Shown here piece by piece: positions 1-64,000 of a stretch of DNA of 64,000 bases. Numbering within the stretch: the first letter of the stretch is position 1; each line of letters opens with the position of its first letter. The notes beneath the pieces were generated by a model that saw only the letters and a list, made by a program, of their open reading frames with translations, was not told the DNA's origin and did no database searches. Source of the stretch: a virus; the IMG/VR virus record IMGVR_UViG_3300043395_003024, positions 1-64,000 of that record. One strand, written 5' to 3'. The translations under genes were made by a program, and so were the position numbers.

Positions 1-295
1 GAGTGCTGGTGCGCCCTGCGAAGGGTGCGGTCAAGCCCACCGCCAAGTCCGAGGCGGTCTGACCAACCGAGCCGAGTGGGTGTAGGTAAGTCCCCACCAC
101 TTACCTACACTCACCCCACCCCCCCCCAAGTGTCCGAGTGGCGCAGGGGGGGGGTAGGGGCTTGCGGTCTAGGTGTAGGTAAGTCTGCGACCGAGGGGCG
201 AGGGTTGGGGCAGGAGCCCCGCCCGAAGCCCGACCAGAACGGGGCTCCACCCCCAGCAGGCAGGGGTCGGCACACGGGGGTGTTCGGCAGGTAGG

Positions 296-325
296 TTGGG
301 AAGTCTGACCCACGGCTGGTACGCT
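296..325 (+). promoter_or_regulatory. Conserved early promoter (motif B), copy 1
   Basis: TTGGGAAGTCTGACCCACGGC-TGG-TACGCT. Extended -10 upstream of the 364 gene, which has RBS GAAAGGGG. Confidence 0.75.
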
Positions 326-363
326 GTGGTCGCCAGTATCAACATGACTGAAAGGGGTCACCA

Positions 364-816
364 ATGGCACAAGCACTACTCATCAAGACCACGGGAGAGG
401 TGGAACTCACCACCGTTCCCGAGGAAGGCGGTCACCTTGTTCTGAACGAACTCTGTGGTGGCTGGATTGACTGCGTTCGCACCGAGGACATTGTTGGCTA
501 TGTGAACGATGAGGGCATTCTCATCGGTCTCGCACCCAACGCTCTCGCAAGTCTCTTGTTCGGTCGCCCCCTTGTGGGCGATGTGGTCGTTCTTGGCGCA
601 CTCAACGATGAGGGCGACTATGACGGAGAGAACCACGATGTTCCCGAGCAGTACGACCCGACCCACTTGGAGACCATCTCTAAGGCTCTGCTCGCTGACG
701 AGAATGTCATGAAGGCTCTCGTTCTCGCCGTTGAGGAAGTCCTGTCCACGCCCCCCACCGTCACTGCCTTCACCGATGAAGAGTTTGACGCATGGCTGAA
801 CGGGAAGGGGGAGTGA
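364..816 (+). CDS. DUF3846-like protein
   Basis: LCGGWID...VNDEG.L..L.PN...LVGDVVVLG pattern; RBS at 350-357. Confidence 0.7.
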   Translation: MAQALLIKTTGEVELTTVPEEGGHLVLNELCGGWIDCVRTEDIVGYVNDEGILIGLAPNALASLLFGRPLVGDVVVLGALNDEGDYDGENHDVPEQYDPTHLETISKALLADENVMKALVLAVEEVLSTPPTVTAFTDEEFDAWLNGKGE

Positions 817-1136
817 CCGTGGAAGGTGTAGGTAAGTCCCCCACCGACACCTACCCCATGCGCACCCTGCGTGTGGGCGAGGTCATCACCCCTGCCAGTA
901 GCGATAACCCCGTGACGGTTCTCGCTTGCTGGCTACTGCGCCCGAGCGATGTAGACGCATACGCCGTGTGGGTGGTGCTGTGCCACCTTCCGCACAACGC
1001 CTTCCACCCTTTCGCCGTGTGGACTGCCTACGACCGACCCGAGGGCTGGTCGTTCGGCGGTGGCGACTACTGCCGAGACATAGCCGAGGGCGTGGCGTGG
1101 TACGAGAGCCGAGGCGGTCAGTACTCGCTGGACTAG
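813..1136 (+). CDS. Hypothetical protein
   Basis: GTG overlaps the upstream stop (GTGA). Motif A is read as GVGK. ATG at 858 is an alternative start. Confidence 0.7.
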   Translation: MTVEGVGKSPTDTYPMRTLRVGEVITPASSDNPVTVLACWLLRPSDVDAYAVWVVLCHLPHNAFHPFAVWTAYDRPEGWSFGGGDYCRDIAEGVAWYESRGGQYSLD

Positions 1137-1470
1137 CGAGTTACCTACACCTGTTCTCCACCCCCCTTGCTTCGGTTGGGCGAGGGGGAGTGGATAGGTG
1201 TGGGATAGGTGTAGGTAAGTCCCCCGAGCCAGTCGGTGGCGGTCAGTCGGTCGGTCGGGGGTCGGGTTGGGGCAGGAGCCCCGCTACATGCACTTGGGCC
1301 GGGGCTTCCTGCGCTCGGCAACGCACGGGGTGTACGGCAGGTTGGGGCGAGCGAAGAAGGGGGTTGTGGGAATCTTTGAGAATCTGGCGAGCACACGGGT
1401 GAGCGCAGCAGGTATCCCCAACAGTTTGACGGTGGTGGAAAGCGGAGATTTGTGTAGGTAAGTCAGCCAG

Positions 1471-1500
1471 TTGGGAAGTCTGACCCACGGCTGGTACAGT
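1471..1500 (+). promoter_or_regulatory. Early promoter motif B, copy 2 (leaderless transcript)
   Basis: TTGGGAAGTCTGACCCACGGC-TGG-TACAGT; the ATG at 1507 is 7 nt after the -10. Confidence 0.75.
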
Positions 1501-1506
1501 ATTGGC

Positions 1507-1779
1507 ATGAGTTACAGCATCACCTCACCCAAGTATCCGCACATCAACATTCCCCTCGTTGGAGAGGACGGCAACGCCTTCTCCATTCTCGGGCGTGTCA
1601 GCCGAATCATGAGGCAGAACGGAATCCGTGACCAGTGGGACGAGTTCCACACCGAAGCCACCTCGGGTGACTACGACAACCTGCTCCTGACCGTCATGCG
1701 CTGGTTCGCCGTGGACGAGCAGTTGGACGAGGACTACGAGGACGACTGGGACGAGGATGACGACGAGGACGAGGAGTAG
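1507..1779 (+). CDS. Conserved phage/ICE hypothetical protein with acidic tail
   Basis: GEDGNAFSILGRV...SGDYDNLL pattern; C-terminal D/E run. Confidence 0.8.
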   Translation: MSYSITSPKYPHINIPLVGEDGNAFSILGRVSRIMRQNGIRDQWDEFHTEATSGDYDNLLLTVMRWFAVDEQLDEDYEDDWDEDDDEDEE

Positions 1780-1781
1780 AA

Positions 1782-1886
1782 ATGACACACACCTGTTCAG
1801 GCTGTGGTGCGTTCTTTCTGACACTCCAAGAACTCATCAACCACATGACCGACAAAGAAGCATGTATCGGAACAAACGAGGACTGA
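1782..1886 (+). CDS. 34-aa zinc-finger-like peptide (not in ORF track)
   Basis: MTHTCSGCGAFFLTLQELINHMTDKEAC fits C-x2-C-x3-F-x5-L-x2-H; upstream GAGGAG; fills the intergenic gap. Confidence 0.6.
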   Translation: MTHTCSGCGAFFLTLQELINHMTDKEACIGTNED

Positions 1887-1887
1887 C

Positions 1888-2073
1888 ATGGGACAGATGA
1901 AGCGAATCTCCGAAATGCTGGACGACATGTTCCGTCCACTATGCAAGAAGTGTGGGCTGATTCCTGCGAACAAGAACGCCTACAACGAGCGATACTGCTT
2001 CTACTGCGAAATGACGGCTGACTGGTGTCAATGCGATGTTTCGGATTTCTGCAAGTGCGAAGGACAGGTGTAG
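1888..2073 (+). CDS. Cys-rich small protein
   Basis: Two CxxC and two CxC motifs; stop TAG supplied by motif A. Confidence 0.7.
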   Translation: MGQMKRISEMLDDMFRPLCKKCGLIPANKNAYNERYCFYCEMTADWCQCDVSDFCKCEGQV

Positions 2074-2086
2074 GTAAGTGTCAGGA

Positions 2087-2236
2087 ATGATGTACACACA
2101 GAGAAACGCCCACTCATGCCCGTGGGGTTGCTGTGGAGATTTCGTCAAAGGTCGTGGAACGAAGCATGCCTGCAAGAAGTGGCATAAGATTCTCCGCACA
2201 CGGGAGAAGCGGAACTGGAAGAAGGAGCAGTGGTGA
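2087..2236 (+). CDS. 49-aa basic Cys-containing peptide (not in ORF track)
   Basis: MMYTQRNAHSCPWGCCGDF...KRNWKKEQW; TGATG coupling to the next gene. Confidence 0.6.
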   Translation: MMYTQRNAHSCPWGCCGDFVKGRGTKHACKKWHKILRTREKRNWKKEQW

Positions 2237-2484
2237 TGGACATCGTAAACGAGCGAATCAAGTCATACATGAAAGACCCAACTCTGTACAGGACAACAGT
2301 TCAGGTCGGGCAATGGGGCAACAGTAATGGTGTAGATAACTATGTTGCCTTCTCGTTCTCTGACGGTGATGACATTCAGACGGCAGAGGACATCTCGCTG
2401 GCTCACATCATTCGTGAGAACAATCTTGACAATGACGACATCACGGAAGTCACGACAGACACATACAAAGAGGTATGGCAATGA
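2236..2484 (+). CDS. Hypothetical acidic protein
   Basis: Translationally coupled at both ends. Confidence 0.7.
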   Translation: MDIVNERIKSYMKDPTLYRTTVQVGQWGNSNGVDNYVAFSFSDGDDIQTAEDISLAHIIRENNLDNDDITEVTTDTYKEVWQ

Positions 2485-2747
2485 ACAAGAACGAACTCTA
2501 CGAAGTCATGGACGCAGTGTGGGACAACTACTTCACGCTTACTACGACTGCGGTGGAAGCGATGGCGATTATTTGGCACGATTATGCCAATGGGACGCTG
2601 TTCGAGTCGCTGAATCAGGACCACGGAATCACCGATGCAGAGTTCTGGGAGATTCTCGTCTCGCTCACGGTGCATGTCCGTGACATTCCCAACCGACGCA
2701 TGCCGGCGATGGAGTTCTACAAAGAGTGGGAAAGCAGGAAGGTGTAG
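2481..2747 (+). CDS. Hypothetical protein
   Basis: ATGA overlap; stop lies in motif A. Confidence 0.75.
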   Translation: MNKNELYEVMDAVWDNYFTLTTTAVEAMAIIWHDYANGTLFESLNQDHGITDAEFWEILVSLTVHVRDIPNRRMPAMEFYKEWESRKV

Positions 2748-2751
2748 GTAA

Positions 2752-3051
2752 GTGTTTCTGTACCTTTCTCTCCTCATTTCCTACCTACGGAACAGTCTGT
2801 TCCACTCTGACCTATTGCTGGTCGGAGCAGAGTGCCATGTTCGGTGGGAGTGGCAGGACGAGCCTGACCTACGAATCATCTCGTTTGCGCCTGAGCCAGA
2901 AGGTGACTGTCCGTTTGACGACTACGGCTGGCACGAAGCGTTTGCGCACCTGAACGGTTTACCTGCACTCATGCGATTCATTAGGCACGGCCGACGCATG
3001 GGCCATGAGTTCGTCAGTGTCAAACTCTGCTACGGAATCATCGCAGAGTAG
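2752..3051 (+). CDS. Hypothetical protein
   Basis: GTG start begins at the last base of motif A; stop abuts the next motif A. Confidence 0.65.
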   Translation: MFLYLSLLISYLRNSLFHSDLLLVGAECHVRWEWQDEPDLRIISFAPEPEGDCPFDDYGWHEAFAHLNGLPALMRFIRHGRRMGHEFVSVKLCYGIIAE

Positions 3052-3273
3052 GTGTAGGTAAGTCTTTCCCCTAGGGGGCGCATCGAGCTGGGAAGCCCCG
3101 CTGCGCTTCATGGTCCACAACCATGCGGGGCTCCTGCCCGAAGGAGCGGGTGGACGGCTCGGGGTGTCCAGCAGGTTGCTCGGGGGTGAGGAGCGCGGAA
3201 CGGGGATGGACGGCAGGTAGCGCACCCCACCCAACGCATTGACGGTGGTGGAAAGGGTTGGTGTAGGTAAGTC

Positions 3274-3303
3274 AGGGGAAGTTTGACCCACTGCTGGTAC
3301 GCT
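3274..3303 (+). promoter_or_regulatory. Early promoter motif B, copy 3
   Basis: GGAAGTTTGACCCACTGC-TGG-TACGCT, same spacing as the other copies. Confidence 0.7.
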
Positions 3304-3337
3304 GTGGACAAGCCACCAAAGCCGAAAGGGAAATCAA

Positions 3338-4093
3338 ATGCCGAACTGGTGCTACAACTACATGACAGTCATGGGGAACAAGCGTGATTTGCGCAAGTTC
3401 ATCTCCGACATCAAGGTTGCAGAAAGTAACCCGAAAGGAATGTACCTTTCATCGGACGAGCAGTACGACCTGAACAAACTTGTACCGCTTGACCCGAGAG
3501 GACTCATTGAGACGACCTACACCCACAAGAACGCAGAGGGTGAAGAAGTCACTACAACAATGACGGTCTTTGCTCAGAAAGAGCGTGACGGCTTTGACGG
3601 ATACCTTGACGCTTGCGAGACATGGGGAAGCAAGTGGGGCGCATGCCGACCCGAAGTGGACGACGAGAATCCTACGAACGGCATGATTTCCATGCGATAC
3701 GAATCTGCGTGGGGTCCGTGTGACGGTCTGATTTCCAAGATTTCTATGCAATACCCGAACCTCATCTTTGGCGTTGCGTCAGACGAGGAATCCCGAGCCT
3801 TCATCTGCTGGACAGTGTTCCACAACGGAGATGTGGTTGAGGCTGGCGAGCGTGACCCGAACTTCCTCACCCCCGAGTTGCAAGAACTGTCTGACAAGGC
3901 AGAAGCAGAGGACGCAGACGATGACGCTTTGGAGATTTGGTGGGAAGCCCACTCTGAATGGAACAACCACCTTATGGAGATGTGCGATGACGACATGCTG
4001 ACATGCATGAAGGAATACAAGAAGCACCTTGCCTATGTTCGCCGTTGCGAGAAAGAAGGGAGAACGCCACGCACATTCATTTCATCTATCTGA
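3338..4093 (+). CDS. DUF1281/YubB ferredoxin-like family protein
   Basis: N-terminal MPNWCYN, plus WGSKW and YESAWGP motifs. Confidence 0.75.
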   Translation: MPNWCYNYMTVMGNKRDLRKFISDIKVAESNPKGMYLSSDEQYDLNKLVPLDPRGLIETTYTHKNAEGEEVTTTMTVFAQKERDGFDGYLDACETWGSKWGACRPEVDDENPTNGMISMRYESAWGPCDGLISKISMQYPNLIFGVASDEESRAFICWTVFHNGDVVEAGERDPNFLTPELQELSDKAEAEDADDDALEIWWEAHSEWNNHLMEMCDDDMLTCMKEYKKHLAYVRRCEKEGRTPRTFISSI

Positions 4094-4149
4094 ACTAGGT
4101 GTAGGTAACTACACACCACCCCCCAAACAAGAAAGAAGGAATCCCCAAC

Positions 4150-4371
4150 ATGGGAACATCAACCAAATCCATTGAGCAAATCTCAGAATCTGTACGGACA
4201 TACCGAAGCGAACAAGGCTGGTCACAGTTGGAACTTGCCAACCGTGCTGGTCTTGACCGCAAGACTGTGAACCGTATTGAGAATGGAAGATTCTCGCCGA
4301 GCGTGGAGACACTGCTCGCCGTAAGCACTGCTCTTGGAGTATCGGTAAACACTCTCCTCGGAGAGAAGTAG
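4150..4371 (+). CDS. XRE/Cro-family HTH transcriptional regulator
   Basis: WSQLELANRAGLDRKTVNRIENGRFSPSVETL. Confidence 0.92.
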   Translation: MGTSTKSIEQISESVRTYRSEQGWSQLELANRAGLDRKTVNRIENGRFSPSVETLLAVSTALGVSVNTLLGEK

Positions 4372-4427
4372 AAACATGGCTGGCATGTGGGGGCTTGTAC
4401 CGACCCCCACTACCAGTGTAGGTAAGT

Positions 4428-4457
4428 GTTGGAAGTCTGACCCACGAATGGTACGCT
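4428..4457 (+). promoter_or_regulatory. Early promoter motif B, copy 4
   Basis: GGAAGTCTGACCCACGAA-TGG-TACGCT directly after motif A. Confidence 0.7.
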
Positions 4458-4495
4458 TCTATCACACCAACCAAACCGCCTGAAAGGGGCAACAA

Positions 4496-5188
4496 ATGAC
4501 ACAGAGAGATAGCGAAGTTCTTGATAACGACATCAAGACAGTCATGGAAGATTTGCTGAACCGAGCAGTGTTCGCAAAGACGGAAATGTGCAAGGACAAC
4601 CCGATGAGTGATAGCCCACCACTGTTCCTTGTCGCAGTTGAGAGCAACGACTCCAACCCCGACCATGACGCATGCTTGGACTACCAGCAGGAGTTCTCGC
4701 TCTCCAAGCCGTACCACCTCGCCATGATTCCTCTCATTCACAAAGAGGACATTTATGACGCATACGAAGATGTGGTGAAGTCACTTCCGATTCGCCCATT
4801 TGAGTTCATTGTCATGCTCGTTGAGGGATACGCCAAAGAGGACATGACCGAGGAAGAAGCAAAGAACCACGACCGAGGCGACTTTGAGAAGGACTACAAG
4901 GAGAACCCCTTCTCTACCGTCCGTGAAGGAATCGTGATGACTGCGGTGGACTGGAACGCCACTGGCATTTGGAACATCGCAAGCCTTTACCGCTATGACG
5001 ACAACGGTGTGCCTGTCTTTGACGATGAACCGAACTGCACGACCACGCCTGTTGATGTGGACTCAGACTCGCACGGTCGCATGCCTGACGCACTGCTCGC
5101 CACAGTCGGATACATGCAACTTGCCACCAAGACGCTCGCCTACAAGGAAATGCTTGACAAGGCTCCGAGGAAAGGCAAGGGGGTGTAG
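4496..5188 (+). CDS. Hypothetical acidic protein
   Basis: RBS GAAAGGGG; stop lies in motif A. Confidence 0.8.
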   Translation: MTQRDSEVLDNDIKTVMEDLLNRAVFAKTEMCKDNPMSDSPPLFLVAVESNDSNPDHDACLDYQQEFSLSKPYHLAMIPLIHKEDIYDAYEDVVKSLPIRPFEFIVMLVEGYAKEDMTEEEAKNHDRGDFEKDYKENPFSTVREGIVMTAVDWNATGIWNIASLYRYDDNGVPVFDDEPNCTTTPVDVDSDSHGRMPDALLATVGYMQLATKTLAYKEMLDKAPRKGKGV

Positions 5189-5195
5189 GTAAGTC

Positions 5196-5345
5196 ATGGA
5201 CAACGAACTGGTAGCCCTAGTGGACAAGGCAATAGCCCACTGTTCGGGCAGAGACATTGTGTCATCGGCAGAGATAACCGACATGCTCTTGGACATTCGC
5301 ATACTTCTCATCACCACCAACACAGAAAGTGAGATTCCAGCATGA
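5196..5345 (+). CDS. 49-aa hypothetical protein (not in ORF track)
   Basis: MDNELVALVDKAIAHCSGRDIVSS...EIPA; ATGA coupling to 5342. Confidence 0.65.
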   Translation: MDNELVALVDKAIAHCSGRDIVSSAEITDMLLDIRILLITTNTESEIPA

Positions 5346-5551
5346 GACGAGCAAGAAACCAGCACCTAATCGGGGAGAGGGTCAGACTCATTTACTGCTC
5401 CGACCCCTACACTCTCCTGAAAGCAGGAGAGGAAGGAACCGTGGATTTCGTAGACGACTGGGGGACGGTGTTCGTCCAGTGGGATAGCGGAAGCAACCTC
5501 GGAATGGTTGAGGAAGCGGGCGACCGCTTTGAGGTCATTGGTCAGGTGTAG
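5342..5551 (+). CDS. DUF4314-like protein
   Basis: GERVRL...DPY..L..GEEGTVDFVDDWGTVFVQWDSGSNL...DRF. Confidence 0.8.
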   Translation: MRRARNQHLIGERVRLIYCSDPYTLLKAGEEGTVDFVDDWGTVFVQWDSGSNLGMVEEAGDRFEVIGQV

Positions 5552-5845
5552 GTAAGTCCCCCCTTTCATTTACCTACACCCGAAGGGGTGTTGCCGTTCG
5601 GCTGGGCGGTGACACCCCTTCTTCGTGCCGGCGGTTATGGGGCAAGGAGCCCCGCCCGAAACGTCAGAAGGCGAGGGGTTAGTTTTCGCCTCGCACGATT
5701 TTTTGATTTTTTCGCATGGGTTCTCGAGAGCTGGCGGCAGAATCCTCGAGATTTCACATTGACGGTGGTGGAAAGCCAAGCCCATTGGCTAAACCCGCCG
5801 CCAGTTTTTCGCTTTTTTGCAGATTCTCAGTTTTTGTTTGCAACT

Positions 5846-5875
5846 CTGGGAAGTCTGGGAGATGGGTGTTAGAGT
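5846..5875 (+). promoter_or_regulatory. Early promoter motif B, divergent copy 5
   Basis: GGAAGT lies 21 nt upstream of the TAGAGT -10 (TGT extension); preceded by T-tracts. Confidence 0.55.
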
Positions 5876-5918
5876 CGGACGGGTTGCACAGCAGGTAAAT
5901 CTAAATGGAGAGAAAGTT

Positions 5919-6401
5919 ATGAACTTTACTATTGAGTTTGTTCACTCAGAGAACGCACGGCTGTATGCCGATTTTGAGAAGAAGTACAAGAAGCCCCAAG
6001 ACAGGTACGCCAACCAGAATGAAAGGTGGCGCATTGCCGAGACGGTGCGTGGGCTGTATGTCATGGAGAAGTGGCAGAGAGAAGGGTGCAATGGGAACCC
6101 TGTTGCAATGTTGCGTTTCTACTCACTCAGCGAAGATGTGCTGTCCTCATTCATCAAGACTTACCTACCACATGTCAATGCCAAAGACAGTGGAATCGTC
6201 AAGACGGAGAAGCGCAAGGATAAGTACGGCGCATTTGACGAATGGGCAGATGAACACAGGGGCGGAGAGTTCACCACTGACCAACTCGTTGAGATTTCTG
6301 GATTTTCGTACCAGACCACTCTGAAGTACGTCAGCGATTCTCCGATTTTCATCAAGGTCAAGAAGGGGCTGTGGCGAATCGCCGACCCCAAAGATGAGTG
6401 A
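5919..6401 (+). CDS. Hypothetical protein, possible C-terminal winged HTH
   Basis: FTTDQLVEISGFSYQTTLKYV...FIKVKKGLW; RBS GGAG. Confidence 0.7.
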   Translation: MNFTIEFVHSENARLYADFEKKYKKPQDRYANQNERWRIAETVRGLYVMEKWQREGCNGNPVAMLRFYSLSEDVLSSFIKTYLPHVNAKDSGIVKTEKRKDKYGAFDEWADEHRGGEFTTDQLVEISGFSYQTTLKYVSDSPIFIKVKKGLWRIADPKDE

Positions 6402-6666
6402 CCAGTAGGTGTAGGTAAGTCCACCAAAGTGTAGGTAAGTGGAAATAATCGACCCAAGAGCCCCGGCCCGCCCATGACCAGCGGGGCTCCAGCCCGAAGG
6501 GGTGGTGGGGGCGCACGGGGTGCGGTGCAGGTTGCTGGCAGGCGAGCGGGGGTGTTCGGCAGGTTGCTGGCGAAGCACGGACACGCTCTCGCAGTAGGTG
6601 TAGGTAACCCACCGCAGGTGTAGGTAACCGCCCCATGAGGTGTAGGTAAGTAGGTGTCAACAGAAG

Positions 6667-6696
6667 TCGGGAAGTCTGACCCACGGGTGGTATGGT
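6667..6696 (+). promoter_or_regulatory. Early promoter motif B, copy 6
   Basis: GGAAGTCTGACCCACGGG-TGG-TATGGT, preceded by three tandem motif A copies. Confidence 0.7.
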
Positions 6697-6736
6697 GTGC
6701 CTGTCCGTAACCAACCGCTTACAAAGGAGCAATACA

Positions 6737-7462
6737 ATGGACGCAACAACGGAGACAGCACTTCCGCAGTGCTGGCAAGATGTCAAGGACGCACTTGACG
6801 CAGGCATTGACCGAGTGATTCTGTTCGGTCCTGCTGGAACTGGCAAGACCTACGCAGGCTTGTCGTTCGGAGACATTGAGGCTGGTGCGTACCGCCTCGT
6901 CTGCACCGAGGACATGACCAACATGGACGTAACTGGTGGCTTCATGCCGTCAGCGAACGGTGGCTTCCAGTGGCTTGACGGCTCTGCCCTCAAAGCGTGG
7001 AAGGGCAACGGAACGAAGGGTGGTCGCCTCATCGTGGACGAAGTGGACAAGGCTGGTGGCGATGTGTTCGCAACCCTGCTCGCCATGCTGGATTCTCCCG
7101 AATCGGCTTCCTTCCAGCACCCCGAGACTGGCGAGACTGTTCGCCCTCTTGACGGATTCTCTGCGGTGATGACCACCAACATTGAGAACATGAGCGAACT
7201 GCCCACGGCACTCGCTGACCGCTTCCCGATTCGTATCCGAATCAACGAACCGCACCCGAACGCACTTCTCCGCTTGTCTCCCGACCTGCGTGGCTACGCC
7301 GTTCGCATGGCAGACGGTGGCGAGGCTCGTATCTCGCTCCGTGCGTTCATGGCACTGGACAAGTTGCGCAAGTCGGTCGGAATGGAGCGAGCCTGCCAAC
7401 TCACATTCGGCAACCGTGCCATGCAGATTCTTGACGCTCTCGCAGTGGACGGAGTGCGCTGA
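6737..7462 (+). CDS. MoxR/CbbQ/CobS-like AAA+ ATPase
   Basis: Walker A GPAGTGKT, Walker B LIVDE, sensor TTN, ALADRF; RBS AAAGGAG. Confidence 0.9.
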   Translation: MDATTETALPQCWQDVKDALDAGIDRVILFGPAGTGKTYAGLSFGDIEAGAYRLVCTEDMTNMDVTGGFMPSANGGFQWLDGSALKAWKGNGTKGGRLIVDEVDKAGGDVFATLLAMLDSPESASFQHPETGETVRPLDGFSAVMTTNIENMSELPTALADRFPIRIRINEPHPNALLRLSPDLRGYAVRMADGGEARISLRAFMALDKLRKSVGMERACQLTFGNRAMQILDALAVDGVR

Positions 7463-7463
7463 A

Positions 7464-9038
7464 ATGTCGCTGAACCCTGCCAAGTCAGGTGTAGGTAAGT
7501 CGTTCCCCTCTCCGCTCTCAGACGCAGAGAGGGGGGCGCACCGCCCTGAACCGAACATGCTCGGACGCAAAGACCTTGCCCATGAGCGTTGGACTGTTGA
7601 GGACTGCCGTGCCGTGCGTGGCGAGCCTCGTACCGACCTTGCACACCGTGTCATGTTCGCACCGTCAGCAGACGGTGAAATGGAGCGTGTCGTTCGTGCG
7701 CACGAAATGATGCATGCGAAGGTGTCGCCCTCGCCCGAGCAAATGGAAGTGTTTATCGCTCGCTCTATCGCCTCTGCTACTGCCATGACAGTTGTTGAGG
7801 AACTGCGAGTGAACTACCTCTGTCAGAAGGCTGGCTTTGATGTCAAGACGCACCTCGCAGACGGAAACGAACTTTCCGCAGGCGAGCAACTTGCCAAGTC
7901 AAACGACTGGGCAGGCGCAGTGGCGACTTGTATCGCCACCGTTGGTACTGCCGGTCACAAGCCATTCCTGAACGGAATCCGCAGGCACAACCGAGCATGG
8001 GGTGACGCACTGGTGGACATTGGCAAGCGAGCCATGAAGGAAATGCGCAAGGCTGACCAGTATCGCACACTCGCAAGCACCGATACCCATGAAGGCGTTG
8101 CTCCGTACGGATTCACCCACACCGAGCGACTTGCCGAGTGGGTGGACAGGCTCGCCTCGTTCCCACCGCCGAAGTCTCGCAAGAACGACCCGAAGGGGAA
8201 GGCTGGCAAGAAGGAAGGCGAAGGCAAAGGTGTAGGTAAGTCCGAGGACGGTGACGGAGACAAGGAACACTCTGCCGAGTACGAGGAGACTGACGGAGAG
8301 AAGGAAGGCGATAGGGACGGAAACCCACACGGCAAAGTCACCCCTGCTGAATCAGGTGGTGCGAGCCGTTGGGCAGAACTGCGTGTCAGTCGTGAACCGT
8401 TGCCTCGTTACCACTACGGCTCAATGGGCAAGAAGCGAATCGCCACGAATGTCGGTATTCGCCCACGGCGCATGCACCGCTACATGACCGACCCTGCGAA
8501 GCGTGTCTTTGACAAGACGGTGCGTGGTAGTGGTGGCATGGTCATCATTGACGCAAGTGGGTCAATGTCATTCACCACCGAGCAAATCGCAGAAATCATT
8601 GAGAACGCTCAGGGTGCGACTGTCCTCATCTACTCCGACCGTGGGCGTGGCAAGGGTGACCAGCCGAACGCATGGGTCGTGGCAGACAAGGGACGCATGG
8701 TGGAGAATGTGGAATACATTGACTACGGACACGGCAACGGCGTGGACTTCCCTGCTATTGAGTGGGGCGTGAGGAATCGTCAATACAAGAACACTCCGCT
8801 CGTGTGGGTCACAGACGGTGGGGTGTGCGGTGCAAATGACGGATTCTCCGACCTGCTCGCCATGCAGTGCATTACATACGCTCGTCAGCACCGCTACATC
8901 GTGGTTCCCCACATTGAGGAAGCCATTGAGCAGTTGCGCAACCTGAAAGTGAATGGCAAGGCACACAGCGTGTTCCCATACACATTCCGCAACATCTACT
9001 ACAAGCACATGGGAGTACCGCTCCCCGAGCGTGAGTAG
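7464..9038 (+). CDS. vWA-domain partner of the AAA+ ATPase, with HExxH motif
   Basis: AHEMMH; MIDAS DASGS; VTDG; charged linker. Confidence 0.8.
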   Translation: MSLNPAKSGVGKSFPSPLSDAERGAHRPEPNMLGRKDLAHERWTVEDCRAVRGEPRTDLAHRVMFAPSADGEMERVVRAHEMMHAKVSPSPEQMEVFIARSIASATAMTVVEELRVNYLCQKAGFDVKTHLADGNELSAGEQLAKSNDWAGAVATCIATVGTAGHKPFLNGIRRHNRAWGDALVDIGKRAMKEMRKADQYRTLASTDTHEGVAPYGFTHTERLAEWVDRLASFPPPKSRKNDPKGKAGKKEGEGKGVGKSEDGDGDKEHSAEYEETDGEKEGDRDGNPHGKVTPAESGGASRWAELRVSREPLPRYHYGSMGKKRIATNVGIRPRRMHRYMTDPAKRVFDKTVRGSGGMVIIDASGSMSFTTEQIAEIIENAQGATVLIYSDRGRGKGDQPNAWVVADKGRMVENVEYIDYGHGNGVDFPAIEWGVRNRQYKNTPLVWVTDGGVCGANDGFSDLLAMQCITYARQHRYIVVPHIEEAIEQLRNLKVNGKAHSVFPYTFRNIYYKHMGVPLPERE

Positions 9039-9206
9039 GTGTAGGTAAGTCGCCCGAGAGGGTGGCGGTGGGCTTGGACACTCACCGTCACCCGAACGGC
9101 GTTGGTACAAGAGTTACCTACACCTTGTACCACCACTGCCCCGAGCGTGAGAGCCATGCTCCTTTGGTTCTCCGCAGGGGCGGTGGGAAAGGGGAGCAGT
9201 GTAGGT

Positions 9207-9446
9207 ATGTTGGAATCGGTACTAGGAACAGAGGCAAGCACAGTGGACGAAGAAGAACTACTAGACGAGTTGTATGACACCCTCACGAATCTCTGTCACC
9301 ACTACGAAGGAATGAAGCGTGAACTCGCAAAGGGCGACTACACGGCAGAGCAAGCGGAACGAGACTGGACTGCACTCACATACAACGAGGGAATGAATGT
9401 TCTGCCGATACTGGCAGACATGTTTCAGAAAGTGAAAGAACCATGA
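9207..9446 (+). CDS. Hypothetical protein
   Basis: ATG within a motif A variant; RBS GGGGAG. Confidence 0.65.
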   Translation: MLESVLGTEASTVDEEELLDELYDTLTNLCHHYEGMKRELAKGDYTAEQAERDWTALTYNEGMNVLPILADMFQKVKEP

Positions 9447-9589
9447 GAACGCCACGACCCGAACAGCCCGAAGGACATGAGAGCAAGTGTCCGTGCGCAC
9501 AGTGCGACTCATGGGCATACGCACTCATTGAGTGGGAACAGCAAGAAGTCACTGCTGGTCGTGACCCGTGGGCAGAGTACCGCCTATGA
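9443..9589 (+). CDS. 48-aa Cys-containing peptide (not in ORF track)
   Basis: MRTPRPEQPEGHESKCPCAQCDSW...; ATGA overlap. Confidence 0.55.
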   Translation: MRTPRPEQPEGHESKCPCAQCDSWAYALIEWEQQEVTAGRDPWAEYRL

Positions 9590-9710
9590 CCCACTTACCT
9601 ACACTCGTCCTGCTCACGCTCGCAGTCGTGCTTGCAGGCATGCTCACTGCATGCACGGTGCATGCTCACAGCATGCTCGTACTGCCAGTGGTACTAGGTG
9701 TAGGTAAGTC

Positions 9711-10031
9711 CTACGACTCTCGCTTTGCGCTCTCCCACGACATGAGAGAGAGTGAACGCCACACGCAGTACAGCGTTCCTAGTTTCAGAGAATCCGACCA
9801 ACCGACTTGCCACGTCACGATTCCTGCCGATTCTGCGACACGCAGTGTTGCCCAGAAGACGGCCGTGTGCGTCAGCGCAAGAAGGACGAATCCGAGAAGT
9901 GCGTTCGGCTCTCGCCGGCTCCGGCTGCGCTTCTTTGGGGCAGGAGCCCCGCTTGAAATCGGAGAATCTCGGAAAGCCCTCGGAAAGCTGCCAGAAGATT
10001 TATTTGTGTTTTTCCAATTTTGAGAAACCAT
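9711..10031 (-). CDS. Putative membrane protein
   Basis: Hydrophobic segments; RBS AGGAG on the minus strand. Confidence 0.55.
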   Translation of the reverse strand: MVSQNWKNTNKSSGSFPRAFRDSPISSGAPAPKKRSRSRREPNALLGFVLLALTHTAVFWATLRVAESAGIVTWQVGWSDSLKLGTLYCVWRSLSLMSWESAKRES

Positions 10032-10082
10032 GCCATCTCCTCGTGCGGGAACTAATTGACGGTGGTGGAAGACCTTGGCGGC

Positions 10083-10457
10083 CTACGAGATTTTTAGTTT
10101 TTTGATTATCTGATGTACGCGCTGCCGCGACAAATCAAACTCATCTGCGATTTCACGCAGCGACTTGCCAGAAATCCGAAGTTCGCGAATTGATTCATTT
10201 CTTGCAGAATCCGTCGCCGGCCCTGGCTGGAATGGACCCCACTGCCAACCATTGATTTGCTCAAGCCTGGTTACACGTGCTGCAGGAAGTTGATTTTTGC
10301 GAAATCTCTGACGGATATAGCCGGCCCATGCACCGAGAGAAATTTCTTTTTCATTTACGATTTCAATATGAGATGCTGGAATCTTCGAATTTCCATTTTT
10401 TGAAATGTAAAGCTCGAGGGCCTCGACATACATATTGAATTTTGTGCTGTTGTCCAT
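10083..10457 (-). CDS. Helicase-associated (HA) domain plus sigma70 region-4 HTH protein
   Basis: ALELY...NG...IP...LGAW...RQ....L...R..RLE...W; LREIADEFDLSRQRVHQII. Confidence 0.8.
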   Translation of the reverse strand: MDNSTKFNMYVEALELYISKNGNSKIPASHIEIVNEKEISLGAWAGYIRQRFRKNQLPAARVTRLEQINGWQWGPFQPGPATDSARNESIRELRISGKSLREIADEFDLSRQRVHQIIKKLKIS

Positions 10458-10473
10458 AGACGAGATATTAGTA

Positions 10474-10487
10474 CGAACATATGTTCG
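10474..10487. promoter_or_regulatory. LexA (SOS) box, Gram-positive/actinobacterial type
   Basis: Perfect palindrome CGAAC-ATAT-GTTCG next to the TAATAT -10 (10470-10465) of the 10457 gene. Confidence 0.8.
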
Positions 10488-10547
10488 GTGCTGGTGAAAA
10501 AGTCAAAAATCTCGTTTTTTATTTACTGGCAGCATTTAAAAATCTAG

Positions 10548-10576
10548 TTGACAAAACCGACGGTGGTGGATAAGAT
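10548..10576 (+). promoter_or_regulatory. Sigma70/SigA promoter, leaderless
   Basis: TTGACA-N17-TAAGAT with motif C in the spacer; ATG 7 nt downstream. Confidence 0.85.
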
Positions 10577-10582
10577 GTTGAC

Positions 10583-10810
10583 ATGCAAGTCCAGACGCTC
10601 ATAGAAGCATTGCAGAAGCTGGATAAGGACGCAGAGATTTGTGCACTTATCTACACCAAAGACCAGTTTGATTACGACCCCGACGATGAGGTTGAACTGA
10701 CCACCGAGGACTGGAACAAACTGTGTCAAGAGTTTGACGAAACCCCTTTTGCGGACATATGGGAATCCATTGCTATGGGCGTCAGCGATTATGCAAAGGA
10801 CAAGGACTAA
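10583..10810 (+). CDS. Hypothetical acidic protein
   Basis: ORF starts at the predicted +1. Confidence 0.75.
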   Translation: MQVQTLIEALQKLDKDAEICALIYTKDQFDYDPDDEVELTTEDWNKLCQEFDETPFADIWESIAMGVSDYAKDKD

Positions 10811-10989
10811 TGGGACTAGTCAGTCACATAGTTACCTACAAAGTAGGTAAATCACGTGGACGCCGTAAAGCCGAACGAAATCAGCCAAAGGCGGAAGACT
10901 CACGTGACCCAGACTGCCTGAATTATGCGTCTTTTTGTAAGCACTTCGGCAGCTGTGATGGTCAAAAATGCGAATACGAGGAGGTATAG
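10810..10989 (+). CDS. Small Cys-rich protein
   Basis: TAATG coupling; stop lies in a motif A variant. Confidence 0.65.
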   Translation: MGLVSHIVTYKVGKSRGRRKAERNQPKAEDSRDPDCLNYASFCKHFGSCDGQKCEYEEV

Positions 10990-10993
10990 GTAA

Positions 10994-11227
10994 GTGCCTG
11001 TATACAGAGTTCAAGTAATGGTCGGCGTGGATGTGGAAGCAGAATCGCCCCAGCGTGCCATGGGTGAGGCAATCACAAAAGTTCGTCAAGAACTCGGCGA
11101 AGACCCAATTGCTCCAATGCCAAAACCAGCTTGGGTTACTGGAATTGTTCAGTGCGACCCACTCGACTGGGGTCATACGGCTATCGAGGGTTATATGGTT
11201 TTCGAGACATCGGCGAAACCAGCCTAA
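10994..11227 (+). CDS. Hypothetical protein
   Basis: GTG start; coupled to the next ORF. Confidence 0.7.
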   Translation: MPVYRVQVMVGVDVEAESPQRAMGEAITKVRQELGEDPIAPMPKPAWVTGIVQCDPLDWGHTAIEGYMVFETSAKPA

Positions 11228-11376
11228 TGCCAGCGTACGAATGTACCGAATGTGGTTCAGTCGCGTTTATCCATGACGCGTGCGAGCTCTGCGGCCTCGA
11301 GACGGATTTCTTCAAAAATCAAAAATCTTCCCTGGCCGCTGCGGCCGCGGACTCCACAGAAAAAGAGAAAAAATGA
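11227..11376 (+). CDS. Zinc-ribbon peptide
   Basis: MPAYECTECG...CELCG. Confidence 0.65.
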   Translation: MPAYECTECGSVAFIHDACELCGLETDFFKNQKSSLAAAAADSTEKEKK

Positions 11377-11837
11377 ACAACGAATACTGGGACACGTCTG
11401 GGAATGCAAGCCCATTTGAAAAAAACAAGCTCGTCGAAATGTTGACAAAGTCAGGCGCTGAGCTCGACGTAGCTCATGAAGTTGCAAATCAGCTTTCTCT
11501 GATTGACGAAGAGAACAACAACGTAATTTTCATTTTTACCGACGACAACCAGATGGTTGTAACTGGAATTCATGTACCTGCAGAGTCTCTTAACGGAGAA
11601 ACTGGACCAGTGCTTATGCGTGGCGGAAACGATAAATCGATAATCGCAGCTTTCTCTCGAGACTTCATCGTCGAGAAACTTGAAAAAGTCGAATTAATGG
11701 AGGAGGGAGCGGGGCTCCACAGAGCTGGCGATGCCGAATGGATTACTGAGTTGGAGAATCTCGCCGAGCTAGTTAGAATCGAAATGAAAGCCAACCCCCC
11801 AGAGAGCTGGGATGACCTGTTGGCAGGGGGTAACTAG
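11373..11837 (+). CDS. Hypothetical protein
   Basis: ATGA overlap. Confidence 0.75.
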   Translation: MNNEYWDTSGNASPFEKNKLVEMLTKSGAELDVAHEVANQLSLIDEENNNVIFIFTDDNQMVVTGIHVPAESLNGETGPVLMRGGNDKSIIAAFSRDFIVEKLEKVELMEEGAGLHRAGDAEWITELENLAELVRIEMKANPPESWDDLLAGGN

Positions 11838-11841
11838 AAAG

Positions 11842-12528
11842 ATGTTGACGGTGGTGGAAGAGATGGAACCAGGGAACCCAAGGTCATGGAACGAGGCTGC
11901 GGCAATCTGCGTTTCTGAGATTTTTGACGAAATTGGCGGACCTCTGGGGCATCTTCGAAAAGTAGAAGAAAATGGAAAAAACAGAATTGTGAGCTCGAGC
12001 GGCCCGGCGGCAGAAATCGAGAATTCTTTAAATTCTGTACTCGAAGGCCTTTCGATAATCGATAATCAATTCGAGGGAATGGTCCAATCTAGGGAATGGT
12101 TCCCGTCGGACCAGATGTGCTGGGTAGAAGAATGGAAAAATCTCGGCTCCATCGCGGCAGCTGCTGGCATCAAAAACGGAAATTTATTCAATATCCACCA
12201 GGGCCCTGGCGGTCATCCAGAAAATCTGATTTCCTCAGCTTCCGCGGCAGCTTCACTCGACAGCTGGATGCTTCGCGAAGACATCACATCGACACTGATT
12301 CGTAAACAATCAGATTACGGACATCACAATATTGCGCGTTTTGGTCGACACGGTCTCGTCGTGCGCTGCCATGACAAAATCGCAAGATTGAAGAATTTGC
12401 ATCTGGCCCGCGGCGGCCAGGCAGCCAACGAATCACTTACTGATACCTACACCGATATTGTCGGATACTCCGCGATTGGGATGATGTGGGAACGTGGGTG
12501 GTTTCTGTTAGATTTAACCAGAGACTAG
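11842..12528 (+). CDS. Nucleotide-modification-associated domain 1 (DUF1599-like) protein
   Basis: RKQSDYG...GLVVR..DKIARLKNL...ESLTDTYTDIVGYS. Confidence 0.75.
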   Translation: MLTVVEEMEPGNPRSWNEAAAICVSEIFDEIGGPLGHLRKVEENGKNRIVSSSGPAAEIENSLNSVLEGLSIIDNQFEGMVQSREWFPSDQMCWVEEWKNLGSIAAAAGIKNGNLFNIHQGPGGHPENLISSASAAASLDSWMLREDITSTLIRKQSDYGHHNIARFGRHGLVVRCHDKIARLKNLHLARGGQAANESLTDTYTDIVGYSAIGMMWERGWFLLDLTRD

Positions 12529-12535
12529 GAAGGGA

Positions 12536-12841
12536 TTGACGGTGGCGGAAGAGACGCAAAAAGCCGTATGGGAGAGGGCGCTCGGCGTCTCGATTAACTT
12601 CCCCGAAGACGACACGGATGAAATCGATGTATGGGCAGCATTTGCGTCGCCGGCTCCGATTATTAAACAGGAACATTTCCACCAGGCAATCGACGAGCTA
12701 CCAGAAATAGAAGCAATTATTGCCAAATCCTTGGTACACCATGGCGTGAATATCTGGCTCGGAATTCCAGAACACATAATCGAGGAGCTCGAGCGCGCCG
12801 GCTACAAAATCTCAAAAACGAGAAAATCTACGCGGCAGTAA
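12536..12841 (+). CDS. Hypothetical protein
   Basis: TTG start within motif C. Confidence 0.65.
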   Translation: MTVAEETQKAVWERALGVSINFPEDDTDEIDVWAAFASPAPIIKQEHFHQAIDELPEIEAIIAKSLVHHGVNIWLGIPEHIIEELERAGYKISKTRKSTRQ

Positions 12842-12867
12842 AAAGCCGGTGTAGGTAACTACTAGAA

Positions 12868-13140
12868 ATGGAAAACATGAATACTCAAGAACTCGAAGTA
12901 AAGCTTCTTGAAGCCGTTCTTTACAACGAAGAAACGGGCGAGCTACACACCCCAGAAGAAAGGGCAGAAAATCTTGATGCAATTCGACTCAAGCTTATTG
13001 AGTTGGGTAATGCATTTGAAAAAATGGACGACATATCGATTGGGATAAGAATGGTATACATCCAGACTTTCATACGTGTCACTGAGACATATCTCGGAAT
13101 TAACGAAAAACATGAAGAACTTCTGGACGCCGGCAGGTAA
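12868..13140 (+). CDS. Hypothetical protein
   Basis: Follows the last exact motif A copy. Confidence 0.7.
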   Translation: MENMNTQELEVKLLEAVLYNEETGELHTPEERAENLDAIRLKLIELGNAFEKMDDISIGIRMVYIQTFIRVTETYLGINEKHEELLDAGR

Positions 13141-13142
13141 CC

Positions 13143-13298
13143 ATGGCGCCAGAAGACATCGAAGTGGAGTTTCTTGCTTTTCAAGAAAGCTGGCGCGACG
13201 ACGTCCTGCTACGTGAGGCAGACATCAAAGCTGAATATCAGGATTTTTGTGATGCGCAGCGGGATGCTTACCTGGATGAGCTCGAGGCCGGCGAATGA
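13143..13298 (+). CDS. 51-aa acidic peptide (not in ORF track)
   Basis: MAPEDIEVEFLAFQESWRDD...ELEAGE; coupled to the next ORF. Confidence 0.6.
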   Translation: MAPEDIEVEFLAFQESWRDDVLLREADIKAEYQDFCDAQRDAYLDELEAGE

Positions 13299-13420
13299 AA
13301 TTCTTCTTTTTCTCCTACATGGCGCTGCTGGGATGGTTCTTTTTCTGGCTAAGGCCTCGTGTTAATGATGGCCGCATAGAAGACATAGTCAACAACATTC
13401 AAAAAAGGATAAAAAAATAA
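13295..13420 (+). CDS. 41-aa membrane peptide (not in ORF track)
   Basis: MKFFFFSYMALLGWFFFWLRP...; ATGA and TAATG overlaps. Confidence 0.55.
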   Translation: MKFFFFSYMALLGWFFFWLRPRVNDGRIEDIVNNIQKRIKK

Positions 13421-13764
13421 TGAATCTAATTCTCACGTTCGGAGCACTCCTGGCGGCCATGGCGGCAATGACTATTTTCGCCGATTCTTTGTCCAGATGG
13501 AACGAGCGACGTCAGTATCGTCGAGCTACTCACCCGCGAAATATCGAAAAAACCGCAAACCATCTTCTGGAGCTCGAGCTGCAGCAGTTGCTGCTCGAAG
13601 AGGAAATTAAAGAAAAAGCACGAAACCGGATGGAGCACCCGTCGAGCTATTCAAAAACCGTCGGCGGCGGCCTCGATGGCAAAACCAAGGAAATTCTCGC
13701 AAAACTGACAGACCCGCGGCCGGCGCGGCGCGATAGGAACAACCAGTTCTGGTGGGGCGAGTGA
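13420..13764 (+). CDS. Membrane-anchored hypothetical protein
   Basis: N-terminal TM segment followed by coiled coil. Confidence 0.7.
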   Translation: MNLILTFGALLAAMAAMTIFADSLSRWNERRQYRRATHPRNIEKTANHLLELELQQLLLEEEIKEKARNRMEHPSSYSKTVGGGLDGKTKEILAKLTDPRPARRDRNNQFWWGE

Positions 13765-13873
13765 AAAGCGAAGGTGCCCCCGGGGAGTCAAAGACGGCCA
13801 CCTACCAACCCATCAATGAACTCAACCCGGGGGCGAACTTCTTTCCGGGCGAAAGGGGAACCCGTAGGAAGCC
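13765..13873 (-). ncRNA. Candidate small RNA (two hairpins)
   Basis: Extended -10 TGTGG-TAATTT at 13889-13879; GC stem 13776-13834 followed by U-run. Confidence 0.35.
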
Positions 13874-13939
13874 TGGATAAATTACCACAATGCAATTAGC
13901 CCGTCTTGCAAGTCCAGAAAAAAAATCCTGGATTGTGGT

Positions 13940-13968
13940 TGACGGTGGTGGAAGAGCCTGATATGGTC
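13940..13968 (+). promoter_or_regulatory. Sigma70/SigA promoter overlapping motif C
   Basis: TTGACG-N17-TATGGT. Confidence 0.7.
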
Positions 13969-13971
13969 TCC

Positions 13972-14222
13972 GGCCACTAGCTCAATAGAGCAAAGTTTGG
14001 AATTCCAAGGCGCCGGCCAGCGCCACACCTACAGAATATTTCTGACACCTCGAGGGGAGGTGTAGTTTGGGTTGCACCTGCGCAATATCTTTTGTAAAGG
14101 TTCCCCCCAGACCCCCCTCCAAAGTATCCTTCCTGGCCAAACCGCAACTGTTCCATTCACGGAACCTAGGAAAGCCAAAGCTCTTACGAAAGTATGATTA
14201 CGGACTTAAGGTGAAGTCTGTT
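13972..14222 (+). ncRNA. Candidate structured RNA or replication-origin element
   Basis: No ORF of 60 aa or more; at least 7 short hairpins; lies between two promoters. Confidence 0.4.
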
Positions 14223-14277
14223 CAAAATCATAAATTTGTTTGACGGTGGCGGAAGACTTCAACTAGATTGGGAAACA

Positions 14278-14652
14278 ATGACTACTGAAAAGAAAAAACG
14301 CGGCCCTAATGCTCACAACCAGAACAAAACAGAAATCGGCCGCAAGGTAGCCCTTCCCCTAGTACTAGAAGTATTTGAATACTGGAAGCATGTAATGGGT
14401 AAGAAGCGCGCTCAGCTCGATATCAAGCGCGAGAGAGACCTCAGATGGGCGATAGCTGTATACAACGTCGAAGGATGTAAAGAAGCCATCGCCGGCTGCG
14501 CCCTTTCAGATTTCCATATGGGTAAGAACAAACAGAGAACTGTTTACAATGACATATCTGTCATATTCAGAGATGCAGAACATGTAGAGAAGTTCCAGGA
14601 ACTGTACGACGCTGGCAACACTTCAGCTAAATCTAACTGGGCAAGCGAATGA
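14278..14652 (+). CDS. Replication initiator C-terminal-domain-like protein
   Basis: VFEYW...R...AI.....SDFHMGKN...YNDI..IFRD..HVEKF; upstream TTGACG-N18-TAGATT. Confidence 0.55.
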   Translation: MTTEKKKRGPNAHNQNKTEIGRKVALPLVLEVFEYWKHVMGKKRAQLDIKRERDLRWAIAVYNVEGCKEAIAGCALSDFHMGKNKQRTVYNDISVIFRDAEHVEKFQELYDAGNTSAKSNWASE

Positions 14653-15140
14653 ACAAAGAAGAACTCGTTGAACTCGTAGACCAGGCTTATGCTACATACC
14701 GCCTAGACATGCCTACAAAGGATGACGAAGTCAAAGCGCTCCTTAATGCATGGTACGAGATGCTGCATGACCTAGAGCTCGCAGATGTCAAGAGAGCATT
14801 TAGGAATTTGGCGGTGGTGGAAGAGTTCCTCCCCAGGCCAGGGAAACTCAGAAGAGCAACTATTGACACCACCACAAAAATACCCCCATTCGATGATGCC
14901 CTCATTGCTTGGGGTAAATGGATTACCCTTTCCCAGGAGGTCAACTCAGGTATGCCTCCGTCTATAGAGGTATCGGAGGCACTGTCAAAGACAGTCCAGG
15001 CGATGGGCCAGTCCGCATACAACCTCCACACCAATGCAGACAGAGCTGCATTCTGCACAATGTACGAAAAGGTGGTCTCCCAGCTGGAAGGCGACAAGTA
15101 TGCTGTGCCAGACCCCCCATCAAAAAAGATTGCCCAATAA
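14649..15140 (+). CDS. Replicative helicase loader/inhibitor-like (G39P-type) protein
   Basis: AWYEMLHDL....VKRA.......FLPRPGKLR; coupled to the initiator-like gene. Confidence 0.6.
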   Translation: MNKEELVELVDQAYATYRLDMPTKDDEVKALLNAWYEMLHDLELADVKRAFRNLAVVEEFLPRPGKLRRATIDTTTKIPPFDDALIAWGKWITLSQEVNSGMPPSIEVSEALSKTVQAMGQSAYNLHTNADRAAFCTMYEKVVSQLEGDKYAVPDPPSKKIAQ

Positions 15141-15330
15141 TTATTGGCCAACTATTGTGACCAAACTGGAGTTGCCTAAATGTTGTTGCTCAAAATACTT
15201 GCCCTTATCTGTTCCACAACTTTAATTTGGAAACTGGCATATTCCCCTTTTGATTGGGTCTTTAGAGTGGCGGCAATTATGTTGATAGTTGTTGCAATGA
15301 GGATGTTCGTATTGCAGTAAATTCGCCGGC

Positions 15331-15495
15331 ATGAAACGCAATCCCGGCCGACCAGTATCTGCACCAACAAAACCAGTCGTCACTCTTACACTGCGCGTCA
15401 GTAAAGAGTTCAAAGAAAAGCTCATTGCCCAGGCTGAGGCAGTAGACCTTACCCTTACCGACTACATCAAAGCCCTAGTTGAACGCGATAGCTGA
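15331..15495 (+). CDS. Ribbon-helix-helix DNA-binding protein (54 aa, not in ORF track)
   Basis: PGRP...VTLTLRVSKEFKEKLIAQAEAVDLTLTDYIKALV; TGATG coupling. Confidence 0.8.
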   Translation: MKRNPGRPVSAPTKPVVTLTLRVSKEFKEKLIAQAEAVDLTLTDYIKALVERDS

Positions 15496-15839
15496 TGGGC
15501 CGGCGCGCAGAGAAGACGCGCTTTGTAGATAAGTACGTCATCTTAAATGTCCGCATGAAGGGCAAACAGAAAAACGAGATAATCGACTATGCCCGCAAAA
15601 AGGGTTTAGCAGTAAATGACGTCATCCTGTACGCAGTCTGGGAATTCATCCGGGCCGACAAGGGAATCCCCAGCGCCGGCTCCGCACAATTCTCCATCCC
15701 CACAGTAGAAGAAACCGTGCTGGCCTACATCAGAGGAGACCATATCCTCCAGCCGTGCGGCAAAAAGGAATGCGAGAAAAAAGTAATCGAATTAAATGAG
15801 ATGCAGTTCTGTGAAACCTGCAACCTCAGAATCCAGTAA
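15495..15839 (+). CDS. RHH-like protein with C-terminal Zn-binding motif
   Basis: VILNVRM..KQKNEIIDYARKKGLAVNDVILYAV; Cx4C...CxxC. Confidence 0.7.
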   Translation: MGRRAEKTRFVDKYVILNVRMKGKQKNEIIDYARKKGLAVNDVILYAVWEFIRADKGIPSAGSAQFSIPTVEETVLAYIRGDHILQPCGKKECEKKVIELNEMQFCETCNLRIQ

Positions 15840-16052
15840 CTAGGACTCTTGACAATTAGCAATTGGCAATTACAAAATTTTAAAAAATTTGAAAATCCCG
15901 CGCCGGCGGAAACTTTCCAGCCATTTTTGGTGTTTCGTTTCCGGTTTTGGTGTTTCCAGGCGATTATGCCTTTGGTGTTTTGGTGTTTATGCGCTACCAT
16001 TCCCCTGTCGGGTGGGTGCACTGTTCGAACCTTTGGCTTCTTCCCGACATTC

Positions 16053-16127
16053 GCCCTTGTAGCTCAGTGGTAGAGCGCCCGCCTTGTAAGCGGAAGGTCG
16101 TCAGTTCAATCCTGACCGGGGGCTCCA
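16053..16127 (+). tRNA. trnT: tRNA-Thr(UGU)
   Basis: Cloverleaf: acceptor GCCCTTG/CGGGGGC, anticodon loop CTTGTAA, T-loop TTCAATC, encoded CCA. Confidence 0.95.
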
Positions 16128-16160
16128 TTTTCCGAGTTGTCAAAATAATCGCACCCAGAT

Positions 16161-16571
16161 ATGCTCCTAGACATGCGAGCAAACAAGCACCTACTTATGC
16201 GTCTCGGGTTTCTTCTAGTAGCCCTCTACCTATCAGCCGTTCTGGCTTACTCGGTCTGTGACCATAAATCCATATGGGATTCGATGTGGTGGGGTTTCAT
16301 GACCTTTACCACCGTTGGATACGGCGACCAGTACCCGTCATCTGTCTGTGGTCGGTTCTTTGGTATCGCCCTTGTAATGGCTGCTGTCTTTGTAGTTCTA
16401 CCCACTATCACAGCCCTAGTTTCCCAGTACCTAATCCATGATGAGCATGAGTTTACCCATGATGAGCAAGAGGAAATAAAGGCTCTCCTGCGTCAAATAC
16501 ATGCCGCCACTTCGTCACTCATTGTCTTTCCAGAGCCACTTCTCGAACCACACCAGGAAGATAGTGACTGA
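16161..16571 (+). CDS. Two-TM potassium channel (KcsA-like)
   Basis: SMWWGFMTFTTVGYGD filter flanked by two TM helices. Confidence 0.9.
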   Translation: MLLDMRANKHLLMRLGFLLVALYLSAVLAYSVCDHKSIWDSMWWGFMTFTTVGYGDQYPSSVCGRFFGIALVMAAVFVVLPTITALVSQYLIHDEHEFTHDEQEEIKALLRQIHAATSSLIVFPEPLLEPHQEDSD

Positions 16572-16597
16572 TATGAATGTGATAACCCCTGTCAGCA

Positions 16598-16948
16598 TTA
16601 GTCTCCCCACATTTGTGCAAGGGTCGGTCGTGTGGGCTTTATCTTGCGTCTTCGCTGTTCGGCCGCCAACTGCCTACTAGTCAATCCTGCCCATACCCCA
16701 TGCATATCTGCCGGTGGGAACTCAAGTGCGTACTCTAGGCACTCTTTCTTTACTGGGCATGATTTGCATATAGCTCGTGCTTGTGCGATATAAGTAATGT
16801 CCTTATGTTGTTTGGGAAACATAAGTTCCGTTTTCCCTTTGCAACTTGCAAGGTCAAACCAAGACTTACGAGGTATATCTAGAGATTTATCTTGTTGGGC
16901 ATTATTATTGGGTAATTTTTGTTTGGGCTTTTTACTGGAGTCTGACAA
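16598..16948 (-). CDS. whiB: WhiB-family transcription factor
   Basis: Four Cys (C...CxxC.....C) and GVWAG turn. Confidence 0.93.
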   Translation of the reverse strand: MSDSSKKPKQKLPNNNAQQDKSLDIPRKSWFDLASCKGKTELMFPKQHKDITYIAQARAICKSCPVKKECLEYALEFPPADMHGVWAGLTSRQLAAEQRRRKIKPTRPTLAQMWGD

Positions 16949-17369
16949 TGGTTATTCCTCAAAATTGACCCCTTTTTTCTCTCCCTTAATATTTATACAC
17001 CAATGATGTGTCACCATGCCTGTCTAGTATTTATTAGTGTTTGTGTATTGTAATGAATACAGGGTAGGTGTGTATCTCTAGCGATACAGGTGTACTAATG
17101 AGAGTTGTTTATCTACTACTAGGTGTTGTTTCCCTATGGGGAGTTTTTGCCTTATGCGGAATTCGCAAACGTGGAAGGAATTAAGCGGCGTTTGTTTATC
17201 CCAGTATTTGAGGCCGGCGTGGCGAATGTCTACATAGTTCTATCATTGAGTACTAAAGGCGATATATATCCTGGTGCTGGAGGTATATATGCACTTAGCA
17301 GTAATAGCGGTTGTTTCCTGGGTAACCCGTCTGTTTATGCGCGACGGACTTCAGCGCGGATAGATTTAT

Positions 17370-17606
17370 CTAAAGAGAGCGTTCTCTTCTCCACACAAAC
17401 ATGTTCCGCCAGTGGACTATTTGCCACAGGGCCCACATGGCTATGAATCCAGGTTTATCATAAATTACAGCATAGATAAACCATGGGAATGAGTGCAGCG
17501 CGACAATCATGTGTCCGTACCAGCGCTTATTGCCTACCTGATAGCTGCCGTATACACCTACTAATTCCATAGCAAATAGGACCCATGTCCAGGTTGCTTC
17601 ATTCAT
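17370..17606 (-). CDS. Small multi-TM protein (PnuC-like)
   Basis: Three hydrophobic Trp-rich helices. Confidence 0.6.
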   Translation of the reverse strand: MNEATWTWVLFAMELVGVYGSYQVGNKRWYGHMIVALHSFPWFIYAVIYDKPGFIAMWALWQIVHWRNMFVWRRERSL

Positions 17607-17613
17607 AACTTAT

Positions 17614-18249
17614 CTACTTCTTTTTGGCCGGCGCCTTTGGTTCCATTGTTTGGATGTAGGTGTGGTACGGAGACCCGGTGTGTGGTTCCATTTTTGCAGC
17701 AATACTTAACGCCTTGAGGCACACACCTTTAGCCTGTATTGCAGAAAGCTTTTTACCGCCAGCGAGAGCGTGTGCTGCCCCAAGCGCATAGTCAGAGCCG
17801 CTCCCAACCGAATAGAGCCCTGAAGCATCTACCAGCCAGGAATAATCGTTATCAATCATGTAAATAGTTGCGTTCACAACTACAAGAATTGAAGAACCTT
17901 GCTCTGCGTTGTGGTTCTTATTCTCTTTGTTCTCTGGCGCTGAGTAGCCATGTGTATCGAAGCATGACCTCAAAGCTGGGATAAATTTAACTGTAATGAA
18001 CTGGTCGAGCTTCTTGCCTTTAATTCCGGGCGGCGGCGGAGGCGGAGAGAATGCGTGCGTAAGGAGGTTGATGGCACGAAGGTCGCCGGCGGTCCCAAGA
18101 AGGTATTTTCCATTTGCGGCTATCTTTGATACGCCAGAGCCGAGAGTGGCCATTTGGTAGGCCGGGCCATCATCTGAAAATGACGTAATTCTTGTATCAG
18201 CAGCAAGGACTGCAAAGCCCTCTCCCTGAATTCCGATTACTGTAGTCAT
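17614..18249 (-). CDS. Proteasome-beta/HslV-like Ntn protease
   Basis: M-TTVIGI...AADTR, K33-equivalent, GTAGD, GSGSDYALG. Confidence 0.85.
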   Translation of the reverse strand: MTTVIGIQGEGFAVLAADTRITSFSDDGPAYQMATLGSGVSKIAANGKYLLGTAGDLRAINLLTHAFSPPPPPPGIKGKKLDQFITVKFIPALRSCFDTHGYSAPENKENKNHNAEQGSSILVVVNATIYMIDNDYSWLVDASGLYSVGSGSDYALGAAHALAGGKKLSAIQAKGVCLKALSIAAKMEPHTGSPYHTYIQTMEPKAPAKKK

Positions 18250-18479
18250 TCTTCGTCAATTCTCTCGATGTTCTCAAATACCTGGGCGAGCACATCATAG
18301 TTCATGCCGTTTGTATCAAGCATCAAGGCTTTCCCCTCTTCTGTCATGCTATACAGCCACTGACCATCGTCGGAGATGCCCTCAATCTGGATAATTCCAG
18401 CTTTTCTGAGAACTTCCATATCCCGGTACAGGTCTTGTTCGGTGTACCGCTCGTAGCCCGATTGGTCGTCTTGGCTCAT
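18246..18479 (-). CDS. Hypothetical protein (winged-helix-like)
   Basis: LRKAGII......YSMTEEGK. Confidence 0.65.
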   Translation of the reverse strand: MSQDDQSGYERYTEQDLYRDMEVLRKAGIIQIEGISDDGQWLYSMTEEGKALMLDTNGMNYDVLAQVFENIERIDEE

Positions 18480-19690
18480 TCGGCAACGTATTCTTTGCCT
18501 CGGAGTATTCCCCTACCCTTATATATCCACATTGGCTCGTAGTTAAACCATTCGTTACCCTGTCCGTATGGCTGATAGGTTACGACGCCCAATCCCTGTT
18601 GCCAGTTCTCTGCTCCCTGGAGAATTGGTCTACCGAATTCATCCATTCCAGATTTCGTGGAGGGAACAGCGCCATCTACTCTGCAGAGACATCCAGGGCT
18701 AGCGGCCATGATTGTCCGCGGTCCACTGTCAGTGCGGTATGTGCGGTATGCCAGCTCGTTCCGGTGGATGTGTCCGTATATCACTGAAATTCTCTCGTTG
18801 TCTAGGTACTTCTTGGTGGTTGAGTTGTTTGAAACAACTTTGTCACCGTGTACAACGACAAGATTCGAGTTCAGATAATGGGCAGATTCTGGGTACCCTG
18901 GCAGATAATCGACGCCAAATTCGTCCATTCTGCACAAAAATGGGACCGACATGACAGGCCAGCCCTCTCGAAGTTCGTCATTGGCCTTGCCTCTGGTTAT
19001 TCCAAAAGCAGCTTCTGCGTTGGTCTGGATATACCTGGCCATTCTTGCTTCGTGGTTTCCGGCAATCCATGTGATTTTAGCGTTAGGTGCAGCTGTTCTA
19101 AGCTGGGCGCAGAGCATTGTTGCCCTGTCGATTGATGCCTGGAGCATCTGCTTGAATGGGGCCGCCGTCAGATATTTGCCCAATTCAGCAAAATCGAGGT
19201 TGTCGCCGACCAGAACAACCTGGTCTGGGTTCATTTCCTCGATAACGGCTAGGGCTACGGCAATTGCCGACTCGTCATGGATTGGCTCTAACTCAACAGA
19301 GTCTATTGATTTTCGATAGAAACCTATTTGTATATCAGGCACGATAACTGCCGTTTCCCACTGCTTTGGGGTGCCCGATTTTGTCTTTGGCTTTTGTATT
19401 TGTATTTTGGGCCCTTGTTCCATAAGGGGCCACTGTGGACCAGTTTCCCATGAAGGACTAAACTGGATTGCCTGCAGGTCGTGGACGATTGCCTCACCAG
19501 TATCTGGGTTCTTTGTGACGGACTGGTAGAGGGAGACCTTTTGGATATTTCCCACTTCGCTTGGGTCGATTCCCTTGCGCTCCAGCATTGCCGCAATATC
19601 GTTGAGAACCTTCTTGCTATTTGCCTCGCGGTTTGCGCCATCGGCAATGGTCTTGAGCGTTGATTTGAGGCCTTCTTTTTTTGCAGCCAT
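18476..19690 (-). CDS. Calcineurin-like metallophosphoesterase
   Basis: PDIQ, GDNLD, GNHE, HGD and GHIH motifs. Confidence 0.9.
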   Translation of the reverse strand: MAAKKEGLKSTLKTIADGANREANSKKVLNDIAAMLERKGIDPSEVGNIQKVSLYQSVTKNPDTGEAIVHDLQAIQFSPSWETGPQWPLMEQGPKIQIQKPKTKSGTPKQWETAVIVPDIQIGFYRKSIDSVELEPIHDESAIAVALAVIEEMNPDQVVLVGDNLDFAELGKYLTAAPFKQMLQASIDRATMLCAQLRTAAPNAKITWIAGNHEARMARYIQTNAEAAFGITRGKANDELREGWPVMSVPFLCRMDEFGVDYLPGYPESAHYLNSNLVVVHGDKVVSNNSTTKKYLDNERISVIYGHIHRNELAYRTYRTDSGPRTIMAASPGCLCRVDGAVPSTKSGMDEFGRPILQGAENWQQGLGVVTYQPYGQGNEWFNYEPMWIYKGRGILRGKEYVAE

Positions 19691-19971
19691 TATTTTCTCT
19701 TTTCCTTTGACTCAGCATTCTGGGCGAGGCAACAGCCGGCGCCCCCAGCCTTGAAGCAGGTATTTCTTTTTTCTCCGAGATATTCCCGGCTCACTGGGAT
19801 GCCCTCGTCCTTAAGTGCGCGGACTAGACCCATTGTGGATGCATCGCTCTTGAGAGCTTCTACAAGAATGGCCGCCGTCTCTCCGTCAAGCGACTTAATA
19901 ATGTTTCCGAGCTTGCAATCTCGTTCTCGGCCTGGACTGTCAATAAGTTTCTGTAGCGAGTCCCTCAACAT
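19690..19971 (-). CDS. Hypothetical protein (HTH/Cys)
   Basis: RBS AAGGGG before ATG 19971; coupled to the phosphoesterase. Confidence 0.7.
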   Translation of the reverse strand: MLRDSLQKLIDSPGRERDCKLGNIIKSLDGETAAILVEALKSDASTMGLVRALKDEGIPVSREYLGEKRNTCFKAGGAGCCLAQNAESKEKRK

Positions 19972-20089
19972 GTTTCCCCTTTTCCTGCTATTGTCGCAGT
20001 TGTGATTCTTTTTACTTATGGTGTTCTCAGTGTTGTTCACACCGCTGCTCTCATAGTACACCATCAAACTACATGGGTGTAGGTATCTC

Positions 20090-20539
20090 TTGAGGTCTCA
20101 AAAAGTCGACGACATTAAAAAAGCACTTGAGGAAGCAATTGCTGAGCAGGGCGGCGATAGTGAAACCCTTGAGAAGGTCATGCGGACTCTTGACAGTAAA
20201 AAAATACTTCGCTACCACAAAGAAGACGAAATAAGTCTTCTGTCTACTGCGGGCAGAGTTCTTGTTGCGCTTATTGAAGACCCCAATATGACGGTACGTG
20301 CTATTTCTGTGTATTTAGACCTAAGCGAAACAATGATTGAGAAAACAGTCAAACAACTCATCAACGCAGGGCTAATTACAAAGACAAAAGTGAATCGACA
20401 AAATGTCTATCGATGCAACGATAAATCAATTCTTTCGCAGCGTGATATACAGAACTTTTTTGCCGCTATCACTCTCTTAAGTAATCCAAATTCCACGGAT
20501 GAAGTTACGGAAACTGGTAGTGATACGTCGCCGTTCTAG
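20090..20539 (+). CDS. MarR-like winged-HTH regulator
   Basis: PNMTVRAISVYLDLSETMIEKTVKQLINAGLITK. Confidence 0.8.
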   Translation: MRSQKVDDIKKALEEAIAEQGGDSETLEKVMRTLDSKKILRYHKEDEISLLSTAGRVLVALIEDPNMTVRAISVYLDLSETMIEKTVKQLINAGLITKTKVNRQNVYRCNDKSILSQRDIQNFFAAITLLSNPNSTDEVTETGSDTSPF

Positions 20540-20555
20540 GTAATCTCCTCGGTGC

Positions 20556-21020
20556 ATGGTTTCATCAAGGAGTCTTTCGACAGGTAGACCAGTGTTTCCT
20601 TATAGGAGCAAGGGTTATTCAATTCTCTACTATGGAGTATCACAAAAAGGGCAATTTACGACTTGGGGTATAAAGAATTGTTTCAAGGGTTTGTTCCCTC
20701 ATGAGGTGAGGACTTGGGATTTTGCCCAACATGCCCAAAAGTTAGTTAAGGCAGGGCTCCTAGAGCGGATTGACAAGGATACGTGGGCTGTAACGAATGC
20801 TGGCGTTCGCGCAATGGTGTCAGCAGCTGCATTTCATCGTGAATACAAAATTAGGACCACAAGCATTGCATATATGAATGATGTGAGCCAAAGAATAATG
20901 AAAATACATGCAAGCTCGATGAGCGTTATGGAAAAACTTGACGCAGAGGACGAAATACTGGAAGAAGTCGCAAGAAAGATGGATTCCCGTAAAAAAGTCA
21001 AAAAGGGGAAAAAGAACTAG
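20556..21020 (+). CDS. Hypothetical protein (winged-helix-like)
   Basis: KLVKAGLLER....WAVTNAG. Confidence 0.65.
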   Translation: MVSSRSLSTGRPVFPYRSKGYSILYYGVSQKGQFTTWGIKNCFKGLFPHEVRTWDFAQHAQKLVKAGLLERIDKDTWAVTNAGVRAMVSAAAFHREYKIRTTSIAYMNDVSQRIMKIHASSMSVMEKLDAEDEILEEVARKMDSRKKVKKGKKN

Positions 21021-21361
21021 CCCTCTATTGCTTGTGTATTTGCTACGACCCAAGCTCTAAATATTTCATCTGTTAATGGCATGAACCAGACTTGGCACGA
21101 ATCAAAATTATTGATATCGCCAACCAGCGTCCACGATACCTCGAGAAATTCACTCGGTGGGCATATCCCCCCGTTGCATTCCATACCGAAACGGTTCACA
21201 AACCATGTCACGGCACAATCCCCGGCGATATTCTTGCAGGCGGCGTTTTCTTCGTGAGGACAGATGACTTCGAGGACCTCTAGTTCTCCTTTGTTTATTC
21301 GGAGCTGAAGAGTGTGTCCGTCGTTGTGCCAAACCTGCTCAATTTCCTGGGTTCTCGCCAT
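21017..21361 (-). CDS. Hypothetical Cys-containing protein
   Basis: ORF at the end of the minus-strand operon. Confidence 0.7.
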   Translation of the reverse strand: MARTQEIEQVWHNDGHTLQLRINKGELEVLEVICPHEENAACKNIAGDCAVTWFVNRFGMECNGGICPPSEFLEVSWTLVGDINNFDSCQVWFMPLTDEIFRAWVVANTQAIEG

Positions 21362-21441
21362 ATTGAATCGCTTTGGATAAATTTGAAAAAATCACTACGT
21401 CCCTTTACAGACGGCAATGCCTATCAACAAATTACCACTCA

Positions 21442-21774
21442 TCATTCCACTGGGGCAGAAGTATTTTTGCTAGCTCGAATTTTTTTTGCAGCAGCCTCTT
21501 CGTTGTTCGCCATTTCCTCGTCGCTTACAGCGGCGCCCTTTTTGTCAAATCTTGAGAATACTGCATTTATCTCTTTTGCGGTTAGTTTTCCGTCATCAAG
21601 GAACGCTCTTGACAATCCTTCAACAACAGTTGCTACTCCGGCGATACCAGCCATGAATACAGATTTCCACACTGGAACTCCAGCAATTGTTCCGGCGCCG
21701 ATGACGCCTAAACCAGAGGCTGCAAAAGTGGCAACAATCCTCATGAGTATGTTGGCAATAAGCTCACGCTTCAT
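21442..21774 (-). CDS. Two-TM holin-like protein
   Basis: Two hydrophobic helices, charged tail, lysis neighbourhood. Confidence 0.6.
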   Translation of the reverse strand: MKRELIANILMRIVATFAASGLGVIGAGTIAGVPVWKSVFMAGIAGVATVVEGLSRAFLDDGKLTAKEINAVFSRFDKKGAAVSDEEMANNEEAAAKKIRASKNTSAPVE

Positions 21775-23233
21775 TTTTTCTCCTTGATATCGCGATGATT
21801 AAAAGACCAACGGTGAATAGGCCAATGGCAAGTGCATAGACGGACAGAGCATTGGTTCCAGTCTTAGGGAGGTGACCGTGTGAGTGTGAACTATGGTCAT
21901 GGACGGTTGTTGGTACTATTGGTTGTTGTGTAGTAGTTGTTTCTGGGGGTATAAATGTTGTGGGAGGTAGTGAAGTTTGAGGTATCACTACTACTTGTGT
22001 TGTACTCGGTATTTGCACTTGCGTTGTGGTTGACGCGATAGTTGTACTCGTAGGAATTGTCGTAGTGGTGCTGGTTGTAGTACTGCTTGTAGTTGTAGTA
22101 GGAGCGGCAGTTGTAGTAGTTGGCGGGTTCCATGAAACAGTTGCAGAAACAGTCTTTGATACTCCACTAACTACAGCCGTAGCCGTATAGGTGGCAGAAC
22201 CAATAGAGTTGGTGCGAACAGTAATTGTTGCTATACCGCTTGCATTTGTTGTAGCAGTGAACGTCTGCCCTGCATCTGGGCCGGCGCTAACTGTCACTGT
22301 TACAGAAACACCAGATTGTGGGACTCCTGCGATTGTTTGGGCAGTGGCAGTAATTGTCAAATCTTCTCCAGCATTCGGAGACTCTGGGCTGATTGACAGG
22401 GTAAATGAGCTTGGAAGGCTTACGCTTCCACCACCAATCGAAACAGCCTTACGTGTACTAGTTGGGCTTGGATATGGATAGTCAACTAGTGTTTTTAGAG
22501 TTCCAACATTGCCAGTAAAGTATCCATGCCAACACGCTGCAACTATTGTATTGCTCAATCCAAAGTCGGCGATGCCATCTGCGGTAGCTTCTGGTCCACC
22601 ATTGCATCCTCCACTATTAAAAACTGCTGAAGGAAGAAGTGCAGTTAGCCAGCCGTATGCATTATTGCTAGCAAATAATCCGCCACCAGAGTTAACGAAG
22701 TCTGCAATTTTTTCGGCATTTGCAGTAAATTTTGTATTTATTGCTCCAGACCTACTCCAGTCATCTGGAATCCATAGCATTCGTGGTGGTGTTGAGGTAA
22801 TTCCAGTTGAGAAGAACGCATCGAGCTCTGAGGATGTTGTTATAAACTCAACAGTTGGTTGTGTTGTAAATCTAGTTAGGAACTTGGAGCTAAGCTGAGT
22901 AGTCCATGAGCCGCCACATCCACCAGCGGAAGTCATACTAGAAACTCCAAGAATTGCTATTTTCCCGGTGTTTGATGGCATTGTCGACTGGTCGTATACG
23001 CTTTTAACAACCTTCGCTATGTATTGGTCCGTATTCTCCCCATACGCGGCATGGCACACTGGGTCCATACCGTCGAGGACTATGGGGCCGCCTCCGGTTA
23101 TTGCGCTTGCCTGGGACCCAAATATTAGTCCATCATCGTTCTTGTCAACGCTAACTGCAAAAGGAAGAACGGCTGCTGATATTAGACAAACAGCTCCAAT
23201 AAATTTACTAAATCGTGTCCCCACGTTTTGCAC
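21764..23233 (-). CDS. Secreted LPxTG-anchored surface protein with Ig-like domain
   Basis: Signal peptide; Big-1-like segment; Thr/Pro stalk; LPKTG + TM + RRK. Confidence 0.85.
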   Translation of the reverse strand: MQNVGTRFSKFIGAVCLISAAVLPFAVSVDKNDDGLIFGSQASAITGGGPIVLDGMDPVCHAAYGENTDQYIAKVVKSVYDQSTMPSNTGKIAILGVSSMTSAGGCGGSWTTQLSSKFLTRFTTQPTVEFITTSSELDAFFSTGITSTPPRMLWIPDDWSRSGAINTKFTANAEKIADFVNSGGGLFASNNAYGWLTALLPSAVFNSGGCNGGPEATADGIADFGLSNTIVAACWHGYFTGNVGTLKTLVDYPYPSPTSTRKAVSIGGGSVSLPSSFTLSISPESPNAGEDLTITATAQTIAGVPQSGVSVTVTVSAGPDAGQTFTATTNASGIATITVRTNSIGSATYTATAVVSGVSKTVSATVSWNPPTTTTAAPTTTTSSTTTSTTTTIPTSTTIASTTTQVQIPSTTQVVVIPQTSLPPTTFIPPETTTTQQPIVPTTVHDHSSHSHGHLPKTGTNALSVYALAIGLFTVGLLIIAISRRKNEA

Positions 23234-23265
23234 ACCTCTCTCCTTGTGTGACTAATTGTTTTAAA

Positions 23266-23475
23266 CTACGAAGTTGATGCGCACCTTGCTGAGCAGTAAT
23301 AGTTATCGTTTTTTACTCTCACCATTCCGCGGACGGTGAGTTTGCCGCACTTAGCGCAAGAACATGATGCATTCTTTGACCCTATGTACATAAGGAGTGT
23401 TCCATATACCGCTGGGTCCTGAACAGGCTGTTTTGACTGCCCAGCTATCGGTTTTGCTGGTTTCTTGCCGGCCAT
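23266..23475 (-). CDS. Small Zn-binding protein
   Basis: CxxC...YCSxxC. Confidence 0.7.
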   Translation of the reverse strand: MAGKKPAKPIAGQSKQPVQDPAVYGTLLMYIGSKNASCSCAKCGKLTVRGMVRVKNDNYYCSARCASTS

Positions 23476-23723
23476 TAGACCTCACCCTTTGCGTGGTCGC
23501 GAATATGCTCATCAACCTTTTTCTCTGTGCGCTCTACGCCCTTTTCGACGCGGTCAATTGAAATACCCAAGCTTTTACCTAGATTTTCAATCTTGTCAAC
23601 GACAAAGTTATGGTCTGCTTTGTTTTCTTCCCAGCGTCGCACGTCTGTGCGTCGACCCTTTTCTATAAGTGCAACAGATACGGCACTAATTAGGCCGATT
23701 ACAGCAATGAGTAGTCCTTCCAC
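23475..23723 (-). CDS. Single-TM coiled-coil lysis-associated protein (holin-like)
   Basis: N-terminal TM, KVDEHIRDH end; directly downstream of the endolysin. Confidence 0.65.
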   Translation of the reverse strand: MEGLLIAVIGLISAVSVALIEKGRRTDVRRWEENKADHNFVVDKIENLGKSLGISIDRVEKGVERTEKKVDEHIRDHAKGEV

Positions 23724-23738
23724 GGATATCTAGATGCC

Positions 23739-24332
23739 TCAGCCTTGTGCTTCTTTTGCTGCTTGACGTGCTTCATAGCGAGCCTTTACATCAGCCGGCG
23801 TTGCATCTCCGCAAACATACTGCCAGTGCCATGCTTCAAATTCTGGTGACTTTGGGTCATCTCCCTGTAGGTAAAAGCCGTACTTTGGAGCGTTTTCACA
23901 CATCCAATCAAGGCACTTGCCGCCCATTGAGGTCAATTTGCCGTTTACTTCATAACCAAGGTCGATAGCTAATCCAAATCCATGGTTTGACTTACCAGGC
24001 GATGAACTCGGCGCCTTCCCGGGCTTGAGAAACCACTTCTTGCCTTCGTAGTCGCGAGTAACTTGTGGCTTGCGACCTTCATCCTTGGTGCTGTAGCGGT
24101 CTTTGAACATCGCCAGCTGGTCCTCGAATGGTCGGAAATCTCCAACATTTTTGAGGACAAATCCTGCTTTTTCTGCGTCCACATACATTTGATTAAATGC
24201 AATAGCGGCCCATGTCCACATCCGGCCGCCTGTTTTCACTTTCTTTAGCATCGCGTCGGTTAACTTCCCGTTACCGACAGCTTCGCACTCCTTAGGAAGG
24301 ACGAGTTTTTTGTAAGGGTATTTTGAGGGCAT
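23739..24332 (-). CDS. Endolysin, M15 (VanY-like) Zn peptidase
   Basis: FR...Q, PGKSNHGFGLAID, EAWHW. Confidence 0.88.
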   Translation of the reverse strand: MPSKYPYKKLVLPKECEAVGNGKLTDAMLKKVKTGGRMWTWAAIAFNQMYVDAEKAGFVLKNVGDFRPFEDQLAMFKDRYSTKDEGRKPQVTRDYEGKKWFLKPGKAPSSSPGKSNHGFGLAIDLGYEVNGKLTSMGGKCLDWMCENAPKYGFYLQGDDPKSPEFEAWHWQYVCGDATPADVKARYEARQAAKEAQG

Positions 24333-24427
24333 TTTTCTTCCTTCCGAAAGACGCAAATGATGCTTGTTTCATCAATTGTACCCTAAAAAATAATGCTAAA
24401 AATAAATGCCTAAATAAAAATGTGGCT

Positions 24428-26839
24428 CTATTCTGGCTCTCGCATATGTAAGTACATTGCTGAAATAAATGCGAGAATAGATGACACAAGGGCAATTTTT
24501 TGTATTGTTCCGGAAAGAGTGAAGTACACAACTACAGAACCAGCAATTGTGAATCCGAGATTCAATACACCAAACCAAAATTTCTTGATGAATGCTTTCA
24601 AGCTGAACACTCTCTCCCCGTTAATAGTTGTATAGATACTTAAAGCAGCAACCCAGTCGACGCCATCCCCGGCTATCTCCCCGGCCATTTCCTGCTCTTC
24701 GTCTTCTTCATTCTTTTTGCCAGAACCATCACCAGATGGGCTTCCGCCACCGGTTCCGCCTCCGGAGCCACCGCTTCCACCTCCGGGACCAGGCATTCCG
24801 CCAGAAAGAGCCGTTGCAGCCGCAGTTGCTGTTATCAAGTTTACCGCAACTATTGTTCGTCTCTGTCCAACATCAATCGTCTGACCAACCATCTTGTATG
24901 TGTCAAAATTTCCACCAAATAGGTCGACAGTGTCCTCAAATGTTTCACGCACTTCCGCTGGCGCGTCTTGAACTGCATCAATAATTTTCAGTGCTTGTTC
25001 TTCTGTAAGAGAAGATTCGTCAATTGCGGCGAAAATTTCCTCAGCTTGTTCTGCCGTGACAGATTCAAGAACTTCTGGCGATGCAGCAAGTTCCGTAGCC
25101 AGTTCACTGTCCAGCGAGTCTGATTCTAGGAGCTTATCAACTGCTTCTACAATTTGTTCACCGGTAGCTTCCCCGCTGGTTAGAACGTCGACTATAGCTG
25201 CAGCTTCCTGTGGTGATATATCGCCAGACAGTGCTTCATCCAGATTTTCGGCACTTACGTCTTGAACATCTGGCGCTAGCGCGGCTGGGACTTCCTCAGT
25301 GACAGGTGGCGCATCTGTTGTTGAATTATCGGTATTGTCATTATTAGTAGAATTATTATATGAATCTTCTTCTAATTTCTCTGGTTGTGTTGTGCCTGTT
25401 GGGACTTGTGGTATTTGTTCCTCTTCTGGTTGTGCTGAAGGCGGTATGTCAGTTTGAGGCGTTTCCGATTCCGGAGGAAGAGTGGGAGTTTGACTGGTAG
25501 GACTCTCCGTAGTTTGGGGAGTTGTAGTGGTTGTCGTTTCAACGGCAGCAACTATCGTAGTTGTGGTACTGGTTGTAGTAGTACTGGTGGTTGTCGTCGT
25601 TGGTAAAGCTATTAATTCTACGTCAAAGCCACACCAGCCAAATAGCCAGTCTGAAGTTGTAATACCGTTTGCAGTGCTCCCCGGATAAGACTGATAGTAG
25701 GCAACATTTGTTGGTATAAGTGTTACCGTTTCACCAACAGCGGCAAGCCCAGAGTGCACCGCAACAACGCCAAAATCTGAATCGTCAGTGTACGGCCCAG
25801 AGCCCCATGCTGAACCATTTGTTTTACCTGTTGTAGTTATGTTTTCGTATGGCCCGCATGATGGAGGCAAAGTTGTAGTAGTTGTAGTAGTTGTAGTAGT
25901 CGTGGTAGTAGTTGTATTTGGTGTTCCGCCTGTATATTTGAGAACAACATATAAGCGCTTGTATGTCCCTCCACATGGGTCGCCGAATATCCCATTGCTA
26001 GCGCCTATTGAGGCATTTGATTTTCCAACCAATTCTTTAGATACCCTAAGTATTGAATTTGTAGCGTGGCAAGAACCTTGTAGGTATTGACCATTTGTTC
26101 CATTTGGTGTTCCATAGCTAGCGAATACAACCTGCGAAAAAACACCCCCACCCGGTGCGGATATTGATAAATTCCATCCCTCATTTGCCGTGGCCCACAC
26201 CATATTTTCAGATAGCGAATATGACGAGTTATTTGTTTTTGTTTCTATTGTGGAGCATGGTTTATCGCCCTGTGTTGCGTGACATGCTTGCCACCCAATA
26301 GAGGAAGACCAGTTTTCTATCCCCCTATAAAACTCTGCATTCTGGAGGAGTTCTGTACCGTCTACCTTTAGAGACGCCGATTCGATGGATGGTCCATAGT
26401 TGCCAGCCCAAAACTCGCCGTCATCTCCACCTATTGATATTCGTGCTGTTGTTACTTCGTTCCAGCCATCGCCGACAGATACCGCATCAATACTTATAGA
26501 AAAATCAGAATAACCACCAGACGACAATGAAAGCCATCCAGTGTTATGCGAGTAAATCCCACCGCCACCAGGTCCGTATAGGTCTATTCCTACGAAAACC
26601 CTGTCTGTGCCATATCCAAATTCTGCAGCCCTGGCTTTTGCTGTAATTGTGCTCTTACCAGAGAGGTCAACATTTACTTCTTGATATACAACAGTCTCAT
26701 TGTATGAAAAAATGACACCGTCACCTTGTTCGTCATTAACGGCTTTAGCTGAAGTTGGGAAGCAAACAGCAACCAGCGCAATTGCCACAGGAAGCCATAT
26801 AAGTAAACGAAACGCACTTATTGAACGTCTTGCCATCAA
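24428..26839 (-). CDS. Large membrane-anchored lectin-like protein (galactose-binding-like, SUEL/Gal-lectin and LCCL domains)
   Basis: Signal peptide; FASYGTP...SCHA...FGDPC..TYKRL; GSGPYTDDS...AVHSG; Thr stalks; acidic repeats; two C-terminal TMs. Confidence 0.75.
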   Translation of the reverse strand: MMARRSISAFRLLIWLPVAIALVAVCFPTSAKAVNDEQGDGVIFSYNETVVYQEVNVDLSGKSTITAKARAAEFGYGTDRVFVGIDLYGPGGGGIYSHNTGWLSLSSGGYSDFSISIDAVSVGDGWNEVTTARISIGGDDGEFWAGNYGPSIESASLKVDGTELLQNAEFYRGIENWSSSIGWQACHATQGDKPCSTIETKTNNSSYSLSENMVWATANEGWNLSISAPGGGVFSQVVFASYGTPNGTNGQYLQGSCHATNSILRVSKELVGKSNASIGASNGIFGDPCGGTYKRLYVVLKYTGGTPNTTTTTTTTTTTTTTTLPPSCGPYENITTTGKTNGSAWGSGPYTDDSDFGVVAVHSGLAAVGETVTLIPTNVAYYQSYPGSTANGITTSDWLFGWCGFDVELIALPTTTTTSTTTTSTTTTIVAAVETTTTTTPQTTESPTSQTPTLPPESETPQTDIPPSAQPEEEQIPQVPTGTTQPEKLEEDSYNNSTNNDNTDNSTTDAPPVTEEVPAALAPDVQDVSAENLDEALSGDISPQEAAAIVDVLTSGEATGEQIVEAVDKLLESDSLDSELATELAASPEVLESVTAEQAEEIFAAIDESSLTEEQALKIIDAVQDAPAEVRETFEDTVDLFGGNFDTYKMVGQTIDVGQRRTIVAVNLITATAAATALSGGMPGPGGGSGGSGGGTGGGSPSGDGSGKKNEEDEEQEMAGEIAGDGVDWVAALSIYTTINGERVFSLKAFIKKFWFGVLNLGFTIAGSVVVYFTLSGTIQKIALVSSILAFISAMYLHMREPE

Positions 26840-26874
26840 TCCTCCGATACACCCGGAGTAATTTTACAGCAAGA

Positions 26875-27453
26875 TTATTTATTGTTTATACACGTAACGG
26901 CAAAGTGCCAGTGCCAGTGGCCAACGACCGGCCATGTAATTTCGCCATCTTTCCATGTTTTACCTAGGGGATTCTTTGGTATTACGTCAAAAACGTCTGT
27001 GATATCAGAAAAACCAGCAGAATCTAAAAGGCTTACAACTCTTTCATGATGACAATTCCAGTGGTGGTGTGCACCATCCCACCATTCGAGACCAGAAACT
27101 CCCTGGTTTTCAATATCTAAATGCTCGAGCACCGACATAACCATTTCCCATGGCTCATGTCCGGCTGCCCACCTCTTAATCGTCTTGAATACGTCCGGGC
27201 CGCAGATTAAAAATTTTGCATCTGGCTTTGCAATGCGCTTCATGTCGTGAAGGAACTCCGGAACCTGCTTCCACGGAATATGTTCAAGTACATGCCCAAG
27301 AAAGACAGCGTCGAAAAAGTTATCGTCAAACGGGTAAGGTTTCCCGGGTTCAACCCGAACATCGGGCCTGGTGTCGTCTGTTTCCCAGGTATCGGTGTTT
27401 ATCCAGCCTTTTGCGTAATGGGTGCCGCATCCGGCGTTTAGATAATTGCTCAT
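26875..27453 (-). CDS. SAM-dependent methyltransferase (type 11-like)
   Basis: LNAGCG, PFDDNFFDAV..HVLEH, RIAKP. Confidence 0.85.
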   Translation of the reverse strand: MSNYLNAGCGTHYAKGWINTDTWETDDTRPDVRVEPGKPYPFDDNFFDAVFLGHVLEHIPWKQVPEFLHDMKRIAKPDAKFLICGPDVFKTIKRWAAGHEPWEMVMSVLEHLDIENQGVSGLEWWDGAHHHWNCHHERVVSLLDSAGFSDITDVFDVIPKNPLGKTWKDGEITWPVVGHWHWHFAVTCINNK

Positions 27454-28265
27454 ACGTTATTTCCGCCATCTATTGGGAAATACCATCCATCATTATGCTG
27501 TAGCGCTTTAGGCATGTCTTGGCGATGGTTAATGCCAGAATAATGCGCAATAAGAGACTTGCGCGGAATGGTGAAGTTATTTGGCTTAGCGCCTCGATGT
27601 AGTAGCCGACCGTGCCAAAAAAGGACGTCCCCTCTTTCTGGGAGATATGTAAGAACTTCCGCGTTTCGTCTTTCTATTTCATGTTCAAAAATCGGAGTAA
27701 GAACATCCTCACTAAAACGCGGCCACCTATAGTCTCTTTGGTCTTCTGGTAGGGCTTTTAATATTTTTTCCTGAGTTACGGTTGGCCATCTGTGGGAACC
27801 GGGTATTAGCTGAAAAGGCCCAGAGTCTGGATGGATTGTCTCAAGTGCAATCCAAATTGCAGCATAATAATCTCCAACATGTGGAGGGTTTAAATATGTG
27901 TCTTGGTGCCAGTTTCGTGTTGTCGTTACCCATCCAGTCAAGTTCAGATGAGTTGCTGCAGGTTCCCCGAGTAGTTCCTCTAAAGTTTCTGCAACACCCT
28001 TATAAGTCAGGATATTCATTACTTCTGGGTGCCTTCTGTACGGGGTACAGTCGGGCCACCCGCCAGGTCTTGTCATGCTGAACTTTCCGTCAACGTATTC
28101 GGCATTGTTTTCAATCCAACAAGCCTCATAGTCCTGCATAAGGCTCTCGGGTATTAAGTTCTTTTTTATAACGAAACCATCATCATTCCAGTCTGAAGGT
28201 CCAGGTTCTGGGGCTGGAATTGTTAATTCCGCATACTGTCTTTCGAGTTCTTCTGCCGATTTCAT
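27450..28265 (-). CDS. PhyH-family Fe/2OG dioxygenase
   Basis: WHQD, IWIALE, GP...IPGSH, GDVLFWH..L.HRG. Confidence 0.88.
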   Translation of the reverse strand: MKSAEELERQYAELTIPAPEPGPSDWNDDGFVIKKNLIPESLMQDYEACWIENNAEYVDGKFSMTRPGGWPDCTPYRRHPEVMNILTYKGVAETLEELLGEPAATHLNLTGWVTTTRNWHQDTYLNPPHVGDYYAAIWIALETIHPDSGPFQLIPGSHRWPTVTQEKILKALPEDQRDYRWPRFSEDVLTPIFEHEIERRNAEVLTYLPERGDVLFWHGRLLHRGAKPNNFTIPRKSLIAHYSGINHRQDMPKALQHNDGWYFPIDGGNNV

Positions 28266-29353
28266 ATGTTCTCCTTGATAAAAGCCATTGTTGCATCCCA
28301 GTCATCACCGCGAGCATCCATAGAAAAATCACGTAATAGCGAATAATTTTCGTTTATATCATCCAGCCTCTTGACTGGATTGAGGAGTTCATCGAGATGA
28401 TAAATCCATTCTTTTTCTGTTCTCGCTATTCTCCCTATTCCTTTATCAGATAAATACTGATATTCCGGCGAGTATGAAGAAATGAATGGAACTCCAGCCG
28501 CTGCGTATTCGAGACCTTTTATAAAAGATTTTGCGTGATTGAATTTAATATCATTTAGAGGGATTATGCCTATATCAATCGGAAGCATTAGGTTTGGATA
28601 CTCCAATATCGGGACCATAGGCAATTTTCTCGCATAATCATCATGAACATTTAAAAGTCGATGCGCCATTGGTGCGTTGTCGTTGTGTCCAGAATGATGA
28701 AATAAAAGATTATGTTTTTTAATATATTTACCAAAAAACGGAGCAAGTTGCTCTAGGTCATTTGACCTCCAGTGGGTTGCCCCAACCCAACCAATTTTTG
28801 TTTTTCTATTCGAACGGAACTGTTTTTTACGCCAGCGGTCTAGGTCTATTCCATTTCGTACCATAAAAACATTGTCACGTTTTTTCCCGTAGTACTCAAA
28901 TAGAAATGGCGTTGATGTTATTACTGCATCTGCCGCCATAATAATTTGCGCGTAGATTTCCCTGTTTGAGTCTGGGTTATTCTTTGGGTCTGTTGCCTCA
29001 AACGCTCTATTCGATTTAGAAAGACCATCAAACCAGTCGTCAATATCTACAACAATTTTTTGCCCCATAGCCTGAGCTTTTGGTATTGACTCAAGTATTT
29101 CTTTTTGCATCAATAGTTTTAAGACAATTATGTCCCACCCATGGACGGCCCTTCCGCCGTCAACGAGCATTCCAAAACCGCGCTGTTGATTGAACCCGGG
29201 GAAACCAGTAGCGGAAAACCACCCACGTTTATTTAGTTCCTCGGACGGAAGCTTGCATCGATACCAGGCGCATCCATTTGGCTGAAGAGGGGCAGTACCC
29301 CATGCCCAATCATGGGTTAAAAATGCGACTGTTGGTTTCTGTGGCTTTTGCAT
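28262..29353 (-). CDS. Glycosyltransferase (GT-B)
   Basis: DIDD, IGWVG, DIGIIPL..FNHAKSFIKGLEYAAAGVP. Confidence 0.88.
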   Translation of the reverse strand: MQKPQKPTVAFLTHDWAWGTAPLQPNGCAWYRCKLPSEELNKRGWFSATGFPGFNQQRGFGMLVDGGRAVHGWDIIVLKLLMQKEILESIPKAQAMGQKIVVDIDDWFDGLSKSNRAFEATDPKNNPDSNREIYAQIIMAADAVITSTPFLFEYYGKKRDNVFMVRNGIDLDRWRKKQFRSNRKTKIGWVGATHWRSNDLEQLAPFFGKYIKKHNLLFHHSGHNDNAPMAHRLLNVHDDYARKLPMVPILEYPNLMLPIDIGIIPLNDIKFNHAKSFIKGLEYAAAGVPFISSYSPEYQYLSDKGIGRIARTEKEWIYHLDELLNPVKRLDDINENYSLLRDFSMDARGDDWDATMAFIKENI

Positions 29354-29505
29354 AAAATCAAGTCAATACTAGTAAAACAGTGATGTATCTATCCATAAAT
29401 AGATATAAAGATAATTCATAAAGTCGTTTAAATACTTGGACCGTTAAGTACTGCTCATAATCTACAATCTTTGTGAAGCTGTTTAATTTGGAGGCATTCT
29501 TCGCA

Positions 29506-29889
29506 ATGTTGGCCGGCAACTACAATATGACGTGTCAACAGGGGTCGACGTTTTCGCGCACCATAGAGATAGAACAGCCAGACCTGGCATCCGACCCAAC
29601 AGGAAATACATTTATCCCTTTTGACCTATCTGGATACACGGCAAGGATGCAGGTCAGGAGAACTATTGATTCTTCTAATGTTTTGCTTGAATTAACGACG
29701 TCAAATGGCGGGCTAACAGTAAATCCAATTGAGGGCGACACAAATAAAATATTTCTTTACGCCTCAGCCAACGTTACGGCATCTGTATCGACCAGTGGCG
29801 TGTACGACATAGAGATTATTAGCGCCGAAAATATCGTGTCAAGAGTCCTACAGGGAACTTTTAACCTCAGTCCAGAGGTAACTCGATGA
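29506..29889 (+). CDS. Virion structural protein (tail-associated)
   Basis: QGSTF...DLSGYTARMQVR...GVYDIEI...RVLQG. Confidence 0.7.
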   Translation: MLAGNYNMTCQQGSTFSRTIEIEQPDLASDPTGNTFIPFDLSGYTARMQVRRTIDSSNVLLELTTSNGGLTVNPIEGDTNKIFLYASANVTASVSTSGVYDIEIISAENIVSRVLQGTFNLSPEVTR

Positions 29890-30194
29890 GCGACGTCCCC
29901 AATAATGTAATCATAAATGAAGACACGGCAAATAGGGTTATCGTAAACCAGGATGCCCCAAATCAGGTTGTTGTTCGGCTCTCCGCAAATGGTGGCAACA
30001 CAAGAAGACTAGTGTACAGCCAGCCAGTGGCGTCTGATACTTGGCTAATTACGCATTCTCTGGGTGGAAGACCGTCAATAACCGTTGTTGATACTGCAGA
30101 TACCGTAGTTATTGGTGAGGTAACATATATTAGTGATTCCCAAATAAGGGTGGAGTTCACATCGGCATTTTCAGGATTCGCTTATCTGACCTAA
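29886..30194 (+). CDS. Tail-fibre-associated protein
   Basis: WLITHSLGGRPSITVVD motif. Confidence 0.65.
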   Translation: MSDVPNNVIINEDTANRVIVNQDAPNQVVVRLSANGGNTRRLVYSQPVASDTWLITHSLGGRPSITVVDTADTVVIGEVTYISDSQIRVEFTSAFSGFAYLT

Positions 30195-30206
30195 AGGCAA
30201 GGACAA

Positions 30207-31535
30207 ATGGCAACAAAATTCGTAACAAATCTTGACCTAAATCAGAATCAGATTCTGAATGCAACATTTGAGGTCCTTGCATCTGACCCGAATACAAATC
30301 TGTTCGACGGCCGCATGTACTTTAACAGCGTCGATGGGGTTATTAAGGTTTATGACGCAACTGCAGCAGCATGGCGAAAGATTGTTGCTGGAATTGGTGC
30401 TGATGCAGGCGTTGTGTCTGGCGGCTCATATTCAACAGCATTGACAATTACTGAGTCCGGCGGTCAAATAACAATTACGCCAAACCTTGCCACTTCGGCA
30501 AGTGCTGGTTTGATGACGTCGTCTGACTTTACTAAACTCGGCGATGCAACATCTGAGGCAACGGCTAGCAAGCTTGTTATTCGTGATGCCAGCGGCAATA
30601 TTAAAGTTGCTACGCCAACCGACTCGGCACATGCTGCTACAAAGGGGTATGTAGATGCCGCACGGTCTGGTCTTGATGTTAAGCAGTCAGTACGAGCCGC
30701 AACTACGGGCCCAGTCAACCTTGCTAACCAACTTGAGGCCGGCGATACTCTTGATACAACTGTAACTCTCGTTGCAGGCGACCGTGTCCTAGTAAAGAAC
30801 CAGTCAACAGCTTCGGAAAACGGTATCTATGTTGTTCAGTCGTCCGGGGCAGCGGTTCGCGCTTCTGATGCAAATGGCACGCCAGATACTGGGGAGATGT
30901 CTGGTGGAACCTTTACATTTGTTGAGGAAGGAACAGTAAACGCCGATAGTGGCTGGGTTGTTACGTCAAATGGTGCAATAACAGTCGGAACTGATGCGAT
31001 TAACTGGGCACAATTCTCCGGCGCTGGACAAATAACAGCTGGAGATGGTCTTACCAAGTCCGGCAACACTATTAATGCGGTTGGGACTTCTGACAGAATT
31101 ACCGTCAATGCTGACAGCATTGATATTGCATCAACATATGTTGGTCAGTCTTCAATAACAACAGTTGGGACAATTACTTCTGGTACGTGGAATGGTACAG
31201 ATGTCGCCGTTGCAGACGGTGGTACTGGTTCTTCAACAGAGTCTGGAGCAAGAACAAACCTGGCGTCCGCATCTGGGGAGGCCACTGGAAGGACTACAAG
31301 CACACCATCACTAGCAAGAGTATCAAAGCAGGGATGTGCAGCGTCCTCGGCTGGAGTCTCGAGCACAACTGTTACCCATAACTTCAATACAACAGACGTA
31401 ATGATTCAGGTGTACGAGGTTTCAACCGGAGCAACTGTATTTGCAGACACAACTCGCGCAAATGCAAATACTGTTACAGTTGTAATGAATGGAACAATTT
31501 CGGCTAACGATTACACAATCGTTGTAACTGGCTAA
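30207..31535 (+). CDS. Tail fibre/structural protein
   Basis: AATKGYVD, GDRVLVKNQ....NGIYVV, THNFNT. Confidence 0.8.
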   Translation: MATKFVTNLDLNQNQILNATFEVLASDPNTNLFDGRMYFNSVDGVIKVYDATAAAWRKIVAGIGADAGVVSGGSYSTALTITESGGQITITPNLATSASAGLMTSSDFTKLGDATSEATASKLVIRDASGNIKVATPTDSAHAATKGYVDAARSGLDVKQSVRAATTGPVNLANQLEAGDTLDTTVTLVAGDRVLVKNQSTASENGIYVVQSSGAAVRASDANGTPDTGEMSGGTFTFVEEGTVNADSGWVVTSNGAITVGTDAINWAQFSGAGQITAGDGLTKSGNTINAVGTSDRITVNADSIDIASTYVGQSSITTVGTITSGTWNGTDVAVADGGTGSSTESGARTNLASASGEATGRTTSTPSLARVSKQGCAASSAGVSSTTVTHNFNTTDVMIQVYEVSTGATVFADTTRANANTVTVVMNGTISANDYTIVVTG

Positions 31536-31543
31536 GGAAAAAT

Positions 31544-31732
31544 ATGAAACTTACGGCACAACAAAAAGCTATGGTGGCGTCTTACGCGAGAAGCGTAATT
31601 GGTGCAGCAGTTGCAGCCTACGCGGCAACAGGCGACCCCAAGGCTGCGTTGAATGCGTTGTGGGCCGCACTTCTCCCTGTTGCTGTGCGGTATTTCAATA
31701 AGAATGACGCAGCATTCGGTAAAACAAAATAA
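31544..31732 (+). CDS. Small holin-like membrane protein
   Basis: Two hydrophobic helices; SYARS...PVAVRY.N..D..FG. Confidence 0.6.
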   Translation: MKLTAQQKAMVASYARSVIGAAVAAYAATGDPKAALNALWAALLPVAVRYFNKNDAAFGKTK

Positions 31733-31776
31733 TTTTTAATTCCCTCGAGGGGGAATAGTAGGAAGCGATTGAGGTC

Positions 31777-36046
<4,270 letters not shown>

Positions 36047-36047
<1 letters not shown>

Positions 36048-36811
36048 TGCCTGCTATTACTTTTCCTTCATCTCCATACACGAATCAGATTTACACCGTC
36101 GGCTCTAAGAGTTGGCAGTGGGATGGCTCGGTTTGGGTTGCTTACTATAACGAAGGGTCGGACATTGTGTATGGCAGCGGCTCGGATGGCGACGCGACCC
36201 TAGACGGAACGACAACAGTTCTAGGAATGGCTCCATCGGCAAGTGTTTATTCAATGACGCGAGATATGTTCTTTAACGACTTAACAATAAATACAAGCTG
36301 CCGACTTGCTCCAAATGGTTATCGAGTTTTTGTTAAGGGAACTCTAAAGTTCGGTGGAACAAATGCGACCATAGGGTATACATCTGGTTATTCAACTTCT
36401 GGCTCGATAGCGCAAGGAGGAGCAGCTGCCACTGCTGTAACACATTCACTTGGTGGTTCCGCAACTGGATACACAGCCACTGCCCCAACTGACGCAATGG
36501 GGGGTTCGAACTATTTTAGAGTGGCTCATCAGGCTATTACTGGTTATTCAGTCACAGCATCTGGCGGACCGACATTTTTGCGTGGTGGCGCGGGTGGCTC
36601 TGGACAGGCTGGCGGAGGAGTTGTGATAGTCGCTGCTAGATATATTTCTGGACCTTCATCCGGAACTGCATACATAAAAGCTCCAGGTACTGCTCCAGCA
36701 GGGGGAGGAGTAATCATTGTAGTTTCTTCAGGCTCAGCCCTTCCAAGCGGAGTATCAACTGATGTCACTGGTCAAAATGCAGGAACATACATCTATATCA
36801 CGAGGGTATAG
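36047..36811 (+). CDS. Gly-rich fibre-associated protein
   Basis: N-terminus shared with 34437 (FP.SP...Y...K.WQWDG); body paralogous to 36814. Confidence 0.8.
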
Positions 36812-36813
36812 CC

Positions 36814-38565
36814 GTGGCGGTTAATAGGGTTGAATCAAGCATAGGTCGTTCCGGAAACGATGCAATATACGGAACCGGCGTTGACGGAAACGTAACCATT
36901 TCTTCTAATACGACGATTACGTCCGACATGTATTACAACAACCTAACGGTTAACTCCGGAGTATTTCTAAATACAAACGGCTACAGAGTGTTTGTAAAAA
37001 ACACATTGGCAAACAATGGATATATAGGAATTGGTTCGGTTAGCAGTGGGACAGTTGGCGAACCAGCAAGTGCTGTTTCTGACGGAACCTTAAAGGGACA
37101 TACATCTGGAGCAATTACATATCGAACAGGCGGTCAGGGTGGTGGGGGTACCAATCCTGGAATTACTGCTCTTCCGTCGTTCTTGTATAAAGACGTAAAC
37201 GCAATGTCTGGTGGAATGATGATGGACCCGGTTCTTGGGGTTCTTCCAATGTCTGGAGGTTCACGTGGCGCATCAGGCAGTGTCGGGGCGTCTGGCGCTA
37301 ACGTCGCAGGTTCTGCCGGAGCAACAGGCCTTTTAGGCGCAACTGGTTCTCCCGGGGCAACCGGTTCTCCAGGAGGCGCTGGTTCTGCTGGGGCAACTGG
37401 TGCGTATGCTCCGAATGCTACAACAGTTGGTGCTGCTGGGGGAAAGGGTAACCCCGGCGCAGTTGGTGTTTCTGGCGCTAGCGGAAGTCCTGGAGCAAGC
37501 GGAAATAAGGGCGCAAGTGGAAGTCCTGGAGCTACTGGTCTGGGAGGTGCTGGTGGTGCTGGCGGTATTGGTGGTATGGGTGGTGGTGTTGTATGCATCA
37601 TTGCCAAGTACATAACGGGTTCAGGAAAATTTGTTTCATTAGGAATGTCTGGGGCAACTGGTTCTGCTGGCAGTCCTGGGACTACTGGCTTAACGGGGGC
37701 AAGTGGAGCTAGTGGAAGCCCTGGTTTAGTTGGGGCTAGCGGGTTAGCGGGTGGAACGGGGGCTACGGGTACTCCGGCTCCAGGAATAACACACCCAAAC
37801 CCCGATACATCAGTAGCAAACCCTGATGCTCGCAACTATTCACACCATCATCACTACGACAATCACTCAGACCGACATGCCCACTCCGTTAGGGCGCACG
37901 TTGATGGAGGTAAAGGGCACCATTACTTGGGTCCCCACCATCATCATGCTGGCCACTATCATCACCCTCATAACGACGGGCCGCATGGAGGCGCTCACCA
38001 CTGGGATGGCCATTGGTGGCATGCGTACTTTCAGCTGAGCCACAGTTACCCATTCCCCCACTACCATCAAAAACCAAATGGCCATGGCGGCCATAGCCAT
38101 CCAAGCGGTGATGGGTACCACCACTCTGGGGTATATCACGGTTCGTTTGGTGGTCACGATGGACACGTTCATGCCCATTTTGGGCTGCCACACCATAGCC
38201 ATACGCACGCTCATCACCCAACTACAAGCCCCACATGGCACCACCACCACGTCGCCCCACATACACATACTAACCCGGCAAGCCATTATGCAGGCGGGGC
38301 AGGCGGAGCCGGAGGTGCTGGCGGAGCCGGAGGGGCAGGCGGAGCCGGAGGAGCTGGCGGTCTTGGCGGAGCTGGTGGGGCTGGCGGTACTGGGGCTACT
38401 GGGGCTACTGGGAAAAGGGGCGGAGCCGGCGGAGGAGGGTCAATTTTGATTCTCACCGACTCGATAGATGCTACGATTACATATGACACAAGGGCTGGAC
38501 TGACGGCTGACGCGGACAACTTTTCCGCATCATCTGGAAGTTCCTATGTCTTATTGAACGTTTAG
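36814..38565 (+). CDS. Gly-rich fibre/adhesin with central His-rich domain
   Basis: GAT/GAS/GGA repeats flank an approximately 150-aa His/Trp/Tyr-rich segment. Confidence 0.8.
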   Translation: MAVNRVESSIGRSGNDAIYGTGVDGNVTISSNTTITSDMYYNNLTVNSGVFLNTNGYRVFVKNTLANNGYIGIGSVSSGTVGEPASAVSDGTLKGHTSGAITYRTGGQGGGGTNPGITALPSFLYKDVNAMSGGMMMDPVLGVLPMSGGSRGASGSVGASGANVAGSAGATGLLGATGSPGATGSPGGAGSAGATGAYAPNATTVGAAGGKGNPGAVGVSGASGSPGASGNKGASGSPGATGLGGAGGAGGIGGMGGGVVCIIAKYITGSGKFVSLGMSGATGSAGSPGTTGLTGASGASGSPGLVGASGLAGGTGATGTPAPGITHPNPDTSVANPDARNYSHHHHYDNHSDRHAHSVRAHVDGGKGHHYLGPHHHHAGHYHHPHNDGPHGGAHHWDGHWWHAYFQLSHSYPFPHYHQKPNGHGGHSHPSGDGYHHSGVYHGSFGGHDGHVHAHFGLPHHSHTHAHHPTTSPTWHHHHVAPHTHTNPASHYAGGAGGAGGAGGAGGAGGAGGAGGLGGAGGAGGTGATGATGKRGGAGGGGSILILTDSIDATITYDTRAGLTADADNFSASSGSSYVLLNV

Positions 38566-38573
38566 GAGAAAAA

Positions 38574-38807
38574 ATGGACTTAGGTCTGACAAATCAGCAA
38601 AAAGAGATGGCTCTTCGTAATTCTAAGTCTGGTATTACAACAGAGATTTACAACATCCTCATTCGCCTAGGCATAGACCCTGACACATTTTCATCGGTCG
38701 ATGAACTCCCAACGCAAACGGATGGGTCTTTTGCTGGTGAGTACAACAGGGTTAAGGGCCTTATTTCTGCACTAGAGCTTATTGAAAGCAAGTTAAATGA
38801 GCTTTAA
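38574..38807 (+). CDS. Hypothetical protein
   Basis: RBS AGGAG; operonic. Confidence 0.75.
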   Translation: MDLGLTNQQKEMALRNSKSGITTEIYNILIRLGIDPDTFSSVDELPTQTDGSFAGEYNRVKGLISALELIESKLNEL

Positions 38808-39226
38808 TGAAACGTTTTGTATATGTTCCCCCATCATTAGCGAATGATGAGCTAGCGCTAAAAGAAGCAGAAAAACTAGCAAAAGATGCGCAGCTGTCAT
38901 TAAGAATAGGCTCTATTGGTGACGGAATAAATAAATATTCTATTAGCATCATTGCCATTCCAGAATTTTCTGCTACAAACCACGATGAAGTAGTCAAGTC
39001 TAATTTCATTTTTTCTGCGGATATAACTAATGAATTTGTCAGCATGGACAAAAGCATCCAAATGGAGACAATTTCTCCCACCGGACTTAAACAAAGTTTT
39101 TATCCAACAGTACTAGAAAGACATGTGGCTAAATTCAGGGTACGTTTTGCTGAGACTGGAAAATATGAATTTTCGGTATGCGATAAAGATACAAAGTTTT
39201 TAGTATCTTCTTTCGAGGTCATATGA
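38807..39226 (+). CDS. Hypothetical protein
   Basis: Coupled at both ends. Confidence 0.7.
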   Translation: MKRFVYVPPSLANDELALKEAEKLAKDAQLSLRIGSIGDGINKYSISIIAIPEFSATNHDEVVKSNFIFSADITNEFVSMDKSIQMETISPTGLKQSFYPTVLERHVAKFRVRFAETGKYEFSVCDKDTKFLVSSFEVI

Positions 39227-39804
39227 AGATTGAAAAACCAGCAACATGCATCACTGTTTATAGAGACGTTTTTGAACCAGACATGGCTCAAGCCTTTGTA
39301 GATATGCTCAATTCCGAAATAGAAAATGAATGGTCAGAGATGGGGTGGAACTCATCTGGAGTAGGCCAGGGTGTAGTTACTCAATACCGCACTTCCTTAT
39401 CGTGTTCTTTGGTGCCGCTTATGAAGCCCTACCCAGAGACCGACCTATCTAGATTTTTTAAACGCACTATTGGCGACCAGGTTGCTGATGTTGCAGAAGA
39501 TTATAGGAAAGAGTACCTGATAGGAAGTGCCGTATTTGAGCCATACCAGGTTTTAAAGTATCTTCCAGAGTCTGAATACCATAGTCATTATGACCATTTT
39601 AGAGATAATGCAAGAGTATTTAGCATGGTTGCCAACCTGGTTTCACCAGAATCCGGCGGAAGCTTGGAATTTCCTCTATTCGACGTAGAAGTTGAATGTG
39701 AAGCTGGTTCTGTAGTTATGTTTCCCAGCAATTTCCCATATCTACATACAGCGCATCCTGTGGTATCCGGAACTAAATATTCATTGGTGACGTGGTTTAG
39801 ATGA
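39223..39804 (+). CDS. 2OG-Fe(II) oxygenase (prolyl-4-hydroxylase-like)
   Basis: QVLKY...HYD...GGSLEF...GSVVMFPS...HTAHPVVSGTKYS. Confidence 0.9.
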   Translation: MKIEKPATCITVYRDVFEPDMAQAFVDMLNSEIENEWSEMGWNSSGVGQGVVTQYRTSLSCSLVPLMKPYPETDLSRFFKRTIGDQVADVAEDYRKEYLIGSAVFEPYQVLKYLPESEYHSHYDHFRDNARVFSMVANLVSPESGGSLEFPLFDVEVECEAGSVVMFPSNFPYLHTAHPVVSGTKYSLVTWFR

Positions 39805-40061
39805 GCATATTTAGTTATTTTTCCGCCCGATTTTGGCCTTCTGGGAATATTAGAAACAAGAGACCATGGGACGGGAACTCGCTTAATGAAAAAGACCTTC
39901 AAGATTTAGCTGACGTCGATTATGACGAAATGGAGTGGGTTGCTAGAAAATATGACCTTACTCAGCATGCGGTGATTGACTCGGAAGGTGATAAGTTCAG
40001 GTGCATTTTTATGGCTACACCAATGCCATCATTCAATCAGGAAGAAGAAGACGATGATTAG
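39801..40061 (+). CDS. Hypothetical protein
   Basis: ATGA overlap. Confidence 0.65.
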   Translation: MSIFSYFSARFWPSGNIRNKRPWDGNSLNEKDLQDLADVDYDEMEWVARKYDLTQHAVIDSEGDKFRCIFMATPMPSFNQEEEDDD

Positions 40062-40290
40062 CTATTCGCTAGAAGACCATATGCAGTATGTCGAAGCAAG
40101 GCTTATTCGCATATGCGGACTGGCCGGTGTATCAGACATGACTGTTACGGAAGATAATTACAAAGCCGTTAAAAAGGGGCTAAAAGATAATCTAAACAAA
40201 GCAGAATATAATCGCTCGTACGGCGAATTGCGGCATCTGTATTTTGCCAAGTTCTTAGCACCACAAATCGAGGCGGCCGACAATGCCTAA
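40054..40290 (+). CDS. Hypothetical protein
   Basis: 8-nt overlaps at both ends. Confidence 0.65.
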   Translation: MISYSLEDHMQYVEARLIRICGLAGVSDMTVTEDNYKAVKKGLKDNLNKAEYNRSYGELRHLYFAKFLAPQIEAADNA

Positions 40291-40990
40291 TTTCACAATC
40301 GAAGAAATGTCTCGCATTGCACGCTCAATGCACAGCCGTCCAAGTGAAGACCTACAGCCAGTTCTTACTGATGAACAGTTAAAAGAACTATATATAAAAA
40401 TGCGTCAGGTTTATGATGCATCCGGAATCCCGCTAGAGCGCGTCATTTTTGTTGACGAGTTTCATTCTTTTATTCTCGGCTCCGACGAAAATGCAGAATT
40501 TAGAAGCATTGTTGCGGCTGCCGTTGACATCGTAGAGGCGCTCGTGCGAATGCGTAGACCGCAAAAAATGTTATTTGTTGGAGCGCTAGAGGGGCTTACA
40601 AGAACTGCACCATATGTCGAAGAGGTATCTGTCCTGAATACTGTGATTACGCAAAGCGTCGTTAAGTATTGTGATGTATCAAAGTTTGAAAATGTAACAA
40701 CTGTTAACTATTCAGAAATAGATTCATTATTTGGAACGCAGGACATGGCGGTCGTCTATTGCCAGTCGCTTGGGTTCAATGAACACCTGCTGGACTCTGT
40801 GATAGGGTCACTAAAAGAAGACGGTGTACTTGCTGTTTCAAATTCATCAGATTTAGGAAATTTGTATGAAAATGGTGATGAAACTGGAGCATATTTAGTC
40901 CATCAGCAAATACTTAATTCAGGATTATTCACTTCTTTCCATATTCCAACACAGGTAGCGTTCACAATTTATGTCAGACACGGTAACTAA
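40283..40990 (+). CDS. Degenerate class I methyltransferase-like protein
   Basis: RPQKMLFVG...DMAVV....LKEDGVLAV Rossmann-like spacing. Confidence 0.5.
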   Translation: MPNFTIEEMSRIARSMHSRPSEDLQPVLTDEQLKELYIKMRQVYDASGIPLERVIFVDEFHSFILGSDENAEFRSIVAAAVDIVEALVRMRRPQKMLFVGALEGLTRTAPYVEEVSVLNTVITQSVVKYCDVSKFENVTTVNYSEIDSLFGTQDMAVVYCQSLGFNEHLLDSVIGSLKEDGVLAVSNSSDLGNLYENGDETGAYLVHQQILNSGLFTSFHIPTQVAFTIYVRHGN

Positions 40991-42521
40991 ACAGGACCTA
41001 ATTAACCTTAGAACTGGTGCACAAAGTGAAAAACCTGAATCGATAGCGATAGTCGGTTCCGGAACTGCTGGATTGATTGCGGCTCTTTTACTTAGGAGAG
41101 CTTTTCCGCTGTCTGACATAACAGTAATTTCTTCATCCAAGATAGGAATTATTGGCGTCGGTGAAGGTTCTACCGAGCATTGGCGCCAATTTATGGACAT
41201 ATGTGATATCCCTCTAGAAGAAATGATTGTTGCAACAGCAGCAACACATAAATACGGTATCCGCTATGAAAATTGGCATAACAAAAATTCCGATTATTTT
41301 CATAGCGTCGGCGCAATAGATGAAGTATTTGCGTTTGGACTCTATGGCGTGTACATGGGTCTTATTGAACAAGAAAGACTATTTACGCCGAATACGTCAA
41401 GCGTCGGAATAATAAAAGATAAAATACCAAGAAACGGTCTGCACAAAAGTACCAATCAATTTCATTTTGATACCTTCAAATTAAATGAATACTTCACTTC
41501 TTTAGCATTTAAGAGGAGTATTAAGTTTATTGACGCAGAGGTCAGTCAGGTCATCATAGATGCAGAAACTGGAAATATATCTTCTGTAAAAACTGATGCA
41601 GGTGATGAGGTATCTGCGTATTTTTGGTTTGATGCGTCTGGGTTTTCTCGTGTTTTAATGAACGAGGTTGGCAATACGGAGTGGGAATCTTTCAATAAGT
41701 ACCTGCTCAGCAATACGGCTATTCCTTTCCCTACCGAAAGCGACCCAAATGGGAGAATCCGGCCATACACAAGAGCACGCGCTGCTTCGTCTGGGTGGAT
41801 GTGGGAAATCCCTACGCAGGAACGTCGCGGTAACGGCTATGTCTTTTCTTCTGATTTTCTTTCGCCTGAGCAGGCGGTAGAAGAAGCAGAAAAGATGAGC
41901 GGATACAAGATAGACAATCCACGTGTTATCTCGTTTGATGCTGGGTATCTAAAAACCCCATGGGTAAAAAACTGCATGGCTATTGGTCTTGCCTCTTCTT
42001 TCGTTGAGCCGCTAGAGGCAACTAGCATTGGCTCCACTATTCAGCAGGTTAGGCAGGCGATACCATACATAGCCTCGTATGTACCAGGAAATCAGGCATC
42101 ACAGAAACACTTCAACAAGGGTTTCGGCAAAATAATGCGAAATATATTGACAATGATTCGTCTTCACTACTACACAGATAGGGCGGATACGCCATTTTGG
42201 CAGGCCATGTCGAATATGCCAATTAATGATGAACTTCAAGAGCTCATCGAACTTTGGTCAGAACGTCCACCATCAAGATATGACCTTGACAGCAATTCTG
42301 GTGAAATGTTTTTGGCCCCACACCTGGCCCATGTTGCCCAGGGCCAGGGAGTGATAAGTAAGGATGCCTGCACAAGGGCTATGAATATGATGGTCTTAAG
42401 AGACCAAATATTCTATGAAATCGATACCATGAGACAGAATAGGCATAATCATGAACTCGTCGACCACGGCCAGTCATTGAGGGAATTGTTGTCAACAGAT
42501 GAAGAATGGTTGTACAAGTGA
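40971..42521 (+). CDS. Flavin-dependent (tryptophan-halogenase family) halogenase
   Basis: GSGTAG, VGEGS, ATHK catalytic Lys, WMWEIP, FVEPLEATSI. Confidence 0.9.
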   Translation: MSDTVTKQDLINLRTGAQSEKPESIAIVGSGTAGLIAALLLRRAFPLSDITVISSSKIGIIGVGEGSTEHWRQFMDICDIPLEEMIVATAATHKYGIRYENWHNKNSDYFHSVGAIDEVFAFGLYGVYMGLIEQERLFTPNTSSVGIIKDKIPRNGLHKSTNQFHFDTFKLNEYFTSLAFKRSIKFIDAEVSQVIIDAETGNISSVKTDAGDEVSAYFWFDASGFSRVLMNEVGNTEWESFNKYLLSNTAIPFPTESDPNGRIRPYTRARAASSGWMWEIPTQERRGNGYVFSSDFLSPEQAVEEAEKMSGYKIDNPRVISFDAGYLKTPWVKNCMAIGLASSFVEPLEATSIGSTIQQVRQAIPYIASYVPGNQASQKHFNKGFGKIMRNILTMIRLHYYTDRADTPFWQAMSNMPINDELQELIELWSERPPSRYDLDSNSGEMFLAPHLAHVAQGQGVISKDACTRAMNMMVLRDQIFYEIDTMRQNRHNHELVDHGQSLRELLSTDEEWLYK

Positions 42522-43303
42522 GTTATAAGCTTCCCCCTGTAAAGCCTGGGCAAATACGATTTACACCCATGGATAACAGATTGATGGAATTTCCGCCGTT
42601 TGTTAATAATGTGAGTACACAACCAAACTGGTTCAAGCGAATTGGAAAACAGCAGGGTTCTGTTCGTAGGTGTGCCGGGACAATTGACTATCTTGCTGCA
42701 GGCATAACACTTCCGCTTTGGACAAACTACAGGTTTAGGCCAGACTCTCATGGGGCGTGGGAGACAGGAGGGGACGACTTCAGCCCACAGGCGGGAATTA
42801 ATAATGTTCAGGGTTTTGCGTACGAGTCAACAGGCTCCTGTCCGGTTACTAATATTAGACAAATAGAAACTGGCCAGTACCCAAAATTGGTAAATCCGTG
42901 GAGATTTGAAACTGCCCCGGGTTGGTCGACCCTTCTTCTTCCACTGCACTGGGAGCCAAATGAAAATTACTCTGTCATACCAGCAATAATTAATACGGAT
43001 TATTACCATTTGGCAAATATTGTTTTAAATATTACTGGTAATTCAGCGTTCGGAATTAAGGTTGGAACGCCAATAGCTCAGCTAGTGCCATTTAAGAGAG
43101 ACTCTGATTTTTCTGAAATTATTTTTAATGACGAGTCGTACTTTAAGTATGTTGCTACCACCGGGTTTGGGATGGGCCATATTGCCCCCCACGATGGAAC
43201 CGCTGGCCCATATAGGCGCGAGCGTGTGAATATTGATAAAATATTAGGTGAATGCCCTGCTGGCGAAAGAAAAAACCGATGGAAAATACTCAAAAAAAAA
43301 TAA
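42518..43303 (+). CDS. DUF6065-like protein
   Basis: RRC....D....G...PLW; PW...T.PGWS; GTPIAQLVPFKR. Confidence 0.6.
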   Translation: MSYKLPPVKPGQIRFTPMDNRLMEFPPFVNNVSTQPNWFKRIGKQQGSVRRCAGTIDYLAAGITLPLWTNYRFRPDSHGAWETGGDDFSPQAGINNVQGFAYESTGSCPVTNIRQIETGQYPKLVNPWRFETAPGWSTLLLPLHWEPNENYSVIPAIINTDYYHLANIVLNITGNSAFGIKVGTPIAQLVPFKRDSDFSEIIFNDESYFKYVATTGFGMGHIAPHDGTAGPYRRERVNIDKILGECPAGERKNRWKILKKK

Positions 43304-43373
43304 CAGAGTACAGCGATATTAAAAAAAATTCAAAAAAGAACGTCACGGGAAGCAAAAATAAAGGCGGTCTTCG

Positions 43374-43745
43374 ATGAGAATTCAGATATATGGCTGGCCG
43401 CTTGCGCCATTTGATAAGCCAGCTACAACGCAGGAAGAACTAATGTCAGCCCTCCGACAGATGAGGGATGTTCTTTTAAAGGAAAGCGACTGGACACAGT
43501 CTTCGGATTCCCCCCTTTCGGAAGAGATACGTAACGACTGGAGGATATGGAGGCAAAGCGTCCGTGATATTACGGATACTGTTGAAAATCCGTTGCCATA
43601 TGTTGTTGACCTTGGTGAGTTGCCAGGGCAGGGTGTTCCCAGCAGCTGGTCTAATTGGGATGTAGATGTTCTCGAGTCGACATGGACCACTACTACGGCG
43701 GAGCAAAAAGCCGCAAAACTGGAGGATTCAAATGGCGAGAACTAA
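43374..43745 (+). CDS. Tail fibre assembly chaperone
   Basis: LRQMRDVLLKESDWTQSSDSP.....W..WRQ.VRDI. Confidence 0.85.
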   Translation: MRIQIYGWPLAPFDKPATTQEELMSALRQMRDVLLKESDWTQSSDSPLSEEIRNDWRIWRQSVRDITDTVENPLPYVVDLGELPGQGVPSSWSNWDVDVLESTWTTTTAEQKAAKLEDSNGEN

Positions 43746-44685
43746 ATTTTCAGTCAAAGATGGCATATCTGTATCGACAGATTCGGTTCCAGCTGGATTT
43801 GAGCTTATCCCGCCAGGCATAATGATGGCTTATGCTGGGTCAAGCGCCCCAGACGGCTGGCTTCTATGTGACGGAACTGCATACTCAAGAACAACTTATG
43901 CAAATCTATTTGCCGCAATATCGACTACATTCGGCAGCGGTGACGGGAGTACTACGTTCAATCTTCCCAACACAAAGGGGAGAACACTTGTTGGGGCCGG
44001 AACTGGGGATGGCGGTGGCTCATCTGCCTCCTCTGGCGTTATATCTGGTGGTTCAGCTTTAACGGCCAGGCCCCTTGGTTCATGGTATGGCAGAGAGTCT
44101 GTCACCTTAATAGCCAACAATCTTCCGGCTCATACACACGGACTAAATAGTCATACTCACGGAGCAAGTCATGACCATACGGGCTCAAGTGGTGGCCCAT
44201 CTGGTGGAAGCGACACAGCATCAGCCGGCATTGGTTCGCCTAGCCCCAGCGGAACGCAGTCAACATCAATAAACCATAACCATAGTGTTGATTTATATCA
44301 TTACGCGGCCGGCAACCATGAACATAGGTTATATTACGTAACGGATGGACAGTCGGGGACTAACAAAGCGAGAGTTTCAGCTTCAGGAACAACATTGTCA
44401 AACAGTGGCATAACAACATTTGAAGCCAGCCATACCCATACTTTTACAAATGGCACTTCAGGCGACTCAAACCCATACCATAATCATGACATGTATGACC
44501 ATCGGCATAGTTCAGACCACTATCATGGACTCGGAGCCCATACTCATACAGTAACAGTAAATTCAAAAGCACTTACAACAGATGGCCCTAGCACGTCAAA
44601 TACAACGGATGGTGGGTACTCGGCTAGCTCTGCTGTTGAAAATATGCAACCAATGCTCGCAGTAAATTACATCATCAAGTACTAA
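43732..44685 (+). CDS. Tail collar domain / short fibre protein
   Basis: PPG.MMAYAG..APDGWLLCDG..YSRTTYANLF...FNLP; HxH repeats; NMQP.LAVNYIIKY. Confidence 0.9.
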   Translation: MARTKFSVKDGISVSTDSVPAGFELIPPGIMMAYAGSSAPDGWLLCDGTAYSRTTYANLFAAISTTFGSGDGSTTFNLPNTKGRTLVGAGTGDGGGSSASSGVISGGSALTARPLGSWYGRESVTLIANNLPAHTHGLNSHTHGASHDHTGSSGGPSGGSDTASAGIGSPSPSGTQSTSINHNHSVDLYHYAAGNHEHRLYYVTDGQSGTNKARVSASGTTLSNSGITTFEASHTHTFTNGTSGDSNPYHNHDMYDHRHSSDHYHGLGAHTHTVTVNSKALTTDGPSTSNTTDGGYSASSAVENMQPMLAVNYIIKY

Positions 44686-44694
44686 GATAGGCCG

Positions 44695-45762
44695 ATGCGC
44701 TTCCACGTTGTATCGCTACCGCATACAAACACAACAGAAGAATTTACTGCTTGTGCATATACCGAAAAAGTTCGTAAGTTCTGCATAATGATGAAAAACC
44801 TTGGGCATACAGTGTTTCTGTATGCTGGAGAGTTTAATGAGGCACCATGTGATGAGCATATTCAGTGCATCAGCGAGTTAGAGAGGGTGAACGCCGTAGG
44901 CTCAAACCACTACTCTGCGGCATCATTTGACTGGAATTTGCCTCACTGGGTGAGCTTCAATGGGAACGTAATTAATGCAATAAAAGAACGGCTCGAGCAT
45001 AAGGACTTTATTTGTCTTATTGCCGGCTACGCGTCGAAGCCAATTGCAGATGCATTTCCGAACGAAATCAGCGTGGAATTTGGTATCGGATACGGTGGCT
45101 CATTTGCTAATTACAAGGTTTTTGAGTCGTATGCCTGGATGCATTCCTGTTATGGCTCAAAGGTCACGGACCCACACGCCCTTGATGGGAAGTTTTACGA
45201 CACGGTTATCCCTAGCTATATAGACGTCAATGACTTCCCAGTTCGAGACACGCCTGATGACTATTACCTCTATATCGGAAGGCTTATTGAGCGCAAGGGG
45301 TACCAAATTGCTGTTGATGTGTGCAGGAGACTCGGCAAGCGCCTAATAGTTGCTGGAGCTGGAACGCCACCGGATTACGGCGAGTATGTAGGTGTGGTCG
45401 GGACAGAAGAACGCGGGCGGCTAATGGCTGGAGCAATCGCCACATTTGTACCGACAATTTATGTTGAGCCATTCGGGACGGTTGCAGTTGAGGCGATGGC
45501 ATGTGGCTCTCCGGTCATATCGACCGACTGGGGTGCGTTTACGGAGACGGTTATTGATGGCGTAACTGGATTTAGGTGTCACACTTTGAGGGAATTCATG
45601 GATGCAGCTATTGCCGCTCCATCTTTAGACAGAAAAGCCATAAGCCGTTATTCAAAGGAAAGATACGGCTTGGATACAGTTGGGCTGATGTACGACCGTT
45701 ATTTTAGAAGGCTCCAGACACTGTGGGGCGCTGGGTGGCATGAACTCGGCGAGCCTAGTTAA
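44695..45762 (+). CDS. Glycosyltransferase family 4
   Basis: YIGRL..RKG; EPFGTVAVEAMACGSPVI. Confidence 0.9.
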   Translation: MRFHVVSLPHTNTTEEFTACAYTEKVRKFCIMMKNLGHTVFLYAGEFNEAPCDEHIQCISELERVNAVGSNHYSAASFDWNLPHWVSFNGNVINAIKERLEHKDFICLIAGYASKPIADAFPNEISVEFGIGYGGSFANYKVFESYAWMHSCYGSKVTDPHALDGKFYDTVIPSYIDVNDFPVRDTPDDYYLYIGRLIERKGYQIAVDVCRRLGKRLIVAGAGTPPDYGEYVGVVGTEERGRLMAGAIATFVPTIYVEPFGTVAVEAMACGSPVISTDWGAFTETVIDGVTGFRCHTLREFMDAAIAAPSLDRKAISRYSKERYGLDTVGLMYDRYFRRLQTLWGAGWHELGEPS

Positions 45763-45997
45763 TAGATACTGCTTGCCACTTGCCAATTGGGCATTCGGCG
45801 TGGGCTATTTTTGTTTTAAGATGCATAAAGCAACCGCACTTTATGCACTGTCTTGTTGAGGCTTTAAAAAACTGACACTCTGTACATATCGAGTATCTTG
45901 ATTCTTCGGTCGGTTTATCAACATATTCAGTCGATTTGCGGAAAAAGTCTAAAGGACTTGCCTTGCGGCTATTGTCTCCTCGCTGTTCTCTCATCAC
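45755..45997 (-). CDS. DUF6171-like Cys-rich protein
   Basis: R..IC..C......C..CGCFM..K......CP..KW. Confidence 0.75.
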   Translation of the reverse strand: MMREQRGDNSRKASPLDFFRKSTEYVDKPTEESRYSICTECQFFKASTRQCIKCGCFMHLKTKIAHAECPIGKWQAVSIN

Positions 45998-46011
45998 TGC
46001 TCCAGGCCTAA

Positions 46012-46305
46012 TTATATTGTTCCGATTTCCTCAAAATTAGATAAATCTGGAAGAATAAACTTTTCGCCATCCCATGGTGTTCCGTCTGGAACTGGAGCAT
46101 GCTTGACAAGAAGAACTCCACTATCAAAAAACGACGACAACAAAGCCCACCCTGGAATCATAAGTATCACATCACCATTTTCTGTTGTGCCATTTGCCCA
46201 AAGCGCACCAATCGATGCTCCATCCTTTACTGCCACAACACAAAAATCTATGCTTTCTAAACCCGGTCCCAAATCATTGTCTACGGTTATTCCCTTATAT
46301 GCCAT
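46012..46305 (-). CDS. Hypothetical protein (fibre-associated)
   Basis: G..WDGEKF end; RBS AAGGA. Confidence 0.7.
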   Translation of the reverse strand: MAYKGITVDNDLGPGLESIDFCVVAVKDGASIGALWANGTTENGDVILMIPGWALLSSFFDSGVLLVKHAPVPDGTPWDGEKFILPDLSNFEEIGTI

Positions 46306-46316
46306 TGATTGTTCCT

Positions 46317-48044
46317 TTAAATCTGTTCCGTGTATCTGTGAGTGTAGTAGATACGCAAATAAACATCAATCTGTTCGTTAGCTGCCCATGTCCCAGTTAT
46401 GCTTCCCCCGCCTATAACAGAAAACCTATAGAACCCTGCTTTGTCATATGCGCCATCCGTAAAGTCCCATGCCCTGCTCCTGGTTGTTCCGCCAGTAGGC
46501 CATGAACTTCCACTATTAAGAGATAGTAGAGTAGCAGAATCGTGACCAGCACCAGTTGTGCTATTCGACGCAGATATGCCAACGCTTGGGTTTCTGTTAG
46601 ATGTAACCGTATATGAAGTCGAAAGTGAGATGTATGCATATACTGTCGAACTGTATATGGCGTCATCATTTCCTGTAGTCCAGTTGAAGTATGTTCTAGC
46701 CATGCTGCCGCCAGTCACCTTCTTCGTATCCGTGTCATAGCTTGTGTTGTATGTTCTATAACCAGAAGTCACCCATCCAGATGTTGTAAATGACGTGCTT
46801 GAAGATACGCCATGTCCTTCTGTATTGTAAGTTGTTACCGTTGCTGTGACGTACATTCCCGGAGATATGCTTGCTGCGCCAAAAAGGGAGTTATATGTAT
46901 CAACACGCTGAACTTGATTTGCAGCGCTTGAATAAAACGGCCCAAAGGATTGGCCGACAATAAAGTCACTGTCTGTAGTGAAGTATATTTCCGTTCTGTC
47001 GTAGTTTTCACAAGCAGTTGGGCTAAATGTAATATTTACAGGCCTCTTACCATATGTTGCAGAGTTTCCATCTGTTGGGTAGCCGGAAACGCCGGCAATC
47101 GATACCGATGGTGCCGCAAACGTGGGAGTGCGTGCTGTTGATTTAGCGGAATATCCACCATAGTCACGAGCATTTTTTGCCCTAACTCTCCCAACATATG
47201 ATGTTCCGTTGGCCAATGTCCATGTATAGCTAGTGGATGTCGTTGTTTGTGCCCCAACCCAGTTAGCACCATCGTCTATTGAGTATTCAACTTGATATTC
47301 CGTAATGGCACTACCGCCATTTCCAGGGGCGCTCCAGCTAATTGTAAATCGCCTATCTCCAGACGACGACGATGGCGTACCTACTGCGTCTGGGACAGTA
47401 TATGGAGTTACTGGGGATGAATTGTCTGAAACCTGACCAGCACCAGCGGCAGTTTCGGCATATACGCGGAATACATATGACGTTCCATTTGATAGGCTTC
47501 CGACAGTTTCGCTCAGGTCATTTCCCGAGTCAATTGGTGATGACCAACTAGCTCCGCTATTACTTGAATACTGAACCCAATACTTACTAATTGACCTACC
47601 GCCGTTTGATGTTGGCGCACTATATGTTACTGTTACGTTCTGTGAAGACCCGCTGACAACACCTGTTATTGTCGGTTTCCCAGCAATTGTGTAAGGATTC
47701 GTATTGGTTGATAATGGGTCTGATGATGCTCCGCTGCCAAGAGCATTAACTGCACGAAGCTTTACGTAGTACTGCTGTCCGTTGGTTAGTCCGCCTATCG
47801 TCACAGGGGAGGCGGTATCAACAGGTGAAAGAGCGGTCCATGAACCGTATGATGAGCCACCATCGGTTGACAGCGCATACTCATAGTTGGATATGTTGAG
47901 TCCGCCATTAAAAGCAGGCGCAGTGAAAGAAATCGTTAGCTGTTGATTTCCCTCAATGGAGGAGAGGTTGGTTGGGGCAGTCGGAACAGAGCCTCCGCCA
48001 AAAAATCCTCTTGATGCTGTTGCTCTACCGCCAATATAAGGCAC
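46317..48044 (-). CDS. Fibronectin type III repeat virion protein
   Basis: Three FN3 repeats (P..NGG..I..Y.V.YS...L.NG..Y..RV.A). Confidence 0.88.
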   Translation of the reverse strand: MPYIGGRATASRGFFGGGSVPTAPTNLSSIEGNQQLTISFTAPAFNGGLNISNYEYALSTDGGSSYGSWTALSPVDTASPVTIGGLTNGQQYYVKLRAVNALGSGASSDPLSTNTNPYTIAGKPTITGVVSGSSQNVTVTYSAPTSNGGRSISKYWVQYSSNSGASWSSPIDSGNDLSETVGSLSNGTSYVFRVYAETAAGAGQVSDNSSPVTPYTVPDAVGTPSSSSGDRRFTISWSAPGNGGSAITEYQVEYSIDDGANWVGAQTTTSTSYTWTLANGTSYVGRVRAKNARDYGGYSAKSTARTPTFAAPSVSIAGVSGYPTDGNSATYGKRPVNITFSPTACENYDRTEIYFTTDSDFIVGQSFGPFYSSAANQVQRVDTYNSLFGAASISPGMYVTATVTTYNTEGHGVSSSTSFTTSGWVTSGYRTYNTSYDTDTKKVTGGSMARTYFNWTTGNDDAIYSSTVYAYISLSTSYTVTSNRNPSVGISASNSTTGAGHDSATLLSLNSGSSWPTGGTTRSRAWDFTDGAYDKAGFYRFSVIGGGSITGTWAANEQIDVYLRIYYTHRYTEQI

Positions 48045-48053
48045 TTTAGTTTC

Positions 48054-49340
48054 CTATGCAAACTTTGACTGGCTAGCGAGGACAATATATGTTGGGGTTG
48101 CCGCTGTTTTGATAATTGTTACCGTGTACGAGTCAACTGCGCCACCGCCGCTTCCGTCCGGGAAGCTGACGCCACCAAACCACTTAACTCCAGTTTGTGT
48201 CACACCATCAACAGCTATTGATGTCGGCCTACATGTTGTTGACCCAGAAGTGATTAGAACAACACCAGTAACAGATTGCCCAACAGATGTCATCGCATTA
48301 AATGAATTAGCTGTACCATCACCAGTGAAATTAAGAGAACACGATGCACTACTTGATGTCTCAAAGAAATGGATTCCCGATGTTAGGACGTCTATATTTT
48401 CAGTCCCTGAAGCGGCTCCCTGGAAGTGTACTTTTTCAATAATTTCTGCAAAATAAGAAGTTCCGGTAACTGACAGGTTATTTCCAACGCCAACATTTGA
48501 CGTAACAGATATTGATGAATCCAGTTTTGCAGAAGTAACGGCGCCTGCATTGATTTTTGCAGTAGTTACACCAAGGTCCTTTATTCTCAACGTATCAGAA
48601 TCTATTTCAATAGTAGAACTATCAACATTGACCGACAGTGCAGAGCCACCTCCGCCGGCAAGTCCATTTCCAGCGACTGCAGTGCTCAATTTCGCGCTTG
48701 TTATTCCGGAATCTTTTACACGAAGGGAGTCTGAATTTATCTCTATTGTTGAGTCGTCAACGTTGACAGATAGTGCGCTTCCGGCTCCACCAGCAAGACC
48801 GTTTCCGGCTACTGCTGCTGCTATTTTTGCACTAGTTATTCCAGAGTCCTTGACGCGCAGTGAATCCGAATTTATTTCGATTGTTGAGTTGTCAACATTT
48901 ACGGAGAGAGCCGAGCCATTTCCGCCAGCAAGACCATTACCAGCAACAGATGTAGTCAGTTTTGCTTCAGTAACTGTGTTATCGGCAACGTCGGAAGCAA
49001 CAATAGTGCCTGGAGCTATTTTGTCGGATGTTACCGAGTTATTTGCCAGTTTCGCTTCAGTGATAGAGCCGTCTGCAACTGTAAATTGCGACGCCGACTG
49101 CCATGAAGTGCCGTTGTAATACTGAACTTCATTAATGTCGTCTAGATAACAGAATCGCCCTTCTGACAGTTCCGGCTTGCCATCTCCGCCCTGCGATACA
49201 GGTATCCCGTCCCCGAATGCCAAGTCCCTAGCGGCCGCATCAGCAAAGCGGGAAATAACCTGGTCCATAAGATAACTATTGACATCAGCTGCATATGCGA
49301 TTTCACCAGAAAGGAATAACCTTACTCCTGAGCCAGCCAT
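48054..49340 (-). CDS. Tail fibre/structural protein with three 45-aa repeats
   Basis: VAGNGLAGG.GSALSVNVD.STIEI.SD.LR.KD x3, 135-nt period (48664/48799/48934). Confidence 0.8.
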   Translation of the reverse strand: MAGSGVRLFLSGEIAYAADVNSYLMDQVISRFADAAARDLAFGDGIPVSQGGDGKPELSEGRFCYLDDINEVQYYNGTSWQSASQFTVADGSITEAKLANNSVTSDKIAPGTIVASDVADNTVTEAKLTTSVAGNGLAGGNGSALSVNVDNSTIEINSDSLRVKDSGITSAKIAAAVAGNGLAGGAGSALSVNVDDSTIEINSDSLRVKDSGITSAKLSTAVAGNGLAGGGGSALSVNVDSSTIEIDSDTLRIKDLGVTTAKINAGAVTSAKLDSSISVTSNVGVGNNLSVTGTSYFAEIIEKVHFQGAASGTENIDVLTSGIHFFETSSSASCSLNFTGDGTANSFNAMTSVGQSVTGVVLITSGSTTCRPTSIAVDGVTQTGVKWFGGVSFPDGSGGGAVDSYTVTIIKTAATPTYIVLASQSKFA

Positions 49341-49378
49341 ACTATTCTCCTGAATCCTTAATTAATGATTTTACCATT

Positions 49379-50587
49379 TCAGCCGAACCTCATCGAGTCG
49401 AGAACTCCAAGAGTTGGGTCGTCAAACGAGAAGAAGAACTCGTCAACAGTTTCGTGGACAACCTTATATCCCATTGGTTTGGCCCAATTGACGGATTGGA
49501 GAACAACGTGGCTCTCTTCTCCGGCATCTGCATCTGGCGTTTCATTTGTGAGTGTCTGAACTTTTATTGTGAACAAGTCGTCTAGATATCTGGGCGTAAC
49601 CGCTACAGATAGGGTCGTTGGTTCGCCATCTTTTGTATAAATAAGAACTTGCCTAGCCGCCTCGACCATTGCTCTACGCGTTCCTGCAGCTCTTCCATAA
49701 AATGAGTAGCGAAGTTGCCATTCAATAAAGTCTCTCCTCGCAGATTCGTTTTGAAAAAATACAGACCCATCTGCATATTCAATATTCTGCTTCAGTGCAG
49801 TGCCAGTGAACTGGGACAGCCACGGAGTATATGGTCCGCGTACGGAGCGTGGTGATACCAATGAACTCTGTGCCCAATTAAACATTGAGTCATATGGGCT
49901 ATCAAGCTGCGCTTGCTCTACCCCATACATAAGGTCGTGCTCTATTGCTGTTTCACCAGCAGCAGATGTAAGTATGTCTATTAGGCGAAAGTATGGATAC
50001 GTCGGTGCTTCTTGGGCTGAATCAATTTCAAAATAAAAATCGGGCAAGAAATTTCTCATTCTGCCAACAAACGGATTTTCATAAAATGCAAAATCGTGAA
50101 TGAGGTGCGGTAGTGTTACATGAATTGTCGCGGCATTGTGATTTTCTATAGTAATGCGAATTGTTGCCGTATGCAGCTGTCCATCATTTGGTACTACGAC
50201 AGTGTTGGTATGAACAGCATTGTATAGCCCGCTTGTTAGCGTCTCCTGCACAGCAGTATTATTGTCGTCTTCATCAATAAATAGAAGACCGGATACTGAC
50301 ATTGGAGACAATGCTTTTAGCTTTATATTCGCTGACAATATTCTGTCATTATCTGCAATGTTAAGTGGAATAGCTGCAAGTTCTAGGACAATTGGGGCTA
50401 GTGACGAAGGTGAAAGTTCAAGTACATAGCGCGTGTCTACTACGAATTCACGCCCAATAATGGCAACTGTCGCATTTGTGGCAGTCCAGTTGTGTGGTAC
50501 TTCATTTATCGCGATAATTGCATTATTTTGGGTGGAGACGCGCATCAACGCATCGGCGTTAGATAACAAGTTTCTAGTTCTGGCCAT
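49379..50587 (-). CDS. Baseplate wedge/tail protein
   Basis: Follows J-like gene; LPDFY...PWLSQFTG...GTRRAM...KPMG. Confidence 0.7.
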   Translation of the reverse strand: MARTRNLLSNADALMRVSTQNNAIIAINEVPHNWTATNATVAIIGREFVVDTRYVLELSPSSLAPIVLELAAIPLNIADNDRILSANIKLKALSPMSVSGLLFIDEDDNNTAVQETLTSGLYNAVHTNTVVVPNDGQLHTATIRITIENHNAATIHVTLPHLIHDFAFYENPFVGRMRNFLPDFYFEIDSAQEAPTYPYFRLIDILTSAAGETAIEHDLMYGVEQAQLDSPYDSMFNWAQSSLVSPRSVRGPYTPWLSQFTGTALKQNIEYADGSVFFQNESARRDFIEWQLRYSFYGRAAGTRRAMVEAARQVLIYTKDGEPTTLSVAVTPRYLDDLFTIKVQTLTNETPDADAGEESHVVLQSVNWAKPMGYKVVHETVDEFFFSFDDPTLGVLDSMRFG

Positions 50588-50589
50588 AT

Positions 50590-52053
50590 TTATCCACCAA
50601 CATCAATCGATGTATAGGTTATGTCTAGGTCATCTAGAGACAGAACGGGGAGTGACCCCTTGTACCTAAACAGAATGTCATTGTCGTGCTTTGGCAGCCA
50701 TCCAGAACCTGTTGGAGTGAGTGTTAGTGACTCAACGTATACAACTCCTGGAAGTGAGCTGATTAGTGCAATTATTTGACTTTGCCTAATGCGGTCCAAT
50801 GACAGCGGGAAATTAGCTGGGCTAATAAAGTCTACAAGAGCATCTTCTATAGCTTCTATCAGGGATGATTGTTCGTATTGCTGATTAAGCTTTATTGCTC
50901 CTGATATTTCTAACGTAACTAGCTCTGGGTCAATGATGTCAAACGTAAGCCCGGCATTGGATTTAGAACGCACATCTGTAATGATGTCAAGTTTTTCTAT
51001 AGAGCTAAGCTCTGTGTTATTGCCATAAGCAACAACAGTTACGTATCCCTGAACGTCCTGTCCCGCATATGCGGAGCCCGTAACTACGGTACTGGCAGAG
51101 TTTCCGGCAACTTTTACAAAACTAAAAGTAGTATCTCCGGTTGCTGTAACTGTATGTTCGCCATTGAATGTTGCACTGACTGACGCATTAAAAATATCAA
51201 GCTCAACAACATCGCCAACTACAAATAAATGTGGGGCTTCGGTCTCAATAGTCGCAAGATTGCTATTTAGAAATGTTTTTATTACGCCAGATGAACGATT
51301 TACAGTTATGTCTCCTCCACCGCTATCGCCATTTGTAAGGTCAAATGTTTTTGCCCTTGTTATTACGCCTGGGTAATTTGTCAACAAATAAGCATCAACC
51401 TGCGCAGGACGGACGAGCGCGGAGGTGAGTGAACGTAGATATGTTGTGGCCTTTGATAGATAATCCTCGTCTGAGTCTTCGTTTATGCCATTGGCAAAAT
51501 TAGCAGGAGTTGCGATAACTGCAGAAACAATGTCTGTTCCAGATGACACTACAGACAACTCAATCCCTGGGGTGAGGGGCGGCATAACTCCTGCAGCTGT
51601 TGCTACAACTGTTGCGATTTCTGATGGGTATTCGGTCTCGCCCGGCGCGGTCGGTGGTATTACCAGTGCTGATGTTGTCTGAAAACCATATTGCTGAACC
51701 TCATCTTCAAATAGGGTGTCGTAAACAAATACGGTTCCAGCAGGAATTGTGGCTCCGTCATAAGAGCCAACGGTTATTTCAACATCTACTTCTGCCGGGA
51801 TAGCATCCTGCCTTTGATACCCGAGTATTTGCACAATGCCAGCCATAAGTCTGTCTGGCAAACGATTAATCGCGTTGATGTTTAGGGCGCTTATATATGC
51901 AGCAGCCTGAAATATGGCATCCTCTGGGGTCCCAACACGAAGATTGAAGTCCGGCAATGAAATGCGTGCTAGTTCAATTGAGTCTCTATATATATCCCCT
52001 GGCTCTTTATCAAAAATTGATAAGTCCACATATTCTGAAAAATCTGCTGGCAT
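50590..52053 (-). CDS. Baseplate J-like protein
   Basis: TIPAGT, G..EDSDEDY, ISSLPGVVYV. Confidence 0.88.
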   Translation of the reverse strand: MPADFSEYVDLSIFDKEPGDIYRDSIELARISLPDFNLRVGTPEDAIFQAAAYISALNINAINRLPDRLMAGIVQILGYQRQDAIPAEVDVEITVGSYDGATIPAGTVFVYDTLFEDEVQQYGFQTTSALVIPPTAPGETEYPSEIATVVATAAGVMPPLTPGIELSVVSSGTDIVSAVIATPANFANGINEDSDEDYLSKATTYLRSLTSALVRPAQVDAYLLTNYPGVITRAKTFDLTNGDSGGGDITVNRSSGVIKTFLNSNLATIETEAPHLFVVGDVVELDIFNASVSATFNGEHTVTATGDTTFSFVKVAGNSASTVVTGSAYAGQDVQGYVTVVAYGNNTELSSIEKLDIITDVRSKSNAGLTFDIIDPELVTLEISGAIKLNQQYEQSSLIEAIEDALVDFISPANFPLSLDRIRQSQIIALISSLPGVVYVESLTLTPTGSGWLPKHDNDILFRYKGSLPVLSLDDLDITYTSIDVGG

Positions 52054-52066
52054 GGCTATTTGACCT

Positions 52067-52369
52067 TTAGCTTGTTATCTCAAACGAAACATTTACTTTT
52101 GACGAACCAGAAACAATATCCTTGCTCAAGATGTCTATTTTAGTTATTGTGACTTCTGGAACAAATTGCGACGCATTGAGCACGAACATGCTTTTATCAA
52201 TAACGCTGAACGATGGGTCGTATGAGCCAAACTGGGGACTCATTGGGTGCGTAGTCGGCTCAGTTAGCATGCAGATTGACAAAAGCTGCGCATAATAATC
52301 CGTTGTGTTTTCCTCGAGCTTCTGCAGCCCACTGGAGTCAAATCTGACGGGGAACTTCATCATTTGCAT
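52067..52369 (-). CDS. Baseplate wedge, gp25-like
   Basis: FP.RF...LTEP..HPMSPQFG; position. Confidence 0.75.
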   Translation of the reverse strand: MQMMKFPVRFDSSGLQKLEENTTDYYAQLLSICMLTEPTTHPMSPQFGSYDPSFSVIDKSMFVLNASQFVPEVTITKIDILSKDIVSGSSKVNVSFEITS

Positions 52370-52371
52370 AA

Positions 52372-52731
52372 CTATGCTCCCTCGAGTTCCTCTACGCGCT
52401 GAATTAAATTAGTCACCAAATTAAATAGAGTGTCATATTCCACTAATGTTGGGTATATGTTTGCTCTAATTCGTGAAGAGCCAAAAACAATAAGCTCAGT
52501 AAAGAATTCATCCGCAAAAGAGCACTTCACTGAATCCCCAACAGAGTAGTGAGAATTTGGAGTTGTATTTAGGGGGATAATCCCATCAAATGTTGACCCA
52601 AGTTCCAAAATATGAACAGAAATGGCTCCACGCTCGTCGACAGACTTGACCGTACCCGTGTAGAACCGCCCTGGTTTCAGGGGGTGAGATGACGCCTTGT
52701 CTGCGCTAATTATATCTGGACGCATATTCAT
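52372..52731 (-). CDS. Baseplate spike OB-fold protein
   Basis: YTGTVKSVD...VGDSV.C.F.D; position. Confidence 0.65.
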   Translation of the reverse strand: MNMRPDIISADKASSHPLKPGRFYTGTVKSVDERGAISVHILELGSTFDGIIPLNTTPNSHYSVGDSVKCSFADEFFTELIVFGSSRIRANIYPTLVEYDTLFNLVTNLIQRVEELEGA

Positions 52732-52767
52732 ACCTTACTATTTTAAATGAATTCGTGTGCCGACATG

Positions 52768-54495
52768 TCACCAGTTGCTATCTGTAGAGCCGGGGGTGTT
52801 GACAAGTGATGAAAAGGAAAACCCAGGAAATCTTTTTCTCATAATCAAGTTTTGTTGAAAACTAAGCAAAAAGGCATAATCGCGTGCGTTAAGCCTTGCT
52901 TCATTGATGGTTCCTCCGGCTATCACCCCAAGATGCTTAGCTGTGCCTGAATATCCACCGCCTTCGTTATACCGCGAAAGCACTTCATCTTCTGTTCTGG
53001 TAACTGCCACGCCATCTTTTGTATAAATAGTTGGCAGAATAACTGCCCTATATTCTGAGCCAGCCGCAACAACGTGGATAACTGGATTTGACCACAGCGT
53101 CATATATCCAGTCACCGAGCTACCGGATTTGTTCAATACAGGCACAATTGGTCGCTCCCAGAGGTCTATATTGCCGGTCAGAATAATTGTATTTCGCTGA
53201 TTTGTACTTGCCGGTATTCGGCCAACTTGCGCAGCATATGTTCGCGAAATGTTTGCATACTCCATCAGTGGGTATCTATACCTGTTGTCTGTGTCCGGCA
53301 GGTTTTCGCCAGTTATTCTCTTATCCGTCGATGGGCTTGAAATCGGTATACCTTTTTCTATTTGGGCAACCTGTGCGGTTGTCCTGATTGGCTGACCTAT
53401 AACTGCTGTTTGTTGGTATGTCTGCCCTATTGGAAGGAGCTTGATTTCCTCTTTTTCCTCATCTCTTGTTAAAGTTCTGAAGCTAATCGTGACTGGTTCT
53501 GGAACCATTTCTTTATAGGAAACTGCATCGACGATGTAGTACCCAGACATGTTTGGTACACGTCCAACGTATGCGGTCATCCCTGGTCTCACTTGAACGC
53601 CATTGAATCTCTCAACCAAACAGCTGCCTTCTGCTGCATACGGGTCGTTTGCCGATTTAGTTATTGTTGGACGCTCAACAAGTCGAAAATAACCGGGCGT
53701 TCCTACATACCCATCCCCGCTATTTGGCCATTGCAGTGGTATAAAGCGACGCGCAAGACGTTTAATTTTCTTCTTTTTTGTCTTCGGGTCGGCAACTTTC
53801 TTATTTATATACCGTATGTCTGTTCCCCATTTATGCATCAAAAATTTTTCAGATGCAAATATGAGTACTCCGTCTACTTCGAATAGTAAAAATTTTGCGT
53901 CATCTGCAAGTCTTTGCATTACAACCCATAGGTCTTCTTTTTGTTTAGAACCGCTCGATTTAGTAATTTTTTTAGCCTTGGATGTCTCTTCGCAATAGAA
54001 TTCTAATCCATATTTTTTCGCTGCATTTTTTATAAATTGAGTGCCATTGCCCTTTACCTCTCCAGGCTTCTTGTCGCGTTTCATTTGCTGAATTGCTTTT
54101 GTATAACACTTAACTGAATAGATTGCGCTGCCGCCTGGACCCTGCGAAACACTTACGTTGGCTATTTCAAACAGAAGTCTGATTGGGCGAACTTCTCCGG
54201 AGTAGGAGTTAACTCTGCCAAGCGTTTGAGTCTCATAAATCACATCTCGGCCGAGAATAAAATAATTATTTTGAGACATCTTTAAGTCAATATCAATAAC
54301 ATCGAATGACAACTCTGAAGCTAGAGATATCGAGTAACTAATATCTACAGATGTCACATTTGCTGATATGTCTGCCTGAAGATTATCTGGCAGTGATGCG
54401 ATGATTATTTTTCTTTCGAACGGCCCGCGAAAATTTGTTAAGTTTCTGCTGTCTTTATATGTATCGACAGTTTCTGGCAAAAAAACCCTAGACAT
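52768..54495 (-). CDS. Baseplate hub protein
   Basis: AKKYGL, W..MQRLA......FEVDGVLIFA; position. Confidence 0.7.
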   Translation of the reverse strand: MSRVFLPETVDTYKDSRNLTNFRGPFERKIIIASLPDNLQADISANVTSVDISYSISLASELSFDVIDIDLKMSQNNYFILGRDVIYETQTLGRVNSYSGEVRPIRLLFEIANVSVSQGPGGSAIYSVKCYTKAIQQMKRDKKPGEVKGNGTQFIKNAAKKYGLEFYCEETSKAKKITKSSGSKQKEDLWVVMQRLADDAKFLLFEVDGVLIFASEKFLMHKWGTDIRYINKKVADPKTKKKKIKRLARRFIPLQWPNSGDGYVGTPGYFRLVERPTITKSANDPYAAEGSCLVERFNGVQVRPGMTAYVGRVPNMSGYYIVDAVSYKEMVPEPVTISFRTLTRDEEKEEIKLLPIGQTYQQTAVIGQPIRTTAQVAQIEKGIPISSPSTDKRITGENLPDTDNRYRYPLMEYANISRTYAAQVGRIPASTNQRNTIILTGNIDLWERPIVPVLNKSGSSVTGYMTLWSNPVIHVVAAGSEYRAVILPTIYTKDGVAVTRTEDEVLSRYNEGGGYSGTAKHLGVIAGGTINEARLNARDYAFLLSFQQNLIMRKRFPGFSFSSLVNTPGSTDSNW

Positions 54496-54518
54496 ATATA
54501 TCTACGCTTTCAGCCATA

Positions 54519-56024
54519 TCAACCCTGCGCGTTTTCGTGGAAACACGCAGAGTTCGGAATGTGCCCTAAATTATTTGGAGCGGAATCTGTTGCATAATTT
54601 ATGCACGGTGTTGGGTCGCCGCCTGGTGTTGGCGTGGTCGGAACTTTTGGAACTTTTCTTAGCTTGGGCATGAATATTACTTGGTCTTTCGTTAGCCGAA
54701 CTTCCTGAATTGTCATGCTTACAGTTGCTCTACTTATCCTTCCAACCTCAACATTTGACCCCTGTGGCGTTCTCTGAACAGAGTTTATTGACATTTCAAC
54801 AATGGCCCATTCCCTGTAGTTTGCTTCAAGTGGCGTAAAAATTGCTGCCTCGTCAAACAGTGAGTCAAAGTTCGTAAACACAACAAGTTCTGGCCTATTG
54901 GCCATTCTCTGAAGTTGATGTAGCCGCGATTCGCAGTCCTCATACAGGCTTGAAATATTTTGCGTATAGCTTTCGACGACAAATTCAAATGATATTTTCA
55001 TCAGCTTGTTGTTTCGGTAATCAACTAGAGGAAAATTATTAACTCTATCGACCTCAGTCCATGTAATACCTATATTGGTATATTGAATATTGTTTGGCCT
55101 TAGGTTAAATATGTACGTATCAAGTACTACTTTTTGTGATGAAGTAGCTGACGCCGTCCTCTGTATCATTTTTGGTAGATTGTCAGGAGCGGATGTTGAT
55201 GTCCCTATTTGCGCTGACCCCTGCGAGTTGACGGTAAATGACCCAACCGCTCCCTGGGTGGTGCCAGTCCTAACCTGTGCTGTCTGCGTTGCCCGCCCAG
55301 CTGTTGCTCCACCAATAGCCATTGAACGCTCATCTAGAGAAGCAACAAGTGCTGATGCCGCGGATGATGAGGAACCCTGGGATATAAGCTCTTTAATCTG
55401 CGCAAAAGAAAAGTTATCTAAATTCATATCTTTTGCATCCCCAATAAACCTGTCCCAGCGAGACTGTGTAGGCTCATCGAAGTCCGGAAGTTCGGTGATT
55501 GCGTCAATGTTTGCCAAAACAAAGAACTTCTTCAGGAGTGGGTGATACCAGTGCTGAACCCATGTGTCTGACGTATCAGTAAATTTGCGCCACTTACGTA
55601 TCGTAGATGACTTGTACGGATTCTCGGAAAGCGGCAATCCCGACAGTCCCCAGTCAAATGTGAACCTGGTTGCTACATATATTGTATTGGCGTACACAAT
55701 TTTTTGATTAATTGGGTAATCATCGTATTTTGTAGTTCTCGGATTTGAATACGGTATTTGCGGAGCGCGTTTCGCCTGGTCATCTGACCACCCATATTCA
55801 TCGCCAGCTTCATATTCAATATAGTTTGCTTCGTTCGTAGCTACGTCTAAAAATGGCAACCAGTACATCTCATTAGATATGAGTGTGTAGTGTTCAGGAA
55901 ACTGTGGTGATGCTACGTCTGATGTCTGCTTATATCGCTGTTTTATTGGATAGCCTTTACGTAGACTTGCATTATCAGACTGCGTGTACCCAACGGTTAC
56001 GTAAAGAAGGTTTCCGTATGCCAT
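54519..56024 (-). CDS. Tail tube initiator/baseplate protein
   Basis: Follows TMP; C-terminal tube-like domain (F..RPN.I.Y...ATVSMTIQE). Confidence 0.6.
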   Translation of the reverse strand: MAYGNLLYVTVGYTQSDNASLRKGYPIKQRYKQTSDVASPQFPEHYTLISNEMYWLPFLDVATNEANYIEYEAGDEYGWSDDQAKRAPQIPYSNPRTTKYDDYPINQKIVYANTIYVATRFTFDWGLSGLPLSENPYKSSTIRKWRKFTDTSDTWVQHWYHPLLKKFFVLANIDAITELPDFDEPTQSRWDRFIGDAKDMNLDNFSFAQIKELISQGSSSSAASALVASLDERSMAIGGATAGRATQTAQVRTGTTQGAVGSFTVNSQGSAQIGTSTSAPDNLPKMIQRTASATSSQKVVLDTYIFNLRPNNIQYTNIGITWTEVDRVNNFPLVDYRNNKLMKISFEFVVESYTQNISSLYEDCESRLHQLQRMANRPELVVFTNFDSLFDEAAIFTPLEANYREWAIVEMSINSVQRTPQGSNVEVGRISRATVSMTIQEVRLTKDQVIFMPKLRKVPKVPTTPTPGGDPTPCINYATDSAPNNLGHIPNSACFHENAQG

Positions 56025-59000
56025 TAGCGGCGCTCCTTATTAGAGCGTTCCTTGGCTTCAATTTTTGCAATAACCATATTGGCGATAGCTTCTGGCGATT
56101 GATTAGTTCCGTTTATTTCAAATGAATAGTAGTTTGTTGTGTTTCCGCCTCCCGAAGAAACTGCAGAAACTGGACGCATGCTTGTCGTGTCTCCGATTCC
56201 AGGCCCTGGTACAACATGAAGGTGGCGATTTGCCATACTTCCGTGGAACTCGGCAAATCCGCCATTTGCATGCACAAGCTTTGCGTATTGACCAAGATTC
56301 TGTCCGATTAGGTCGTATGCAGCACCGGTGGCATGGTCTGAACTTGGAGAGCCAAGTGCATAATTTCTGAGGCTTGACGTTATTGTCCTCTTTCCGGTTA
56401 GCTGCCCATTCATTGCAGCATGGCGGGCCATTGTTTGAGACAGTTTGCTTGTAGATGTATCGCCGATGCGCCCTGCTCGTGATGTAGATGTATCTCCACT
56501 ATCTGGAGGTTTTAATTCACCAGTCTGAGAGTTGTACTTGAGCCCCTTTGTCCACCAGTCAGGACCGGCAGCTGGACCAGTAAATGCATCCTTAACTGCT
56601 TTATTGAAATTATCTAGTGCTGTTGCGATATCGCCAGTTGCATTGACAAGCTTATTTAGCTCTGTTTTGTCTTGTTGACCTACTGTAAGCCCCTGGAAAG
56701 CCGGATTGAGGGCAGCAAGTGCGGCAGCTGGGTCTTCTGAGTTAAGTGCTTCTTCAAGTGGGCTTAGTCTAAATCCTGCAGCATTTGCTCCAGCAGCAGG
56801 CCTTTGGCCATAGGCGGACAATTGCTTCAGGAATTTATCCTTATCTTCGGGACTCATTGATGCAATCGCGCCCTCAAGTCTCTTTGTATCAACAGTCATA
56901 CCCCTGTCGGCAAGAATTCCGCGAATTTGAGTTCCAGCTTCTGCTGCGACTCCTGTATTTATTTGCTGTTGTGCTTGCTGAAATAGGGGATTATTTAAGA
57001 AGAACTGTGACATGCCTTCAAATTCTTGGTTTTTACCAAATATTCCCTTATCTGCACCTTGTCCAAACATTTCATTGAATGCACCAAATGCTTTAAATGC
57101 ATCACCACCAGATGCAGCCAATATTTGCGAGAAAACCTGCTCCATACCGGCATTAACAGCACCCATTTTCGTGGCTTCGGAGCCTTTGCCGCGAAGAACA
57201 TCTCCAACTTGGCGCATATTTTGATTTAGGGCCTGCTGTGCTTCCTTCTGCTCTCTATCCTTCTTAAAAGGATTTGCACCAGCGAGGAATATATCAGTTA
57301 TTGCAGCATTTAGTTGGTCTTTATTTTTCTTAAGATTTTTTGTAAACTTTCCTAATAGTGTATCGTAATCGAGTGTTGCATCATAAAGATTTACGCCCAT
57401 AGTTTGGGCAAGTAATTCAAGTTCTGCAGTACTTTTGCCAGTTGCTCTAGATAGTGCATCAAGTCTTTTTGCGTTTACAGCATCTATTTTTGCATAGTCG
57501 TCTCTGAGGCCGCCTTCTTTAAAAATTTCATCTATCGTAGTCCCACCGGCGGCACGCATCGCCTTTTTTTGGTCAGCAGTAAGACCCTTAGCGCTCTGTG
57601 TTCTAAAATAGGCGTCGAGTGTTTGTTGCTTGCGATTATGATAATCGTACTTTACTGAACCATCTGTTTGTTTTTCGCCGACCACTCCTGCAGCCTCTAG
57701 TGATGAAATTATGTCAAGTCGTGCTTGTTGTGCTTTTTCTGACATGGTTTTACCCATTGTCAAAAATGATGCAGTAGCTCCGACTAGTGATTCACCACGT
57801 TCCTGTCTTTGTTTATTCATCTGCATATTTCCAATAGCAGAGCTTGTGGCTGTTTGATAAAGGCTAGTGAACTGCTCTCTTACGGCAGCACGCGCCTGCT
57901 TCATATTTTCTTTTCCTTTATTTATGGCGCCCATAATTCCACCAAAAACAAGACCAATAGCCGCACCAGCAATCGCTGCCTGTGGTCCGAACATCGCACC
58001 AAGTGAAGCACCGCCCGCGGCACCGGAAAGCGCACCCTTCATCGCGCCCTTTGCCTTCATCGCGCCACCAATGCCAGCAACGGCAAGTCCTGCACGTGGG
58101 TCAAATTGGGATACTGTTGCGCCTAGCGCCATTGCTCCACGCATCTCTTCTGGCGCATACTGGCTCATGAGGCCAAGACCCATGCTTGTGCCCATACGGC
58201 CCGTCATACTGCCAGCAAATTTTTGGTTGTAGGCTTGTCCAAATTTTGACTGGCTTCTCGTAACCCTATTCATTCCACGCTTATAGTCAAGCTTTGCAGC
58301 CATAGTTCGCAAGCGTCCAACTTTTTCACCACCTGGAGGGGCAATTATCTGGTCACGCCTAGCCCGAAGTTGTGCTTCTTGACCAGCTATGTCATAGAAC
58401 TCGCCTTTTTCCCTGTCAAAACCCGCAGAATTAAAATATGCCATGGCGCCTTTGTACCCACCGGCTGCTCGCTTCATGCCATATTTAACCTCCTGGAGCC
58501 CGCGTGAACCTGCGAGTTTTACACGCCTCGCATCATTGGCGATTCCCTGCCCGATGCCGACTGGGCGCGGCTCATTTTTGTACTGAGATACGGCACCCTT
58601 TGTGCGCAAAACTTTTTGGATTATCTGTTCTCTATCTGTTTTCGGAGTTAAACCCGTAATCCCTCTACCTGTCGCTATCGAGTGAAGCTCATCCATGGAG
58701 CGTCCACGCAGTGACTGTTCCGCCCTAAATCTTGCGCTCTTAAGGAGGTTGTAGTTTGGATTTGGTACGGTTGTTCCACCCGGCCCTCTCATTGTTGGGT
58801 TTGCATATGGGTCGGCTGGCTGACCAAATAGTGCATACCCAAGACCGCGCCCAGTCATCTTAAAATCTCTATAGTTGTCTCGTCTACGCGTATCTATGTC
58901 ACTGTATTTGACATTAAGACGGCTGCCAATTTTTACGCTTTTGCCAAATCGCGCATAATTATCTCTACTTATGTCTTTTATGTTTGAGTAAAGTGGCCTG

Positions 59001-60838
59001 CTTGGGTATACACCCATTGGCATGGTCATGCCTGGCGCTGCGTAGCTTCCGCTACCCCCGCCGTAAGCGCTTCCGTATGTTCCACGTCCACCAGATGACA
59101 AAGCTGTTGTGCCGTACCTGGCCGGGAGCGGAACTGGTCCGGGCCCACCAGCAAGCGTTGTACCATTGCGTGTCATTGGTCCGCCAGGCATGCCAACACT
59201 GACATTTGTTGCAGTGACTTGCATGTTTTGGGTAGTCATGCCAGCTTTCGGCATTAATTTACCCTTGACGCCAGCCATTCCCCTTCCAAGAACGCTGAAT
59301 CCGAGGATGGGTGCGAGAGCGCTAGCAAAACCCTTACCTGCACCAGCAGTGAATATGCCAGCAATCATATCAAACACCATTGTTAAGCCAGAAACAAGGT
59401 CATTGATAAATGGCAACATGTCCATGAACATCTTCTTTGTCTTCATGAAGAAATTAGACAGTGAATCAATTAATTTGCCGATTCTGTTTCCAAATTCAAC
59501 AACAGTGTCTTTATTCTCAACAAGAAGGTCCTTAAATAGATAAAGGTTGTCTGAACCACGCTTAAGTGCTTCCCACACTGGTTCAAAAGCTTTATATAGA
59601 ACTTTTGCGCCCTCTATGAGCGGGCGAAGTCTGTCCAAGAGCAGGTCCCACCCACGCCTAAACCGTGAAAACCAGTCACCCATTTTGTCGAATAACCCAA
59701 TAGCTCCTGGAAGATAATTTCTAATCATCTTCACAAGCCAGTTCGATGCTTTTTCTATGGCACTAGAAAAATTGTTTATAACGCCCTGTGTTCCGAAGCT
59801 GTACATGACTGCTCCGAGAATGCGCTGCATGTCGCGTCTAATAACATTGAAAACCTTGTCAAAAGCAACCTTGAGTGGTTCCAGGAACTGGTCACCAAAA
59901 TCAGCAAACTCACCCTTAACCCTGGTCATGTAGCCCTTGAGTTGACTTATTAGGGTGTTATTTACTGCGTCAAACTGGCCAGTGACGCCGCCCTTTTTAG
60001 CCAACTCACCAGACATAAGTAGGCTCTCAAATTGCTTCTTTGTCTTTACATTTGCCTTTTTAAGCGCCTGCTCCATTTCTGGACCAAGCTTTTTAGCCTC
60101 TGTAATGACGTCGGATATGCCCTTCTTCTTGTCTGAAAGCGCAGCTATAACTATTGATACCTGCTCTAAGCCCTTGGCTGGGTCTTGACCAGCAGAACCA
60201 AAATCCATAAGAGCTTTCAGAGCACCCTGGCTTTGATTTATTTGAGCTACGTTCATTGATTTTGACATATTTCCATATGCCTTATTCAGTGCCTCAACGC
60301 CAAGTGTTGCTAGGGCTGCATCACTTTGTAGGTTGCGCATACCCATGCGCGTCTGATTCATTGCTGAACCAAAAGCCGGTGCACCCTTTCCCCTGTACGC
60401 AAAAATCGCAGCTTGTTGCTCTCTTATTGCAGCGCTCGCAGACGCCAGGGCAACAGCCGCACCCGCAGCGCCGGCGGCTAACATATGCATAGCACTTCGG
60501 TATGTTTTTACCAAGAAGTTTCCTGCTGCAAACAGTGCGTGGATAGCAATCATCGAGGCACCGAGCGCTGCCATTTCTATGATTACGCCCTTAATTGCCA
60601 TTCCAAGGAACTTGGTAAGGCTCTTTCCGGCCATTTTTGCGCCGGCATCTATGAAGTCAAAGCTGCGTTTCCAGCCCTTTGTAACGCTTTCAAGATTTCT
60701 CTGCCCTAAAGCGGTGCCTCTTCCGCTTGAAAGTTTGTTGAGACGTTTTTGCAGGACGCCTAACTCGGCAATAGCACGACGTATTTCGCCAGTCTTAGCG
60801 TCAAATTTAATTTTTACTTTGACTACTTCGTCTGCCAT
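56024..60838 (-). CDS. Tape measure protein with C-terminal Zn-peptidase-like motif
   Basis: 1604 aa, Ala/Gly-rich helical; SDHATGAAYD...HLHV. Confidence 0.9.
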   Translation of the reverse strand: MADEVVKVKIKFDAKTGEIRRAIAELGVLQKRLNKLSSGRGTALGQRNLESVTKGWKRSFDFIDAGAKMAGKSLTKFLGMAIKGVIIEMAALGASMIAIHALFAAGNFLVKTYRSAMHMLAAGAAGAAVALASASAAIREQQAAIFAYRGKGAPAFGSAMNQTRMGMRNLQSDAALATLGVEALNKAYGNMSKSMNVAQINQSQGALKALMDFGSAGQDPAKGLEQVSIVIAALSDKKKGISDVITEAKKLGPEMEQALKKANVKTKKQFESLLMSGELAKKGGVTGQFDAVNNTLISQLKGYMTRVKGEFADFGDQFLEPLKVAFDKVFNVIRRDMQRILGAVMYSFGTQGVINNFSSAIEKASNWLVKMIRNYLPGAIGLFDKMGDWFSRFRRGWDLLLDRLRPLIEGAKVLYKAFEPVWEALKRGSDNLYLFKDLLVENKDTVVEFGNRIGKLIDSLSNFFMKTKKMFMDMLPFINDLVSGLTMVFDMIAGIFTAGAGKGFASALAPILGFSVLGRGMAGVKGKLMPKAGMTTQNMQVTATNVSVGMPGGPMTRNGTTLAGGPGPVPLPARYGTTALSSGGRGTYGSAYGGGSGSYAAPGMTMPMGVYPSRPLYSNIKDISRDNYARFGKSVKIGSRLNVKYSDIDTRRRDNYRDFKMTGRGLGYALFGQPADPYANPTMRGPGGTTVPNPNYNLLKSARFRAEQSLRGRSMDELHSIATGRGITGLTPKTDREQIIQKVLRTKGAVSQYKNEPRPVGIGQGIANDARRVKLAGSRGLQEVKYGMKRAAGGYKGAMAYFNSAGFDREKGEFYDIAGQEAQLRARRDQIIAPPGGEKVGRLRTMAAKLDYKRGMNRVTRSQSKFGQAYNQKFAGSMTGRMGTSMGLGLMSQYAPEEMRGAMALGATVSQFDPRAGLAVAGIGGAMKAKGAMKGALSGAAGGASLGAMFGPQAAIAGAAIGLVFGGIMGAINKGKENMKQARAAVREQFTSLYQTATSSAIGNMQMNKQRQERGESLVGATASFLTMGKTMSEKAQQARLDIISSLEAAGVVGEKQTDGSVKYDYHNRKQQTLDAYFRTQSAKGLTADQKKAMRAAGGTTIDEIFKEGGLRDDYAKIDAVNAKRLDALSRATGKSTAELELLAQTMGVNLYDATLDYDTLLGKFTKNLKKNKDQLNAAITDIFLAGANPFKKDREQKEAQQALNQNMRQVGDVLRGKGSEATKMGAVNAGMEQVFSQILAASGGDAFKAFGAFNEMFGQGADKGIFGKNQEFEGMSQFFLNNPLFQQAQQQINTGVAAEAGTQIRGILADRGMTVDTKRLEGAIASMSPEDKDKFLKQLSAYGQRPAAGANAAGFRLSPLEEALNSEDPAAALAALNPAFQGLTVGQQDKTELNKLVNATGDIATALDNFNKAVKDAFTGPAAGPDWWTKGLKYNSQTGELKPPDSGDTSTSRAGRIGDTSTSKLSQTMARHAAMNGQLTGKRTITSSLRNYALGSPSSDHATGAAYDLIGQNLGQYAKLVHANGGFAEFHGSMANRHLHVVPGPGIGDTTSMRPVSAVSSGGGNTTNYYSFEINGTNQSPEAIANMVIAKIEAKERSNKERR

Positions 60839-60892
60839 GCCTACTCCGAGTGATTTTTAAGTCACGTGAGTGTAAGGCGGCCGAGCTATGGG

Positions 60893-61093
60893 TTATGGGC
60901 CCTGAGTCTTCGACTTTCGCTCTTGCTCTTCGCGGTCGTTACTTATAACTTTAGCACAGGCAAGAAGTAGTAACCAGTCAGTTTCGTCTACATCCAAAAT
61001 CTCTAATGGACTGACATGAAAAAGGTCGCTAAGTCTTGCTGCGGATATAACCGTGGAATCTTCGACTAGTTCGTCGAAGACTCCTTCGTAGGG
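60893..61093 (-). CDS. Tail assembly chaperone C-terminal extension (-1 frame, gpT-like)
   Basis: Start-less ORF PYEGVFDELVED...AARLSDLFHVSPLEILD..W overlapping the end of the chaperone. Confidence 0.7.
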   Translation of the reverse strand, partial: PYEGVFDELVEDSTVISAARLSDLFHVSPLEILDVDETDWLLLLACAKVISNDREEQERKSKTQGP

Positions 61094-61617
61094 TCCACCG
61101 CTGCAACCGTATCCGAATATCCAGCAGCGTCAAGAATTGCGAGAGCTGCAGACTCAACATGTGGGTCAACGCCAAATAAAGCACGAACAGCGTCCGGAAC
61201 AGGTCTTGTCGTCTCTGTCATCTCAAGAATTGACGGGTGAGCAAAGTTGAGGTTGTTGCCATCCTCGTCAAAGATTTCCTCGTCATCCATGCAGATTCCG
61301 ACAGTCGTATGGCCAATTACGAGACAGGCAAACTTTGTGGGGTCGAGACCATTTCTAGAATCTTCGCCAGCATTCTTTCGCCAGTTTTTCATCTGCGACT
61401 GGGTGATATTGGGGCTGATGATGATACTTACGCCTGGACGCTCAGGAACCTCGATATGGACTACTGGGCGCTCAACCTTTTTGCTCACAACAGAACGCAG
61501 TCTGTCGAGCTGGGTCTCTTCCTTGGGACGCGTAGCTGATTGGTCGCGCTTGGCGGCAGTTTTGCCTGCTTTTGCATCGTCCGAGTCTTCGTTTACGTAA
61601 AGTGCATTTTCGCTCAT
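61066..61617 (-). CDS. Tail assembly chaperone (gpG-like)
   Basis: Between tube and TMP; ends ...DPTKESSTN. Confidence 0.8.
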   Translation of the reverse strand: MSENALYVNEDSDDAKAGKTAAKRDQSATRPKEETQLDRLRSVVSKKVERPVVHIEVPERPGVSIIISPNITQSQMKNWRKNAGEDSRNGLDPTKFACLVIGHTTVGICMDDEEIFDEDGNNLNFAHPSILEMTETTRPVPDAVRALFGVDPHVESAALAILDAAGYSDTVAAVDPTKESSTN

Positions 61618-61666
61618 GGAGCAGAAACTAGCACAATGTGACTAGCCAAAATTGCAACTAGTTGTT

Positions 61667-62164
61667 TTATGCGTTGTCGACGTCAGAAATCGCAAAAGTT
61701 AGTGCAAATGTTGCCGGAGCACCAGAGGACGAGTCGCCTTCTGGCTCGGTCATGCCAACCAGAAGCGCATTCGTATAGATTCTGTCGTTCGTTGGGTCCT
61801 TGATGTCACAGTCGTAAACAGATACCGTGATGTTGTAGTAGGCCGTACCGACATACTTGCGAAGGTCCTTGAGCTTCTTGCCTATGCCAGCAGCCGTGTC
61901 GGCACCATTCATATCGTCATCGTAATGCGCTGTCAAGGTGATGTCACCAATTTCTGACGGAGCACAGAGGACGGTTGGGCGAGACTTGCCACCCTCGTAA
62001 ATCTTCTCCACAGAAGCAGTGATTTCGCCACCGGAAACTTGAGCAAAGCGGAACGTGTTCCATTTTGGCAGGTTCACCTGCACATTTGTCTGCTGCTTGG
62101 CGTTGTTAGTAAAAGAACTTGGAACAATTGTCGCAAGTACTTGTCTCTGCGCTACTTTTGCCAT
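61667..62164 (-). CDS. Tail tube protein
   Basis: F..VSGG......YEGG........GDITLT; follows sheath. Confidence 0.85.
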   Translation of the reverse strand: MAKVAQRQVLATIVPSSFTNNAKQQTNVQVNLPKWNTFRFAQVSGGEITASVEKIYEGGKSRPTVLCAPSEIGDITLTAHYDDDMNGADTAAGIGKKLKDLRKYVGTAYYNITVSVYDCDIKDPTNDRIYTNALLVGMTEPEGDSSSGAPATFALTFAISDVDNA

Positions 62165-62180
62165 TGGTTACTTCCTCCGA

Positions 62181-63635
62181 TTAAACCACTGTTGAAGTGA
62201 GGTTTGACTTGACAATGTCGATTTCGATTCTGTCTCCGACGCTGCTGACGCGGACGCCAACCTTCGCCTTAACCAGACCGTCAGCAAGCTGCGAGGTTGG
62301 GTTGAGCGATGCATCGCACTTGACCACGTAGCCATTGTCTAGCTGACGACCATTTGTATCGAATGCCGGGTAAAGGGCACCGATATTGCGCATCACTGAC
62401 AGAATTGACACCAGTCTTGACTCGATATCGGAGAAGATTGTGTTTCTGCCATCGATTGAGCTGAACACAACGTCCTCGATTGAGCGGTAGCACTCTGTCA
62501 CGATTGAGTTAACAACATCCTGCTGTGTAATGTAGCGGAAATTGTCTGTATCAGATGATAGTGAACGAGCACCGTACACGCGAATTGAATTTTGGATAAT
62601 TCTAATTGCATTTACGAAGTTAGTATCCAGGTCATCACCGACTGTCTTGTTGATATCCGCCTTGAGGCCAGTCACAAACTTGGCCGAAGAAAGCAGACCG
62701 GCTGCTGGAAGGTGCGGTCCAGTTTGGTTATGAGCTACTGAACGCTTAGCTGCAACATACCCAACCGGCGGCACCATGCGTGATACGCCGGGTACTGATG
62801 TTGGAATCTGAACCCATGGGTAGTACAGGGCGGCGTGCTCTGCATTATTCTCGGACTGAAGCGTTAGCGCCTTGGCTTTGACCGTTGCCGTTGAATCGTT
62901 CTCGTCAGCGAACAACAGTGCAACTCTGCTGTAGTTGTTGCAGTGGGCGATAAGTGCAATACCCATAGCATCACTTGAATCCTCTGGGCAAACGACAGCA
63001 CCAGAGCCAAGTGCATCATTAAACAGCTCAAGCTGGTCAGCATAAACCTCATAGTCAACAGATGCGTACTGGTCATTTCCAGAGCTTAGCGAGGTAGCGC
63101 CAAGCACGTCTGGAATTAGGTCAGCGTCAACAACGGCGGCAGAGATGTAACGAGCAGCCGTAGCGCTGAGGTTAATTCGTCCAACGGCCTGAGAGGCGGT
63201 GGAAACATTTCCGGTTGAATACTTCAGCTCTCCAGCGTAGTAGACATCAATCTTGAATGTTGAACCAGTAGGATGCGTAACCGCAACATCGACGTCACCA
63301 CTCCATGCACCAGCACCATTTGCCGTGATGGTGATGACATCGTCTCCGCCATCCTGCAGCGTGAGCGTTCCGACTGTTGCAGATGCGCCGACGGCACGAG
63401 CTACATATGCACGTGTTCCACCCTCTTCGAAGAACGTCTCCAGAGTTGGGTGCATGTACGAGTACGAAAGGTACCCACCAAAAATGTCTTCAAAGTCTGA
63501 AAGACTCTCGATAAGCACTGGCTCATCTGATGGACCGCGCTCCGTGAGGCCGACAATGAATAGCTGCGAAGACTCGCGAACTGTTGCCGTCGAAGGGCCG
63601 GTTCTAACTGAAGTTGAAATGACTACGCCAGGCAT
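62181..63635 (-). CDS. Tail sheath protein
   Basis: MPGV, G.TERGP, FFEEGG, AALYYPW, PPVG, N.IR...VYGARSL. Confidence 0.95.
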   Translation of the reverse strand: MPGVVISTSVRTGPSTATVRESSQLFIVGLTERGPSDEPVLIESLSDFEDIFGGYLSYSYMHPTLETFFEEGGTRAYVARAVGASATVGTLTLQDGGDDVITITANGAGAWSGDVDVAVTHPTGSTFKIDVYYAGELKYSTGNVSTASQAVGRINLSATAARYISAAVVDADLIPDVLGATSLSSGNDQYASVDYEVYADQLELFNDALGSGAVVCPEDSSDAMGIALIAHCNNYSRVALLFADENDSTATVKAKALTLQSENNAEHAALYYPWVQIPTSVPGVSRMVPPVGYVAAKRSVAHNQTGPHLPAAGLLSSAKFVTGLKADINKTVGDDLDTNFVNAIRIIQNSIRVYGARSLSSDTDNFRYITQQDVVNSIVTECYRSIEDVVFSSIDGRNTIFSDIESRLVSILSVMRNIGALYPAFDTNGRQLDNGYVVKCDASLNPTSQLADGLVKAKVGVRVSSVGDRIEIDIVKSNLTSTVV

Positions 63636-63740
63636 AGGACCTCACTGTTTCGAATAGGGAATCCCGTTTGTATGGTCAATTGTACAGATGGGATTCTATT
63701 ATTTTGTGCAACTATGAATTGAACTTTTAAAAGAGGAAAC

Positions 63741-64000
63741 TTAATCATTTAGTGATGGCATTTCCTCGTTCGGACCAGCAGTTCGTGTTTCGATTTCTAT
63801 TTCAGAGACAATTCCGAGCGGCTCCCTAGTGACTACTTCATCTAGTTCAAGCGTGTAGGCGATATAGGCGCCGGCCATCATTCTGTCGCCTTTTAGTAAA
63901 GTGATGTCGGAGTATTCTTCCCTGATGGTATTTTCTGCGATAACAGCCCTAAATGAAGTTCTTGCGTCATAGGCCTTTAAGCATGGGTAGTCGAGAAGAG
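63741..64000 (-). CDS. Partial tail completion/terminator-like protein (5' end outside window)
   Basis: Open frame LLDYPCLK...MPSLND* immediately upstream of sheath. Confidence 0.6.
   Translation of the reverse strand, partial: LLDYPCLKAYDARTSFRAVIAENTIREEYSDITLLKGDRMMAGAYIAYTLELDEVVTREPLGIVSEIEIETRTAGPNEEMPSLND

Follow-up and report, generated by a model that had tools for sequence, protein, structure and literature searches.

What is the role of a short, asymmetric DNA word that occupies nearly every gene boundary of a phage early region? The window analyzed here covers the opening 64 kb of a virus record of 145,204 bp (G000) from an uncultured freshwater phage, whose actinobacterial host is indicated by WhiB. 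We found 28 copies of the exact 10-base form GTGTAGGTAA in the window (23 plus, 5 minus), where shuffled sequences predict 0.07; the fuller word, aGGTGTAGGTAAGTc, has 13-15 bases. This re-count agrees exactly with the counts and coordinates of the initial annotation. Its confinement of the word to the early 13 kb also holds within the window, where every exact copy falls at 80-12858 and the variant copy at 20075 is real, but not for the record, which carries 12 further copies at its far end (136.4-144.0 kb). Because the word recurs there, the early block wraps the contig ends: the contig break cuts through a single GC-rich (56%) block of ~35 kb, of which ~14 kb are absent from the record. Small genes, most of them ORFans, are arrayed along this block with a homogeneous repeat between them. 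A 12-mer search allowing at most one mismatch added sites at 10646 (minus) and 10983 (plus), plus an unrelated one at 59333 (minus).

Placement of the word at genes and promoters

The copies in the window are as follows; G001 is a complete relative, with 76 copies at 11.7-46.5 kb, and G004 a relative with another spelling.

80-110: inverted pair (80-89 plus, 101-110 minus), 11 nt between, both 10/10 conserved in G001
173-182, plus: opens a composite junction (word, hairpin 205-227, promoter 297-325, gene 364-816); conserved in G001, GAGTAGATAA in G004
826-835, plus: 10 nt past the stop of gene 364-816, overlapping the 5' end of ORF 792-1136
1141-1150, minus: antisense copy, partner of 1209
1209-1218, plus: start of a composite junction
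1452-1461, plus: core TAGGTAAG ends 13 nt before AAGTCTG of promoter 1472-1500
2068-2077, plus: TAG is the stop of gene 1888-2073; read through as GVGK in G001
2742-2751, plus: TAG is the stop of gene 2475-2747; next gene begins at 2752
3052-3061, plus: adjoins stop 3049-3051
3261-3270, plus: immediately 5' of promoter 3275-3303
4099-4108, plus: 41 nt 5' of the XRE gene, within inverted repeat GGTGTAG-GTAA-CTACAC; own spelling here in each clade
4416-4425, plus: adjoins the -35 of promoter 4429-4457
5183-5192, plus: TAG is the stop of gene 4496-5188; following ATG at 5196
5546-5579: inverted pair (5546-5555 plus, 5570-5579 minus); TAG of the first is the stop of gene 5342-5551
6409-6438, plus: two direct copies, 20 bp spacing, 8 nt past the stop of gene 5862-6401
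6598-6649, plus: three direct copies, spacing 20 and 22 bp, 5' of promoter 6668-6696 (AAA_5/524-aa operon)
7489-7498, plus: among the opening codons of the 524-aa gene, 27 nt beyond the preceding stop; G000/G001 clade only
8230-8239, plus: deep intragenic copy, acidic linker of the 524-aa protein
9039-9048, plus: adjoins the stop of the 524-aa gene
9114-9123, minus: antisense copy in the loop of inverted repeat GGTACAAG...CTTGTACC
9595-9604, minus: ~107 nt past the end of minus-strand unit 9711-10457
9698-9707, plus: follows the end of the plus-strand unit and points toward convergent genes on the minus strand
10646-10657, minus: one-mismatch variant GGTGTAGATAAG, ~190 nt 5' of the HA/HTH gene
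10983-10994, plus: one-mismatch variant GGTATAGGTAAG; TAG is the stop of gene 10810-10989
12849-12858, plus: last copy of the window, 10 nt 5' of gene 12868-13140

The associated elements are:

297-325, plus: sigma-A-type promoter "B", TTGGGA-N18-TGGTACGCT, with extended -10
1472-1500, 3275-3303, 4429-4457, and 6668-6696: further B promoters; a weaker one at 5847-5875
3125-3190, plus: GC-rich hairpin element between the two word copies of a composite junction
6481-6546, 205-227, 1267-1289, and 5638-5660: elements related to this hairpin

Word orientation matches gene orientation in ~78% of cases (22 of 28 in G000, 44 of 57 in G001) and tracks the gene strand through two flips within the block. 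A copy lies within 15 nt of 44% of gene ends, compared with 21% of gene starts, and where units converge at 9.6-9.7 kb, the copy of each orientation stands just beyond the end of its own gene unit; this placement is roadblock-like. Approximately ten copies lie 1-10 nt ahead of a start codon, and distances to starts vary from 0 to >300 nt. Gene calls from a near-identical contig were used to check stop codons. As originally noted, the TAG of the word is the stop of the genes ending at 2073, 2747, 5188, and 5551, preceded by GTG (Val), a variant copy supplies that of the gene ending at 10989, and the TAGs at 3051 and 9038 adjoin the word.

Copies inside genes had been described as always read GVGK. 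The reading itself is right; as an independent signal it carries no weight, since stop codons (TAG-GTG-TAG and TAA) block two of three sense frames and leave GGT GTA GGT AAG as the sole open sense reading. In the antisense direction none of the three frames is blocked, yet copies of that orientation are in the minority. Among the copies placed in genes (825, 7488, and 8229 in the initial annotation), only 8230 is deep in a gene; 826 and 7489 follow the stop of the preceding gene by just 10 and 27 nt, respectively, which makes them junction copies overlapping the start of the next ORF.

In G000, G001, and G004, approximately two-thirds of the B promoters are accompanied by the clade's word in the same orientation, its TAG(G/A)TAA(G/C) core ending 6-13 nt before AAGTCTG. 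One such copy (142277, minus) is in a divergent intergenic region, 5' of the first gene of its unit, where neither a roadblock nor an RNA signal could act. Furthermore, close direct copies cluster at 19-22 bp, or two helical turns.

Conservation and clade-specific spelling

For comparison, 80 related loci were gathered with the following protein as marker:

7464-9038, plus: 524-aa protein with no family match, adjacent to AAA_5 ATPase 6692/6737-7462

In the alignment with G001, 33 of 35 copies are intact at 10/10, compared with ~79% identity (71-88%) in the flanks, which indicates purifying selection on the word. Each of six clades, including five sisters, spells the word in its own way (e.g., GAGTAGATAAG) at equivalent positions, with the common core TAG(G/A)TAA(G/C)T; the 5' half differs by clade and the conserved 3' half, TAG(A/G)TAA, is AT-rich. 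At ~24 orthologous sites, GTGTAGGTAA in G000 corresponds to GAGTAGATAA in G004, always by the same pair of changes. The sites are real, strongly conserved, gene-oriented, promoter-adjacent, phased, and switched in spelling in concert between clades. Uniform spread over the genome and lack of conservation in relatives had been named as patterns that would speak against a functional system; we found one block and the conservation in G001 described above. The word is absent from distant relatives, in which the over-represented words are promoter parts; one of them, L203, has true DnaA box clusters in several early intergenic regions.

The identification of the 524-aa protein as vWA was not borne out by Pfam and PDB sequence searches, which gave no match. 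The location of copy 8230 in a linker was right, this linker being low-complexity, indel-rich, and composed of G/E/K/D. The copy is read GVGK here, GVDK in clades A1/A2, and LIDN in A5, each from the clade's own spelling, and is retained in at least four clades, which points to nucleotide-level selection within this gene. That site density itself is selected, as proposed earlier, is suggested by this retention and by a word spacing in the block core that is tighter than chance in a region picked post hoc; from 79 to 9708, start-to-start gaps reach 849 bp at most, in agreement with the ~850 bp first reported.

Candidate readers and rival explanations

The concerted spelling switch points to a trans-acting, phage-encoded reader. 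Many dispersed asymmetric copies with a single phage-encoded reader, and co-variation of the two between relatives, are found both in the C1 operators of phage P1 and in the promoter/polymerase sets of the T7 group. No C1-like repressor or single-subunit RNA polymerase was found in these genomes. We infer that the reader is a protein, and that it represses rather than activates. The best candidate is putative:

4150-4371, plus: XRE/Cro-type HTH protein, 73 aa

Among the readers proposed in the initial annotation, only the presence of XRE tracks the word: its gene occurs in 17 of 17 dense-motif loci, compared with 2 of 37 sparse ones, and the clade's own word is always ahead of it. This association is confounded by common descent, as there are only ~6 clades. 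The role of XRE is also unproven because clades A0, A1, and A2 have one and the same helix-turn-helix, although A0 is spelled differently; two relatives that lack such sites altogether also have homologs in which the recognition helix is unchanged. Its nearest solved relatives are SinR and the 434 repressor, which are dimers on symmetric sites. Of the other proposed readers, the wHTH (5862-6401) and HA/sigma-r4 (10083-10457) proteins keep their recognition helices unchanged even where relatives lack the word, and RHH 15331 and MarR/TrmB 20090 are common in such relatives.

Four other explanations may be weighed against a repressor site. The word could be a stand-alone promoter or -10-like melting element for phage-specific machinery, either host RNA polymerase redirected by a phage factor or a phage polymerase, in each case unrecognized, with the clade-specific 5' half as specificity region. 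There is about one co-oriented copy per gene, frequently within the 3' end of the preceding one, the 3' half is AT-rich in a 56% GC block, and the promoter parts among the over-represented words of distant relatives fit as well. T7-group promoters vary in a fashion similar to this conserved 3' half with its clade-specific 5' half, and a co-evolving polymerase or factor would explain the concerted switching equally well. However, many copies are directly followed by a distinct sigma-A-type promoter, promoters would make no sense as tandems with 19-22 bp spacing or as convergent pairs separated by 11-25 nt, the conserved unit-end copy 9698 aims into convergent genes, start distances are inconstant, with some copies 0-3 nt ahead of a start codon (2752, 5196), and the mid-gene copy is kept across clades. 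The word is self-contained: no -10-like element at fixed offset was found among 394 pooled sites and no RNA polymerase, T7-type domain, or sigma region 2 was found encoded (the PF00940 control was silent); Atlas look-ups gave weak zincin-like leads only. We regard a promoter as unlikely. It is decidedly unlikely that the word is an mRNA signal for processing, stability, or translation that a phage nuclease or RNA-binding protein recognizes where cistrons meet, even if the strand bias with transcription, obligatory for such a signal, and the high invariance of the word would suit it. Sense and antisense copies could pair as 12-15-bp hairpins that mask the RNA, terminate transcription, or serve as targets of RNase. 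Of 57 minority-orientation copies, 36 lie no more than 110 nt from a copy of opposite orientation, at distances (15-110 nt) as variable as hairpin loops allow. The word also holds AGGT/AGGTG Shine-Dalgarno-like stretches, and ~10 copies precede a start by 1-10 nt. Nevertheless, little or no sense RNA is expected at copies 5' of a promoter -35, including that in the divergent intergenic region, and the 19-22-bp phasing has no RNA rationale. The flanks are ~2 kcal/mol stabler than random block windows on both sides with no upstream/downstream asymmetry, an Rfam search gave no family match, and no complementary sequence outside the block could serve as a trans RNA.

The initial annotation had also raised Chi/KOPS-type processing or translocation, which is not supported, and cassette-junction marking, which is not specifically supported. 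A recombination sequence driving gain, loss, and shuffling of small early genes, with PeSL-mediated shuffling in T4-type phages and the homogeneous attC repeats of chromosomal integrons as analogs, would suit the ORFan array, the shrinkage of homology to G001 at 1.2-3.2 kb to short patches centered on copies, and the ~400-bp insertion in G000 that starts 2 nt past copy 2068. Synteny breakpoints do lie within 15 nt of a copy more often than random positions (23% vs. 7%), but gene ends (44%) are at least as close, and alignments tend to break off at a conserved word regardless. No recombinase was found encoded, and second-order selection would neither preserve 33 of 35 copies or the intragenic one nor switch spelling at orthologous sites with the flanking genes in place, so this role is very unlikely. 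The most improbable reading is a polar processing or decoy signal, namely, a site of strand-specific nicking, a guide like Chi/KOPS, or a field of copies, such as a DnaA-box-like decoy, to which some host protein would be titrated or recruited. The word is polar, dense, and limited to the presumably first-expressed segment, its complement TTACCTACA agrees with the DnaA box TTATCCACA at seven of nine positions, and the DnaA box clusters of L203 offer a parallel. Against this, orientation flips with gene strand and both orientations meet at one convergent junction, and a host reader would not explain clade-specific spellings between ~80% identical phages. One mismatch falls at the C of the box's CACA, which is invariant to our knowledge, and no DnaA-type domain was found encoded.

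Likeness to known systems and a model of early shut-off

The likeness to L5/Bxb1 stoperators noted earlier holds for layout. Cluster A stoperators (L5 gp71, Bxb1, TipsytheTRex) and the word are both short (13-15 bp) and asymmetric (PMC9283540, PMC6550527); both occur by the tens per genome beside early promoters and in short intergenic spaces, overlap stop/start codons, and follow transcription (PMC9283540). In both, spelling varies between related phage groups and the hosts are Actinobacteria, and heteroimmune Cluster A phages provide a precedent for a switch in reader-site specificity (PMC6550527). In contrast to Cluster A, the genomes here are 150-159 kb rather than ~50 kb, with 67-103 sites in one ~35-kb block rather than up to ~30 genome-wide, and have ~20-bp tandem arrays, inverted pairs, and a maintained intragenic copy. 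No L5 gp71 homolog was found, nor any integrase or serine recombinase in the complete G001, so a lysogeny-immunity role is unsupported. The system is not a member of the L5 family; the likeness is one of layout only, and the word is a putative repressor site known from sequence.

The SAS/ESAS of Cluster K are likewise 13-bp asymmetric repeats in a single orientation in the non-structural genome part, sometimes with the upstream gene's stop inside (PMC3203893). Unlike SAS, which lie 3-7 bp from a start codon with an AGGAG Shine-Dalgarno core (PMC3203893), the word is within 10 nt of a start in a minority only, at distances from 0 to >300 nt, and is tied more to gene ends. The composite junctions resemble the PeSL of T4-type phages, with a stop, a GC-rich hairpin, and a sigma-70-type early promoter repeated between small variable early genes (PMC2839356, PMC4122927). 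The word is additional to these composites, which it brackets, and also occurs alone at simple junctions and within a gene. Clade-specific concerted switching is a property of the word, not of PeSL, and breakpoints are not specifically tied to it.

Of the DNA-level system first proposed, what stands is that the word is real, selected, transcription-oriented, and most probably acts at the DNA level. We favor, at roughly even confidence, an operator or "stoperator"-like site through which a DNA-binding regulator encoded by the phage would insulate early transcription or shut it off. Against this model, the near-invariance of the word (40 exact copies vs. ~8 one-mismatch variants) is tighter than usual for operator sets, and the variable pairing of minority copies fits RNA or cruciform hairpins too. 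Under the stoperator-like model, a fast-evolving, sequence-specific, phage-encoded protein would bind the word and govern transcription across the ~35-kb early block. Copies beside the -35 of host-type (sigma-A, extended -10) early promoters would be operators, and those at gene ends would be orientation-dependent roadblocks or insulators against elongating RNA polymerase. As the protein accumulates, the entire early block would be shut off or partitioned.

Distribution and clade-specific spelling of the repeat

The short polar repeat of the early block has the core GTGTAGGTAA (hereafter the word). Exact copies number 28 in the window (23 on the plus and five on the minus strand), all within 80-12858, against 0.07 expected from dinucleotide-preserving shuffles; this agrees with the 23 direct and five inverted copies listed for the early region in the initial annotation. 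A one-mismatch search of the window with the 12-mer added 10646(-) and 10983(+). The information profile of all exact copies is a single compact block, aG-GTGTAGGTAA-GTc, and the 25 nt flanking it to the left and right contain no other conserved block. The source of the window is a 145,204-bp IMG/VR record (G000; 91% complete, without terminal repeat), in which 12 further copies are located at 136.4-144.0 kb (40 in total) and none across the ~120 kb in between. The G+C content is 56% at the motif-bearing ends and ~47% elsewhere, and both contig ends cut open ORFs. Scanning the viral collection with a 15-mer led to one contig that carries nine copies; the corresponding complete record (G001; 158 kb, with terminal repeats) has 76 exact copies, all but one outlier within 11.7-46.5 kb. 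G000 and G001 are collinear (inverted) with 72-83% nucleotide identity, and 14.3 kb of G001 matches the break in G000, such that the early block of G000 spans ~35 kb, of which ~22 kb is in the record. Apart from the outlier in G001, the copies lie in one block in both genomes, rather than being spread uniformly. A near-identity search of the GenBank phage collection gave no match.

Conservation in relatives, which was also in question initially, is strong. Among the 35 aligned copies, 33 are intact in G001, and their ±100-nt flanks are 71-88% identical; at 79% identity, the chance for a 10-mer to remain intact is ~9% (0.79^10). Using the 524-aa protein encoded at 7464-9038 as a marker, we gathered 80 related loci and identified words by de novo 10-mer counts. 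Five sister clades have their own words that are equally dense and strand-biased, namely, GAGTAGATAAGT, AGAGTAGATAAC, AGGTAGATAAGT, AATAGATAAGTC, and CTAATAGATAACT; the spelling of one relative is ATAGATAAGTC. All spellings share the core TAG(G/A)TAA(G/C)T, while the 5′ part is clade-specific. Three more complete genomes (151-159 kb) have 67-94 copies each, and the copy positions listed for two of them, G004 and G006, form one 30-37-kb block each. In five full-length distant relatives, the number of copies (0-4) does not exceed that of the control. Site density is bimodal (1.8-2.7 per kb vs. ≤0.33 per kb).

The strongest single result is a concerted switch between G000 and G004. At ~24 orthologous sites, GTGTAGGTAA in G000 corresponds to GAGTAGATAA in G004 by the identical two substitutions each time, and the flanks of these sites differ at random (~80% identity). 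The switch is seen even though many early genes of G000 are more similar to their counterparts in G004 than to those in G001. At one and the same position in its linker, the 524-aa gene has GGT GTA GGT AAG (GVGK) in G000 and G001, GGA GTA GAT AAG (GVDK) in clades A1 and A2, and CTA ATA GAT AAC (LIDN) in clade A5; thus, the nucleotide word is preserved at the expense of the peptide.

Placement relative to genes and promoters

Genes were called from three sources, namely, a near-identical JGI contig, conservation-supported ORFs, and a codon-usage caller made in this work. For copies located between two same-strand genes, 22 of 28 in G000 and 44 of 57 in G001 are co-oriented with those genes. The exceptions are mostly partners of a sense copy, and for 36 of 57 minority-orientation copies, a copy of the opposite orientation lies no more than 110 nt away. 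Word orientation switches with gene strand two times within the block. At the convergent junction (~9.6-9.7 kb), each unit is closely followed by a copy in its own orientation, minus after the minus-strand unit and plus after the plus-strand unit. Gene ends are found within 15 nt of a copy more often than gene starts (44% vs. 21%). Genes that end at 2073, 2747, 5188, 5551, and 138450 use the TAG of the word as their stop codon, and a TAG adjoining the word provides the stops at 3051 and 9038; all but 138450 had been recognized in the initial annotation. In G001, a single frame of 170 codons continues through copy 2068 and reads it as GVGK; in G000, the TAG of this copy is a stop, followed by an extra ~400 bp. 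We also observed an ~82-bp segment with a motif copy at its end (G000 139733-139814, L011:6733-6814; G001 43210-43290, L137:14210-14290) that is inverted relative to synteny, and consequently this copy is antisense in G000 and sense in G001.

Copies inside genes are indeed read as GVGK, but this reading is forced and carries no independent signal because two of the three sense frames are interrupted by TAG-GTG-TAG and TAA. In antisense, every frame is open, and the bias of the copies toward sense is therefore not a coding artefact. Among the copies initially regarded as intragenic, 8230 alone lies deep in a gene, whereas 826 and 7489 follow the stop of the upstream gene by 10 and 27 nt.

The block contains further repeat families, including GC-rich hairpins, a repeated promoter (B promoter), and a second polar element.

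Repeated promoter and second polar element in the window
297, 1472, 3275, 4429, and 6668: sigma-A-type promoter with extended -10, TTGGGA-N18-TGGTAYNNT
1424-1442, 3237-3255, 5757-5775, 10054-10072, 11843-11861, and 12534-12552: second polar element, TTGACGGTGGTGGAA

Long junctions have the order of stop, word, hairpin, (TTGACGG element), word, promoter, and gene. Approximately two-thirds of the B promoters in G000, G001, and G004 have a co-oriented word, and in those promoters the TAG(G/A)TAA(G/C) core ends 6-13 nt before AAGTCTG, i.e., at or just upstream of the -35. One promoter-linked copy, 142277(-), precedes the first gene of its unit within a divergent intergenic region. A -10 element at a constant distance from the word was found in only ~10% of sites, those preceding B promoters, and a test for hairpins following the motif revealed no upstream/downstream asymmetry. 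Direct repeats spaced by up to 60 bp are often 19-22 bp apart (10 of 21). The element TTGACGGTGGTGGAA is the top repeated word of distant relatives that lack the main motif, with 5-9 copies, all on one strand, located ~10 nt upstream of a -35-like ACTTGTT.

Candidate readers and comparison with known systems

The concerted switch requires that the putative reader of the word be trans-acting and phage-encoded; a host factor would remain the same in phages with ~80% identity. A DNA-binding protein is favoured over an RNA-level reader, given that the word adjoins the -35 of host-type promoters (also at one place where no sense transcription is expected), that tandem copies are phased at two turns, and that orientation-specific copies are placed just beyond gene and unit ends. 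Taken together, the word is most likely an operator and roadblock site of an early-transcription regulator; that a protein binds, which protein this is, and whether it represses or activates are all inferences. In this apparently non-integrating phage, scheduled shut-off or insulation of the early block would be the most economical role.

Coding regions discussed in relation to readers of the repeats (positions in the full record)
4150-4371 (+): XRE, 73-aa Cro-type helix-turn-helix protein
4496-5188: acidic 230-aa ORFan
5196-5345: 49-aa ORF
10083-10457: HA and sigma-r4-like HTH protein
11373-11837: 154-aa ORFan
66337-67059: basic 240-aa protein
98855-99535: basic 226-aa protein

XRE, a candidate already in the initial annotation, stands alone among the DNA-binding proteins in having a distribution that follows the word (17 of 17 dense loci vs. 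2 of 37 sparse loci; at the whole-genome level, four of four motif-bearing and one of four motif-less genomes tested). The clade's own spelling is always located 35-45 nt upstream of its gene, and in G000 this copy forms an inverted repeat (GGTGTAG-GTAA-CTACAC). However, its helix-turn-helix is identical across clades of different spelling and only the N-terminal arm varies, a homologue is retained in two motif-less relatives with no such site upstream, and the phyletic association is phylogenetically non-independent. Directly downstream of XRE, the 230-aa ORFan and the 49-aa ORF have the same phyletic pattern, being found in motif-bearing clades only. The 230-aa ORFan evolves fast (identity from 81% down to 36%) and may function together with the XRE protein or antagonize it; as readers, it and the 154-aa ORFan were rejected for their strongly acidic character, although the phyletic pattern of both follows the motif. 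The wHTH (179 aa) and HA-sigma4 proteins proposed initially are not supported as readers of the word, as their recognition helices are invariant in motif-less relatives. The helix of the latter (LSRQRVHQI) is invariant across the whole family, which makes this protein a plausible reader of the conserved element TTGACGGTGGTGGAA. Two basic proteins of G001 (133 and 162 aa) do not track the spelling. The 226-aa and 240-aa proteins pass the whole-genome phyletic screen; they have no family hits and carry basic tails of low complexity. The gene for the 226-aa protein is flanked by a portal-sized gene and the major capsid gene. Both proteins are probably virion-internal or scaffold proteins. A screen for proteins closer to the motif-sharing G001 than to G004 returned 39 proteins and was not discriminating. 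Searches for a phage RNA polymerase or sigma factor found neither PF00940 (for which the control was also silent) nor Sigma70_r2 (positive control), and a regular expression for RNA polymerase catalytic motifs matched no ORF.

Mycobacteriophage L5 and its relatives have sites with an operator/stoperator duality (PMC9283540), and stoperator motifs diverge among heteroimmune Cluster A subclusters (PMC6550527). The word resembles these sites in several respects. It is asymmetric (~13-15 bp, with 40 copies in G000 and 76 in G001, compared with a 13-bp asymmetric site in >20 copies per genome), is found in promoter regions and short intergenic spaces with overlap of stop and start codons, has an orientation that correlates with transcription direction, and differs in spelling among clades as among the heteroimmune subclusters (PMC6550527). 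Its -35 placement, phasing, and placement after transcription units also reproduce the duality of L5 (PMC9283540). Unlike the genome-wide sites of Cluster A, the copies are confined to one block. The Cluster A repressor (gp71) is a monomeric protein of ~183 aa with an N-terminal HTH and a Stoperator domain, and confers immunity in temperate phages. We found no homologue of L5 gp71 in all six-frame ORFs of G000, G001, and G004 (phmmer and blastp; best E 0.79), and the tyrosine and serine recombinase families PF00589 and PF00239 are absent in G000 and the complete G001 (both controls positive). Judging from these comparisons, the predicted system works like stoperators without belonging to that family, since two of its defining features, a gp71-type repressor and temperate biology, are not seen here.

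Other known elements fit less well. The start-associated sites of Cluster K lie 3-7 bp from the start and contain a Shine-Dalgarno core (PMC3203893), whereas only six of the 29 sense copies in G000 are within ~15 nt of a start, distances range from 0 to >300 nt, and AGGAG is absent. The PeSL of T4-type phages combine a stem-loop with a sigma-70 early promoter and are tied to indels between close relatives (PMC4122927). The block has similar hairpin-promoter composites, but the word is a separate element that is neither promoter nor stem-loop. The initial suggestion that the motif marks cassette junctions is not specifically supported, as synteny breakpoints are associated with the word no more strongly than with gene ends. 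In Chi and KOPS, the DNA end or the direction of replication fixes the polarity, whatever the local gene strand. A polar signal of this type, as initially considered, is inconsistent with the two strand flips in the block and the presence of both orientations at the convergent junction. DnaA domain IV recognizes the DnaA box TTWTNCACA, in which, to our knowledge, the C of the CACA core is invariant. The complement of the word (TTACCTACA / TTATCTAC(T/C)) is mismatched at this C in every clade, and no Bac_DnaA_C domain is encoded. Separately, G008, a 156-kb relative without the main motif, has four clusters of 2-4 perfect DnaA boxes (TTATCCACA / TTGTCCACA) in both orientations in successive early intergenic regions (L203:700-3900), which by analogy may be a site field recognized by host DnaA. 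The likeness of the word to a eukaryotic 5′ splice site (AGGTAAGT) is considered a coincidence, as this is a tailed phage of Actinobacteria and the spellings of other clades differ.

Gaps between motif loci reach at most 850-1,010 bp in the long, co-directional core of the block (G000, G001, and G004), compared with a null median of 1,700-1,950 bp for the largest gap (P ~1e-4 after collapsing clusters, for a core picked after seeing the data); over the whole block, spacing regularity is not significant. These gaps and the maintained mid-gene copy are suggestive, not proof, of the selection on site density proposed in the initial annotation. It is conceivable, though we consider it improbable, that the copies are not a simple repressor/operator set but nucleation points, required at intervals of ≤~0.9 kb, from which a sequence-specific coat of protein or an insulating structure would spread over the 35 kb expressed first. 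The coat protein might then come from the capsid with the giant polyvalent proteins, and the fast-switching specificity would mark the "self" early DNA of each lineage for scheduled silencing, shielding from host defences, or exclusion of co-infecting relatives.

Host, gene content, and implications

A WhiB-family gene (16598-16948) identifies the phage as an actinophage, whiB having served as such a marker before (PMC10914622), and distant homologues of the 524-aa marker are mostly from freshwater Actinomycetota MAGs. One riverine metatranscriptome run contained fragments of the sequence (9% of its k-mer words). On 1-20000, it gave, besides a deep tRNA piece, only a few short low-depth contigs (358-630, 1517-1912, 2026-2225, 2515-2665, 10691-10863, and 13562-13709) that carry no transcript-end or strand information. 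A tRNA gene (16053-16124; Rfam 65.8 bits) is deeply covered by contigs of this metatranscriptome and is probably shared with other organisms.

The virion module is tailed-phage-like and there are three giant ORFs (2,441-2,948 aa).

Giant ORFs in the full record
77635-86466 (L012:635-9466): polyvalent protein with prohead protease (S78), ArdC-N, zincin MPTase, and UvrD-type helicase
88361-95686: giant ORF
111737-120583: giant ORF with a DEDDh exonuclease domain

The 2,441-aa protein has no family match, and Atlas look-ups gave weak zincin-like leads only. A tryptophan-halogenase-like gene (40971-42521; PHROG 2928, E 9e-104) is located among collagen-like tail-fibre genes. In the early block (364-13140 and 136-144 kb of the full record), ~30 of 40 proteins are acidic (pI 4-5.5), and those with recognizable domains include DUF3846, an Api92-like ferredoxin-like domain, DUF4314, DUF932, and an SNF2 helicase, a set that is reminiscent of plasmid leading-region or anti-defence cargo.

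For practical use, the word marks the limits of the early block and gene boundaries in uncultured genomes, and the clade spellings, such as GGTGTAGGTAAGTC (G000/G001-type) and GGAGTAGATAAGTC (G004-type), are ready specificity-swap probes for the reader. If our reading holds, abundant ~150-kb freshwater actinobacterial phages run their whole early programme through 70-100 copies of one word, the spelling of which has been rewritten in concert several times. These phages would then provide a natural experiment on the co-evolution of DNA-binding specificity with dozens of dispersed targets, and their "stoperator" principle would have arisen independently of Cluster A mycobacteriophages, apparently in the absence of lysogeny.
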